DNA from: Cetorhinus maximus
Lineage: Eukaryota
Reading direction: 5' to 3'
Assembly (NCBI RefSeq): GCF_964194155.1
Contig: NC_135891.1
Coordinates: 85,808,001 to 85,872,000, forward strand
DNA length: 64,000 nt
Shown here: positions 1 to 64,000 of the stretch, one piece after another
Layout: each line of letters begins with the position of its first letter
How positions within the stretch are numbered: position 1 is the first letter of the stretch
The notes under the pieces: model-generated
Seen by the model: the letters and a program-made list of their open reading frames with translations, nothing else
Told to the model about the DNA's origin: nothing
Databases searched by the model: none
Translations under genes and position numbers: made by a program

Positions 1-381
1 GTAGATCAGCGATCACAGGGGTTATGGGTGAACGGAACTTGGTGCAAGTTAGGATACAGGCAGTAGCGATTTGGATAACCTCAGGACTGATGATGATGGC
101 TTTGGTCTTTGCAATATTTGATTGAGGGGAATTGAGAAAAAATCCATTATTTGTGTTTTACAAATTTGACACAAAGAAATTGTCAATAACTGGCATTGTA
201 TTGATTGGTGTTTAATATCTAAATCACCATGGAAGGACATTGTGTTTTTCGATCATGGCTCTTACTGAACAACCTTAACAGGTGCGGAGTGTGGGGTGAC
301 TTCCACAGTTCAAATTGATCTCCTCAAAACAATGTTGGAGTCCCTCAGTGCTCTATTAGAGAATTAGCTTAGGTTTCTTAC

Positions 382-504
382 CAGACTAGGGTAGCTCTTC
401 CCATACTCCTGCTTCCAGCTTTCCCATTCCTCGTCAATGATTGGGTTTGTCGAGGCCATGGAGATAACAGTCAGGATGTACGTTACAACCAGGAAAAATA
501 CCAT
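382..504 (-). CDS. First coding exon of a fourth cathepsin L-like copy (copy 0); the rest lies left of the window
   Basis: MVFFLVVTYILTVISMASTNPIIDEEWESWKQEYGKSYPSL, identical in protein to the intact copy; donor GTAAG. Whether the whole gene is intact cannot be seen. Confidence 0.85.
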
Positions 505-1429
505 GATGAAATGTTGAACACGTCAAACCAGTAACAAGGTTGGTTTTCTTTGTGAGAAGCTATGGGCAATAAAATCAGAAGAACGGGGAGAGGTAATGCA
601 AGAGCATAATCTCACAATCCTACCCTTGTTATTTCGATGCCCTGTAAATAAACCAATATTCTTTGTATGATCTCAGCATTTTTTGGCGGAATAATAACAG
701 AGTGGGACAAAGGTGTAGGATTTAGTCTTCAATTGTTTCAAACGACAACTGTAGAAAGAATATGTATCACCAATTCATTCAGATGAGGGGAGAATCAGTT
801 TGTGAAATTTACAATGCCACTGCTAATTATGCACATGAAAATGGTCAATTCCCACATGCCCAACAATTTTTACTTACCTTGAAAACATAGTTGCAGAGAT
901 TGTAAAGTTCACTGACTGGTGTGGGACCTGAAGATAAATTTGGGGAGAGACCGAGCTGCCTTTAGCCTCAGATTTGACTTACTCAATGTTCCCAGTCAGT
1001 AATACATTGATGGCAGGAATCTGTGATTCCAACTGCATTTGTCCGGATAATGTCTCACCATTTAGAAAATACTGTTGATTGTGTGACGTTCCACTATCTG
1101 CTTTTCTATGGAAGTGCTATTCTATTTACAGAATATCAATTTCTCTGCTCAAACAGATTTCAATCTAATTTTTTTTCCTACATAACATTTAATTACAATA
1201 GTGTGGTCCAGACAATTCTACCAATGAAACTGATGTTCTTTGCTGTATTACACTGTTGAATCATGCAGTGTATTTTTCAGTGTATTACTTATACTTTAGC
1301 ATCAGGCCATTCAATTACAGAACATAGAATAGAGAGTATATTTTACTCACCTCACAAGGACACCTCTGTTATTTAAATGACACAAACCATTTGGGACCAG
1401 ATTGTGTTGTACTGGAGTTTGAACTGGGG

Positions 1430-1437
1430 TTTATATA
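1430..1437 (-). promoter_or_regulatory. TATA box (TATATAAA) of copy 0
   Basis: Paralogous to 43489-43496; donor GTGAGT at 1350-1345; CCAAT at ~1482. Confidence 0.6.
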
Positions 1438-2010
1438 CCCTTAGAAGATGCAAAATAAACTAATTGCCTCCTAAATTCCACCAATTAGTTCACAGGGCCT
1501 GAAGCATTATCTTGGTTCATTTTTTATCTAAAATTATCTGCCACCTGTAAGTTCCAACCATCAGTCACACAAATTACACATAAATACCCTGCATGGTCTT
1601 AATAACATGGTCTTAAAAGATAAAGAGTTGATGTAAATCTTATTTTCATGATGCAAGTTGCTAATTTCTTGGTGGAAAATCCAATTAGCTTTTGAAGATT
1701 CTTGGCAATGTGTTTTGTCATGGATCCTTCATGCCCCAGGATTGTGTCTCTGGCAATTATCCAATTTTCATTGTCTTCAGCAGGTGAGATTTTTCAGCTA
1801 ACTGGTATGTACAGATTCTACAATCACCTGTAGCCCATAATGTGATGACAGGCACTAGCAGTATCTCCACACCAGGGCTGCAACATCAGCTCTTTGTGTG
1901 TGTACCTGCAGCAGAGTTAACAAAATCAGTTTGTTTTTTCTTTTACAACATGTTTCTCATTTCACTGAATAAAATCTTCACCAGTCCCATTTGTATTGTC
2001 ATGATAATCA

Positions 2011-2537
2011 TTATAGGAAGGATGTGATTGCACTAGAGACAGTGCAGAGGAGGTTTACCAGGATGTTGCCTGTGCTGGAGAGTTTTAGTTCTGAGGAGAG
2101 ATTGGATAGACTGCGTTATTTTGCTTGGAGCAGATGAGATTGAGGGGGACATGATTGAGGTGTATAAAATTATTAGGCGCATACATAGAGTAGACAAGAA
2201 GGAACTTTTCCCCTTGATGGAGGGATCGATAACCATGGGGGCATAGATTTAAGGTAAGCGGCAGGAGGTTTAGAGGGGATGTGAGGAAGAGTTTTTTCAC
2301 CCAGAGGGTGGCGGTAATCTGGAACTCACTGCCTGAAAGGGTTGTAGAGGCAGAGACCCCCATAACATTTAAGAAGTATTTGGATGTGCACTTGCGATGC
2401 CATGGCATACGAAGCTATGAGCCTAGTCCTGGAAATTGGGATTAGAATAGTAAGGTACTTGTTTGACTGGTGCAGCCATGAAGGGCCGAAGGGCCTTTTT
2501 CTGTGCTGTAGACGTCTATGACTCTATGACTCTATGA
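2011..2537 (+). mobile_element. CR1 LINE 3' fragment (HER1-like), unit 1
   Basis: Translates as YRKDVIALETVQRRFTRMLP...EERLDRL...LRGDMIEVYKI (CR1 ORF2 C-terminus); ends in a (ctatgact)n tail. Confidence 0.88.
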
Positions 2538-4114
2538 CAATGAATTAAGGGGAGCAGGCGGGCTCTTGAAGCGAGAGCGCCAATCAGAGAGCTTGGACAT
2601 TGGAAGCAGGTGCAGAATGCCATTCACGATGAATGTGGGAGCGGGTGCTTCAAAATGGAACTGTCCTCTTTTTTAATATTTGAAATAAAAAATGGCCTTG
2701 CTGGCCAAGCCACCAATGTTGGAAGGGGAGGGGCCCTTTTACACAGCAGCCTGCAGCTGCAGCTACACCTCAACAAAGTGGGAAGGCCTCCCAACCTGCC
2801 TAGGTGCTATTTTTATCATCTACCCTCTCACTTCTTTTCCAGGGTCTAGCAGGGAAAAAAATTCAGATCAGAGTCACTCCACTCATATCATCACCAGAAA
2901 AATGGGGCTGTAGATGTCTTATCTCCAACTGTACTCTTGTCTCGCAGGAGAACTTCATAAACTTGCTTATTGGTTCCAAATTTCCTCATTGTCTTCACTA
3001 CTTTAGAATGAAAGAACTTGCATTTATATTGTGCAATTCCCCATCGCAGGCTGTCTAAAATTGCTTTACAACCAATGAAGTACTTTATACATAACTTCTG
3101 TTACAGACAGGAGTGGGGAGAAAATTTAAACAGCACTAACTTCTCCTCCCACCACCCACCCATAAACAGAAAGATGTTTTTGATTTGTTTCCCTCTTTAC
3201 AAGCAGCGGCATATTTTCCAACCCCTCAGTTTTGGTGCGATCCAATTTTCTATTAATAACCCCACAGGAAACTCAAGACAGGATGAACTCAAAGGGGTTA
3301 GTCTAGTTGCACACGCAAAATGCAAATGGAGGATTCTCACATTGCCTCCACATTCAGACAGTAAAGAGAGGGATAGCGAAAAGAAAGATTTACAGTGCAG
3401 AGACCACAGAGAAAAGGAATATTGTTTCACATGGGTTCCAGAGTCCAGAATCAAAACCTAATGAATCAGTCTTGTTGGCAATAGTACATAATTTCCTACA
3501 GAGGCAGTATGGATGGAGCCAGGTGTTCAGCCTGGGCAGAGGTCCTTTCTGAGAGGCTGCCACTTGGACAGTAAACAGCAGATTGAGCTATTCAGCCCAG
3601 CAAGGCAATATTATTTGTTCAACAAGCCAGAGGCCTAGGTCAAGTGTATTTACCTTTCCATAATGTCATCAACAAAGGAGGTTTATCCAGTGTTTGGAAT
3701 TTGGCTTGGTGTCCAGACTGATAATTTCTTAGCCATTATGGGTTAGAAGCAATGTTTGAGAGGCCATTCTATTAGTAAACGTTCCATCACTGCTGGCCAG
3801 CCTGGGTTATCAAATACAAAGGGCCTTCGATGTAGCTCCTTTTGAAGTTGGGCTGTGCAGTCCCCGGGTGATGGCTAGTAGCTCCTCAGAGATAATGAGG
3901 TGTGAGATTTCCCAAACTGCAAAGTGGCTTCTTTTGATCTGGGGTCACAAACAGACACAATTTCAGCCATTTTAAGGACCTTTGTTCATCTTTTAACATT
4001 TTGGAAATAGCCATGAGGATATCTATATATATTTTATAAAAATTTAGTGTGAGTTCTTAGTTAAATTCTTAAAAATATCCCTAGGTCCTGTGGCGACTCT
4101 GATATCCAATAGCA

Positions 4115-4472
4115 GGGGAGACAGGGTAGTGGCAATGTCACTGGATTACATATCCAGTGGTGCAGGCTAATGCTCCAGGAGCAACATTTCAAATCCCACT
4201 GTGACTGGTGGAACTTTAATTTAACAAGTTAAAATGGCAACTATGAAAAAATTGTCAAAATCCATCCGCTTCACTGATGTCCCTTCGGGAAGGGGATTTG
4301 CTGTCCTTGCCTGGCATGGCTTATATGTCACTCCAGATGCACAATAATGTGGTTGACACTTAAGTGCCCTCTATAATTCCCTAACAAGCCATTCAGTTCA
4401 AGGATAATTACAGATGGGCAACAACTGCTGCCCTCGCCAGCGATGCCCACATCTCATCAAAAAGAATTTAAA
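4115..4472 (+). mobile_element. tRNA-derived SINE with a LINE-derived 3' tail (paralogues ~25047-25404 and ~46174-46530)
   Basis: Degenerate A/B-box head (gtagtggcaatgtcactgga...ttcaaatcccac). Tail gatgggcaac...gccagcgatgcccacatc resembles the 3' end of the LINE at ~10450-10520 on the minus strand. Confidence 0.7.
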
Positions 4473-6396
4473 CCGTGGTCACCACAATAGAGTCCAGCTG
4501 GCCTTGAGCTCAGGTCGGAGCTGGTGCTGCTGATCTGGTCGGTCTGCAAGGCAGAGAGGGTGCCGGACATGGACAGGAATGTGAAGCACTGGCTGGATGA
4601 CTTCCTCGTTGGGTTCCTGAGGGTGTGAAATGATACTCGGGCCTCCCCTCCCTCCAGCACTGAGGCGATGGTGGCAGGAGCACTATGCTTCTGACATGAA
4701 GGGAACCATAGCCAGCTTCAACATCAGCGGCAGCAGAGAAGCACAGCGCAGGTTCCAGAACTTCTCAGCCCTCAGGGACGGGAGTATGCGGTGTGCTTCC
4801 TGCAGGAAAGCATTACCGTTCTGGGAGACAAAGCTAAGTGGCTCCCGAAGTGGTGAGGGGGAGGTCTACATGAGTCATCTAGCCTCCAATTCTGGCGGGG
4901 TGGCTATCTTGCTTGCCGCACATTTTCAGCCGGAGATCTTGGGAGTCAAGGAGCCAGTGTCAGGCCGATTGCTGCACCTTACTGTGCGCCTGGGGGGGGA
5001 CATGGCGCTTCACTTTGTGAATGTGTACGCTCCCCTGGGCTCACAGCAGCAAGCGACATTCTTTGAAGAAGTGCCCACTCATCTCAACTCCATTAACGTG
5101 GGTGAGTGCATCGTCCTTGGGGGTGATTGTAACACTCAGGAACTGTCTCAGTGCCCAGCATTAGGTGTGAGTAAGTTGAGGGATCTGGTCCGTTCCTTCG
5201 ACTTGGTGGATGTCCGGCGACATCTCCATCCTGACTCCAAGGTGCTCACTTTTGTGTCCCCTGGGGTCGGAGCGTCCAGAATCGACCAACTTTACATTTC
5301 CATGGCCTTCGTGTCCTGCGTCCTGTCGATCTCCGTGTAACAGGTGCCTTGCTCAGACCGCCGCCTGGTGTGGGCAGAACTCGCTCCATTCTGCACTCGG
5401 ACGGGGTCCACGTACTGGCACTTTAACAACCTGCTGCTGGAGGACGAGCAGTTCCTGGACTCATTCTGTCGTTTCTGGGCCAGCTGGAGAAGGAAGCGGG
5501 GAGGCTTCCCCTCTTTGAGGCTATGGTGGGACGTGAGCAAGGCTCATGTCCATGTCTTCTGTCAGGAGTGTACGCAAGGGGGTCGACAAAGGCAGAAATC
5601 CAGGGTCGAGGAATTGGAGAAGGAGGTGCTTGACCTGGAGGCATGACTCGGTCAGCCCAATGCAGACCCGGACATGGGACAGGCATACGAAGAGAATTAG
5701 TGCGCAATACGGGGACTACAATTCATCCGGTCGCGTGGCACATATGTGAGGTCACGGATTCAGTTCCTTAAGGACCTGGACCGCGTCTCCCCATCTTCTA
5801 CTCGCTGGAAAAAGGCACGGGGTCCGTCAGCAGCTCCTTATGCTTGAAAAAGGCACGTGGTCCGTCAGCAGCTCCTTATGCTGCTGGCCGACGACGGATC
5901 CCTCCTCTCAAATCCGGAGAGTATCAGGGCACATGCCGAGCCTTTTACACTGCCTTGTTTTCTCCAGATCCGTCCAGCGAGGGTGCTCGCAGAGTTCTGT
6001 GGGAGGACCTGCCGCAGGTCGGCCCGGAGGATGCCGGAACGATTGTCTCCCCATGAGTCTGCGGGGGCTGACCCCTCAGCGCCCTCAGCAGCCTCTCTAG
6101 AGTCTAGTCCTCGGGGCTGAAAGGGCTGACCGAGGAGTTCTTCAGGGCAATCAGGGACGTCCTGGGGAGCGACTACACGGAGGTCCCGGGGGGAGAGTAT
6201 CACAGCCGTGGAAATGCCCCTCTCATGGCGCAGGTCAGTCATCGCCCTGCTGCCTAAGGGGAATTTCCGCCTCCTTAAAAACTGGCACCCGGTCTCCCTC
6301 CTCAGCACGGATTATAAAATCTTCGCCAGGGCCATGTCTTCTCGCCTTGGCACCGTGCTGGGCAACATGATCCACCCTGACCAGTCTTACACGATC
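4473..6396 (+). mobile_element. Tx1-clade (L1 group) non-LTR retrotransposon fragment: ORF1 end, APE endonuclease, start of RT; degenerate
   Basis: ORFs 4630-5340, 5344-5646 and 6208-6408: IASFNISG, SGGVAIL, VNVYAP, IVLGGDCN, SRIDQLYIS, YWHFNNLLLED, IALLPKG, KNWHPVSLLSTDYKIFARAMSSRL, IHPDQSY. Contains stops and frameshifts. Confidence 0.88.
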
Positions 6397-8375
6397 AGGC
6401 GTGTCTGATTCAGGCAAGCAAGCTATAAAAGTTTGCCTAGCAATTGGGAATGAAGGTCCACACAGGCTGACCACGTCAGGATTAACGGAGGAAGAGCTAA
6501 AGGATCCCCAAAAGACATGGATTACATTGGAAGACTGGGTCAAATTCAAGTTAAACTTCAATATTCATCAACTAGAGTTCACGTCATTTCAACAACAGCC
6601 TGCAGAACCCATAGATCACTTAGTCAGCAGATAAGAGAAAAGGGTACGTATTGTGATTTTTCAAACGCAGACAGAAATGTTGAGTTGGTGATCCTACCCA
6701 CTCCTTTGGAAGCGTTACAGACAAGCCCAAAACGTATAGCACTGAAGAACTACTCAAGGATAGACGGAAATACAAGGTGATCCTCACAGGTCGATGAAAC
6801 TTACAGATCCTCAGTACAACCTCAATTGTTGAAGCACTCACTAGAACACCCAAACCTAGCATATCATATGGAAGGCGTGGCTTTCTGCATGCACCAAGGA
6901 ACTTCCCAGCTTTCCAGCAATTCTGCAAAGATGTGGCAGAATGGACCATTGGCAGTAGCAGTGCACCAGGCAAATGCTGATGCAGCTACAAACGGCCATG
7001 TACTGATCCAAACAGACCGTACACAATGGCTACCTTCAAGCAATAAGCATGACCATCCATTATCCCGTCAGAAACATGTACATGAGGTAACATGTGCATG
7101 ATGAGGCAAAGAGCGGAAAACACATGTTTCACACTGCCAATCTCATGGAATACGTTGATGCCATCTCACTATCTGAAGTATTTGCCAAGATTAAAATTAT
7201 CTGTCCCAAGAAAGTTATCAACTGCTGATTATTGGCTAAGATTGACGCAGGGCAAATGTCAACATACTCCTTCTGCAAATTGTAAATGAAAGATATCTTC
7301 AGGCCATGGTTCACTTAATCCATGTGCAGGATCCAGCATCTTGGAGTGCAAGTACAATCAATTCTCTTGGGTGTCAAAGATGTTCTTCATCGTAGAAACA
7401 AAAGGCCCAGCGAGTGCTAAGTAGTATGTCATAAATGATCAGCTGTCCTTTTTTACTAACAGGCAGCTTGATGTTCATTCTTGATCATGCACAACTTAGA
7501 ATTATCAGAAAGCAAAGCATGATTTTCTTTAAAAAATTAAAAATATAAAGTTCAGGATTGAGATCATCAGGTTTTAAGTTACAGCCCAAAAGGAACATGA
7601 GAGAAGCAGATTTGTTGCTGACATACAGCAGGTTGTGGTTTACCAACATGCCATGGCCTTGCACTAGTTACAATCCACGGAATCAGCCAGACCTCAAAAG
7701 GCCGATCAATCTCAAGAACTACTGCTATAACCTCAATACCTGTCCTAACATCAAAACATCCAGATTGTTTTTCCACAAAATTGGCAGTTTCAAAAGAGCT
7801 ACAACATTACACATGTAGGAGAATGCAAGTCTGTCAACTGATCTGGTGCGTTTTGCGCAATGCAAATGCCAGCAGCTGCAAGAAGAAACAGCAAAATATT
7901 GTACAGGACTGAAACTGTGGAAAACCTAAAGGATGTGCTGATTGGATTTAGTATGTTCAGAACATGTAAGGCCATTTTGGCCTTACCAGGATGAGCTAGA
8001 CATCTCCCGGAGAGTCAATTTTAAAGGCATGCCAGTCATCATATCAGAATATTTGCAAATTGATATTCTTCAACAATGTCATCACTCACAAGTGGGCACA
8101 AATCAGACAAGCCGACCTGCAAGAGACAGTTTATTGGCAGGGTATGAACAAAACATTGAGGTCATTTCCAAGAAGTGCATGAAATGTCAAGAGAAAATGC
8201 CAAGTCAGCACAAAGAATCGCTGATTCCGCATTAAGTTCCCACACATCCTTGGTCCAAATTAGCAGCTGATCTCTTTCATGTTCATGGTACTGATTTCAT
8301 TGTCATCATCGATTACTTTACCAAATAACCCATCATTTGACCATTACACAATATGTCAAGCACAACTGTCATGCA
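6397..8375 (+). mobile_element. Gypsy/Ty3 LTR retrotransposon internal remnant (gag, protease, integrase N-terminus; RT/RNase H missing)
   Basis: Gag-like FQQQPAEPIDHLVSR; aspartic protease motif KIDTG (seen in units 2 and 3); integrase Zn-finger HHSQVG...CMKCQ followed by PWSKLAADLF and IVIIDYFTK. Confidence 0.82.
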
Positions 8376-8434
8376 CAGGATACAGGAGGGAACTCTTCCT
8401 GACAGTGCTATGGGAAAACTCTTCCGTTGTCTGA

Positions 8435-8625
8435 TCCATGCAATCTTTTTACATCCTGAGACGACAGACAGCCCTTTGTTTAATGTCTCACCTGAAAGAG
8501 TGCACCTCTGGCAGTGCAGTTCTCCCTCAGTACTACACTGAAATGTCAGCTTACACATTGTTTACCAGCTTCTGGTGTAGGATGGAACCCACAACTTTCA
8601 AACTCAGAGGTGCGAATGCAGGGCT
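8435..8625 (-). mobile_element. DeuSINE (SacSINE1/AmnSINE1-like) 5' fragment (paralogues ~29175-29365 and ~48960-49150)
   Basis: atcttttacatc...gtttaatgtctcacctgaaag...cacctctggcagtgcagttctccctcagtactacactg...gaacccacaac matches my recollection of the antisense Deu-domain and tRNA-like head. Confidence 0.65.
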
Positions 8626-9239
8626 CATTCTAGCCGTCACGTGCTGCAAGGTCTGATGACACCCAAGTGGGAATAAAGGAAAACATTTCCCACAGGAAGC
8701 CTGGGAACTCCACTGACACAGTGCTTGATGTAGACAGGGGATGCTGCAGACTGATCCCCGCCCCCCCACCAACCCCACCCCCAACCACCACCACCCACCA
8801 GCAAGCAATTTCAAACCAATAACCATAGATTCAGTTCTGCCCCAAATTCCGGCTACAGCTGGATGACCCACCCATTGGATCCAGACGGGAATAGTGCAGA
8901 GTCCTGCTGGCAAAAACAACTGTTGTCACCTACAGAGACAACAGAGTTCGACTGCATCTTAGACACAACATTGTCCATTGAGGATCGAAACCACCATAAT
9001 CCTCAATTGTTCTACCTTGCTGACATGGGGAATTTGCACTATCAATTAGCATGCTGACTACAGATTAACCAAAGGGACAACATATGCAGTAGTCCTCAAT
9101 CGTATTTTGTATCTCATTGAATAGTCACAGGATAGCAATATCGCTGCACATTTTCATCACACTGCTGCATTTAAAGTCACTAGTTGTTATGGATTCAGGT
9201 TCCTTATGAGTGCATTATCCATGTGGACATGCCACAGCA

Positions 9240-10060
9240 GACTCCTAATTCCTCCTTTAAGATGCTCCTTGACTAAACTTTTAGTCACCTGCCCTTGGCT
9301 TCCCTGGCCCTGTGTCAAATTTTATTTCATTTTGTTCCTTTGGAGCAACTGGGTACATTCAACTACATTAAAGGTGTTATAATACAAGCTATTGTTGGTG
9401 TTATCAGGGGTGCCATCTGCTGCCCTTGTCCTTCTAGGTGATAGAGGTAGCTGATTTGGAAGGTGCTGTCGATGGAGCATTGGTGAGATGCTGCAGTATA
9501 TAAAGTATACAAGCAATTGGAATGAAGACATGATAAAGTTGCAAATCTCTTCATCTTTGTATGAAGCATGAATCTATCTTTTATCAGACATTTGACGTGA
9601 GTGCTTACAACATTTTATGGATTCAGTAAATAATTAGTTAAATTGTTGAACTGAAATGTACTCCTTTACGCAAATGTACATTGAGTAAAAGTTTGTAGCC
9701 TAGTTTAAGCGGTTTAAATCTTAAACTGTCAAACCATCTCCACCATGTACAAGGTTCTACTCATGAGTAATAAGGAACATTCTTCATTCACTTTGATGCA
9801 TGAAGCCACAACCACACTCAAAAGGCTTGACACCATCCACAACAGATCAGTCATTTAAACAACACACCTGTGGCTTAATAACCATCAGCGTATTGTGGCA
9901 GCAACTAACTTTGAGATGCACTGCAGAAACTCACCCCACTGCCTTCAATAGCACCTTTTAGCCTCACACACTCTTCCAACAAGAAAGACCAGGGCAGGAA
10001 CACCATGAGCACACCACCACCTCCATTCACCATCCTGGCCTGGCAATATATGTAATGTCC
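9240..10060. mobile_element. Cluster of old LINE fragments: L2-like tail ~9240-9395 (+), piece of the 10.4-11.7 kb LINE family ~9405-9500 (-), older piece ~9730-10060 (+)
   Basis: 9410-9497 nearly repeats 10700-10787; ORF 9363-9569 carries LYHLEGQGQ as ORF 10706-11203 does. Confidence 0.6.
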
Positions 10061-10440
10061 GAGAGAATGTTCCAATCCAATGTCTCTATCGACCAAAACT
10101 CAAACTTGAAAACAATGCAGAGTGTACTAAAATAGGGATCCCCTAGTTAGTCAGACTAGGTTGACTGCAGGCTAATTGGATCCAATCTGACTAAGACTGG
10201 TCCACTTCCAGCATGAATTCTGTTGATTGTTTTACTCCCGATGACACCACCACAACAAGGGTTTTCAGCCCGATTTTATACTTTGGCTGCATGGCAACTG
10301 CTGTCGTGCTTAATTCTTCTGAGCCACTTGATTGGCAGTCTCTGATTGGTTTCTGGATTGTGTGGTATGATTCAAGAATTGTCACCTCATTTCTGCAGCA
10401 AATTTAAACTAGCCTTAAAACATTTTCTTATATTTACTAT

Positions 10441-11660
10441 AATTTTTACCATTCTTTCACGGGACATGGGTGTCACTGGCTAGACAAGCATTTTTATTGC
10501 CCATCCCTAGTGGCCCTTAAGAAGGTGGTGGTGAGCTGGCTTCTTGAACCGCTGCAGTCCCTGTGGTGTAGGTACACCCACAGTGCCGTTAGGAAGGGAG
10601 TTACAGGATTTTGACGCAGTGACAGTGAAGGAACGCTGATATAGTTCCAAGTCAGGATGATGTGTGGCTTTGAAGGAAACTTACAGGTGGTTGTGTTGCC
10701 ATGATCTACTGCCCTTGTCCTTCTAGGTGGTAGAGGTCACGAATTTGGAAGTTGCTGTTGAAGGAGTTTTGGTGAGTTCCTGCAGTGCATCTTGTAGATG
10801 GTACTCCCTGCTGCAACTGTGCGTCGGTGGTGGAGGGATTGAATTTTTGTGGATGTGATGCCAACCAAGTGAGGGCTGCTTTGTCCTGGATGCTGTCAAG
10901 TTTCTTCAGCATTGTTAGAGCTGCACTCATCCAGGCAAGTGGAAAGTATTCCATCACACTCCTGACTTGGGCCTTGTAGGTGAACAGGCTCTGGGGAGTC
11001 AAGAGGTAAGTTACTCTCCACAGAATTCCCAGCCTTTGACCTGCTCTTGTAGCCATAATGTTTATATGGCTGGTCCACCAGAACGCTGATAGTGGGGTTT
11101 TAGTGATTGCAATGTCATTGAATGTCAAGAGGAGAAGGTTGTATCCTCTCTTGTTGCAGATGGTCATTTCCTGGCACTTGTGTGGCAAAATGTTACTTGC
11201 CACTAATCAGCCCAAGCCTCAATGTTGTCTGGGTTTTGCTGTATATGGGCACCAGATGCTTCAGTATCTGAGGGGTCACGAGTGGTGCTGAAATAGTGTG
11301 CAATCATCAATAAACATCCCCATTATTGACCTTATGATGGAGGGTAGACCATTCATGAAGCAGCTGAAAATGGTTGGGCCTAGGACACTACCCAGAGGAA
11401 TTCCTGCAGTGGTGTCCTGTGACGGAGATAAATGACCTCCAAATACCACAGCCAGCTTCCTTTGTGCTAGGTATGATTCTAACCAGCGGAGATCTTCCAT
11501 TGACTCCAGTTTTTTTGGGCTCCTTGATGTGACACTTGGTCAAATACTGCCTTGATTTCAAGGGCAGTCACTCTCACCTCACCTCTTGAGCTCAGCTCTT
11601 TTGTCCATGTTTTGGACCAAGGCTGTAATGAGGTCAGGAGCTGAGTGACCCTGGCGGAAA
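10441..11660 (-). mobile_element. CR1/L2-group LINE, 5'-truncated (RT domain + 3' end), unit 1
   Basis: RT motifs WLESYLAQRK, PLGSVLGP, MFIDDCTLF, YKAQVRSVMEY in ORFs 11276-11500 and 10706-11203; ALDIKAAFD in the paralogues. Confidence 0.88.
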
Positions 11661-14389
11661 TATGACTTCATCATTGCTGTATCAAAAGGCTGGCGATCAC
11701 CCTGAAAATCATCATGGGAGGACTACCCCTCAAAAAGACCCATCACTAGCCTCTCATCACAACTAAGGATTGGCAATAGCATGATCTTACCAACACTGTT
11801 CTCATCCTGTTAATTACTTTATAAGGGTAAGCTGGAGCAAAGTGACTTGTATGGTTCTAAACGTTGTTGCAGAATTATAAAATGTTCCAGCCCAAAAATA
11901 AGCCATTTAGCCCATCGAGATAGTTTTCTTCACTTGAGCCTTCTAGTATCCTTCCACTCATATGATCACACACTGTACTCTTTACAATTATCTTATTCAA
12001 GCAGCTATTGCATTCCCTCACTAGGAGGAGACAATGACAGTCAAATTATTTGAAACTTTCTTTTATTGATTAGAAGAAACACCATTCAAACAATCCAAGA
12101 CCACAGCAACAAAATTCAGTTCACATTGCAACATTTTCAAAAATGCACTTGAAGACAAGGTGAGGTTGTTCCATGTTGCGTCTAGAATTGACAGAGACTT
12201 TAATACAGATTTAGGCAAGAAACTGGAAGCTCAGTTACAATATCAAATAGTTGCTAAATACATTACGTCATCTAAAATAATTCCTTCCGCATTTTGTTTT
12301 GTTAATGTAGTCGAAATTCTTCAGATTAGAGGGTATGAAGCACGATAGGTAATTCCACACATGTCCTTGCCCATCACTAAGCGCATGTAGCCACTCTCAC
12401 CCCAGGATGTTCCCCAGCTAGAAAAGCAAGACTATTTGTTAATATCTAAAACCAACCTAATTACATACAAAATGAATAGAGTAAGGATCCTTGCAAGCTG
12501 CTTCTGTAATATTTGCCACTTTTTCATTTGGCTTGAATGCTTTTGGTTTTAGATTATGTTATCAACATGAAATCAGGTTCACTTTACATAGAGTTTGCTT
12601 CTGAAGTTATACAATCCATCTAGAAAAACTAATAGGATAATTAGGTGAAATGCCAATGGAAGAGCCAACATATTTGTGTATTGTTACAGATCAGAGTAGT
12701 TTTGAGACAATGAGGGATTATTGAGTGCAGCCATAATGGAAGGATAGTTGTCATTTAAATTGCATAGCAGAGGACATAGCTAAACCAACAATACAGTGAG
12801 CTTTCACATCCTGGGAAGTGGGCTGGGGTGTACACTCAAGGTGGAAACAGTGATTAGCAGCTGGTCAGGACTATTCTCAGTACATAGAGTCGAGGGAAGA
12901 ACCAAAGATCAGTTTTTGCCTCTCATCTTTTCCTGGGAAAATCAATTTGAGGCAGCCAGAGAGACAGAGATTTCACTTACTACTCAACAAAAGTGAGGCT
13001 GAGAGGCTCTAGGTGAATAAATAAACACATACAATCTGTGAGAGTACTCTAATGGTAAGTGCCAGTCAGTTGAGAGACTTCTATGTAGGCAGAGAGCTTA
13101 CACGGCAATGGGGCAAGGTTAATTATTCTCATTATATTTATCGCACAAGGTGCAATGCGAAATAAATGAATCACGTTGTAAAGATTGTATTGTGTTCATT
13201 AATATCTTTTATTGCATTGGTTCGTAATTGGCCTCGCCTTCATGATCCTGTTAGGAGGGCCAAACTCAAGCCTCTGTTCCTTAATCCTTCCATATCATCA
13301 GATAATTGATTTCCAGGCCTTCTTAGCCAGCATCCCTCTATATAATCTCTAAGATCCAAAAGATTTCCATTATGTCTGATGTTCTTAATTTGTAGATATT
13401 ACTTACCTGTTTTGATCCAATAGCCTTTTGGATGTTCATCCACATACCCTCTCACGAGCACTGAATGATCAATATTCTGATTGTTGCAGTCAACATCGTC
13501 AAAGATACCTGTAAAATGGAGGATAGTACTATACGTGAAAGTAACTCCAAACTCATATCTGAAATAACATTATAAATGATTGGGAAGGTCAGACAACAAG
13601 ATTTTGTATTCGTATGCCATCTTTCACCAAGCAACTTGTCCCAAGGTCACCCAAACAGGAAGCAGTTAGGGAAGGTGACTGGCCTGGTGAAAGAGAGAAT
13701 TTCAAAAGAGAGAAGTAGCAAAGTGAAGATGTTTAGAATATCCCTGAAGATGGAGTGTTGCCCCATTGGTCCTCTTGCATGGATGTCTTGCACAGGGAGA
13801 TTGTGAGATAGAATCTGAACCATGGTGAATGAATAAAAGTTTAGAATTTTCTTTACCTGATGTGTATTATCTGAAGGAATGATGTGATGAATGAATAAGT
13901 ACTGAAATTGGTCCAACATTTGCCACTAATGCAGTTAATTTTTTCTCAGTATAGTTCTTAATCCTTCTGAATCCTTAAACGTTAGTGACACTCTTAGAGC
14001 TACTAAATAAGCACTTATTGTTCCTCTGTAATTAAAAATATAAGAGTCTGTTTAGCAAATTTGCCTGATAATAATTTCCATAAACTTCAACATTGTATCA
14101 CAGGCAAAACCCCACTCAAATACCACAGTCCAGCCTTGTTCTCCTCCCCTATCTCTTATTCCTTCAACACATCAATGTCAAGTACCTCACCCTCATCAAA
14201 GCCTTACTCATTCCAAACTCTCCACAGCCTCTCAGCCTAAAATTCCTAAACAAATCATCCATCACTTGGATCCTGTGCAATCCCCTGTCCCTTTCACTCA
14301 CCAATCAGTATCAGGCCCTTCTGGACCCAGCCCTTCCACTCTGAATCTCTCCCTCTCTCTTTTGCTCTCTCTCTCTCTCAAAGCCCCTT

Positions 14390-14813
14390 TGCTTTTCTGC
14401 ATCTTCACAGGCGGAATGAGGTTTCATGTTGGGTTTTAAAAATTTTAACAAAGTTCTGTTGGAAGTGATGAACATGTCCCAACTCATGTGACACTGTCAC
14501 GTGAGGGGACATGTAAGGGAAATTTTATTTTTCTATTTCGAGCTTTTTTACATGTAGAGCCGATCTCCCTAAGGCTGCACTTAGCCTCAGGGACATGAGT
14601 GTGCTGTTTCATGCACGTGTGAAAGAGTGCACTTTCGTTTTTGGGCATTACCCCCCGCCCGCACGCTTCCCTGTGGACGTCACGCTGGGCGGGCCTTAAT
14701 TGTCACACCCACGCAAAATGGCACCACGCCTCCCATCGGGGACACCGATCAGAAGTGCGACCGCACGCGCCCGCCCACCAACTTCTCCCCCAATGGGGGG
14801 AAAATTCAACCCA
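14390..14813. mobile_element. Truncated member of the same MITE-like family in the exon 5-6 intron (paralogues ~35222-35583 and ~54930-55373)
   Basis: Shares catgtcccaactcatgtgacactgtcac..gaggggacatgt and cgtcacgctgggcgggccttaat with 16990-17260; right end gggggaaaattc. Confidence 0.65.
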
Positions 14814-16775
14814 AATTGTGATACCTGCCATATCTTAGAGGCCACTCATTTTCAAGGATTCAAACTTGATGAATGCCTTTTCTTCATAAGTTTAACTCTT
14901 CCTAGTTATTGTTTCACAGCCATTTGATTCATCAAGGAGTGAGCATCATTGAAAGGTGTTAACATTCAGAAATGTTTACTGGGGAGAGACAAGTTCTGTT
15001 AGGAAGGACAATGGACTAATTACTCCATCAATTCACTTTAAGACTGAAGGACACCCTTGCTGCTGATATTCAAAATGTCACTTGCTTGCCACTTTGCATG
15101 AGGATACTCGGATCTAGGCAACTTCTGTAAACACATTTTGTAAAAGCTAAATGAAGCTGTACCTTAAACCAGAATATCTTTCAGAACAGCTTTTATGACA
15201 GCCCTGTTTAACTGTGGGAAATGAAGACAGTGTACAGTGTGCAGCAAGTGTACCTTTGCTTGGTAGGGGTATGACTGATCAGATTGAATGCCATGGTCTC
15301 GCACGTATTCCAAGGCGCGGTATGGCAAGTTTCCATTACACCCATAATTCTTATATCCATCAGAACAGTCAATGATGTTTTGTACACTCAGGCCCATGAG
15401 TTGGTTCCTTTTCCTTGCCAACTGACCTTCCACAGCTCCGACTGCAGTAAACACATAGCAGGATAAACAGTAGCCCTGAAGGAAAAACAGATAAGTTGGC
15501 AAATGCTAAAGTTTTAAAACCTTTTCTTCATGATCTTCACCATTTTGATTGAAAACTAATAAAGAGTTCAGATGGTTGACTATATCTTTGCCTTGCTTGC
15601 TGATATACACTCCAGGGGGAGAGAATGGACATGCAATCTGTTCTGCAAAATATTCTGCTCCAGACTATTGCCCTTACCTGAATGTCCATTCACTTTGGGG
15701 TGTCCAAACCTCAACTCATGGTCCATATCCTGCCCAAGTCGCAGAACACAACAGTCCAGCCCCTCTCACCATAATTTGAGGACAGCAGCATAGCTTGAGA
15801 ATAAAGAACCAGGTGAATTGCAGTGTGCAAGTGAGGAGGAGAAAGCACAAGTGGCCAAGGAGTATAGATGATCACAAAGCTTTCATCCATGCCACCTCTG
15901 CATTTTCTCGAGCCAAGTAATGTGGTGAATCCAAGGGACTCCATGGCTTCAATTTTTAACGGCCCAATTAAGTGGCAATTAAGGCCTCAATCCAGCTCCA
16001 TTACCATAATACCCTGAGCATTGGAAGGCAGGCAAGAGTGAGGAGGCTGTTTTTAAACCAATGTTGTTAAAAGGAGGGTTAGGAAGGGGGGGGGTCCATC
16101 TTCAAGGGGTTCCTGGACGCGTCAGAGGAACACAACCCCTCCAAACAAGATGGTACGCCACCTTTTCCCCCCCTCTTTGCCTCCAAAACCCGCCCCTCAA
16201 CCCCCTCACTCTACCTCCCTAGGGCATCCAATCCCTCCCCGACGAACAAAGCCCGGACTCATCTTATCCGGTGTCCATGACACTTCCAGTCCCAGCAGCA
16301 CCCACTTCTCTCGCTTGGCACTGCTGGGACTGCAAGAGCTGCCAGCCGATCTAATTGGCTCTTCAGGTTGGGACTTCTTCCACTGTGGGACGGACATTCC
16401 ATTCTCTGCTTGTTACGGCCACCCACAGCCTATTATCGCAGCAGGGCGGCCTTATTTAACGTATGTTGGTTTCCAGCCAATTTTTCTTCCAGGATGCAAG
16501 CAATACCCTCCCCCCACCCCACCCCTGGTAAAATTCAACGCACAGAATCTTGTGGTTGCACACACTTCACACAAGAACACATTATCATTACTTTTTTGAA
16601 CCATGTGATTTCATAACTTGAAAGCATTAAAAGTTCACTTGTAAATCAGCTTTGATTATTTCATTTTCTCATACAGGCCATTGAAAATCTGCCAAGCATG
16701 CGAAGTGTTAGAGCAGAACATTGGCACTGGAAAATTCTGAAGACCCTTAATGTGTATGTATCTTTATTAACATCC

Positions 16776-17342
16776 AGGGGGAGAACTTTCCCGACATCAC
16801 CACACATCATTCTGATGCTCTATTTAAAAACTAATTAAAGTAATTAATTGAGCTGCCCATCCAGCCTAAAGATTGGCGGGCAGGTGAAGAGCCCAGGCAG
16901 CCTTCGCATTTATCATGAAACCAAATCCACAGGTGGGATGAAGATTCATGAAGGGTTTAAATATTAAATGAAGTTTTTATTAAAGTTCATTGACATGTCC
17001 CAGCTCATGTGACACTGTCACATGAGGGGACATGTCTTAAAAAATTTTTTTCTTTATTAAAACTTTTCAAAATCAAACTAATCTCCCTGAGGTAACTCTG
17101 TGCCTCGGGGAGATTTCTGCACACTTTCACGCTCATGCGCAAAAGAACACAGGCCCCAGCTCAGCCTACTCCCCCTGTCCGCACAGGGAGCACTCAGCAC
17201 TTCCTGGTGTGCGTCACGCTGGGCAGGCCTTAATTTGCCCGCCCACTCATAATGGCAGCACCCAGGCGATCGGCAGCGTGCTCGCCCGCGCCTGCTCCCA
17301 CCCAACCAGACCCACCCCCCCACAATGGGGACATAATTCTCC
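16776..17342. mobile_element. Non-autonomous TIR element (MITE-like) in the exon 4-5 intron (paralogues ~37853-38427 and ~57369-57960)
   Basis: Imperfect terminal inverted repeats ggagaa(c/t)tt...aattctcc, GC-rich body, no coding capacity; a second family member lies at ~14390-14813. Confidence 0.65.
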
Positions 17343-18589
17343 ACATGAAAAAATGTTTCTCTGTTACCTATCTGAATCAAACACTTAGACCCCAATTGCC
17401 TGCTGCAGTTCATAGTATCGCTACCTACTGGCTCTTAGAGGAACAGCATCCATGAATTGTTCCCCCTGCTATTTGCCACAGTTCCAAAATCTCGAAACAC
17501 AAGGTGGTTGAGAATGTTAAAAGCTTGAAAATAATAATCCCTGGATTCAAAATATTAAACAAGAATACAGCCCCAACAAACTCAAACATAGCAACTGACC
17601 TGCATTGAACAGAAATAGTGAGAAGTAGTAGGTACCTAGTTCCTTACTTTAATAACATAGCCCTTTCGACGCCAGTCCACCTCTTTAGGAAAATGAGCAA
17701 CGTCCTCCATTTCTTCCAGTTCCTCCAGTTCAAAATCTGACAACGCATCATCTGTATAATTTGCCATTTCGGAAATCCTTGCATCAGTGAACAAATGATC
17801 AAACTCCATTGGCGTCTGGAAGAAATAGTTTCACAATGCTTACTATGAGACTTGTTGTGTTGTTATAATGATATTAAAGCGCCAATCGCTCATAAGGGAT
17901 TTGGCAAACAAGCTGTGGCTTCCTTTATTTAGACTAGGCACATGGGGACATTTATACAGAGGTAGAAAGCTTGAAGACACCAGCAGCAGAGCTGGCTGCT
18001 GTGTGTTCTGTTGAAAAGCAAAAGTGAATTTGATTGCAGCATGACAATGCTAGAGGGAAGTGGGTCATGCTTGAATCCCTTAATGGCATATTGCAACAAG
18101 ACTATTTCTATAAAAAATGCAAAGCCAAAATCAATTTGTTTGCACAGTTGTAGCTCCACATTGTCCCATTCTGTTTATCATTTGCAGCCATGATTGATGA
18201 TAACAGAGATGGAACTTACCAGCCTAGGTGCATATAAAATGGAAGCTCTGTAGGGTCAATGGGGCACTATGGCCGAAAGCTCTTGACTATCAAGATTCTG
18301 GGAGATTTGAAGGAAGTGGAAGTGATTTATTCTGATTTTAAACAAGGTTTGAGACAGCGGGCCGCACAGAAAACTAGCCCACAAGTCAAGGAGGCATCAA
18401 ATATGAGCCAAGCGTCTGAGGTGGGTTAGTAATTGGCTAAAGTGAAAAGTGGTTGTAAATGGAGCTGTTTTGATGTGTATAATTCTGGGTGCAGTCTTGC
18501 AGAAAGAATAACAAAGCATTGCAAACAATGCAGCAAAGGGAAAACAAGCTGACAGGTAGGTTCAGACATTGAAGCGAGAAGAAGTAGTT

Positions 18590-18910
18590 AAAGAGCCCAG
18601 GATTCTTTATTCTGGTGGAGAGAAGCCTCAGGGTGATATTATTCAAGTAATTAAAATACTAAAGAAAAAGACAAATTCAATCCAAAAATACATATGGGAT
18701 TGTCACAGATTGCAGAACCAAGAGACTGGGCTCAAACTAGGAGAAAAGATGGAGAGACAGTTTAGATTTAACTATTTTACATGGTGTTGGGTGGTGGGGG
18801 TGGTGAGGGCGGAGGTGGGGTGGGGTGTGACGGAAATGTATGCAGTAGATTGCCCACCAAGTCAGTGGAGGCAAATAATGCAGAAAAGTTTAAGAGAGAT
18901 TTAGGTAGCT
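18590..18910 (+). mobile_element. Old degenerate CR1 fragment (paralogues ~39700-40020 and ~59200-59520)
   Basis: tattctggtggagagaagcctcagggtgatattattcaagta...aaaatactaaag resembles the CR1 segment SLEKRRLRGDLIEVFKI. Confidence 0.55.
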
Positions 18911-20246
18911 GATTGACAGAGTGGGTGATTGAGAGAAATGAGATTTACAAAGCAGCCAGATGGTCTACAAAGACTTTTCGGATTTTGTCCAGACTTCCAA
19001 GTTCCTTCTTTGATATTTGTTCTCAGGATGTGGCCTTTTGCAGCAAGGCCACATTCATTACCCAGGTCAGCCCCCTTATTGAACCATTGCAGGGTGTAGT
19101 GATGTTGAGCAATTGTTTGTTCATGGAAATATTTTCTTCACATGAAGTTAGTTGTATAGTTGAAGATGACAACTGGACCAATGGACATAGAAATAATTCC
19201 AGCTGATATATTCTTTTCCAGCAAGGTAGGTTGGCTTAACTGGGATAAAGTTACTCTCCATCATGCCCAGTATCAAACCAGCAAATCTGACATTATTTGC
19301 ATGACTCACCAAGTCTCCAAAGCCATTCATGGCCTTTTCATAAATACTGAGTATTGCGAGCTTCAATCTTCTCCAGGTTGTCCAGCCAAATTTCCCTCCT
19401 GGCCTGATCTTCCTCCTCTGCAAAGAGATTGAGCCATTATAGTATAATACCAATAGAATCCAATGCCCAATGTTATTGCTTGCCTTCAAGTAGAAAGAAG
19501 ATATTGAAGTTGGAGACAACAGATTCCTTCCAAGAGTGAAGGCAGTTGAATGCTCAAGTAGTTGGCGGCACCACTTGATGTTGGCTACAGTGGTAGAACA
19601 AGGTAGAGTGACAGAAGTGCATGCATTGTCAAGACCGTCAACATTAAATTTGGAGGCGAGAAGACCCAAAGATACAATCTCTAGGTCAGAGCTAGCATCA
19701 GAACTGTCAGGAGCAACGAAAGGAAAGGAGAAACCAAAGAAGTTTCAGGAGATCGTTTGGAAATAATTAGGTAAAAAACATGGGGTAAAAGACAATAGTC
19801 ATGGCTCAATTCAATAAGATATGAATAACCTTGGGATTTAAACTGCGAGCAAAGAAGCCAGGAGAAAAATACAACTTCTCAAATCTAAAGCAAGGCTTTA
19901 CATGACAACAAATTTCTTTCTCACAAAATACAGGACATATGGAATAGACACTTGCCTAAATCAAGTCATGATGCCAGGCAAGATTTGGATGAACAGGCAC
20001 CATAAATGTACCCCTAGTGGTGTGGGAACCTACCATTCACATAATAATTAATGGAGCTCCCTCTGATCCTGACAATTTCAGCAGTATAAGTGAGGGAGCT
20101 CCCAGAATCCCCATTCCTGCCCTTCTCCAGGCTCACGTTTGCAGATATACAGACCCATTTTCCTCAAGCTGCAGGGTCCAGTCCAAATTTAGGTTCTTGA
20201 GAACTATGAAAGCATCCTAATTTGTCATGTCATGATTGGCTGCTTC

Positions 20247-21070
20247 CAACAACAACAACTTGTATTCATATACAGAAGAGTTAAAGCAAAATTTGACAGT
20301 GAGGAACATTAGGTGATATTAAGGCCGATGGTCAAAAGCTGGGTCAAAAAGGTAGGTTTCAATGAGCATCTTAAAGGTGAAAAGAGAGGTAGAGAGACAG
20401 AGAGGTTTAGGCAGGGAATTTGAGAGCTTGGGACCTAGGCATGGCAATCAAGGGTGGATCAATTAAAATTGGGGATGTGCAACAATCCAGAATTTGATGC
20501 AGCAGATATCTCGGAGGGTTGTGGGGCTGGAGGAGATTACAGAGATAGGGAGGGACCAGGCTATGGAGGGAGTTGAAATCAAAGGTGAGAATGTTAAAAT
20601 TGAGACATTGCTTAACCAGGAACCAAAGTAGATCAGCGAGCACAGGGGTTATGGGTGAACGGAACTTGGTGCAAGTTAGGATACAGGCAATAGCGATTTG
20701 GATAACCTCCGGTGTACAGAGGATATAACGTGGCCTGCCAGGAGTGTATTTGAATAGTGAAGACTTGAGGTAACAAAGGTACGAATGAGGGGTCCAGCAG
20801 CAGATGAAGTGAGAGAGTGGCAGAGTCAGTCGATGTAAAGGAGGTGGAAATAGGCTGTCTTAGTAATGGCACAGATATGTGGTCAGAAGATTAGTTAAGG
20901 GTTAAATATTTCAACAAGTATACAAACAGTCTGGTTCAGCCTCAGACAGCTGCTAGTGGGGTGAGTGGGGATGAGTTGGTAGCTAGAGAACAGAGCTTTT
21001 AGCTGTGGGACTGAAGATAATGGCTTTGGTCTTCGCAATATTTGATTGAGGGGAATTGAGAAAAAATCCA
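20247..21070 (-). mobile_element. L2 LINE 3' fragment in the exon 2-3 intron (paralogues ~41372-42205, ~60857-61680, 1-140)
   Basis: ORF 20407-20643 LADLLWFLVKQCLNFNIL...SLHSLVPPYLCNLLQPHNPPR matches the L2 ORF2 C-terminus; ends in a (ttg)n tail. Confidence 0.82.
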
Positions 21071-22934
21071 TTATTTGTGTTTTACAAATTTGACACAAAG
21101 AAATGGTCAATAACTGCGATGGTATTGATTGGTGTTTAATGTCTAAATCACCATGGAAGGACATTGTGTTTTTCGATTATGGCTCTTACTGAACAACATT
21201 AACATGTGCGGAGTGGGGCGTGGATTCTACAGTTCAAATTGATCTCCTCAAAACAATGTAGTAGTCCCTCAGTGCTCTATTAGAGAATTAGCTTAGGTTT
21301 CTTACCAGATTAGGGTAGCTCTTCACATACACCTGCTTCCAGCTTTCCCATTCCTGGTCAATGATTGGGTTTGTCGAGGCCATGGAGATAACAGTCAGGA
21401 TGTACGTTACAAAGAGGAAAAATACCATGGTGAAATATTGAACATGTCAAACCTGTAATAAGGTTGGTTTTCTTTGTGAGAAGCTATGGGCAATAAATTC
21501 AGAAGAACAGGGAGAGGTAATGCAAGAGTATAATCTCACAATCCCACCCTTGTTATTTCGATGTCCTGTAAATAAACCAATATTCTTTGTATGATCTCAG
21601 CATTTTTTGGCGGAATAATAACAGAGTGGGACAAAGGTGTAGGATTTAGTCTTCAATTGTTTCAAACAACAACTGTAGAAAGAATATGTATCACCAATTC
21701 ATTCAGATGAGGGGAGAATCTGTTTGTGAAATTTACAATGCCTCTGCTCATTATGCACATGAAAATGGTCAATTCCCACATGCCCAACAATTTTAACTTA
21801 CCTTGAAAACATAGTTGCAGAGATTGTAAAGTTCACTGACTGGTGTGGGACCTGAAGATAAATTTGGGGAGAGACCGAGCTGCCTTTAGCCTCAGATTTG
21901 ACTTACTCAATGTTCCCAGTCAGTAATATGTTGATGGCAGGAATCTATGATTCCCACTGAATTTGACCGGATAATGTCTCACCATTTAGAAAATACTGTT
22001 GATTGTGTGACATTCCACTATCTGCTTTTCTATGGAAGTGCTAATCTATTTACAGTATATTAATTTCTCTGCTCAAACAGATTTCAATCTAATTTCTTTT
22101 CCTAAATAACATTTAATTACAATAGTGTGGTCCAGACAATTCTTCCAATGAAACTGATGTTCTTTGCTGTGTTACACTGTTAAATCATGCAGTGTATTTT
22201 TCAGTGTATTTCTTATACATTAGCATCAGGCCATTCAATCACAGTACATAGAATAGAGAGTATATTTTACACACCACACAAGGACACCTCTGTTTTTTAA
22301 ATGACACAAACCATTTGGGACCAGATTGTGTTGTACTGGAGTTTGAACTGGGGTTGATATACCCTTAGGAAATGCAAAATAAACTAATTGCCTCCTAAAT
22401 TCCACCAATTAGTTCACGGGGTCTGAAGCATTATCTTGGTTCGTTTTTTATCTAAAATTATCTGCCACCTGTAAGTTCCAACCATCAGTCACACAAATTA
22501 TACATAAATACCCTGAATGGTCTTAATAACATAGTCTTAAAAGATAAAGAGTTGATGTAAATCTTATTTTCATGATGCAAGTTGCAAATTTCTTGGTGGA
22601 AAATCCAATTTGCTTTTGATGATAGTTGGCGGTGATTTTTGTCATGGAGCCTTCATGCCCCAGGATTGTGTCTCTGGCAATTATCCAATTTTCACTGCCT
22701 TCAGCAGGTGAGATTTTTCAGCTAACAGGTATGTACAGATTCTACAATCACCAGTAGCCCATAATGTGATGACAGGCACTAGCATTATCTCCGCACCAGG
22801 GCTGCAAAATCAGCTCTTTGTGTGTGTACCAGCAGCAGAGTTAAAAAAATCACTTTGTTTTTTCTTTTACAACATGTTTCTCATTTCACTGAATAAAATC
22901 TTCACCAATCCCATTTGTATTGTCATGAGAATCA

Positions 22935-23460
22935 TTATAGGAAGGATGTGATTGCACTAGAGTAAGAGCATGAGGAGGTTTATTAGGATGTTGCCTGGGC
23001 TGGAGAGATTTAGTTATGAGGAGAAATTGGATAGACTGGGTTATTTTGCTTGGAGCAGGTGAGATTGAGGGGGACATGATTGCGGTGTATAAAATTATGA
23101 GGGGCATAGATAAAGTAGACAGGAAGGAACTTTTCCCCTTGATGGAGGGATCGATAACCAGGGGTGTATAGATTTAAGGTAAGCGGCAGGAGGTTTAGAG
23201 GGGATGTGAGGAAGGGCTTTTTCACCCAGAGGGTGGCGGGAATCTGGAACTCACTGCCTGAAAGGGTTGTATAGGCAGAGACCCTCATAACATTTATGAA
23301 GTATTTGGATGTGCACTTGCGATGCCATGGCCTACAAGGCTCTGAGCCTAGACCTGGAAATTGGGATTAGAATAGTAAGGTACTTGTTTGACTGGTGCAG
23401 ACACAAGGGGCCGAAGGGACCTTTTCTCTGCTGTAGACCTCTCTGACTCTGACTCTATGA
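22935..23460 (+). mobile_element. CR1 LINE 3' fragment, unit 2
   Basis: Paralogue of 2011-2537. Confidence 0.88.
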
Positions 23461-25404
23461 CAATGAATTAAGGAGAGCAGGCAGGCTCTTGAAGCAAGAG
23501 GGCCAATCAGAGAGCTTGGACCTTGAAAGCAGGTGCAGAATGCCATTCAAGATAAGTGAGGGAGAGAGTGCTTCAAAATTGAACTACCCTCTTATTTTTT
23601 AACATTTGAAATAAAAAATGGCCTTGGTGGCCAAGCCGCCAATGTTGGAAGGGGAGGGGCCCTTTTACAAAGCAGCCTGCAGCTGCAGCTACACCTCAAC
23701 AAAGTGGGAAGGCCTTCCAACCTGCCTAGGTGCTATTTTTATCGTTCACCCTCTCACTTCTTTTCCAGGCTCTAGCAGGGACAAAAAATTCAGTCCAGAG
23801 TCACTCTACTCATATCATCACCAGAAAAATGGGGCTTTAGATGTCTTATCTCCAACTGTACTCTTGTCTCGCAGGAGAACTTCATAAACCTGCTTATTGG
23901 TTCCAAATTTCCTCATTGTCTTCACTACTTTAGAATGAAAGAACTTGCATTTCTATTGTGCAATTCCCCATCGCAGGATGTCTAAAATTGCTTTACATCC
24001 AATGAATTCTTTATACATAACTTCTGTTACAGACAGGAGTGGGGAGATAATTTAAACAGCACTAACTTCTCCTCCCACCACCCACCCATAAACAGAGAGA
24101 TGTTTTTGATTTGTTTCCCTCTTTACAAGCAGCGGCATATTTTCCAACCCCTCAGTTTTGGTGCGATCCAATTTTCTATTAATAACCCCACAGGAAACTT
24201 AAGATAGGATGAACTCAAAGGGGTTAGTCTAGTTGCAAGCTCAAAATGCAAATGGAGGATTCTCACATTGCCTCCACATTCAGGCGGTAAAGAGAGGGAT
24301 AGCGAAAAGAAAGATTTACAGTGCAGAGACCACACAGAAAAGGAATATTGTTTCACATGGGTTCCAGAGTCCAGAATCAAACCTAATGAATCAGTCTTGT
24401 CGGCAATAGTATATAATTTCCTACAGAAGTAGTATGGCTGGAGCCAGTTGTTCAACCTGGGCACAGGTGAGGCTGCCAGTTAGACAGTAAACAGCAGATT
24501 GAGCTATTCAGCCCAGCAAGACAATATTATTTGTACAACAAGCCAGAGGCCTAGGTCATGTGTCTTTACCTTTCCACAATGTCTTCAACAAAGGATGTTT
24601 ATCCAGTGTTTGTAAATTGGCTTGGTGTCCAGGCTGATAATTTCTTAGCCATTATGGGTTAGAAGCAATGTTTAAGAGGCCATTCTATCAGTAAACGTTC
24701 CATCACTGCTGGCCAGCCTGGGTTATCAAATACAAAGTGCCTTCGATGTAGCTCCTTTTGAAGTTGGGCTGTGCAGTCCCCGGGTGATGGTTAGTAGCTC
24801 CTCAGAGATAATGAGGTGTGAGATTTCCCAAACTGCAAAGTGGCTTCTTTTGTTCTGGGGTCACAAACAGACACAATTTCAGCCATTTTAAGGACCTTTG
24901 TTCATCTTTTAACATTTTGGAAATAGCCATGAGGATATCTATATATATTTTATAAAAATTTACAGTGTGAATTCTTAGTCCTTCACACTTAATTAAATTC
25001 TTAAAAATATCCCTAGGTCCTGTGGTGACTCTGATATCCAATAGCAGGGGAGACAGGGTAGTGGCAATGTCACTGGATTACATATCCAGTGGTGCAGGCT
25101 AATGCTCCAGGAGCAACATTTCAACTCCCACTGTGACTGGTGGAATTTTCATTTAACAAGTTAAAATGGCAACTATGAAAAAATTGTCAAAATCCATCCA
25201 CTTCACTGATGTCCCTTCGGGAAGGGGATTTGCTATCCTTACCTGGCCTGGCTTATATGTCACTCCAGATGCACAATAATGTGGTTGACACTTAAGTGCC
25301 CTCTATAATTCCCTAACAAGCCATTCAGTTCAAGGATAATTACAGATGGGCAACAAGTGTCGGCCTCGCCAGCGATGCCCACATCTCATCAAAAAGAATT
25401 TAAA

Positions 25405-27280
25405 CTGTGGTCACCGCAATAGAGTCCAGCTGACCTTGAGCTCAGGTCGGAGCTGGTGCTGCTGATCTGGGCTGTCTGCAAGGCAGAGAGGCTGCGGGAC
25501 TTGGACAGGAATGTGAAGCACTGGCTGGATGACTTCCTCGTTGGTTTTCTGAGGGTGTGAAAGGATACCTGGTCCTCCCCTCCCTCCAGCACTGAGGCAA
25601 TGGTGGCAGGAGCACTATGCTTCTGACATGAAGGCAACCATAGCCAGCTTCAACATCAGCGGCAGCAGAAAAGCACAGTGCAGATTCCAGAAGTTCTCAG
25701 TCCTCGGGGGCGGGAGTATGCGGTGTGCTTCCTGCAGGAAAGCATTACCGTTCTGGGAGACAAAGCTAAGTGGCTCCGAAAGTGGTGAGGGGGAGGTCTA
25801 CATGAGTCATCTAGCCTCCAATTCTGGCGGGGTGGCTATCTTGCTTGCCCCACATTTTCAGCTGGAGATCTTGGGAATCAAGGAGCCAGTGTCAGGCCGC
25901 TTGCTGCACCTTACTGTGCGCCTGGGGGGGGGCATGGCGCTTCACTTTGTGAATGTGTACGCTCCCCTGGGCTCACAGCAGCAAGCGACATTCTTTGAAG
26001 AAGTGCCCACTCATCTCAACTCCATTGAAGTGCATCGTCCTTGGGGGTGATTGTAACACTCAGGAACTGTCTCAGTGCCCAGCATTAGGTGTGAGTAAGT
26101 TGAGGGACCTGGTCCGTTCCTTCGACTTGGTGAACGTCCGGCGACATCTCCATCCTGACTCCATGGTGTTCACTTTTGTGTCCCCTGAGGTCGGAGCGTT
26201 CAGATTCCACCAACTTTACATTTCCATGGCCTTCGTGCCCTGCGTCCTGTCGATCGCCGTGTAACAGGTGCCTTGCTCAGACCCGCCTGGTGTGGGCGGA
26301 ACTCGCTCCACTCTGCGCTCGGACGTTTTCCACGTACTGGCACTTTAACAACCTGCTGCTGGAGGACAAGCAGTTCCTGGACTCATTCTGTCGTTTCTGG
26401 GCTGGCTGGAGAAGGAAGCGGGGAGGCTTCCCCTCTTTGAGGCTATGGTGGGACGTGAGCAATGCTCATCTCCATGTCTTCTATCAGGAGTGTACGCAAG
26501 GGGATCGACAAAGGCGGAAATCCAGGGTCAAGGAATTTGAGAAGGAGGTACTTGACCTGGAGGCATGACTCAGTCAGTCCAATGCCGACCCGGCCATGGG
26601 ACAGGTATACGAAGAGAATTAGTGCGCAATATGGGGACTACAATTCATCTGGTCCCGTGGCACATATGTGAGGTCACGGATTCAGTTCCTCAAGGACCAG
26701 GACCACGTCTCCCCATCCTCTACTCGCTGGAAAAAGGCACGGGGTCCGTCAGCAGCTCCTTACGCTGCTGGCCGACGACGGATCCCTTGTGTCGGACCCA
26801 GAGAGTATCAGGGCTCACGCCCGAGCCTTTTACACTGCCTTGTTTTCTCTGGATCCGCCCAGCGAGGATGCTCGCAGAGTTCTGTAGGAGGACCTACCGC
26901 AGGTCGGCCCGGAGGATGCCGGAACGATTTCTCCCCATGAGTCTAGGGGGGGCCGACCCCTCAGCACCCTCAGCAGCCTCTCTAGAGGCTAGTCCTCGGG
27001 GCTGGAAGGGCTGACCGTGGAGTTCTTCAGCGCGTTCTGGGACATCCTAGGGAGCGACTACACGGAGACCCTGGGGGAGAGTATCGCAACCGGGGAAATG
27101 CCCCTCTCATGGCACAGGGCAGTCATCGCCCTACTGCCTAAGTGGAATTTCCGCCTCCTTAAAAACTGGCACCTGGTCTCCCTCCTCAGCACGGAATATA
27201 AAATCTTCGCCAGGGCCATGTCTTCTCACCTTGGCACCGTGCTGGAACACTTGATCCACCCAGACCAGTCTTACACGATC
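25405..27280 (+). mobile_element. Tx1-clade retrotransposon fragment, unit 2
   Basis: Paralogue; ORFs 25628-26050, 26176-26568 and 27017-27292. Confidence 0.88.
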
Positions 27281-29115
27281 AGGCGTGTCTGATTCAGGCA
27301 AGCAAGCTATAAAAGTTTGCCTAGCAATTGGGAATGAAGGTCCACACAGACTGAACACGTCAGGATTAGCGGAGGAAGAGCTAAAGGATCCCCAAAAGAC
27401 ATGGATTACATTGGAAGACTGGGTCAAAATCAAGTTAAACTTCAATATTCATCAACTAGTGCTCACATCATTTCAACAACAGCCTGCAGAACCCATAGAT
27501 CACTTAGTCAGCAGATGAGAGAAAAGGGTACGTACTGTGATATTTCAAACGCAGACAGAATTGTTGAGTTGGTGATCCCACCCACTACATTGGAAGAGTT
27601 ACAGACAAGCCCAAAACGTAAAGCATTGAAGTACTACTCAAGGATAGACGGAAATACAAGGTGATCCTCGCAGGTCGATGAAGATTACAGGTCCTCAGTA
27701 CAACCTCAATTGTTGAAGCACTCACTAGAACACCCAAACCTAGCATAACATATGGAAGGCGTGGCTTTCTGCATGCACCAAGGAACTTCCCAGCTTTCCA
27801 GCAATTCTGCAAAGATGTGGCAGAATGGACCATTGGCAGTAGCAGTGCACTAGGCAAATGCTGATGCAGCTACAAACGGCCATGTACTGATCCAAACAGA
27901 CTGTTCACAGTGGCTACCTTCAAGCAATAAGCATGACCATTCATTATCCCGTCAGAAACATGTACATGAGGTGACTAACAAACCAAAACATGACAATGAT
28001 GTGCACGATGAGGCAAAGAGCGGAAAACACATGTTTCACACTGCCAATCTCATGGAATACGTAGATGCCATCTCACTATCTGAAGTATTTGCCAAGATTA
28101 AAATTATCCGTCCTAAGAAAGTTGTCAACTGCTGATTATTGGCTAAGATCGACACAGGGCAAATGCCAACATACTCCTTCTGCAAATTCTAAATGAAAGA
28201 TATCTTCAGACATGGCAGGCCATGGCAAAACCTACTACCTCACACTTTCAGCGTACAACGGTTCACTTAGACCATGTGAAGGATCCACCATCTTGGAGTG
28301 CAAGTACAATCAATTCTCCTGGGTGCCAAAGATGTTCTTCATCGTAGAAACAAAAGGCCCAGCGAGTGAAGGTCTACCAGCATGCCATGGACTTGCACTA
28401 GTGACAATCCATGGAATCAGCCAGACCTCAAAAATCCGATCAGTCTCAAAAACTACTGCTTGAACCTCAATTTCTGACCTAACATCAAAACATCCGGAAT
28501 GTTTTTCCACAAAATTGGCAGTTTCAAAAGAGATACATCATTACGCTTGTAGCAGAATGCAAGTCTGTCAACTGATCTGGTGTATTTTGCGCAGTGCAAA
28601 TGCCAGCAGCTGCAAGAAGAAACAGCAAAATATTCTACAGTGCTGAAACTGTGGAAAACCATCACTAAATGATGTGCTGATTGTATTTAGTATGTTCATG
28701 AACACCTGAGGCCATTTTGGCCTTACCAGGATGTGCTAGACATCTCTCGGAGAGTCAATTTTAAAGGCAAGCCAGTCGTCATATCAGAATATTTACAAAT
28801 TGATATTCTTCAACAATGTCATCACTCACAAGTGGGCACAAATCAGACAAGCCGACCTGCAAGAGACAGTTTATTGGCAGGGTATGAACAAAACATTGAG
28901 GTCATTTCCAAGAAGTGCATGAAATGTCAAGAGAAAATGCCAAGTCAGCACAAAGAATCGCTGTATCCGCATTAAGTTCCTACGCATTCTTGGTCCAAAA
29001 TGGCATCCGATTTCTTTCACGTTCATGGTATTGATTTCATTGTCATCATCGACTACTTATCAAAATAACCCATCATTTGACCATTACACAATATGTCAAG
29101 CACAACTGTCATGCA
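27281..29115 (+). mobile_element. Gypsy LTR retrotransposon remnant, unit 2
   Basis: Paralogue; ORFs 27285-27518 and 28733-28975. Confidence 0.82.
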
Positions 29116-30877
29116 CAGGATACAGGAGGGAACTCTTCCTGACAGTGCTATGCGAAAACTCTTCTATTATCTGATCCATGCAATCTTTTTACATCCTGAG
29201 ACAACAGGCTGCCCTTTTTTTAATGTCTCACCTGAAAGTGTGCACCTCTGGCAGTGCAGTTCTCCCTCAGTACTACACTGAAATGTCAGCTTACACATTG
29301 TTTACCAGCTTCTGGTGTAGGATGGAACCCACAACTTTCAAACTCAGAGGTGCGAATGCAGGGTTCATTCGAGCCGTCACGTGCTGCAAGGTCTGATGAC
29401 ACCCAAGTGGGAATAAAGGAAGACATTTCCCACAGGAAGCCTGGGAACTCCACTGACACAATGCTTGATGTAGACAGGGGATGCTGGAGACTGATTCCCG
29501 CCCCTCCACCCCCCAACCAACCCCACCCCCAACCACCACCACCCACTAGCAAGCAATTTCAAGCCAATAACAATACATTCAGTTCTGCCCCAAATTCCAG
29601 TTACAGCTGGGTGACCCACCCATTGGATCCAGATGGGAATAGTGCAGAGTCCTGCTGGCAAAAACAACTGTTGTCAGCGACAGAGACAACAGAGTTCGAC
29701 TGCATCTTAGACACAGCATTGTCCATTGAGGATCGAAGCCACCATAATCCTCAATTGTTCTACCTTGCTGACATGGGGAATTTGCACTATCAATTAGCAT
29801 GCTGACTACAGAACCAAAGGGACAACATATGCAGTAGTCCTCAATCGTATTTTGTATCTCATAGAATAGTCACAGGATAGAAATATCGCTGCCCATTTTC
29901 CTCACACTGCTGCATTTAAAGTCACTAGTTGTTATGGATTCAGGTTCCTTATGAGTGCATTATCCATGAGACATGCCACAGCAGACTCCTAATTCCTCCT
30001 TTAAGATGCTCCTTGACTAAACTTTTAGTCACCTGCCCTTGGCTTCCCTGGCCCTGTGTCAAATTTTATTTCAATTTGTTCCTTTGGATCAACTGGGTAC
30101 ATTCTACTACATTAAAGGTGTTATAATACAAGCTATTTTTGGTGTTATCAGGGGTGCCATCTGCTGCCCTTGTCCTTCTAGGTGATAGAGGTTGCTGATT
30201 TGGAAGGTGCTGTCGATGGAGCTTTGGTGAGATGCTGCAGTATATAAAGTATACAAAGCAATTGAAATGAAGACACGATAAAGTTGCAAATCTCTTCATC
30301 TTTGTATGAAGCATGAATCTATCTTTTATCAGAAATTTAACGTGAGTGCTTACAACATTTTATGGTTTCAGTAATTAATTGGTTAAATTGTTGAACTGAA
30401 ATGTGCTCCTTTACGCAAATGTACATTGAGTGAAAGTTTGTAGCCTAGTTTAAGCGGTTTAAATCTTAAACTGTCAAACCATCTCCACCATGTACAAGGT
30501 TCTACTCATGAGTAACACGGAACATTCTTCATTCACTTTGATGCATGAAGCCACAACCACACTCAAAAGGCTTGACACCATCCACAACAGATCAGTCATT
30601 TAAACAACACTCCTGTGGCTTAATAACCATCAGCGTATTGTGGCAGCAGCTAACTTTGAGATGCACTGCAGAAACTCACCCCACTGCCTTCAATAGCACC
30701 TTTTAGCCTCACACACTCTTCCAACAAGAAGGACCAGAGCAGGAACACCATGAGCACACAACCACCTCCATTCAACATCCTGGCCTGGGAATATATGTAA
30801 TGTCTGAGAGAATGTTCCAATCCAATGTCTTTATCGCCCAAAACTAAAACTTGAAAACAATGCAGAGTGTTTTAAAA

Positions 30878-31060
30878 ACAAAAAGCTAAAAGCTACTGCG
30901 GATACTGGAAATCCAAAGCAAAGGATTCTTATATTTCACCTTTCTCCTAACTATACTCAGTTCTGCCGAAGGGTCATGAGGACTCAAAACGTTAACTGAT
31001 TTCTTCTCCACCGATGCTGCCAGACCTGCTGAGTTTTTCCAGGTAATTCTGTTTTTGTGT
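30878..31060. mobile_element. Penelope-like element-derived insertion with a 17-bp target-site duplication (unit 2 only)
   Basis: TSD tgcagagtgttttaaaa at 30861-30877 and 31061-31077; single copy at the empty site in unit 3 (~50649). Body gatgctgccagacctgctgagtttttccag resembles the elasmobranch Penelope pLTR repeat and contains a minimal hammerhead-like fold. Confidence 0.72.
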
Positions 31061-31387
31061 TGCAGAGTGTTTTAAAATGGTCCTCCCCTGGTTAGTCAGA
31101 CTAGGTTGACTGCAGGCTAATTGGATCCAATCTGACTAAGACTGATCCACTTCCAGCATGAATTCTGTTGATTGTTTTACTCCCGATGACACCACCACGA
31201 CAAGGGTTTTCAGCCTGATTTTATACTTTGGCTGCATGGCAACTGCTGTCGTGCTTAATTCTTCTGAGCCACTTGATTGGCAGTCTCTGATTGGTTTCTG
31301 GATTGTGTGGTATGTTTCAAGAATTGTCACCTCATTTCTGCAGCAAATTTAAACTAGCCTTAAAACATATTCTTAATATGCAATCAT

Positions 31388-32606
31388 TTTTTTCATTCTT
31401 TCACGGGACGTGGGTGTCACTGGCTAGACAAGCATTTTTATTGCCCATCCCTAGTGGCCCTTAAGAAGGTGGTGGTGAGCTGGCTTCTTGAACCGCTGCA
31501 GTCCCTGTGGTGTAGGTACACCGACAGTGCCGTTAGGAAGGGAGTTACAGGATTTTGACACAGTAGCGGTGAAGGAACGCTGATATAGTTCCAAGTCAGG
31601 ATGATGTGTGGCTTTGAAGGAAACTTACAGATGGTTGTGTTGCCATGATCTACTGCCCTTGTCCTTCTAGGTGGTAGAGGTCACGAATTTGGAAGGTACT
31701 GTCGAAGGAGCTTTGGTGAGTTCCTACAGTGCATCTTGTAGATGGTACACATTGCCACCACTGTGCGTCGGTGGTGGAGGGAGTGAGGTTTTGTGGATGT
31801 GATGCCAATCAAGTGGGGGCTGCTTTGTCCTGGATGCTGTCAAGTTTCTTCAGCATTGTTAGAGCTGCACTCATCCAGGCAAGTGGAAAGTATTCCATCA
31901 CACTCCTGACTTGGGCCTTGTAGCTGAGCAGGCTTTGGGGAGTCAGGAAGTAAGTTACTCTCCACAGAGTTCCCAGCCTCTGAACTGCTTTTGTAGCCAT
32001 AATGTTTATATGGCTGGTCCACCAGAATGCTGATAGTGGGGTTTTAGTGATTGCAATGTCATTGAATGTCAAGAGGAGAAGATTGTATCCTCTCTTGTTG
32101 CAGATGGTCATTGCCCGGCACTTGTGTGGCAAAAATATTACTTGCCACAAATCAGCCCAAGCCTGAATGTTGACTGGGTTTTGCTGTATATGGGCACCAG
32201 ATGCTTCAGTATCTGAGGGGTCACGAGTGGTGCTGAAATAGTGCGCAATCATCAATATACATCCCCATTATTGACCTTATGATGGAGGGTAGGCCATTCA
32301 TGAAGCAGCTGAAAATGGTTGGGCCTAGGACTCTACCCCGAGGAACTCCTGCAGTGGTGTCCTGCGACTGAGATAAATGACCTCCAACAACCACAGCCAT
32401 CTTCCTTTGTGCTTGGTATGACTCTAACCAGTGGAGATCTTCCATTGACTCCAGTTTTGCTAGGGCTCCTTGATGTGACACTTGGTCAAATGCTGCCTTG
32501 ATGTCAAGGGCAGTCACTCTCACCTCACCTCTTGAGCTCAGCTCTTTTGTCCATGTGTTGGACCAAGGCTGTAATGAGGTCAGGATCTGAGTGACCCTGG
32601 CGGAAC
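31388..32606 (-). mobile_element. CR1/L2-group LINE fragment, unit 2
   Basis: ORFs 32221-32523 and 31809-32255. Confidence 0.88.
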
Positions 32607-33007
32607 TATGACTTCATCATTGCTGGCTCAAAAGCCTGGAGATTACCCTGAAAATCATCATGGGAGGACTACCCCTCAAAAAGACCCATCACTAGCCTCT
32701 CATCACAACTAAGGATTGGCAATAGCATGACCTTACCAACACTGTTCTCATCCTGTTAATTACTTTATAAGGGTAAGCTGGAGCAAAGTGACTTGTATGG
32801 TTCTAAACGTTGTTGCAGAATTATAAAATGTTCCAGCCCAAAAATAAGCCATTTAGCCCATCGAGATAGTTTTCTTCACTTGAACCTTCTAGTATCCTTC
32901 CACTCACATGATCACACACTGCACTCTTTACAAATCTCTTATTCAAGCAGCTATTGCATTCCCTAACTAGGAAGAGAAAATGACAGTCAAATTATTTGAA
33001 ATTTCCT

Positions 33008-33013
33008 TTTATT
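33008..33013 (-). terminator. Polyadenylation signal AATAAA of the intact gene (paralogues at 12062-12067 and 52596-52601)
   Basis: AATAAA ~250 nt downstream of the TGA stop on the coding strand. Confidence 0.6.
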
Positions 33014-33259
33014 GATTAGAAGAAACACCATTCAAACAATCCAAGACCACAGCAACAAAATTCAGTTCACATTGCAACATTTTCAAAAATGCAGTTGAAG
33101 ACAAGGTGAGGTTGTTCCATGTTGCATCTAGAATTGATAGAGTCTTTAATACAGATTTAATCAAGAAACTGGAAGCTCAGTTACAATATCAAATAGTTGC
33201 TAAATACATTACGACATCTAAAATAACTTCTTCCACATTCTTGTTGAAGTCGAAATTCT

Positions 33260-33356
33260 TCAGATTAGAGGGTATGAAGCACAATAGGTAATTCCACACA
33301 TGTCCTTGCCCATCACTAAGCGCATGTAGCCACTCTCACCCCATGATGTTCCCCAG
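33260..33356 (-). CDS. Intact cathepsin, exon 8 (C-terminus)
   Basis: (S)WGTSWGESGYMRLVMGKDMCGITYCASYPLI*. Confidence 0.93.
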
Positions 33357-36300
33357 CTAGAAAAGCAAGACTATTTGTTAATATCTAAAACCAACCTCAT
33401 TACATACAAAATGAATAGAGTAAGGATCCTTGCAAGCTTGCTTCTGTAATATTTGCAACTTTTTCATTTGCCTTGAATGCATTTGGTTTTAGCTTATGTT
33501 ATCAACATGAAATCAGGTTCACTTTACATAGAATTTGCTTCTCAAGTTATACAACCATCTAGAAAAACTAATAGGATAATTAGGTGAAATACCAAATGGA
33601 AGAGCCAACATTTTTATATAATCTTACAGATCAGATTAGTTTTGAGACAATGAGGGATTATTGAGTGCAGCCAGTTTGCAGCCATAATGGAAGGATAGTT
33701 GTCATTTAAATTGCATAGCAGAGGACATAGCTAAACCAACAATACAGTGAGCTTTCACATCCTGGGAAGTGGGCTGGGGAGTACACTCAAGGTGGAAACA
33801 GTGATTAGCAGCTGGTCAGGACTATCCTCAGTACATAGAGCAGAGGGAAGAATCAAAGATCGGTTTTTGCCTCTCATCTTTTCCTGCTCTAATGGTAAGT
33901 GCCAGTTAGTTGAGAGACTGCTATGTAGGCAGAGAGCTTACGCGGCAATGGGGCAAGGTTAATTAGTCTCATTATATTTATCGCACAAGGTGCAATGCGA
34001 AATAAATGAATCACATTGTAAAGATTGTATTGTGTTCATTAATATCTTTTATTGCATTGGTTCGTAATTGGCCTTGCCTTCGTGATCCTGTTAGGAGGGC
34101 CAAACTCAAGCCTCTGTTCCTTAATCCTTCCTCATCATCAGATAATTGATTTCCAGGCCTTCTTGGCCAGCATCCCTCTATATAATCTCTAAGATCCAAA
34201 AGATTTCCATTATGTCTGATGTTCTTAATTTGTAGATATTACTTACCTGTTTTTAATGATCCAATAGCCTTTTGGATGTTCATCCACATAGCCTATCAGG
34301 AGCACTGAATGATCAATTTTCTTACTGTTGCAGTCAACATCGTCAAAGATACCTGTAAAATGGAAGATAGTACTATACATGAAAGTAACTCCAAACTCGT
34401 ATCTGAAATAACATTATAAAAGATTGGAAAGGTCAGACAACAAGATTTTGTATTCGTATGCCATCTTTCACCAAGCAACTTGTCCCAAGGTCACCCAAAC
34501 AGGAAGCAGTTAGGGAAGGTGACTGGCCTGGTGAAAGAGAGAATTTCAAAAGAGAGAAGTAGCAAAGTGAAGATGCTGAGAATATCCCTGAAGATGGAGT
34601 GTTACCCCATTGGTCCTCTTGCATGGATGTCTTGTACAGGGAGATTATGTGATAGAATCTGAACCATGGTGAATGAATAAAAGTTTAGAGTTTTCTTTAC
34701 CTGATGTGTAATATCTGAAGGAATGATGTGATGAACGAATAAGTACTGAAATTGGTCCAACATTTGCCACTAATGCAGCTAATTTTTTCTCAGTATAGTT
34801 CTTAATCCTTCTGAATCCTTTAACTTTGGTGACACTCTTAGAGCTACTAAATAAGCACTTATTGTTCCTCTGTAATTAAAAATATAAGAGTCTGTTTAGC
34901 AAATTGGCTGATAATAATTTCCATAAACTTCAACATTGTATCACAGGCAAAACCCCACTCAAATACCACAGCCCAGCCTTGTTCTTCTCCCCTATCTCTT
35001 ATTCCTTCAACACATCAACGTCAAGTACCTCACCCTCTTCAAAGCCTTACTCATTCCAAACTCGCCATAGTCTCTCAGCCTAAAATTCCTAAACAAATCA
35101 TCCATCACTTGGATCCTGTGCATTCCCCTGTCCCTCTCACTCACCGATCAGTGTCAGGCCCATCTGGACCCAGCCCTTCCACTCTGAATCTCTCCCTCAC
35201 ACTCTCTCTCTCTAAGCCCCTTTGTCTTTCTGCATCTTCACAGGCGGGATGAGGTTTCATGTTGGGTTTTAAAAATTTTAACAAAGTTCTGTTGGAAATT
35301 ATGAACATGTCCCAACCCATGTGACATTGTCACATGAGGGGACATGTAAGGGAAATTTTATTTTTCTATTTTGAGCTTTTTTACATGTAGAGCCTGCACT
35401 TAGCCACAGGGAGATGAGTGCGCTCTTTCCTTCGCATGCGTGAAAGAGCGCACTCTCGGTTTTGGGCATTTCACCCCACCCACACATGGTGCGCAAAGGC
35501 CCGCCCACACAAAATGGCACCACGCCGGGGGCACCGGATGGCACCGTATGCGCCCGCCCACCAACGGGGGGAAAATTCAACCCAAATTGTGTTGCCTGCC
35601 ATAACTTGGAGGCCACTCATATTCAAGGATTCCAACTTGATGAATGCCTTTTTTTCACAAGTTTAACTCTTCCTACTTAATGTTTCACAGCCATTTGATT
35701 CATCAAGGAGTGAGCGTCATTGGAAGGTGCTATAATTGAGAAATGATTACTGGGGAGAGACAAGTTCTGTTAGGAAGGACAATGGACTAATTACTCCACC
35801 AATTCACTTTAAGAATGAAGGACACCCTTGCTGCTGATATTCAAAATGTCACTTGCTTGCCACTTTGCATGAGGATACTCGGATCTAGGCAACTTCTGTA
35901 AACACATTTCGTAAAAGCTAAATGAAACTGTACCTTAAACCAGAATATCTTTCAGAACAGCCTTTATGACAGCCCTGTTTAACTGTGGGAAATGAAGACA
36001 GTCAGTGTACAGTGTGCAGCAAGTGTACCTTTGCTTGGTAGGGGTATGACTGATCAGATTGAATGCCATGGTCTCGCACGTATTCCAAGGCGCGGTATGG
36101 CAAGCCTCCGTTGCACCCATAATTCTTATATCCATCAGAACAGTCAATGATGTTTTGTACACTCAGGTCCATGAGTTGGTTTGTTTTCTTGGCCAACTGA
36201 CCTTCCACAGCTCCGACTGCAGTAAACGCATAGCAGGATAAACAGTAGCCCTGAAGAGAAAACAGATAAGTTGGCAAATGCTAAAATTTTAAAACCTTTT

Positions 36301-39300
36301 CTTCATGATCTTCACTATTTTGATTGAAAACTAATAAAGAGTTCAGATGGTTGACTATATCTTTGCCTTGCTTGCTGATATACACTCCAGGGGGAGGGAA
36401 TGGACATGCAATCTGTTCTGCAAAATATTCTGCTCCAGACTATTGCCCTTAGCTGAATATCAATTCACTTTGGGGTGTCCAAACCTCAACTCATGGTCCA
36501 TATCCTGCCCAAGTGGCAGAACACAACAGTCCAACCCCTCTCACCAAAATTTGAGGACAGCAGCATAGCTTGAGAAGCAAGAACCAGGTGAATTACAGAT
36601 TGCAAGTGAGGATGAGAAAGCACAAGTGGCCAAGGAGTATAGATGATTACAAGGCTTTCATCTATGCCACCTCTGTACTTTCTCAAGCCCAATAATATGG
36701 TGAAATCGGGCAAGTCACATCATGCTTAAGGGACTCCACGGCTTCAATTTCAATTGTCCTCCCAACCCAAAGTCCCAATTCTTGCTGGATCGAAGATTTC
36801 ATTCCCATGGTAACCTTGCCCTCTGGAGAAATTGCCACAAGTAAGGAACCCTGCAGAGCAGAGTGTTACAGGGTTGGATTTACAGCGCCTTCCTCTCCCC
36901 CCGCAACCGCACACCCCCCCCTTCAAACATGGCATATTTTCAGTTGCGAGGGCACATAAAATATAATGGGTGGCTAGCCTACGGCCTATACCCAACCCAT
37001 TCCCCATAAGACAGGCACCCACTAGGCCACCTGCCCTTAGGCCTATTGAGGTTTTTAACTGCCCAATTAAGTGGTAATTAAGGCCTCTACACACCTATAT
37101 CACCATAATACCCTGAGCATTGGAAGGCAGGCAAGAGTGAGGAGGCTTTTTTTTAACCAATGTTGTTGAAAGGAGGGTTAGGATGGGTGGGTGTCCATCT
37201 TCAAGGGGTTCCATGTATGTATCAGAGCAACACCCCCCCCCCCCCCACCTTGGCATCCAAAACCCGCCCCTCAACGCCCCCATGCTCCCACCCTAGTGCA
37301 TCCAATCCCTTCCCCACAAAGAAACCCCGGACTCATCTTATCCGCAGTCCATGACACTTCCAGTCCCAGCAGCACCCACTTCTCTCGCTTGGCACTGCTG
37401 GGACTGCAAGAGCTGCCAGCCGATCTAATTGGCTCTTCAGGTTGGGACTTCTTCCACTGAGGGACGGACATTCCATTCTCTGCTTCGTAAGGCCACCCAC
37501 AGCCTATTATCACAGGCCTTATTTAACGAATGTTGGTTTCCAGCCAATATTTCTTCCAGGATGCAAGCAATACGCTCCCCCACATCCCACCCCTGGCAAA
37601 ATTGAATGCACAGAATCTTGTGGTTGCACATACTTCACATAAGAACACATTGACTCCTTATCATTGTTTTTTTGAACCATGTGATTTCATAACATGAAAG
37701 TATTAAAAGTCCTCTTGTAAATCAGCTTTGATTATTTTATTTTCTCATACAGACCTTTGAAAATATGCCAAGCACGTGAAGTGTTAGAGCAGAACATTGG
37801 CACTGGGAATTTCTGAAGACCATTAATGTGTATGTATCTTTATTAACATCCAGGGGGAGAATTTCGCGACGTCAACACACGTCATTCTGATGCTCTATTT
37901 AAAAACTAATTAAAGTAATTAATTGAGCTGCCCGTCCAGCCTTAAGATTGGCGGGAAGGTGAAGAGCCCAGGCAGCCTTCGCATTTATCATGAAACCTCA
38001 TCCACGGGTGGGATGAAGTTTCATGAAGGGTTTAAATATTAAATGAAGTTTTTACTAAAGTTCATTGACATGTCCCAGCTCATGTGACACTGTCACATGA
38101 GGGGACATGTCTTAAAATTTTATTTTTCTTTCTTAAAATTTTGAAAAATCAAACTAATCTCCCTGAGGCAGCTCTGTGCCTCGGGGAGATTTCTGCACTC
38201 TTTGGCGCTCATGCGCAAAAGAACACAGGCCCCAGCTCAGCCTACTCCCCCCGCACGCAAAGGGAGCACTCAGCACTTCCTGGTGTGCGTCATGCTGGGC
38301 AGGCCTTAATTGGCCCGCCCACTCAAAATGGCAGCACCCAGGCAATCGGCAGCGCGCTCGCCCGCGCCTGCTCCCACACAACCAGACCCACGCCCTGCGC
38401 CCCCCCACAATGGGGATAAAATTCTCCTCATGAAAAAATGTTTCTCTGTTACCTATCTGAATCAAACACTTCGACCCCAATTGCCTGCTGCAGTTCATAG
38501 TATCGCTACCTACTGGCTCTTAGAGGAACAGCATCCATGAATTGTTCCCCCTGCTATTTGCCACAGTTCCAATTTCTCAAAACACAAGGTGGTTAAAAAT
38601 GATAAAAGCTTGAAAATAAAAATCCCTGGAGTCAAAATATTAAACAAGAATACAGCCCTAGCAAACTCAATCTTAGCAACTGACCTGCATTGAACAGAAA
38701 TGGTGTGAAGTAGTAGGTACCTGGTTCTTTACTTTACTAACATAGCCCATTCGACGCCAGTCCACCTCTTTGGGAAAATGAGCAACGTCCTCCATTTCTT
38801 CCAGTTCCTCCAAACTCTGGTGACTTCTTCCAGTTCCGCCAAAATCTGACAACACATCATCTGTATAATTTGCCATTTCGGAAATCCTTGCATCAGTGAA
38901 CAAATGATCAAACTCCATTGGCGTCTGGAAGAAATAGTTGCAGAATGCTTACTATGAGACTTGTGTTGTTATAATGATATTAAAGCGCCAATCACTCATA
39001 AGGGATTTGGTAAACAAGCTGTGGCTTCCTTTATTTAGACAAGGCACATGGGAACATTTATACAGAGGTAGAAAGCTTGAAGACACCAGCAGCAGAGCTG
39101 GCTGCTGTGTGTTCTGTTGAAAAGCAAAAGTGAAATTGATTGCAGCATGACAACGCTAGAGGGAAGTGGGTCATGCTTGAATCCCTTAAAGGCATATTAC
39201 AACAAGACTATTTCTATAAAAAATGCAAAGCCAAAATCAATTTGTTTGCACAGTTGTAGCTCCACACTGTCCCATTATGTTTACCATTTGCAGCCATGAT

Positions 39301-42300
39301 TGATGATAACAGAGTTGGAACTTTCTATCCTAGGTGCATCTAAAATGGAAGCTCTGTAGAGTCAATGGGGCACAATGGCAGATAGCTCTTGACTATCAAG
39401 ATTCCGGGAAATTTGAAGGAAGTGGAAGTGATTTATTTTGATTTTAAACAAGGTTTGTGATAGCGGGCCGCACAGAAAACTAGCCCACAAGTCAAGGAGG
39501 CATCAAATATGAGCCAAGCAATGAGGTGGGTTAGTAATTGGCTAAAGTGAAAAGTGGTTGAAAATGGAGCTGTTTTGATGTGTATAATTCTGGGTGCAGT
39601 CTTGCAGCAAGAATAACAAAGCATTCAAAACAGTGCAGAAAAGGGAAAACAAGCTGACAGGTAGGTTCAGACATTGAAGTGAGAAGAAGTGGTTAAAGAA
39701 GTGGCCCTGGATTCTTTATTCTGGTGGAGAGAAGCCTCAGGGTGATATTATTCAATATTTAAAATACTAAAGAAAAAGATAAATTCAATCCAAAAAAAAA
39801 TTTGGGATTGTCACAGGTCGCAGAACCAAAAGACTGGGCTCAAACTAGGAGAAAAGATGGAGAGACAGTTTAGATTTAACTATTTTACACGGTGTTGGGT
39901 GGTGGGGGTTGTGGGGGCGGTGGTGGGGTGGAGTGTGACGGAAATGTGTGCAGTAGATTGCCCACCAAGTCAGTGGAGGCAAATAATGCAGAAAAGTTTA
40001 AGAGAGATTTAGGTAGATGATTGTGGGTGTGGGTGATTGAGAGAAATTAGGTTTGCAAAGCAGCCAGATGGTCTACAAAGACTTTACTGATTTTTTCCAG
40101 ACTTCCAAGTTCCTTCTTTAATATTTGTTCTCAGGATGTGACCATTTGCGGCAAGGCCACATTCATTAACCAGGTCAGCCCCCTTATTGAACCATTGCAG
40201 GGTGTAGTGATGTTGAGCGATTCATTGTTCATGGAAATGTTTTGTTCACATGAAGTTAGTTATATAGTTGAAGATGACAACTGGACCAATGGACATAGAA
40301 ATAATTCCAACTGTTATATTCTTTTCCAGCAAGGCAGGTTGGCTTAACTGGGATAAAGTTACTCTCCATCATGCCCAGTATCAAACCAGCAAATCTGACA
40401 TTATTTGCATGACTCACCAAGTCTCCAAAGCCATTCATGGCCATTTGATACATAGAATTTCCTTGGCGATACTGAGCATTGTGAGCTTCAATCTTCTCCA
40501 GGTTGTCCAGCCAAATTTCCCTCCTGGCCTGATCTTCCTCCTACACAAAGAGATTGGGTCATTATAGTTCAATACCAATAGAATCCAATGCCCAATGTTA
40601 TTGCTTGCCTTCAAGTAGAAAGAAGATACTGAAGTTGGAGACAGCAGGTTCCTTCCATGGGTGAAGGCAGTTGAATGCTCAAGTAGTTGGTGGCACCACC
40701 TGATGTTAGCTACAGTGGTAGAACAAGGTAGAGTGACAGAAGTGCATGCATTGTCAAGATCATCAAAATTAAATTTGGAGGCGAGAAGACCCAAAGATAC
40801 AATCTCTAGGTCAGAGCTAGCATTAGAACTGTCAGGAGCAAAGAAAGGAATGGATAAACCAAAGAAGTTTCAGGAGATCGTTTGGAAATAATTAGGTAAA
40901 ACACATGGGGTAAAAGACAATAGTCATGGCTCATTTCAATAAGGTATGAATAACCTTGGGATTTAAACTGTGAGCAAAGAAGCCAGGGGAAAAATACAAC
41001 TTCTCAAATCTGAAGCAAGGCTTTACATGACACCAAATTTCTTTCTCACAAAATACATGACATATGGAATAGACACTTGGCTAAATCAATTCATGATGCC
41101 AGGCAAGATTTAGTTGAACAGGCACCATAAATGTACCTCTAGTGGTGTGGGAACCTACCATTCACATCATAATTAATGGAGCTCCCTCTGATCCTGACAA
41201 TTTCAGCAGTATAAGTGAGGGAGGTCACAGAATCCCCATTCCTGCCCCTCTCCAGGCTCACGTTTGCAAATATACAGACCCATTTTCCTCAAGCTGCAGG
41301 GTCCAGTCCAAATTTAGGTTCCTGACAACTGTGAAAGCATCCTAATTTGTCATGTCATGTTTGGCTGCTTCCAACAACAACAACTTGTATTCACATACAA
41401 GTATATACAGAAGAGTTAAAGCAAAATTTGACAGTGAGTAACATTAGGTGATGTTAAGGCCGATGGTCAAAAGCTGGGACAAAAAGGTAGGTTTTAATGA
41501 GCATCTTAAAGGTGAAAAGAGAGGTAGAGAGACAGAGAGGTTTAGGCAGGGAATTTGAGAGCTTGGGACCTAGGCATGGCCATCAAGGGTGGATCAATTA
41601 AAATTGGGGATGTGCAACAATCCAGAATTTGATGCAGCAGATATCTCGGAGGGTTGTGGGGCTGGAGGAGATTACAGAGATAGGGAGGGACCAGGCTATC
41701 GAGGGATTTGAAATCAAAGGTGAGAATTTTAAAATTGAGACATTGCTTAACCAGGTACCAAAGTAGATCAGCGAGCACAGGGGTTATGGGTGAACGGAAC
41801 TTGGTGCAAGTTAGGATACAGGCAGTAGCGATTTGGATAACCTCTGGTTTACACAGGATATAACGTGGCCGGCCAGGAGTGTATTTGAATAGTGAAGTCC
41901 TGAGCTAACAAAGGTACGAATGAGGGTTTCAGCAGAAGATGAAGTGAGAGAGTGGCAGAGTCAGTCGATGTAAAGGAGGTGGAAATAGGCTGTCTTAGTA
42001 ATGGCAGAGATATGTGGTCAGAAGATTAGTTAGGGGTTAAATATTTCAACAAGGATACAAACAGTCTGATTCAGCCTCAGAGAGCTGCTAGTGGGGTGGG
42101 TGGGGATGAGTTGGTAGCTAGAGAACAGAGCTTTTAGCTGTGGAACTGAAGATGATGGCTTTGGTCTTTGCAATATTTGATTGAGGGGAATTGAGAAAAA
42201 ATCCATTATTTGTGTTTTACAAATTTGACACAAAGAAATGGTCAATAACTGGCATTGTATTGATTGGCCTTTAATATCTAAATCACCATGGAAGGACATT

Positions 42301-42563
42301 GTGTTTTTTGATTATGGCTCTTACTGAACAACATTAACAGGTGCGGGGTGGGGGGTGACTTCCACATTTCAAATTGACCTTCTCAAAACAATGTAGTAGT
42401 CCCTCAGTGCTCTATTAGAGAATTAGCTTAGGTTTCTTACCAGACTAGGGTAGCTCTTCCCATACTCCTGCTTCCAGCTTTCCCATTCCTCGTCAATGAT
42501 TGGGTTTGTCGAGGCCATGGAGATAACAGTCAGGATGTACGTTACAACCAGGAAAAATACCAT
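33260..42563 (-). CDS. Intact procathepsin L-like (C1A papain family, L/K/S type) cysteine protease, 347 aa, 7 coding exons
   Basis: join(42563-42441, 40540-40418, 38924-38721, 36250-36029, 34869-34701, 34352-34247, 33356-33260) = 1044 nt, open frame, all introns GT-AG, phases 0,0,0,0,1,2 as in vertebrate CTSL/CTSK/CTSS. Signal peptide MVFFLVVTYILTVISMAS. I29 prodomain with ERWNIN-type (EDQARREIWLDNLEKIEAHN) and GNFD-type (MNGFGDLTPMEF) motifs. Mature domain: PKEVDWR, VKNQGYCLSCYAF, CNGG, GPISV, IDHSVLLIGY, YWIIKNSWGTSWGESGY, CGI, ASYPLI*. Kozak ACCATGG. Confidence 0.93.
34247..34352 (-). CDS. Intact cathepsin, exon 7 (catalytic His and Asn)
   Basis: GIFDDVDCNSKKIDHSVLLIGYVDEHPKGYWIIKNS; 106 nt; cag/gtaagt borders. 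Confidence 0.93.
34701..34869 (-). CDS. Intact cathepsin, exon 6
   Basis: RNNKCLFSSSKSVTKVKGFRRIKNYTEKKLAALVANVGPISVLIRSSHHSFRYYTS(G); 169 nt. Confidence 0.92.
36029..36250 (-). CDS. Intact cathepsin, exon 5 (catalytic Cys)
   Basis: GYCLSCYAFTAVGAVEGQ...LSVQNIIDCS...GCNGGLP...YPYQAK; lies within ORF 36002-36277; 222 nt. Confidence 0.95.
36870..37608. mobile_element. Second GC-rich TIR-type interspersed repeat (left end deleted in units 1 and 3: ~15955-16540 and ~56537-57125)
   Basis: Ends gttggatttacag...ctggcaaaattgaa; internal ccaattaagtggcaattaaggcc and the inverted pair cagtcccagcagc/ctgctgggactg. Confidence 0.5.
38721..38924 (-). CDS. Intact cathepsin, exon 4 (pro/mature junction, oxyanion Gln)
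   Basis: TPMEFDHLF...LEELEEMEDVAHFPKEVDWRRMGYVSKVKNQ; lies within ORF 38673-38918; 204 nt. Confidence 0.92.
40418..40540 (-). CDS. Intact cathepsin, exon 3 (I29 inhibitor prodomain)
   Basis: EEDQARREIWLDNLEKIEAHNAQYRQGNSMYQMAMNGFGDL; tag/gtgagt borders; 123 nt. Confidence 0.92.
42441..42563 (-). CDS. Intact cathepsin, exon 2 coding part (signal peptide + start of I29 prodomain)
   Basis: MVFFLVVTYILTVISMASTNPIIDEEWESWKQEYGKSYPSL, then donor GTAAG. Confidence 0.9.
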
Positions 42564-43465
42564 GGTGAAATGTTGAACACGTCAAACCTGTAACAAAGTT
42601 GGTTTTCTTTGTGAGAAGCTCTGGGCAATAAAATCAGAAGAACGGGGAGAGGTAATGCAAGAGTATAATCTCACAATCCTACCCTTGTTATTTCGATGCC
42701 CTGTAAATAAACCAATATTCTTTGTATGATCTCATCATTTTTGGCGGAATGAGAACAGAGTGGGACAAAGGTGTAGGATTTAGTCTTCAATTGTTTCAAA
42801 CAACAACTGTAGAAAGAATATGTATCACCAATTCATTCAGATGAGGAGAGAATCAGTTTGTGAAATATACAATGTCTCTGCTCATTATGCACATGAAAAT
42901 GGTCAATTCCCACATGCCCAACAATTTTTACTTACCTTGAAAACACAGTTGCAGAGATTGTAAAGATCATTGACTGGTGTGGGACCTGAAGATAAATTTG
43001 GGGAGAGACCGAGCTGCCTTTAGCCTCAGATTTGATTTAACTCAATGTTCCCAGTCAGTAATACATTGATGGCAGGAATCTGTGATTCCCACTGAATTTG
43101 TCCGGATAATGTCTCGCCATTTAGAAAATACTGTTGATTGTGTGACATTCCACTACCTGCTTTTCTATGGAAGTGCTAATCTATTTACAGTATATTAATT
43201 CCTCTGCTCAAACAGATTTCAATCTAATTTCTTTTCCTACATAACATTTAATTACAATAGTGTGGTCCAGACAATTCTACCAATGAAACTGATGTTCTTT
43301 GCTGTGTTACACTGTTAAGTCATGCAGTGTATTTTTCAGTGTATTACTTATACATTAGCATCAGGCCATTCAATCACACTACATAGAATAGAGACTATAT
43401 CTTACTCACCTCACAAGGACACCTCGGTTATTTAAATGACACAAACCATTTGGGACCAGATTGTG
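42564..43465 (-). other. Predicted spliced 5' UTR of the intact gene (exons ~43465-43410, 42985-42936, 42700-42564)
   Basis: Consensus acceptors (atttatcttcag, tttatttacag) and donors (gtgagt, gtaagt) between the TATA box and the ATG. No transcript evidence. Confidence 0.5.
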
Positions 43466-43488
43466 TTGTACTGGAGTTTGAACTGGGG

Positions 43489-43496
43489 TTTATATA
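43489..43496 (-). promoter_or_regulatory. TATA box (TATATAAA) of the intact cathepsin gene
   Basis: Lies ~80 nt upstream of a consensus donor (GAG|GTGAGT at 43410/43409), giving a short non-coding first exon; a CCAAT element sits ~45 nt further upstream. Confidence 0.65.
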
Positions 43497-44069
43497 CCCT
43501 TAGAATATGCAAAATAAACTAATTGCCTCCTAAATTCCACCAATTAGTTCACGGGGCCTGAAGCATTATCTTGGATCGTTTTTTATCTAAAATTATCTGC
43601 CACCTGTAAGTTCCAACCATCAGTCACATAAATTACACATAAATACTCTGCATGGTCTTAATAACATAGTCTTAAAAGATAAAGAGTTGATGTAAATCTT
43701 ATTTTCATGATGCAAGTTGCTAATTTCTTGGTGGAAAATCCAATTAGATTTTGAAGATTCTTGGCAATGTGTTTTGTCATGGAGCCTTCATGCCCCAGGA
43801 TTGTGTCTATGGCAATTGTACAATTTTCACTGCCTTCAGCAGGTGAGATTTTTCAGCTAACAGGTATGTGCAGATTCTACAATCACCGGTAGCCCATAAG
43901 GTGATGACAGGCACTAGCAGTATCTCCACACCAGGGCTGCAACATCAGCTCTTTGTGTGTGTACCTGCAGCAGAGTTAACAAAATCAGTTTGTTTTTTCT
44001 TTTATAACATGTTTCTCATTTCACTGAATAAAATCTTCACCAGTCCCATCTGTATTGTCATGAGAATCA

Positions 44070-44596
44070 TTATAGGAAAGATGTTATTGCACTAGAGACA
44101 GTGCAGAGGAGGTTTACCAGGATGTTGTCCGGGCTGGAGAGTTTTAGTTATAAGGAGAGATTGCATAGACTGGGTTATTTTGCTTGGAGCAGATGAGATT
44201 GAGGGGGACATGACTGAGGTGTATAAAATTATTAGGGGCATAGATAGAGTAGACAGGAAAGCACTTTTCCCCTTGATGGAGGGATCGATAACCAGGGGGG
44301 CATAGATTTAAGGTAAGCGGCAGGAGGTTTAGAGTGGATGTGAGGAAGAGTTTTTTCACCCAGAGGGTGGTGGGAATCTGGAACTCACTGCCTGAAAGGG
44401 TTGTAGAGGCAGAGACCCCCATAACATTTAAGAAGTATTTGGATGTGCAGTTGCGATGCCATGGCATACAAAGCTATGAGCCTAGTCCTGGAAATTGGGA
44501 TTAGAATAGTAAGGGACTTGTTTGACTGGTACAGACACGAGGGGCCGAAGGGCCTTTTTCTGTGCTGTTGACCTCTATGACTCTATGACTCTATGA
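44070..44596 (+). mobile_element. CR1 LINE 3' fragment, unit 3
   Basis: Paralogue of 2011-2537. Confidence 0.88.
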
Positions 44597-46530
44597 CAAT
44601 GAATTAAGGAGAGCAGGCGGGCTCATGAAGCAAGAGGGCCAATCAGAGAGCTTGGACCTTGAAAGCAGGTGCAGAATGCCATTCAAGATAAGTGAGGGAG
44701 AGGGTGCTTCAAAATGGAACTGTCCTCTTATTTTTTAACATTTCAAATAAAAAATGGCCTTGGTGGCCAAGCCGCCAATGTTGGAAGAGGCGGGGCCCTT
44801 TAACAAAGCAGCCTGCAGCTGCAGCTACACCTCAACAAAGTGGGAAGGCCTTCCAACCTGCCTAGGTGCTATTTTTATCGTCCACCCTCTCACTTCTTTT
44901 CCAGGCTCTAGCAGGGAAAAAAATTCAGTCCAGAGGCACTCCACTCATATCATCACCAGAAAAATGGGGCTTTAGATGTCTTATCTCCAACTGTACTCTT
45001 GTCTCGCAGGAAAACTTCATAAACTTGCTTATTGGTTCCGAATTTCCTCATGATCTTCACTACTTTAGAATGAAAGAACTTGCATTTCTATTATGCAATT
45101 CCCCATCGCAGGATGTCTAAAATTGCTTTACAACCAACGAAGTACGCTATACATAACTTCTGTTACAGACAGGAGTGGGGAGATAATTTAAACAGCACTA
45201 ACTTCTCCTCCCACCACCCACCCATAAACAGAAAGATGTTTTTGATTTGTTTCCCTCTTTACAAGCAGCGGCATATTTTCCAACCCCTCAGTTTTGGTGC
45301 GATCCAATTTTCTATTAATAACCCCACAGGAAACTTAAGATAGGATGAACTCAAAGGGGTTCGTCTAGTTGCACACTCAAAATGCAAATGGAGGATTGTC
45401 ACATTGCCTCCATATTCAGACAGTAAAGAGAGGGATAGCAAAAAGAAAGATTTACAGTGCAGAGACCACAGAGAAAAGGAATACTGTTTCATATGGGTTC
45501 CAGAGTCCAGAATCAAAACCTAATGAATCAGTCTTGTCGGCAATAGTACATAATTTCCTGCAGAAGCAGTATGGATGGAGCCAGTTGTTCAACCTGGGCA
45601 CAGGTGAGGCTGCCAGTTGGACAGTAAACAGCAGATTGAGCTATTCAGCCCAGCAAGGCAATATTATTTGTACAACAAGCCAGAGGCCTAGGTCATGTGT
45701 CTTTACCTTTCCACAATGTCTTCAACAATGTCTGATCCAGTGTTTGGAAATTGGCTTGGTGTCCAGGCTGATAATTTCTAGGCCATCCTGGGTTAGAAGC
45801 AATGTTTAAGAGGCCATTCTATCAGTAAACGTTCCATCACTGCTGGGCAGCCTGGATTATCAAATACAAAGTGCCTTCGATGTAGCTCCTTTTGAAGTTG
45901 GGCTGTGCAGTCCCCGGGTGATGGTTAGTAGCTCCTCAGAGATAATGAGGTGTGAGATTTCCCAAACTGCAAAGTGGCTTCTTTTGTTCTGGGGTCACAA
46001 ACAGACACAGTTTCAGCCATTTTAAGGACCTTTGTTCATCTTTTAACATTTTGGAAATGGCTATGAGGATATCTATATATATTTTATAAAAATTTACAGT
46101 GTGAGTCCTTCACACTTAATTAAATTCTTAAAAATATCCCTAGGTCCTGTGGTGACTCTGATATCCAATAGCAGGGGAGACAGGGTAGTGGCAATGTCAC
46201 TGGATTACATATCCAGTGGTGCAGGCTAATGCTCCAGGAGCAACATTTCAAATCCCACTGTGTCTGGTGGAATTTTCATTTAACAAGTTAAAATGGCACT
46301 ATGAAAAAATTGTCAAAATCCATCCGCTTCACTGATGTCCCTTCGGGAAGGGGATTTGCTGTCCTTACCTGGCCTGACTTATATGTCACTCCAGATGCAC
46401 AATAATGTGGTTGACACTTAAGTGTCCTCTATAATTCCCTAACAAGCCATTCAGTTCAAGGATAATTACAGATGGGCAACAACTGTTGGCCTCGCCAGCG
46501 ATGCCCACATCTCATCAAAAAGAATTTAAA

Positions 46531-47071
46531 CTGTGGTTGCCACAATAGAGTCCAGCTGGCCTTGAGCTCAGGTCGGAGCTGGTGCTGCTGATCTGGTCTG
46601 TCCGCAAGGCTGAGAGGGTGCCGGACTTGGACAGGAATGTGAAGCACTGGCTGGATGACTTCCTCGTTGGGTTCCTGAGGGTGTGAAAGGATACTCGGGC
46701 CTCCCCTCCCTGCAGCACTGAGGCGATGGTGGCAGGAGCACTATGCTTCTGACATGAAGGCAACCATAGCCAGCCTCAACATCAGCAGCAGCAGAGAAGC
46801 ACAGCTCAGGAGTTCTTCAGGGCATTCTGGGACGTCCTGGGGAGCGACTTCATGGGGGCCCAAGGGGGAGAGTATCGCAACCGGGGAAATGCCCCTCTCA
46901 TGGCACAGGGCAGTCATCGCCCTACTGCCTAAGGGGAATTTCCGCCTCCTTAAAAACTGGCACCCGGTCTCCCACCTCAGCACGGATTATAAAATCTTCG
47001 CCAGGGCCATGTCTGCTCGCTTTGGCACCTTGCTGGGCAACATGATCCACCCTGACCAGTCTTACACGATC
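46531..47071 (+). mobile_element. Tx1-clade retrotransposon fragment, unit 3 (internally deleted)
   Basis: Endonuclease start is fused directly to the RT start at ~46810 (ORF 46754-47083). Confidence 0.85.
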
Positions 47072-48900
47072 AGGCGTGTCTGATTCAGGCAAGCAAGCTA
47101 TAAAAGTTTGCCTAGCAATTGGGAATGAAGGTCCACACAGACTGACCACATCAGGATTAACGGAGGAAGAGCTAAAGTATCCCCAAAAGACATGGATTAC
47201 ATTGGAAGACTGGGTCAAAATCAAGTTAAACTTCAATATTCATCAACTAGAGTTCATCTCATTTCAACAACTGCCTGCAGAACCCATAGACAACTTAGTC
47301 AGCAGATAAGAGAAAAGGGTACGTACTGTGATATTTCAAATGGAGACAGAATTGTTGAGTTGGTGATCCCACCCACTCCCTTGCAAGCATTACAGACAAG
47401 CCCAAAACGTATAGCATTGAAGAACTATACAAGGATAGACGGAAATACAAGGTGATCCTCGCAGGTCGATGAAGATTACAGGTCCTCAGTACAACCTCAA
47501 TCGTTGAAGCACTCGCTAGAACACCCAAACCTAGCATAACATATGGAAGGCGTGGCTTTCTGCATGAACCAACGAACTTCCCAGCTTTCCAGTAATTCTG
47601 CAAAGATGTGGCAGAATGGACCATTGGCAGTAGCAGTGCACTAGGCAAATGCTGATGCAGCTACAAACGGCCATGTACTGATGCAAACAGACCGTACACA
47701 ATGGCTACCTTCAAGCAATAAGCATGACCATCCATTATCCCGTCAGAAACATGTACATCAGGTGACTAACCAACCAAAACATGACAATGATGTGCACGAT
47801 GAGGCAAAGAGCGGAAAATACATGTTTCACACTGCCAATCTCATGGAATACGTAGATGCCATCTCACTATCTGAAGTATTTGCCAAGATTAAAATTATCT
47901 GTCCGAAGAAAGTTATCAATTGCTGATTATTGGCTAAGATTGACACAGGGCAAATGCCAATATACTCCTTCTGCATATTCTAAATGAAAGATATCTTCAG
48001 ACATGGCAGGCCATGGCAAAACCTAATACCTCACAACTTTCAGCATACAACGGTTCACTTAGTCCATGTGCAGGATCCACCATCTTGGAGTGCAAGTACA
48101 ATCAATTCTCCTGGGTGTCAAAGATGTTCTTCATCGTAGAAACAAAAGGCCCAGCGAGTGAAGGTCTAACCGCATGCCATGGCCTTGCACTATTGACAAT
48201 CCACGGAATCAGCCAGACCTCAAAAGTCCGATCAATCTCAAAAACTACTGCTAGAACCTCAATATCTCTCCTAACATCAAAACATCCAGAATGTTTTTCC
48301 ACAAAATTGGCAGTTTCAAAAGAGCTACAACATTACGCTTGTAGAAGAATGCAAGTCTGTCAACTGCTCTGGTGCGTTTTGCGCAATGCAAATGCCAGCA
48401 GCTGCAAGAAGAAACAGCAATATATTCTAGACTACTGAAACTGTGGAAAACCTAAAGGATGTGCTGATTGTATTTAGTATGTTCATGAACATGTGAGGCC
48501 ATTTTGGCCTTACCAGGATGAGCTAGACATCTCCCGGACAGTCAATTTTAAAGGCATGCCGGTCATCATATCAGAATATTTGCAAATTGATATTCTTCAA
48601 CAATGTCATCACTCACAAGTGGGCACAAATCAGACAAGCCAACCTGCAAGAGACAATTTATTGCCAGGGTATGAACAAAACATTGAGGTCATTTCCAAGA
48701 AGTGCATGAAATGTCAAGAGAAAATGCCAAGTCAGCACAAAGAATCACTGATTCCGCATTAAGTTCCTACGCATTCTTGGTCCAAAATAGCATCCGATCT
48801 CTTTCGTGTTCATGGTACTGATTTCATTGTCATCATCGATTACTTTACCAAATAACCCATCATTTGACCATTACGCAACATGTCAAGCACAACTGTCATG
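47072..48900 (+). mobile_element. Gypsy LTR retrotransposon remnant, unit 3
   Basis: Paralogue; ORFs 47076-47309 and 48493-48762. Confidence 0.82.
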
Positions 48901-50972
48901 CACAGGATACAGGAGGGAACTCTTCCTGACAGTGCTATGCGAAAACTCTTCTATTGACTGATCCATGCAATCTTTTTACATCCTGAGACGACAGACAGCC
49001 CTTTGTTTGATGTCTCACCTGAAAGTGTGCACCTCTGGCAGTGCAGTTCTCCCTCAGTACTACACTGAAATGTCAGCTTACACATTGTTTACCAGTTTCT
49101 GGTGTAGGATGGAACCCACAACTTTCAAACTCAGAGGTGCGAATGCAGGGTTCATTCTAGCCATCACGTGCTGCAAGGTCTGATGACACCCAAGTGGGAA
49201 TAAAGGAAAACATTTCCCACAGGAAGCCTGGGAACACCACCTGATACAGTGCTTGATATAGACAGGGGATGCTGGAGACTGATTCCCGCCCCCCACCGAC
49301 CAACCCCCACCCCCAACCCCCACCACCCACTAGCAAGCAATTTCAAGCCAATAACCATAGATTCAGTTCTGCCCCAAATTCCAGCTACAGCTGGATGACC
49401 CACCCATTGGATCCAGATGGGAATAGTGCAGAGTCCTGCTGGCAAAAGCAACTGTTGTCAGCTACAGATACAACAGAGTTCGACTGCATCTTAGACACAG
49501 CATTGTCCATTGAGGATCGAAACCACCATAATCCTCAATTGTTCTACCTTGCTGACATGGGGAATTTGCACTATCAATTAGCATGCTGACTACAGATTAA
49601 CCAAAGGCACAACATATGCAGTAGTCCTCTATCGTATTTTGTATCTCATTGAATAGTCACAGGATAGCAATATCGCTGCCCATTTTCATCACACTGCTGC
49701 ATTTAAAGTCACTAGTTGTTATGGATTCAGGTTCCTTACGATCACATTATCCATGTGGACATGCCACAGCAGACTCCTAATTCCTCCTTTAAGATGCTCC
49801 TTGACTAAACTTTTAGTCACCTGCCCTTGGCTTCCCTGGCTCGGTGTCAAATTTTACTTCATTTTGTTCCTTTAGAGCAACTAGGTACATTCTACTACAT
49901 TAAAGGTGTTATAATACAAGCTATTCTTGGTGTTACCAGGGGTGCCATCTGCTACCCTTGTCCTTCTAGGTGATAGAGATTACTGATTTGGAAGGTGCTG
50001 TTGATTGAGCTTTGGTGAGATGCTGCAGTATATAAAGTATACAAAGCAATTGAAATGAAGACATGATAAAGTTGCAAAGCTCTTCATCTTTGTATGAAGC
50101 ATGAATCTATCTTTTATCAGACATTTAACGTGAGTGCTTACAACATTTTATTGATTCAGTAAATAATTAGTTAAATTGTTGAACTGAAATGTGCTCCTTT
50201 ACGCAAATGTACATTGAGTAAAAGTTTGTAGCCTAGTTTAAGCGGCTTAAATCTTAAACTGTCAAACCATCTCCACCATGTACAAGGTTCTACTCATGAG
50301 TAATATGGAACATTCTTCATTCACTTTGATGCATGAAGCCACAACCACACTCAAAAGGCTTGACACCATCCACAACAGATCAGTCATTTAAACAACACTC
50401 CTGTGGCTTAATAACCATCAGCATATTGTGGCAGCAACTAACTTTGAGGTGCACTGCAGAAACTCACCCCACTGCCTTCAATAGCACCTTTTAGCCTCAC
50501 ACACTCTTCCAACAAGAAGGACCAGAGCAGGAACACCATGAGCACACCACCACCTCCATTCACCATCCTGGCCTGGCAATATATGTAATGTTCGAGAGAA
50601 TGTTCCAATCCAATGTCTCTATCGCCCAAAACTTAAACTTGAAAACAATGCAGAGTGTTTTAAAATGGTCCTCCCCTGGTTAGTCAGACTAGGTTGACTG
50701 CAGGCTAATTGGATCCAATCTGACTAAGACTGGTCCACTTCCAGCATGAATTCTGTTGATTATTTTACTCTCGATGACACCACCACGATAAGGATTTTCA
50801 GCCTGATTTTATACTTTGGCTGCATGGCAACTGCTGTCGTGCTTAATTCTTCTGAGCCACTTGATTGGCAGTCTCTGATTGGTTTCTGGATTGTGTGGTA
50901 TGTTCCAAGAATTGTCACCTCATTTCTGCAGCAAATTTAAACTTGCCTTAAAACATATTCTTAATATACTAT

Positions 50973-52195
50973 AATTTTTGTCATTCTTTCACGGGACGTG
51001 GGTGTCACTGGCTAGACAAGCATTTTTATTGCCCATCCCTAGTTGCCCTTAAGAAGGTGGTGGTGAGCTGGCTTCTTGAACCGCTGCAGTCCCTGTGGTG
51101 TAGGTACACCTACAGTGCTGTTAGGAAGGGAGTTACAGGATTTTGTCGCAGTGACTGTGAAGGAACGCTGATATAGTTCCAAGTCAGGATGATGTGCGGC
51201 TTTGAAGGAAACTTGCAAGTGGTTGTGTTGGCATGATCTACTGCCCTTGTCCTTCTAGGTGGTAGTGGTCACGAATTTGGAAGGTGCTGTCGAAGGAGCT
51301 TTGGTGAGTTCCAGCAGTGCATCTTGTAGATGGTATTCACTGCTGCAACTGTGCATCGGTAGTGGAGGGAGTGAATTTTTGTGGATGTGATGCCAATCAA
51401 GTGGGGGCTGCTTTGTCCTGGATGCTGTCAAGTTTCTTCAGCGTTGTTAGAGCTGCACTCATCCAGGCAAGTGGAAAGTATTCCATCACACTCCTGACTT
51501 GACCCTTGTAGGTGAACAGGCTTTGGGGAGTCAAGAGGTAAATTACTCTCCACAGAATTCCCAGCATCTGACCTGCTCTTGTAGCCATAATGTTTAAATG
51601 GCTGGTCCACCAAAATGCTGATAGTGGGGTTTTAGTGATTGCAATGTCATTGAATGTCAAGGGGAGAAGGTTGTATCCTCTCTTGTTGCAGATGGCCATT
51701 GCCTGGCACTTGTGTGGCAAAATTGTTACTTGCTACTAATCAGCCCAAGCCTGAATGTTGTCTGGGTTTTGCTGTATATGGGCGCCAGATGCTTCAGTAT
51801 CTGAGGGGTCACGAGTGGTGCTGAAATAGTGCGCAATCATCAATAAACATCCCCATTATTGACCTTATGATGGAGGGTAGGCCATTCATGAAGCAGCTGA
51901 AAGTGGTTGGGCCTAGGACACTACCCCGAGGAATTCCTGCAGTGGTGTCCTGCGACTGAGATAAATGACCTACAACAACCACAACCATCTTCCTTTGTGC
52001 TAGGTATGAATCTAACCATTGAAGATCTTCTATTGACTCCAGTTTTGCTAGAGCTCCTTGATGTGACACTTGGTCAAATGCTGCCTTGATGTCAAGGGCA
52101 GTCACTCTCACCTCACCTCTTGAGCTCAGCTCTTTTGTCCATGTTTTGGACCAAGGCTGTAATGAGGTCAGGAGCTGAGTTACCCTGGCGGAACT
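50973..52195 (-). mobile_element. CR1/L2-group LINE fragment, unit 3
   Basis: ORFs 51809-52111 and 51397-51720. Confidence 0.88.
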
Positions 52196-52855
52196 ATGAC
52201 TTCATCATTGCTGGGTCAAAAGGCTGGAGATTACCCTGAAAATCATCATGGGAGGACTATCCCTCAAAAAGACCCATCACTAGCCTCTCATCACAACTAA
52301 GGATTGGCAATAGCATGACCTTACCAACACTGTTCTCATCCTGTTAATTACTTTATAAGGGTAAGCTGGAGCAAAGTGACTTGTACGGTTTTGAACGTTG
52401 TTGCAGAATTATAAAATGTTCCAGCCCAAAAATAAGCCATTTAGCCCATCGAGATAGTTTTCTTCACTTGAGCCATCTAGTATCCTTCCACTCACATGAT
52501 CACACACTGTAATCTTTACAATTCTCTTATTCAAGCAGCTATTGCATTCCCTCACTAGGAGGAGACAATGACAGTCAAATTATTTGAAACTTTCTTTTAT
52601 TGATTAGAAGAAGCACCATTCAAACAATCCAAGACCACAGCAACAAAATTCAGTTCACATTGCAACATTTTCAAAAATGCACTTGAAGACAAGGTGAGGT
52701 TGTTCCATGTTGCATCTAGAATTGATAGAGTCTTTAATACAGATTTAGGCAAGAAACTGGAAGCTCAGTTACAATATCAAATAGTTGCTAAATACATTAC
52801 GTCATCTAAAATAATTCCTTCGGCATTTTTGTTTTCGTAATGAAGTCGAAATTCT

Positions 52856-55800
52856 TCAGATTATAGGGTATGAAGCACAATAGGTAATTCCACACATGTC
52901 CTTGCCCATCACTAAGCGCATGTAGCCACTCTCACCCCAGGATGTTCCCCAGCTAGAAAAGGAAGACGATTTGTTAATATCTAAAACCAACCTCATTACA
53001 TACAAAATGAATAGAGTAAGGATCCTTGCAAGCTGCTTCTGTAATATTTGCCACTTTTTCATTTGCCTTGAATGCATTTCGTTTCAGATTATGTTATCAA
53101 CAGGAAATCAGGTTCACTTTACATAGAGTTTGCTTCTGAAGTTATACAATCCATCTAGAAAAACTAATAGGATAATTAGGTGAAATACGAAATGGAAGAG
53201 CCAACATATTTGTGTAATCTTACAGAACAGATTAGTTTTGAGACAATGAGGGATTATTGAGTGCAGCCATAATGGAAGGATAGTTGTCATTCAAATTGCA
53301 TAGCAGAGGACATAGCTAAACCAACAATACAGTGAGCTTTCACATCCTGGGAAGTGGGCTGGGGTGTACACTCAAGGTGGAAACAGTGATTAGCAGCTGG
53401 TCAGCACATTGCTCAGTACATAGGGTCAAGGGAAGAATCAAAGTTCAGTTTTTGCCTCTCATCTTTTCCTGGCTAAATCAATTTGAGAGAGCCAGAGACA
53501 GAGATTTCACTTACTACTCAACAAAAGTGAGGCTGAGAGGCTCTCGGTGAATAAATAAACACATACAGTCTGTGAGAGTACTCTAATGGTAAGTGCCTAT
53601 TAGTTGAGAGACTGCTATGTAGGCAGAGAGCTTACACGGCAATGGGGCAAGGTTAATTATTCTCATTATATTTATCGCACAAGGTGCAATGCGAAATGAA
53701 TGAATCACGTTGTAAAGATTGTATTGTGTTCCTTCATATCTTTTATTGCATTGGTTCGTAATTGGCCTCACCTTCATGATCCTGTTAGGAGGGCCAAACT
53801 CAAGCCTCTGTTCCTTAATCCTTCCATATCATCAGATAATTGATTTCCAGGCCTTCTTGGCCAGCATCCCTCTATATAATCTCTAAGATCTAAAAGATTT
53901 CCATTATGCCTGATGTTCTTAATTTGTAGATATTACTTACCTGTTTTTAATGATCCAATAGCCTTTTGGATGTTCATCCACATACCCGATCACGAGCACT
54001 GAATGATCAATATTCTGATTGTTGCAGTCAACATCGTCAAAGATACCTGTAAAATGGAGGATAGTACTATACATGAAAGTAACTCCAAACTCATCTCTAA
54101 AATAACATTATAAAAGATTGGGAAGGTCAGACAACAAGATTTTGTATTCGTATGCCATCTTTCACCAAGCAACTTGTCCCAAGGTCACCCAAATGGGAAG
54201 CGGTAAAGGAAGGTGACTGGCCTGGTGAAAGAGGGAATTTCAAATGAGAGAAGTAGCAAAGTGAAGATGTTTAGAATATCCCTGAAGATGGAGTGTTACC
54301 CCATTGGTCCTCTTGCATGGATGTCTTGTACAGGGAGATTGTGAGGTAGAATCTGAACCATGGTGAATGAATAAAAGTTTAGAATTTTCTTTACCTGATG
54401 TGTAATATCTGAAGGAATGATGTGATGAACGAATAAGTACTGAAATTGGTCCAACATTTGCCACTAATGTAGCTAATTTTTTCTCAGTATAGTTCTTAAT
54501 CCTTCTGAATCCTTTAACATTGGTGACACTCTTAGAGCTACTAAATAAGCACTTATTGTTCCTCTGTGATTAAAAATATAAGAGTCTGTTTAGCAAATTG
54601 GCTGATAATAATTTCCTTAAACTTCAACATTGTATCACAGGCAAAACCCCACTCAAATACCACAGCCCAGCCTTGTCCTCCTCCCCTATCTCTTATTCCT
54701 TCAACACATCAATTTCAAGTACCTCACCCCCATCAAAGCCTTACTCATTCCAAACTCTCCACAGCCCCTCAGCCAAAAATTCCTAAACAAATCATCCATC
54801 ACTTGGATCCTGTGCATTCCCCTGTCCCTTTCACTCACCGATCAGTATCAGGCCCATCTGGACCCAGCCCTTCCACTCTGAATCTCTCCCTTTCTCTCTC
54901 TCTCTCTCTCTCTCTCAAAGCCCCTTTGCTTTTCTGCATCTTCACAGGCGGGGTGAGGTTTCATGCAGGGTTTTAAAAATTTTAACAATGTTCTGTTGGA
55001 AGTGATGAACATATCCCAACTCATGTGACACTGTCACGTGAGGGGTGTAAGGGAAATTTTATTTTTCTATTTTGAGCTTTTTTACATGTAGAGCCGATCT
55101 CCCTGAGGCTGTACTTAGCCTCAGGGACATGAGTGCGCCCTTTCGTGCACATGCGCGAAAGAGTGCACTTTCGTTTTTGGGCATTACCCCCCGCCCGCAC
55201 AGGGAGCGCATAGCACTTCCCTGTGGACGTCACGCTGGGCGGGCCTTAACTGGCCTACCCACGCAAAATGGCGCCACGCCTCCCATCGGGGGCACCGATC
55301 AGAAGCACGCCCACACGCGCCCGCACGCGCCCGCCCACCAACTTCTCCCCCAATGGGGGGGAAATTCATCCCAAATTGTGATACCTGCCATATCTTAGAG
55401 GCCACTCATATTCAAGGATTCATATTTGATGAATGCCTTTTTTTCACAAGTTTAACTCTTCCTAGTTAATGCTTCACAGCCATTTGATTCATCAAGGAGT
55501 GAGCATCATTGAAGGGTCTTATCATTCAGAAATGTTTATTGGGGAGATACAAGTTCTGTTAGGAAGGACAATGGGCTAATTACTCCACCAATTCACTTTA
55601 AGACTGAAGGGCACCCTTGCTGCTGATATTCAAAATGTCACATGCTTGCCACTTTGCATGAGGATACTCGGATCTAGGCAACTTCTGTAAACACATTTTG
55701 TAATAGCTAAATGAAGCTGTACCTTAAACCAAAATATCTTTCGGAACAGCTTTTATGACAGCCCTGTTTAACTGTGGGAAATGAAGGCAGTCAGTGTACA

Positions 55801-58800
55801 GTGTGCAGCAAGTGTACCTTTGCTTGGTAAGGGTATGACTGATCAGATTGAATGCCATGGTCTCGCACGTATTCCAAGGCGCGGTATGGCAAGTTTCCAT
55901 TACACCCATAATTCTTATATCCATCAGAACAGTCAATGATGTTTTGTACACTCAGGTCCATGAGTTGGTTCCTTTTCCTTGCCAACTGACCTTCCACAGC
56001 TCCGACTGCAGTAAACGCATAGCAGGATAAACAGTAGCCCTGAAGGGAAAACAGATAAGTTGGCAAATGCTAAAGTTTTAAAACCTTTTCTTCATGATCT
56101 TCACCATTTCGATTGAAAACTAATTAAGAGTTCAGATGGTTGACTATATCTTTGCCTTGCTTGCTGATATACACTCCAAGAGGAGAGAATGGACATGAAA
56201 TCTGTTCTGCAAAATATTCAGCTCCAGACTATTGCCCTTACCTGAATGTCCATTCACTTTGGGGTGTCCAAACCTCAACTCATGGTCCATATCCTGCCCA
56301 AGTGGCAGAACACAACAGTCCAGCCCCTCTCACCATAATTTGAGGACAGCAGCATAGCTTGAGAATCAAGAACCAGGTGAATTGCAATGTGCAAGTGAGG
56401 AGGAGAAAGCACAAGTGGCCAAGGAGTATAGATGATTACAAGGCTTTCATCTATGCCACCTCTGTACTTTCTTAAGCCCAATAATGTGGTGAAATCGGGC
56501 AAGTCATATCATGCTTAAGGGACTCCACGGCTTCAATTTTTAACTGCCCAATTAAGTGGCAATTAAGGCCTCAATCCAGCTCCATTACCATAATACCCTG
56601 AGCATTGGAAGGCAGGCAAGAGTGAGGAGGTTGTTTTTTAACCAATGTTGTTAAAAGGAGGGTTAGGAAGGGTGGGGGTCCATCTTCAAGGGGTTCCCTG
56701 TATGCGTCAGATGAACATCACCCCCCCCCAACCAAGATGGTACGCCACCTTTTCCCCCCCTTTGCCTCCAAAACCTGCCCCTCAACCCCCTCACGCTCCC
56801 TCCCTAGGGCATCCAATCCCTCCCTGACGAACAAACCCCAGAATCATCTATTCCAGTGTCCATGACACTTCCAGTCCCAGCAGCACCCACTTCTCTCGCT
56901 TGGCACTGCTGGGACTGCAAGAGCTGCCAGCCGATCTAATTGGCTCTTCAGGTTGGGACTTCTTCCACTGAGGGACGGACATTCCATTCTCTGCTTGTTA
57001 CGGCCACCCACAGCCTATTATCGCAGCAGGGCGGCCTTATTTAACGCATGTTGGTTTCCAGTCAATTTCTCTTCCAGGATGCAAGCAATACCCTCCCCCC
57101 ACCCCACCCCTGATAAAATTCAACGCACAGAATCTTGTGGTTGCACACACTTCACATAAGAACACATTGGCTCATTATCATTGTTTTTTTGAACCATGTA
57201 ATTTCATAACTTCAAAGTATTAAAAGTCCACTTGTAAATCAGCTGTGATTATTTCATTTTCTCATACAGGCCTTTGAAAATCTGCCAAGCATGCGAAGTG
57301 TTAGAGCAGAACATTAACACTGGGAAATTCTGAAGACCCTTAATGTGTATGTATCTTTATTAACATCCAGGGGAAGAATTTCTCGGCGTCACCACACGTC
57401 ATTCTGATGCTCTATTTAAAAACTAATTAAAGTAATTAACTGAGCTGCCTGTCCAACCTTAAGATTGGCGGGCAGGTGAAGAGCCCAGGCAGCCTTCGCA
57501 TTTATCACAAAACCGCATCCACGGGTGGGATGAAGATTCATGCAGGGTTTAAAAATTAAAAGAAGATTTTATTAAAGTTCATTGACATGTCCCAGCTCAT
57601 GTGACACTGTCACATGAGGGGACATGTCTTAAAAATTTTTTTTTCATTATTAAAACTTTTCAAAATCAGACTAATTTCCCTGAGGTAGCTCTGTGCCTCG
57701 GGGAGATTTCTGCACACTTTCACGCTCATGCGCAAAAGAACACAGGCCCCAGCTCAGCCTACTCCCCCTGTCCGCACAGGGAGAACTCAGCACATGCTGG
57801 TGTGCGTCACGCTGGGCAGGCCTTAATTGGCCCGCCCACTCATAATGGCAGCACCCAGGCGATCGGCAGCGCATTCGCCCGCACCTGCTCCCACCAAACC
57901 AGACCCACGCCCTGCCCCCCACCCCCCCCCGCCCCACCCCACAATGGGGATAAAATTCTACTCATGAAAAAATGTTTCTCTGTTACCTATCTGAATCAGA
58001 CACTTAGACCCCAATTGCTTGATGCAGTTCTTAATATCGCTACCTACTGGCTCTTAGAGGAACAGCACCCATGAATTGTTCCCCCTGCTATTTGCCACAG
58101 TTCCAATTTCTCGAAACACAAGGTGGTTGAAAATGTTAAAAGCTTGAAAATAATAATCCCTGGAGTCAAAATATTAAACAAGAATACAGCCCCAACAAAC
58201 TCAAACATAGCAACTGACATGCATTGAACAGAAATGGTGTGAAGTAGTAGGTACTTAGTTCTTTACTTTACTAACATAGCCCATTTGACGCCAGTCCACC
58301 TCTTTGGGAAAATGAGCAACGTTCTCCATTTCTTCCAGTTCCGTCAAAATCTGACAACACATCATCGGTATAATTTGCCATTTCGGAAATCCTTGCATCA
58401 GTGAACAAATGATCAAACTCCATTGGCGTCTGGAAGAAATAGTTTCACAATGCTTACTATGAGACTTGTTGTGTTGTTATAATGATATTAAAGCGCCAAT
58501 CACTCATAAGGTATTTGGTAAACAAGCTGTGGCTTCCTTTATTTAGACAAGGCACATGGGGACATTTATACAGAGGTAGAAAGCTTGAAGACACCAGCAG
58601 CAGAGCTGGCTGCTGTGTGTTCTGTTGAAAAGCAAAAGTGAATTTGATTGCAGCATGACAACGCTAGAGGGAGGTGGGTCATGCTTGAATCCCTTAGGGG
58701 CATATTACAACAAGACTATTTCTATAAAAAATGCAAAGCCAAAATTTATTTTTTTGCACAGTTGTAGCTCCACATTGTCCCTTTATGTTTATCAAATTCG

Positions 58801-61800
58801 ACATGATTGATGATAACAGAGATGGAACTTTCTAGCCTAGATGCATATAAAGTGGAAGCTCTGTGGAGTCAATGGGGCACTATGGCAGAAAGCTCTTGAC
58901 TATCAAGATTCTGGGAGATTTGAAGGAAGAATCATTTTGATTTTAAATAAGGTTTGTGACAGCGGGCCGCACAGAAAACTAGCCCACAAGTCAAGGAAAC
59001 ATCAAATATGAGCCAAGCGTTTGACGTGGGTTAGTAATTGGCTAAAGTGAAAAGTGGTTGTAAATGGAGCTGTTTTGATGTGTATAATTCTGGGTGCAGT
59101 CTTGCAGCAAGAATAACAAAGCATTGCAAACAATGCAGAAAAGGTAAAACAAGCTGACAGGTAGGTTCAGACATTGAAGTGAGAAGAAGTGGTTAAAGAA
59201 GTGGCCCTGGATTCTTTATTCTGGAGGAGAGAAGCCTCAGGGTGATATTATTCAAGTATTAAAAATACAAAAGAAAAAGATAAATTCAATCCAAAAAAAA
59301 AAAATTTGGGATTGTCACAGATCGGAGAACCAAGAGACTGGGCTCAAAATAGGAGAAAAGATGGAGAGACAGTTTAGATTTAACTATTTTACATGGTGTT
59401 GGGTGGTGGGGGTTGTGGGGGCGGTGGTGGGGTGGGGTGTGACAGAAATGTATGCAGTAGATTGCCCACCAAGTCAGTGGAGGCAAATAATGCAGAAAAG
59501 TTTAAGAGAGATTTAGGTAGATGATTGAGGGAGTGGATGATTGAGAGAAATTAGGTTTTCAAAATAGCCAGATTGTCTACAAAGACTTTTCGGATTTTGT
59601 CCAGACTTCCAAGTTCCTTCTTTAATATTTGTTCTCAGGATGGGGCCTTTTGCCGCAAGGCCACATTCATTACCCAGGTCAGCCCCCTTATTGAACCATT
59701 GCATTGTAGTGATGTTGAGCGATTGATTGTTCATGGAAATGTTTTGTTCACATGAAGTTAGTTATATAGATGATGATGACAACTAGACCAATGGACATAG
59801 AAATAATTCCAGCTGATATATTCTTTTCCAGCAAGGCAGGTTGGCTGAACTGGGATAAAGTTACTCTCCATCATGCCCAGTATCAAACTAGCAAATCTGA
59901 CATTATTTGCATGACTCACCAAGTCTCCAAAGCGATTCATGGCCATTTCATACATACTAAGTATTGTGAGCTTCAATCTTCTCCAGGTTGTCCAGCCAAA
60001 TTTCCCTCCTGGCCTGATCTTCCTCCTATGCAAAGAGATTGGGTCATTATAGTATAATACCAATAGAATCCAATGCCCAATGTTATTGCTTGCCTTCAAG
60101 TAGAAAGAAGATACTGAAGTTGGAGACAGCAGGTTCCTTCCATGGGTGAAGGCAATTGAATGCTCAAGTAGTTGGCGGCACCACTTGATGTTAGCTACAG
60201 TGGTAGAACAAGGTAGAGTGACAGAAGTGCATGCATTGTCAAGACCGTCAACATTAAATTTGGAGGCAAGAAGACCCAAAGAAACAATCTCTAGGTCAGA
60301 GCCAGCATCAGAACTGTCAGGAGCAAAGAAAGGAATGGAGAAACCAAAGAAGTTTCAAGAGATCGTTTGGAAATAATTAGGTAAAACACATGGGGTAAAA
60401 GACAATATTCATGGCTCATTTCAATAAGGTATGAATAACCTTGGGATTTAAACTGTGAGCAAAGAGGCCAGGGGAAAAATACAACTTCTCAAATCTGAAG
60501 CAAAGCTTTACATGACACCAAATTTCTTTCTCACAAAATACATGACATATGGAATAGACACTTGGCTAAACCAAGTCATGATGCCGGGCAAGATTTGGAT
60601 GAAGAGGCACCATAAATGTACCCCTAGTGGTGTGGGAACCTACCATTCACATAACAATTAATGGAGCTCCCTCCAATCCTGACAATTTCAGCAGTATAAG
60701 TGAGGGAGCTCCCAGAATCCCCATTCCTGCCCTTTCCCAGGCTCACGTTTGCAGATATACAGACCCATTTTCCTCAAGCTGCAGGGTCCAGTCCAAATTT
60801 AGGTTCTTGAGAACTGTGAAAGCATCCTAGTTTGTCATGTCATGATTGGCTGCTTCCAACAACAACAACTTGTATTCATAAACAGAAGAGTTAAAGCAAA
60901 ATTTGACAGTGAGAAACATTAGGTGATATTAAGGCCGATGCTCAAAAGCTGGGTCAAAAAGGTAGGTTTCAATGAGCATCTTAAAGGTGAAAAGAGAGGT
61001 AGAGAAACAGAGAGCTTTAGGCAGGGAATTTGAGAGCTTGGGACCTAGGCATGGCCATCAAAGGTGGATCAGTTAAAATTGGAGATGTGCAACAATCCAG
61101 AATTTGATGCAGCAGATATCTTGGAGGGTTTTGGGGCTGGAGGTGATTACAGAGATAGGGAGGGACCAGGCTATGGAGGGATTTGAAATCAAAGGTGAGA
61201 ATTTTAAAATTGAGACATTGCTTAACCAGGAACCAAAGTAGATCAGCGAGCACAGGGGTTATGGGTGAACGGAACTTGGTGCAAGTTAGGATACAGGCAG
61301 TAGCAATTTGTATAACCTCCGGTTTACAGAGGATATAACGTGGCCGGCCAGGAGTGTATTTGAATAGTGAAGTCTTGACGTAACAAAGGTACGAATGAGG
61401 GTTTCAGCAGCAGATGAAGTGAGAGAGTGGCAGAGTCAGTCGATGTAAAGGAGGTGGAAATAGGCTGTCTTAGTAATGGCAGAGATATGTGGCCAGAAGA
61501 TTAGTTAAGGGTTAAATATTTCAACAAGTATACAAACAGTCTGGTTCCGCCTCAGACAGCTGCTAGTGGGGTGGGTGGGGATGAGTTGGTAGCTAGAGAA
61601 CAGAGCTTTTAGCTGTGGAACTGAAGATGATGGCTTTGGTCTTTGCAATATTTGATTGAGGGGAATTGAGATAAAATCCATTATTTATGTTTCACAAATT
61701 TGACACAAAGAAATGGTCAATAACTGGCATTGTATTGATTGGTGTTTAATATCTAAATCACCATGGAAGGACATTGTGTTTTTCGATTATGGCTCTTACT

Positions 61801-62038
61801 GAACAACATTAACAGGTGCGGGGTGGGGGGTGGCTTCCACAGATCCAGCTGACCTCCTCAAAACAATGTAGTAGTCCCTCAGTGCTCTATTAGAGAATTA
61901 GCTTAGGTTTCTTACCAGATTAGGGTAGCTCTTCCCATATACCTGCTTCTAGTTTTCCCATTCCTCGTCAATGATTGGGTTTGTCGAGGCCATGGAGATA
62001 ACAGTCAGGATGTACGTTACAATGAGGAAAAATACCAT
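52856..62038 (-). pseudogene. Cathepsin L-like unprocessed pseudogene (copy 3)
   Basis: Exons 62038-61916, 60025-59920, 58429-58255, 56039-55818, 54563-54395, 54046-53941, 52952-52856. Lesions: Trp>TAG (61949-61951); TAG (59957-59959) and 17-nt deletion in exon 3; 29-nt frameshift deletion in exon 4; oxyanion Gln>TAA (58255-58257). Exons 5-8 remain open. Confidence 0.92.
54883..54916. repeat. (CT)n microsatellite (paralogues ~14346-14379 and ~35189-35213)
   Basis: Seen directly; length differs between units. Confidence 0.8.
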
Positions 62039-63599
62039 GGTGAAATATTGAACATGTCAAACCTGTAACAAGGTTGGTTTTCGTTGTGAGAAGCTATGGG
62101 CAATAAAATCAGAAGAACGGGGAGAGGCAATGCAAGAGCATAATCTCACAATCCTACCCTTGTTATTTCGATGTCCTGTAAATAAACCAATATTCTTTGT
62201 ATGATCTCATCATTTTTTGGTGGAATAATAACAGAGTGGGACAAAGGTGTAGGATTTAGTCTTCAATTGTTTCAAACAAAAACTTTAGAAAGAATATGTA
62301 TCACCAATTCATTCAGATGAGGGGAGAATCAGTTTGTGAAATTTACAATGCCTCTGCTCATTATGCACATGAAAATGGTCAATTCCCGCGTACCCAACAA
62401 TTTTTACTAACCTTGAAAACACAGTTGCAGAGAATGTAAAGTTCACTGACTGGTGTGGGACCTGAAGATAAATTTGGGGAGAGACCGAGCTGCCTTTAGC
62501 CTCAGATTTGACTTACTCAATGTTCCCAGTCAGTAATACATTGATGTCAGGAATCTGTGATTCCCACTGAATTTGTCCGGATAATGCCTCACCATTTAGA
62601 AAATACTGTTGATTGTGTGACATTCCACCATCTGCTTTTATATGAAATTGCTCATCTATTTACAGTATATTAATTTCTCTGCTCAAACACTTTTCAATCT
62701 AATTCCTCTTCCTACATAATATTTAATTACAATATTGTGGTCCAGACAATTCAACCAATGAAACTGATATTCTTTGCTGTGTTACACTGTTACATCATGC
62801 AGCGTTCTTTCAGTGTATTACTTATACATTAGCATCAGGCCATTCAATCACAGTGCATAGAATAGAGACTATATTTTACTCACCTCACAAGGACACCTCT
62901 GTTTTTTAAATGACACAAACCATTTGGGACCAGATTGTGTTGTACTGGGGTTTGAATTGGGGTTGATATACCCTTAGGAAATGCAAAATAAACTAATTGC
63001 CTCCTAAATTCCACCAATTAGTTCACAGGGCCTGAAGCATTATCTTGGTTCATTTTTTATCTTAAATAATCTGCCACCTGTATGTTCCAACCATCAGTCA
63101 CACAAATTACACATAAATGCCCCACATGTTCTTAATAACATAGTCTTAAAAGATAAAGAGTTGATGTAAATCTTATTTTCATGATGCAAGTTGCTAATTT
63201 CTTGGTGGAAAATCCAATTTGCTTTTGAAGATTCTTGGCAATGTGTTTTGTCATGGAGCTTTCATGCCCCAGGATTGTGTCTCTGGCAATTATCCAATTT
63301 TCACTGCCTTCAGCAGGTGAGATTTTTCAGCTAACAGGTATGTACAGATTCTACAATCACCAGTAGCCCATAATGTGATGACAGGCACTAGCAGTATCTC
63401 CACACCAGGGCCGCAACATCAGCTCTTTGTGTGTGTACCAGCAGCAGAGTTAACAAAATCAGTTTGTTTCTTTTTTTACAACATGTTTCTCATTTCACTG
63501 AAAAAAATCTTCACCAGTCCCATTTGTATTGTCATGAGAATCAGGACAATTCTCAGCTCAGAGTTGTGTATATTTCAGGGACTCTCTAAGGCCTGGAAT

Positions 63600-63960
63600 T
63601 TTTTGTGTATTTGCATCTGGAGACATCAGCAATCAGGGAAAAGTGGAATGTAGCACTGCTGGACGTGTTGTCTACCGAAAGAAGTGTTAAACTGAGGCCC
63701 CATCTGTCCTGGCAAGTGAATCTAAAAGATCCCATGGTTCTATTTTGTAAACAAGCAGAGAATTTTCTATGACGCCCTGGCCAATATTTGTTCTTCAACC
63801 AATACCTAAAACAGGTGATCTGGTCACTATCACCTTGTCCTTGTAGCATTTGTTGTGGTGTTAGCCTGTTGCCATATGTCTTACATTACAAGAGAAATTG
63901 CGCTGCAAAATATTGCTTAATTAACTGTAATGCGCTTTATGACATATTGTGGTTGTATTA
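63600..63960 (+). mobile_element. Degenerate DeuSINE (SacSINE1/AmnSINE1-like) in the unique flank
   Basis: gttaaactgaggccccatctg...taaaagatcccatgg...ctggccaatattt...caaccaa...atctggtca...tacattacaa...ctgtaatgcgcttt matches my recollection of the Deu-domain and tail. Confidence 0.7.
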
Positions 63961-64000
63961 AGATGTTCAGGACTGAAAGGGTTAATGTGTGTCTAGGGAA

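Follow-up and report, generated by a model that had tools for sequence, protein, structure and literature searches.

What is the significance of a tandem array of divergent cathepsin L-like genes in a shark genome? We analyzed a window of 64,000 nucleotides from Cetorhinus maximus, in which a sequence-only reading had correctly recognized a cartilaginous-fish genome and had proposed a lineage-specific birth-and-death family with a tissue-restricted secreted protease. Our preferred reading, held with somewhat better than even confidence, is that the locus is a five-unit array of a shark-and-ray cathepsin, likely of the cts12 branch, with two whole genes and three pseudogenes. From the sequence we expect its product to be a catalytically competent cysteine protease of the secretory pathway with a reshaped substrate pocket, likely serving a restricted cell type over general lysosomal turnover.

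Nearly all of the window was found to be tandem array. Self-BLAST gave blocks of up to 15 kb with 92-95% identity, arranged head-to-tail and ~20-21 kb apart, and the identity between units was 92-96%. The array limits were resolved after 60 kb of flank had been added on each side of the window. The whole array consists of five units of ~18-24 kb, A to E, extending from -32,264 to 70,714 (~103 kb; positions are those of the window, and negative positions lie to its left). The copies counted previously, at least four, are joined by a fifth, broken copy A further left, and the end previously placed at 63,543 only marks the start of an insertion private to unit E, which begins at 63,544. The units in the window are as follows.

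1 to 64,000, no strand: inner part of the five-unit array (self-BLAST and flank comparison)
1 to 6,394, no strand: right end of unit B, which begins at -14,378 (unit comparison)
4,621 to 6,394, plus strand: decayed LINE remnant (endonuclease/reverse transcriptase), cut at the unit junction (weak RVT_1 match at 6,130-6,405)
6,395 to 27,278, no strand: unit C (junction comparison)
27,279 to 47,069, no strand: unit D (unit comparison)
47,070 to 64,000, no strand: unit E, which runs on to 70,714 (unit comparison)

One junction sequence was found four times, at -14,378, 6,395, 27,279 and 47,070. At this junction the remnant of a LINE reverse transcriptase abuts sequence to which it is unrelated. 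The trinucleotide GAT is common to both outer ends of the array, and the LINE reverse-transcriptase frame runs on beyond the right end. The array would have originated by a single duplication whose ends were joined through three bases of microhomology within the LINE remnant. In a whole-genome DNA search with exon 4 all four scored matches fell inside the array, copy A being devoid of exon 4. The flank holds another duplication, 95-96% identical, in which no credible Pfam match was found among 75 sampled open frames; because of this second duplication the region can be said to duplicate readily.

The gene lies on the minus strand in each unit. In copy D, splicing at canonical AG/GT sites gives coding exons of 123/123/204/222/169/106/97 nt and a protein of 347 amino acids. 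Self-BLAST and splicing confirm a head-to-tail ~20-kb array of a seven-coding-exon C1A gene.

382 to 504, minus strand: first coding exon of copy B, encoding the signal peptide and the beginning of the propeptide (ATG at 504)
1,430 to 1,437, minus strand: predicted TATA box of copy B, TATATAAA (sequence only)
12,321 to 21,428, minus strand: copy C, pseudogene (broken frame)
33,260 to 42,563, minus strand: copy D, whole gene of 347 amino acids with signal peptide, I29 propeptide and Peptidase_C1 domain (ATG at 42,563)
42,441 to 42,563, minus strand: copy D exon 1, 123 nt (splicing)
40,418 to 40,540, minus strand: copy D exon 2, 123 nt (I29, E 2e-11)
38,721 to 38,924, minus strand: copy D exon 3, 204 nt, encoding the acidic linker and containing a tandem duplication of 29 nt (net gain of 8 amino acids, as in the white shark models)
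36,029 to 36,250, minus strand: copy D exon 4, 222 nt, with the catalytic Cys (E 2.5e-24 for Peptidase_C1)
34,701 to 34,869, minus strand: copy D exon 5, 169 nt (Pfam)
34,247 to 34,352, minus strand: copy D exon 6, 106 nt, with both the catalytic His and the catalytic Asn (Pfam)
33,260 to 33,356, minus strand: coding part of copy D exon 7, 97 nt (splicing)
43,410 to 43,496, minus strand: copy D TATA box (43,489-43,496) and predicted short non-coding first exon (sequence only)
52,856 to 62,038, minus strand: copy E, pseudogene (broken frame)

Copies B and D have whole reading frames of 347 codons; the other three copies, A, C and E, are broken pseudogenes. The earlier count of one intact gene, two pseudogenes and one partial copy is correct within the window, but the partial one, copy B, continues to the left through exons 2-7 down to -8,603 and has a complete frame. 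The B and D proteins differ at six residues, none of them at the tabulated pocket positions. The predicted non-coding first exon of copy D stops at a GT donor near 43,410, and an AATAAA lies at ~33,008-33,013. In copy B the AG just upstream of the first coding exon reads TG, and its 5' splicing is uncertain from the sequence. A second upstream non-coding exon at ~885-1,069 was considered and dropped, as it has no good acceptor.

All three pseudogenes carry a stop at the codon for the oxyanion residue Gln150. Copy C has in addition lost 17 nt from exon 2 and 4 nt from exon 6 and has a stop in exon 5. Copy E shares the 17-nt loss and has a stop in exon 1 and an exon 3 of 175 nt. Copy A, whose ATG lies at -20,238, lacks exons 4 and 5 together with a part of exon 6, and its exon-2 acceptor is damaged. 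The TATA box that had been proposed to drive the family is present, but it is intact in only two of the five copies (TATATAAA in the whole copies B and D, altered to TATATCAA in A, C and E). The three NCBI models at this locus (232, 362 and 217 amino acids, one of them called 'testin-2-like') are all malformed, and the models of both this locus and white shark have wrong 3' ends.

Non-coding divergence between the copies was 4.1-5.9%. Coding divergence was 0.96% between B and D, whereas the nine remaining pairs showed 2.7-5.2%. Copies B and D differ at 10 of 1,044 coding positions versus 392 of 9,615 non-coding positions (Fisher p 1e-8), and copies C and E at 35 of 994 versus 478 of 9,787 (p 0.06). 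The pN/pS ratio of B-D was 0.47, a value resting on ~10 changes. Purifying selection thus appears only in B and D, and exon-limited gene conversion could mimic it. Since only these two copies combine apparent purifying selection with an intact TATA box, the array consists for the most part of dead genes that have been copied. Informative sites among four copies support a BD|CE grouping (152 sites versus 28 and 18), with copy A mixed. It follows that whole and dead copies alternate and that the dead copies have themselves been duplicated. One copy would have died early, and unequal crossing-over would then have copied whole and dead units together to give about two working copies.

An eight-residue insertion in exon 3 is present in copies A, B and D and in all three white shark models, and exon 3 of copy C measures 180 nt, the length found in non-lamniform orthologues. 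These exon-3 lengths suggest that the first duplication is older than the split between Cetorhinus maximus and white shark. The white shark models cluster together in the tree, separate from B and D.

The array is real. No read contig is long enough to cover a unit, as an artefact of assembly would allow, but such an artefact is unlikely because of the 4-6% non-coding divergence, the copy-specific indels and the several alleles present in read contigs; given also the structured BD|CE history and the single repeated junction, we regard it as extremely improbable. The divergence, the copy-specific indels and the junction pattern all differ from the expectation for collapsed haplotypes. Intact and lesion alleles of several copies were both present in read contigs from runs that may be the assembly's own sample. 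One contig matched copy C exactly at 18,617-18,741 and a variant contig was also present, and exon 2 was seen both with and without the 17 nt. With two whole and three broken copies the array represents ordinary birth-and-death tandem duplication with decay, as regards turnover in agreement with the sequence-only reading.

We searched for the gene in other species. The exon-4 protein search gave 11 matches among 36 candidates, ten of which were shark or ray proteins with 73-100% identity. Among the best 120 of 2,071 matches to the horn shark protein, 13 belonged to the family (the query and 12 others at 53-75% identity), all others were at most 46% identical, and there was no chimaera. Combined, the searches named the family in 15 species of shark and ray, mostly with one record per species (among them XP_072338853, XP_055514800 and GCB76086), with two near-identical models in horn shark and three in white shark. 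A public contig of 1,342 nt (P0392) encodes a whole skate orthologue and fits a spliced transcript. Judged by these sequences the gene belongs to an old orthogroup of sharks and rays and is not specific to one species, which is at odds with the lineage-specific family proposed before. Several orthologues are labelled 'cathepsin K-like' by NCBI, and other labels are procathepsin L-like and testin-like. The species that retain the gene include both egg-laying and live-bearing ones, which argues against a role confined to either mode.

Alternatively, the array could be an adaptive expansion in which the gene encodes a protease secreted by glands for hatching, for the egg case or in the uterus, comparable to teleost ctslb or to the placentally expressed cathepsins of rodents. 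The gene does have a TATA box and a signal peptide, and duplicates recur, as seen from the three grouped white shark models and the two near-identical horn shark models. The wrong 3' ends of the NCBI models would fit scant RNA in the annotated tissues, and carp cts12A is described as testis-restricted (PMC13095802). However, three of the five copies are dead with shared lesions, the two whole copies are nearly the same protein with identical tabulated pocket positions, the gene is kept under both reproductive modes, and the region duplicates readily. We therefore consider an adaptive expansion unlikely. Like the rodent placental cathepsins and testins, the array is a tandem birth-and-death cluster with an altered active-site cleft; it is, however, an independent lineage with only two working copies, and it keeps the catalytic Cys that rodent testins lack. 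The many intact, diversifying copies of a ctslb- or placental-type expansion are not found here, where two of five copies are whole and six residues apart, and the comparison made in the sequence-only reading fails on this point.

Turning to the enzyme, Pfam matched exon 2 to I29 and each of exons 4-7 to Peptidase_C1, so that five of the seven exons, including all four mature-domain exons, had a match. Copies B and D have the catalytic residues Q150, C156, H295 and N315 (Gln19, Cys25, His159 and Asn175 in mature numbering), sequons at N101 and N248, and, by the usual definitions, ERFNIN-type and GNFD-type propeptide motifs at residues 43-62 and 76-82. None of the 15 family rows has lost Cys25, His159 or Asn175. 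Position 23, which is Gly in all CTSL-labelled (16/16), K/S (13/13) and cts12 (5/5) rows, is never Gly in the family (Leu in ten rows, Ser in four and Asn in one). Position 26 is Tyr in 14 of 15 family rows and Trp in all others, and the family further has Pro68 (14/15), Leu133 (14/15) and Cys205 (12/15). Positions 26, 67, 68, 133, 157 and 160 line S2, the main specificity determinant, according to a published account (PMC7658999). By alignment the family thus has a conserved remodelled pocket (G23L/S, W26Y, P68, L133 and C205), and the loss of Gly23 could lower its activity.

The net charge of the mature domain was +4 to +25 in all 15 family rows and that of the propeptide -10 to -19 in 14 of 15, the remaining row being incomplete. 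Basic mature domains were also found elsewhere, in cathepsin K (+3 to +16) and in two cluster genes (+9 and +21). The model of the catshark orthologue had a pLDDT of 87.9, with the acidic linker below 50, and Foldseek matched it about equally to procathepsins L, K and S (TM 0.81-0.83). The enzyme would be made as a zymogen held by the I29 propeptide, whose acidic linker would offset the basic mature domain. Positive residues of cathepsin K bind chondroitin sulphate for collagen cleavage, as stated in one paper (PMC13410547). In a similar way the present enzyme, after acid-triggered removal of the propeptide, might attach to acidic polymers, in material rich in glycosaminoglycans or mucins, and its cleavage specificity would differ from that of CTSL.

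To place the gene, we considered further cathepsin L-type exon-4 matches: at least ~11 on the array's chromosome at 79.1-81.1 Mb, and at least one each adjoining the array, on C2 and on C22. Ten of these genes were rebuilt, two only partly. The motifs of the matches on C128, C27, C32 and C7 suggest that these are cathepsins B, H, W/F and C, respectively. Three trees were built, with 84, 45 and 37 rows, and in each of them the array family formed a single clade (support 99, 100/98 and 100/99) within which lamniform, catshark, carpet-shark and batoid rows each made their own group. Its sister was in every tree the neighbouring gene beside the array. That neighbour appears to be without the inhibitory I29 prodomain, which is uncommon among enzymes of the cathepsin L type.

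The C2 gene grouped with vertebrate CTSL (100/95, 45-row tree) and is the true CTSL of the genome, and the C22 gene is ctsl.1. The array gene shares with CTSL/ctsla and teleost ctslb the fold (TM 0.82 to 1cs8), an ERFNIN/GNFD-type propeptide, the catalytic residues and Leu67. It differs in having only 45-49% identity to CTSL, in an exon 6 of 106 nt instead of 118 nt, and in charge, CTSL mature domains being mostly acidic (-5 to -17). AU tests were run on the 45-row tree by moving the family together with the neighbouring gene. Forcing the family with shark CTSL alone was rejected (p-AU 0.043), whereas this was not the case for the family as sister to all CTSL (p-AU 0.25) or with CTSK/S (p-AU 0.32). 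The trees and this test indicate that the array gene is not the shark CTSL orthologue, which agrees with its earlier description as a divergent C1A protease distinct from the housekeeping gene.

The family, the chromosome cluster and ray-finned cts12 came together with support of 94, 95/81 and 99/94 in the three trees (84, 45 and 37 rows). The cts12 genes with which the array family clusters are those of gar, Polypterus and teleosts. The family has the same seven-exon layout, but its mature domain is only 46-49% identical to theirs, and cts12 rows have Gly23, Trp26, Trp67, Met68 and an acidic mature domain. The family branch is long. Kinship with cts12 is the placement favoured by these sequences, and the deep position should be taken as soft.

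Could the gene instead be a stand-in for, or a fast-evolving relative of, shark cathepsin K/S, acting in cartilage, teeth or antigen processing? No CTSK or CTSS orthologue was found in the Cetorhinus maximus assembly, and a newt CTSK query revealed no new locus among 60 matches, so a separate gene cannot be used to demonstrate that the array gene is not K/S. The mature domain is basic as in cathepsin K, the fold matches procathepsins K and S as noted above, kinship with K/S was not rejected by the AU test, and K/S fell within the chromosome cluster in the 37-row tree (86/89). The NCBI name 'cathepsin K-like' points the same way. On the other hand, identity to K/S is 44-48%, K/S stood apart from the family in the best trees (100/100 in the 45-row tree), and the pocket reads L67/P68/L133/C205 where cathepsin K has Tyr/Phe67, Met68, Gly/Ala133 and Leu/Met205. 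In mammals, GOLPH3 and HORMA-type genes are the neighbours of K/S. The right-hand neighbour of the array is a Saf4/Yju2 gene, and a scan of 150 of 286 candidate open frames in the flanks gave one reverse transcriptase, two Saf4/Yju2 and one weak PNMA match. GOLPH3-type and HORMA-type matches lie on contigs other than that of the array, with no cathepsin exon in 140 kb around the HORMA match on C37 nor on C4650. One GOLPH3-type match is on an 11-kb contig, and CTSK/S may be unassembled. On balance a K/S stand-in seems unlikely.

The array gene could also be the catshark 'ctsl2', a protease that haematopoietic cells of the yolk sac contain in great abundance. In the study that reported it (PMC8923501), catshark ctsl2 is an elasmobranch cathepsin branching outside the L1, K and S clades, as the array gene does; it reached 3,469-4,497 TPM in the yolk-sac membrane versus 112 in the intestine, and it was located in haematopoietic cells. 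However, ctsl.1 and ~11 other cluster genes also fall outside those clades, and the identity is improbable.

We return to the reading of the gene as an unnamed elasmobranch cathepsin subfamily. A literature search, which did not cover most subscription journals, gave no paper on the subfamily itself, and nothing for cathepsin with shark hatching gland, for six orthologue accessions, for 'procathepsin L-like' in shark or for five of six shark reproductive terms. The earlier remark that no described chondrichthyan equivalent was known holds in this narrow sense. It does not hold more widely, given the catshark cathepsin outside L/K/S (PMC8923501) and a study resolving ctsl.1, cts12 and ctsla clades, in which chondrichthyans and sturgeons stand out by their cts12 expansions (PMC13095802). 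The array-gene subfamily probably sits within that expansion. The mentions of cts12 in 10.1101/2025.10.20.682618 and PMC11840104 concern other matters.

The conserved, rebuilt pocket makes a specialised role likely, as judged from the alignments. As to its site, we tentatively suggest a blood-cell or granule compartment or, with the same reserve, the gonad or reproductive tract; cartilage or tooth resorption and a general lysosomal site both appear somewhat less probable. A more speculative proposal, which we put forward with low confidence, is that the locus holds a conserved elasmobranch pair of specialised cathepsins, a basic enzyme whose S1/S2 cleft has been rebuilt and its sister without I29. 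Together they would fulfil a function peculiar to elasmobranchs, in reproduction, in the blood cells of the embryo or in the remodelling of cartilage, and would perhaps replace cathepsin K.

Altogether, the gene matters more than the array. The subfamily has been kept across sharks and rays, and its fixed changes fall on residues that hardly vary among cathepsins L, K and S, while databases mislabel it as cathepsin K-like, procathepsin L-like or testin-like. The corrected gene models are relevant to counts of shark cathepsins. Catshark and skate keep a simpler locus that is suited to testing and, if the enzyme is tissue-restricted, it would open a way to study the eggs, embryos, blood cells or cartilage of elasmobranchs.

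Differences between the units of the array were found in exon 3 of the cathepsin gene, and retro-element sequence was found to be shared between units.

Features inside the units (window coordinates)
38,796-38,850: lamniform 8-residue linker insertion, in exon 3 of copy D
About 6,400-8,400 and about 10,400-11,650: decayed retro-element remnants

In the linker insertion, a 29-nt stretch is duplicated in tandem, which lengthens exon 3 by a net 24 nt. Exon 3 of copy E is 175 nt long and has one repeat unit fewer, and copy C carries the 180-nt form. Both retro-element remnants recur at corresponding places in other units and were copied with every unit. A Pfam match to reverse transcriptase was identified in the second remnant (11,276-11,536). 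The first has no Pfam match and was likened to an LTR-type integrase by eye.

The array contig was found to carry further cathepsin genes and a second segmental duplication to the left of the array.

Features around the array (array contig coordinates unless stated)
79.1-81.1 Mb: about 11 clustered genes of the cathepsin L type
85,694,000-85,721,600 versus 85,736,000-85,760,100: second segmental duplication, immediately left of the cathepsin genes
About 85,767,999-85,772,680 (window about -40,000 to -35,300), + strand: sister cathepsin gene
Right-flank stretch L011:3426-9797 (window about 107,400-113,800), + strand: Saf4/Yju2-family gene

The halves of the second segmental duplication are 93-98% identical, spaced about 38-43 kb apart, and none of 75 open frames sampled there gave a credible Pfam match. 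The Saf4/Yju2-family gene is the nearest recognised right-hand neighbour of the array. Human YJU2 and YJU2B map to 19p13.

Copy A and the sister gene are arranged tail to tail. In the sister gene the signal peptide is followed directly by a GT donor, and a search of this gene for an exon-2 match found none. It is predicted to encode a 269-aa open frame lacking the I29 inhibitory prodomain, with the Cys, His, and Asn retained. Its orthologues from bamboo shark (P0243) and horn shark (P0246) cluster with it in the tree (support 100/100); neither gave an I29 match, and the N-termini of both look unreliable.

The cluster genes differ in their pockets. Exon 4 is identical between two copies located at about 80.94 and 80.99 Mb, which lie in opposite orientations. 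In a chimaera and in several shark and ray species, genes related to the cluster were found together on a single contig; for the sharks and rays, this contig also carries the array family.

Family and protein searches of the whole C. maximus assembly found no CTSK or CTSS orthologue, which may reflect either true loss or a GC-rich region left unassembled. Several Peptidase_C1 matches were scattered over contigs C32 (5.93-5.98 Mb), C1061, C353, C706, and C191. The match on C32 looks like cathepsin W/F, which suggests a further multi-copy cathepsin family.

Follow-up and report, generated by a model that had tools for sequence, protein, structure and literature searches.

The vertebrate cathepsins are commonly regarded as a closed repertoire (B, C, F, H, K, L/V, O, S, W and X) in which Gly23 (papain numbering throughout) is nearly invariant. 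According to published work, the S1 pocket is lined by Gly23 and Gly65, and the S2 pocket is formed by residues 67, 68, 133, 157, 160 and 205 (PMC9712828, PMC3071364). The enzyme family itself is well known, as are variants with a narrowed cleft in plants, flukes and beetles. For instance, papaya glycyl endopeptidase (proteinase IV, PDB 1GEC) keeps its catalytic residues and carries a side chain at position 23 in the S1 wall; its Glu23 and Arg65 bar all P1 residues but Gly, and their reversion increased kcat/Km on Z-Phe-Arg-pNA 5.3-fold (PMC4220004, PMC13737867). Replacement of Gly23 by Phe restricted access in docking (PMC4336737). Fasciola cathepsins L2 and L3, like other lineage-specific cathepsin L expansions, are duplicates with a changed S2 pocket and changed specificity (PMC3071364). 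The sole human cathepsin that lacks Gly23 is cathepsin W, which has Asn at this position (PMC9712828). It has also been reported that a "cathepsin L2" (ctsl2) of the cloudy catshark branches outside the L1, K and S clades and that haematopoietic cells in the yolk sac membrane express it at very high levels (PMC8923501). The literature searched, from which subscription papers were largely absent, contained no description of the subfamily presented here.

The window analysed here, 64,000 nucleotides (85808001-85872000) of contig NC_135891.1 of the basking shark (Cetorhinus maximus), contains on its minus strand a cathepsin L-like (C1A) gene that, on balance, probably encodes an active protease: judged from its sequence, it is an intact procathepsin of an old, elasmobranch-specific subfamily, with a groove that is likely narrowed and cut sites that are likely restricted, in contrast to a broad digestive protease. 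The gene has seven exons with GT-AG borders and an open frame of 347 amino acids, comprising a hydrophobic signal-like N-terminus, an I29 propeptide and a mature domain of 216 residues. Exon 1 (42441..42563) carries the start codon, the predicted signal peptide and the start of the I29 propeptide, and exon 2 (40418..40540) carries the ERFNIN-type and GNFD-type propeptide motifs. Exon 3 (38721..38924) encodes the propeptide stretch that lies in the cleft (Asp77p/Ala78p), an acidic linker, the mature N-terminus and Gln19. The cleft residues are distributed over exon 4 (36029..36250; Leu23, Cys25, Tyr26, Gly65-Gly66 and Leu67-Pro68-Tyr69), exon 5 (34701..34869; Leu133, Arg135 and an Arg at the S1' column, papain 142) and exon 6 (34247..34352; Ile157-Asp158-His159-Ser160, the IGYV motif and Asn175), and exon 7 (33260..33356) adds Trp177, Cys200, Cys205 and the stop. 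Membership of the cathepsin L-like C1A family is supported by the Peptidase_C1 domain, the catalytic residues and an I29 domain with both motif types; Pfam I29 (PF08246) was detected with E values of 1e-20 on P0125, the near-identical copy B whose exons 1 and 2 do not differ from those of the focal gene, and 1e-18 on P0004. High-copy repeats with very deep read cover lie in introns at 35096-35727, 37940-38571 and 41416-42047.

The motifs that had been quoted in the original prediction were all found where it had placed them, its papain numbering was correct, and the catalytic residues that it had listed are kept, as are six disulfide cysteines. Within QGYCLSCYAF, the codons (minus strand) lie at 38723-38721 for Gln19, 36241-36239 for Leu23, 36235-36233 for Cys25 and 36232-36230 for Tyr26. 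The Gln19 codon is at the end of exon 3 and lies outside the span 34247..36250 that had been named for the active site, which corresponds to exons 4 to 6. Leu67 and Pro68 of CNGGLP are encoded at 36103-36098, Leu133 and Arg135 of GPISVLIRS at 34743-34741 and 34737-34735, His159 and Ser160 of DHSV at 34311-34309 and 34308-34306, IGYV at 34287-34285 and Asn175 at 34251-34249, all on the minus strand. Contigs of a public sequencing run, possibly of the same sample and hence not independent, matched the CLSCYAF codons without difference. Another run, presumed to be RNA, gave no match on the exons, a result that speaks neither for nor against expression. The public annotation gives another picture: the NCBI model of this copy (XP_078410863.1, P0001), named "testin-2-like" and 232 residues long, is identical over exons 1 to 4, runs into intron 4 (35996-36028) and skips the intact exons 5 to 7, so that it lacks His159. 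The model of copy B, like some others, lacks the last exon, the NCBI lamniform models of these copies are truncated, and automatic names within the subfamily are inconsistent (procathepsin L-like, cathepsin K-like, S-like and testin-2-like). The present gene structure thus corrects a public model that is both truncated and named testin-like. Testin-type inactive homologues are defined by the loss of the catalytic Cys; this assignment was rejected, since Cys25 is present in all orthologues and the name belongs to a truncated model.

The focal protein is about 41-48% identical to vertebrate cathepsins K, L and S (MEROPS C1A) and resembles them in its signal, I29 and Peptidase_C1 layout, its catalytic residues, its three disulfides and its fold (Z of about 41-42), but it forms a separate clade, for which three homologue searches and one HMMER library scan gave no bony-vertebrate member, lacks Gly23 and has Leu133, Tyr26, Asp77p and an acidic linker. 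The fold was examined on a stand-in, the Heterodontus orthologue, which is 74% identical in the mature part and was modelled by AlphaFold (pLDDT 90, pTM 0.87). Its best matches were human procathepsin K (Z 42.0, rmsd 1.9 A over 312 residues), the top PDB match by a slight margin, and procathepsin L (Z 41.5, 1.8 A over 310 residues), and the rmsd to mature cathepsins L, V and K was 1.1-1.3 A. In the model, the papain fold is retained; the model speaks to fold, not to pocket size, and its low-confidence stretch, residues 108-117, is the acidic linker.

Exon 4 and the mature domain of the Heterodontus orthologue, used as search queries, revealed orthologues in 15 other sharks and rays, and the close relatives returned by these searches were from sharks and rays only. 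An HMMER scan of 1.84 billion representatives found no further close relative beyond sharks and rays in its best 150 matches, and no chimaera or bony-fish orthologue appeared in the homologue searches or the scan, a weak negative given word-limited searches and 50% clustering. Two quick trees, for which SH-aLRT was the only support measure, both recovered the orthologues of the 16 species as a single clade (SH-aLRT 99). The truncated models P0001-P0003, P0008, P0010 and P0128 were excluded from the trees, P0009 and P0134 from the second tree as well, and so were four paralogues of the same genome that had no complete exon set in the DNA examined. Since this clade spans sharks and rays, which separated roughly 270-300 million years ago, the gene is older than that split. 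A different gene on another contig grouped with mammalian CTSL/V (SH-aLRT 99); the focal gene did not, and it fell outside the clade of CTSS-named amphibian and teleost sequences (support 99 in a quick tree without bootstrap). Its S2 residues Leu67, Pro68, Leu133 and Cys205 differ from the Tyr67, Met68, Ala133 and Leu205 of CTSK, of which the trees held no verified sequence, and matches in the search for synteny with the CTSS/CTSK block (GOLPH3 and HORMA) fell on other contigs. The stem branch of the subfamily is long (0.33-0.36 changes per site). Mature-domain identity to Heterodontus, Stegostoma and Rhincodon is 74, 71 and 73% for the focal gene and 81, 74 and 75% for a canonical paralogue, and by this comparison the focal gene evolves at a rate close to that of the canonical paralogue.

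Among elasmobranch candidates for the same protein, the skin-mucus cathepsin L (PMC10707392) was rejected because its accession is A0A401PTT0, while the orthologue is A0A401PSG6. The catshark ctsl2, judged by its published description (PMC8923501), may or may not be the focal gene, as sharks have several such divergent clades. The Asn of human cathepsin W recurs at position 23 in the Pristis, Mobula and Amblyraja orthologues. Cathepsin W is a member of the F/W group; the top matches included no F/W sequence, nor did the tree.

For the comparison of cleft residues, the family was represented by 15 sequences, one per species, with the truncated Pristis sequence excluded. The background, biased to cathepsin L-like proteins, consisted of 234 C1A proteins, which remained from 254 other hits after removal of 19 without C..C[WY] and one member of the sister clade. 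At position 23, the family has Leu in nine, Ser in four and Asn in two of the 15 sequences, never Gly, and Pristis has Asn; the background has Gly in 215 of 234, in agreement with the earlier statement that Gly23 is highly conserved, Leu in one and another non-Gly residue in 17, or 18 non-Gly proteins in all. Therefore, the reported change from Gly23 to Leu stands as a loss of Gly23, seen in 16 of 16 species, none of whose orthologues has the canonical CGSCW, but not as a fixed Leu, which alternates with Ser and Asn even within Scyliorhinus (Leu in S. torazame, Ser in S. canicula). Position 133 is Leu in 14 sequences and Ile in one, while Leu occurs in 2 of 234 background proteins. Position 160 is Ala (eight), Ser (five), Val (one) or Phe (one), with Ser in a single background protein; GY-Val is found in 14 of 15 family sequences versus 2 of 234; and position 135, Asp in 180 and Arg in none of the background proteins, is His, Tyr, Arg or Cys. 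The list of remodelled sites first put forward was thus borne out for Leu23, Leu133, Arg135, Ser160 and GY-Val, which are rare, but not for Leu67, Pro68 and Tyr26, which are ordinary (105, 27 and 22 of 234, Leu67 being the commonest residue there), as is Ile157 (21 of 234). Leu67 is the residue of human cathepsin L and Pro68 that of papain, which has Val133 (PMC3071364). On this alignment, the novelties that are fixed comprise Leu133 and the absence of Gly23, but neither Leu23 nor Ser160 as such. At the column that we take to be S1' from its mapping to papain 142, Arg or Lys is present in 13 of 15 family sequences versus 21 of 234 in the background. Gly65 and the disulfide cysteines C22, C56, C63, C95, C153 and C200 are kept in all 15, Cys25 in 18 of 18 sequences, and His159 and Asn175 in 17 of 18, the exception being a truncated model.

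These counts bear on whether the protein might be an ordinary, broad-specificity endopeptidase of the cathepsin L/K/S type, whose substitutions were tolerated and drifted to fixation along a lengthy ancestral branch. We regard this as unlikely. It would be consistent with the residues that are common in the background (Leu67, Pro68, Tyr26 and Ile157), with the variation of position 23 within the family, with the combination of Val133 and Pro68 in papain (PMC3071364) and with a stem branch that is long overall. However, Leu133 is nearly absent elsewhere and yet fixed in the family, the propeptide residues in the cleft changed in step, and the genome already contains at least eight canonical CGSCW paralogues among the ten modelled.

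Three features had escaped the original prediction, namely the propeptide residues in the cleft, the charge of the protein and an adjacent sister gene. The cleft of procathepsin L is occupied by Gly77p and Phe78p of its propeptide (PMC4842899, PMC6059440), and propeptide residues in the cleft have a papain analogue (PMC4924875). By an ungapped count from the GNFD-type motif, which defines the register here instead of a structure, position 77p is Asp in 15 of 15 family sequences versus none of the 158 background proteins with a locatable motif; 78p is Ala, Val or Ser in 11 of 15 and never Leu, Phe or Tyr, which occupy it in 109 of the 158. A real change in cleft shape would be expected to produce just this covariation, of a smaller S2-filling propeptide residue with a filled S2 floor. 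Alternatively, since Gly77p is what allows the propeptide to settle deep in the cleft, its replacement could mean a cleft that binds peptides poorly. The latter would fit a weakly active or effectively non-proteolytic, testin-like binder, in which a filled S2, an occluded S1 and Asp77p block productive binding, an explanation to which we give little credence. Dead homologues usually lose one of Gln19, Cys25, His159, Asn175, Gly65 and Trp177, all of which are kept across sharks and rays, and the family has kept a complete I29 inhibitor domain, which an inactive protein would not need. On the other hand, changes of the G23E/G65R type cost papain and cathepsin B much activity (PMC13737867), beetle cathepsins with altered S1 and S2 failed to dock substrates (PMC4336737), and the Mobula orthologue has Cys66 and Phe160.

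Furthermore, the protein is unusual in charge. The net charge of the mature domain is +11 in the focal protein and ranges from +5 to +25 over the correctly ended models of the family, compared with a background median of -4, and the linker, taken as the 25 residues before the mature domain, has a charge of -5 to -10, compared with a background median of +1 (10 of 223 at or below -6). As a parallel, acidic propieces neutralise cationic granule proteins. An insertion of eight amino acids in the acidic linker (exon 3) was observed in the basking shark and Carcharodon sequences only and is deleted again in copies C and E. The self-activation site was rejected as a clue to P1 preference, as no constant residue precedes the mature N-terminus (Gly, Asn, Ser, Arg, Lys, Asp and Ala occur there).

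If the protein is an active protease with a narrowed groove, as we prefer to read it, the following mechanism may be proposed. The proenzyme would enter the secretory route and, through a glycan at the N-glycosylation sequon Asn101 of the propeptide (exon 3), reach lysosomes or granules. As long as the propeptide is in place, the acidic linker would offset the positive charge of the enzyme, which would thus be stored as a charge-neutralised zymogen. In the mature enzyme, Leu133 with Pro68, Ile157 and Ala or Ser160 would fill the S2 floor, leave a shallow pocket and disfavour Phe, Tyr or Leu at P2, which accords with the shrinking of the propeptide's own S2 residue to Ala, Val or Ser. At S1, the side chain at position 23 would constrict the pocket on a single side. 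Papaya glycyl endopeptidase has side chains at both 23 and 65, whereas the shark family has Leu, Ser or Asn at 23 with Gly65; since Leu23 is not fixed and Gly65 is kept, S1 would be at most half as blocked as in the papaya enzyme, with which no common descent within C1A was found as far as tested; any likeness would be convergent. The toggling of position 23 fits relaxed constraint equally well as a designed barrier. The Fasciola enzymes combine Tyr or Trp67 with Ala133 and keep Gly23, in contrast to the Leu133 and lost Gly23 of the focal family. Near the cut, a preference for acidic residues or polyanionic substrates would follow from Arg or Lys at the S1' column together with Asp77p, and the enzyme is predicted to cleave Z-Phe-Arg-AMC poorly and to bind cystatin more weakly.

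The focal gene belongs to a tandem array (84..63543) of units of about 19.5-21 kb, mostly 92-95% identical, with one gene copy per unit. Counting the left flank, there are five copies, of which three (A, C and E) are broken. Copy C (12321..21428, minus strand) has frameshifts in exons 2 and 6, a stop at Gln19 and two further stops, and in copy E (52856..62038, minus strand) exons 1 and 2 contain stops, exons 2 and 3 contain frameshifts, and Gln19 is again a stop. Only one intact copy had been recognised in the original prediction, but copy B is intact as well: its exon 1 lies at 382..504 on the minus strand, and its exons 2 to 7 extend to the left of the window, to about -8600. It has no indel, no stop, GT-AG borders at all splice sites and ten coding substitutions relative to the focal copy; exons 5 to 7 are in frame with 2 of 372 bases different, and exon 5 is identical. 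The Gln19 codon is a stop in all three broken copies (TAA, TAG and TAA in A, C and E), and a 17-bp deletion in exon 2 is common to C and E and absent from A, which points to a mosaic array shaped by unequal crossover or conversion. The Cys25 codon is TGC in all four copies that retain exon 4. The depth of the read contigs differs between the types of copy, but it does not measure copy number and carried no weight here. Tandem duplication recurs in the subfamily, with four models in Carcharodon and two each in Heterodontus and Pristiophorus.

Broken copies (three of five) and truncated NCBI models might suggest that the unusual residues arose as a redundant member of the array decayed under relaxed constraint, but this is very improbable. 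The same residues are present in the orthologues of the 15 other species, which contradicts decay for the subfamily, and the two intact copies have fewer amino-acid changes than their introns would predict. Each intact branch had two amino-acid changes (about 780 sites), compared with 129 and 135 intron changes (7588 columns; Fisher p 4e-4 and 3e-4), whereas broken copy C had 17 compared with 152 (p 0.69), which is no deficit. Broken copy E was likewise in deficit, with 7 amino-acid and 170 intron changes (p 0.009). Synonymous changes on the intact branches were also scarce (2, where the intron rate would give about 7), and therefore gene conversion between the focal copy and copy B may add to the amino-acid deficit. 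The earlier views that the changes do not represent decay and that they predate the duplications both agree with these results, and on much wider grounds than the pseudogene copies first cited, the changes being common to sharks, skates and rays. The altered, narrower specificity first proposed is likely on grounds of sequence.

A sister cathepsin gene (NC_135891.1, about 85768000-85772700, plus strand) is located about 15 kb past the leftmost array copy. It is intact and encodes 270 amino acids, and its signal exon is spliced directly onto the old exon 3, which indicates that the ERFNIN/GNFD exon was lost. Its propeptide of about 37 residues is modelled with low confidence in the S. canicula orthologue, and the residues of the sister protein include Glu23-Ala24, Ser64-Ser65, Trp67-Val68, Thr133 and Phe177; the sister gene is possibly more unusual than the focal gene. 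It was found in ten other elasmobranchs (11 species including the basking shark), all without PF08246, and nine of the ten orthologues are on contigs equally long as the focal orthologue's, a contig being given for nine of the ten. Gly23 is absent here too (Glu in the basking shark, Ala in nine of the ten others). The focal and sister clades are sisters (SH-aLRT 99). Their nearest relative is likely a third clade of elasmobranchs (84), which has Gly23 as well as, in Rhinoraja, Pro68 and Leu133. As Gly23 is missing from both sister clades, it was probably lost before the two genes split. A second cluster on the same contig (79.1-81.1 Mb) contains at least 11 cathepsin L/S-like genes, most with CGSCW. 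Their S2 residues are varied (Tyr-Lys, Ser-Val and Arg-Met at 67-68; Glu160), and single genes stand out by a strongly basic charge (+21 over 201 residues, 79.149 Mb), by Ser in place of both Cys22 and Cys25 (79.416 Mb) or by Asn23 and a stop (79.468 Mb).

More tentatively, and as a proposal that we hold with considerable doubt, the focal and sister genes may constitute a two-gene protease module that, as far as these searches reach, is unique to sharks and rays. One gene would encode a cationic processing cathepsin of narrow specificity, with a co-evolved propeptide, a neutralising acidic linker and cystatin escape, and the other its ERFNIN-less sister; both would share an elasmobranch task, for instance in granulocyte granules or in egg-case and uterine processing. 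If this were true, the module would be a convergent vertebrate counterpart of glycyl endopeptidase. A subfamily that lacks Gly23 and has Leu133 with matching propeptide changes offers a natural test of the co-evolution of S1, S2 and propeptide, and its retention in sharks, skates and rays alike suggests an elasmobranch function that has yet to be described.
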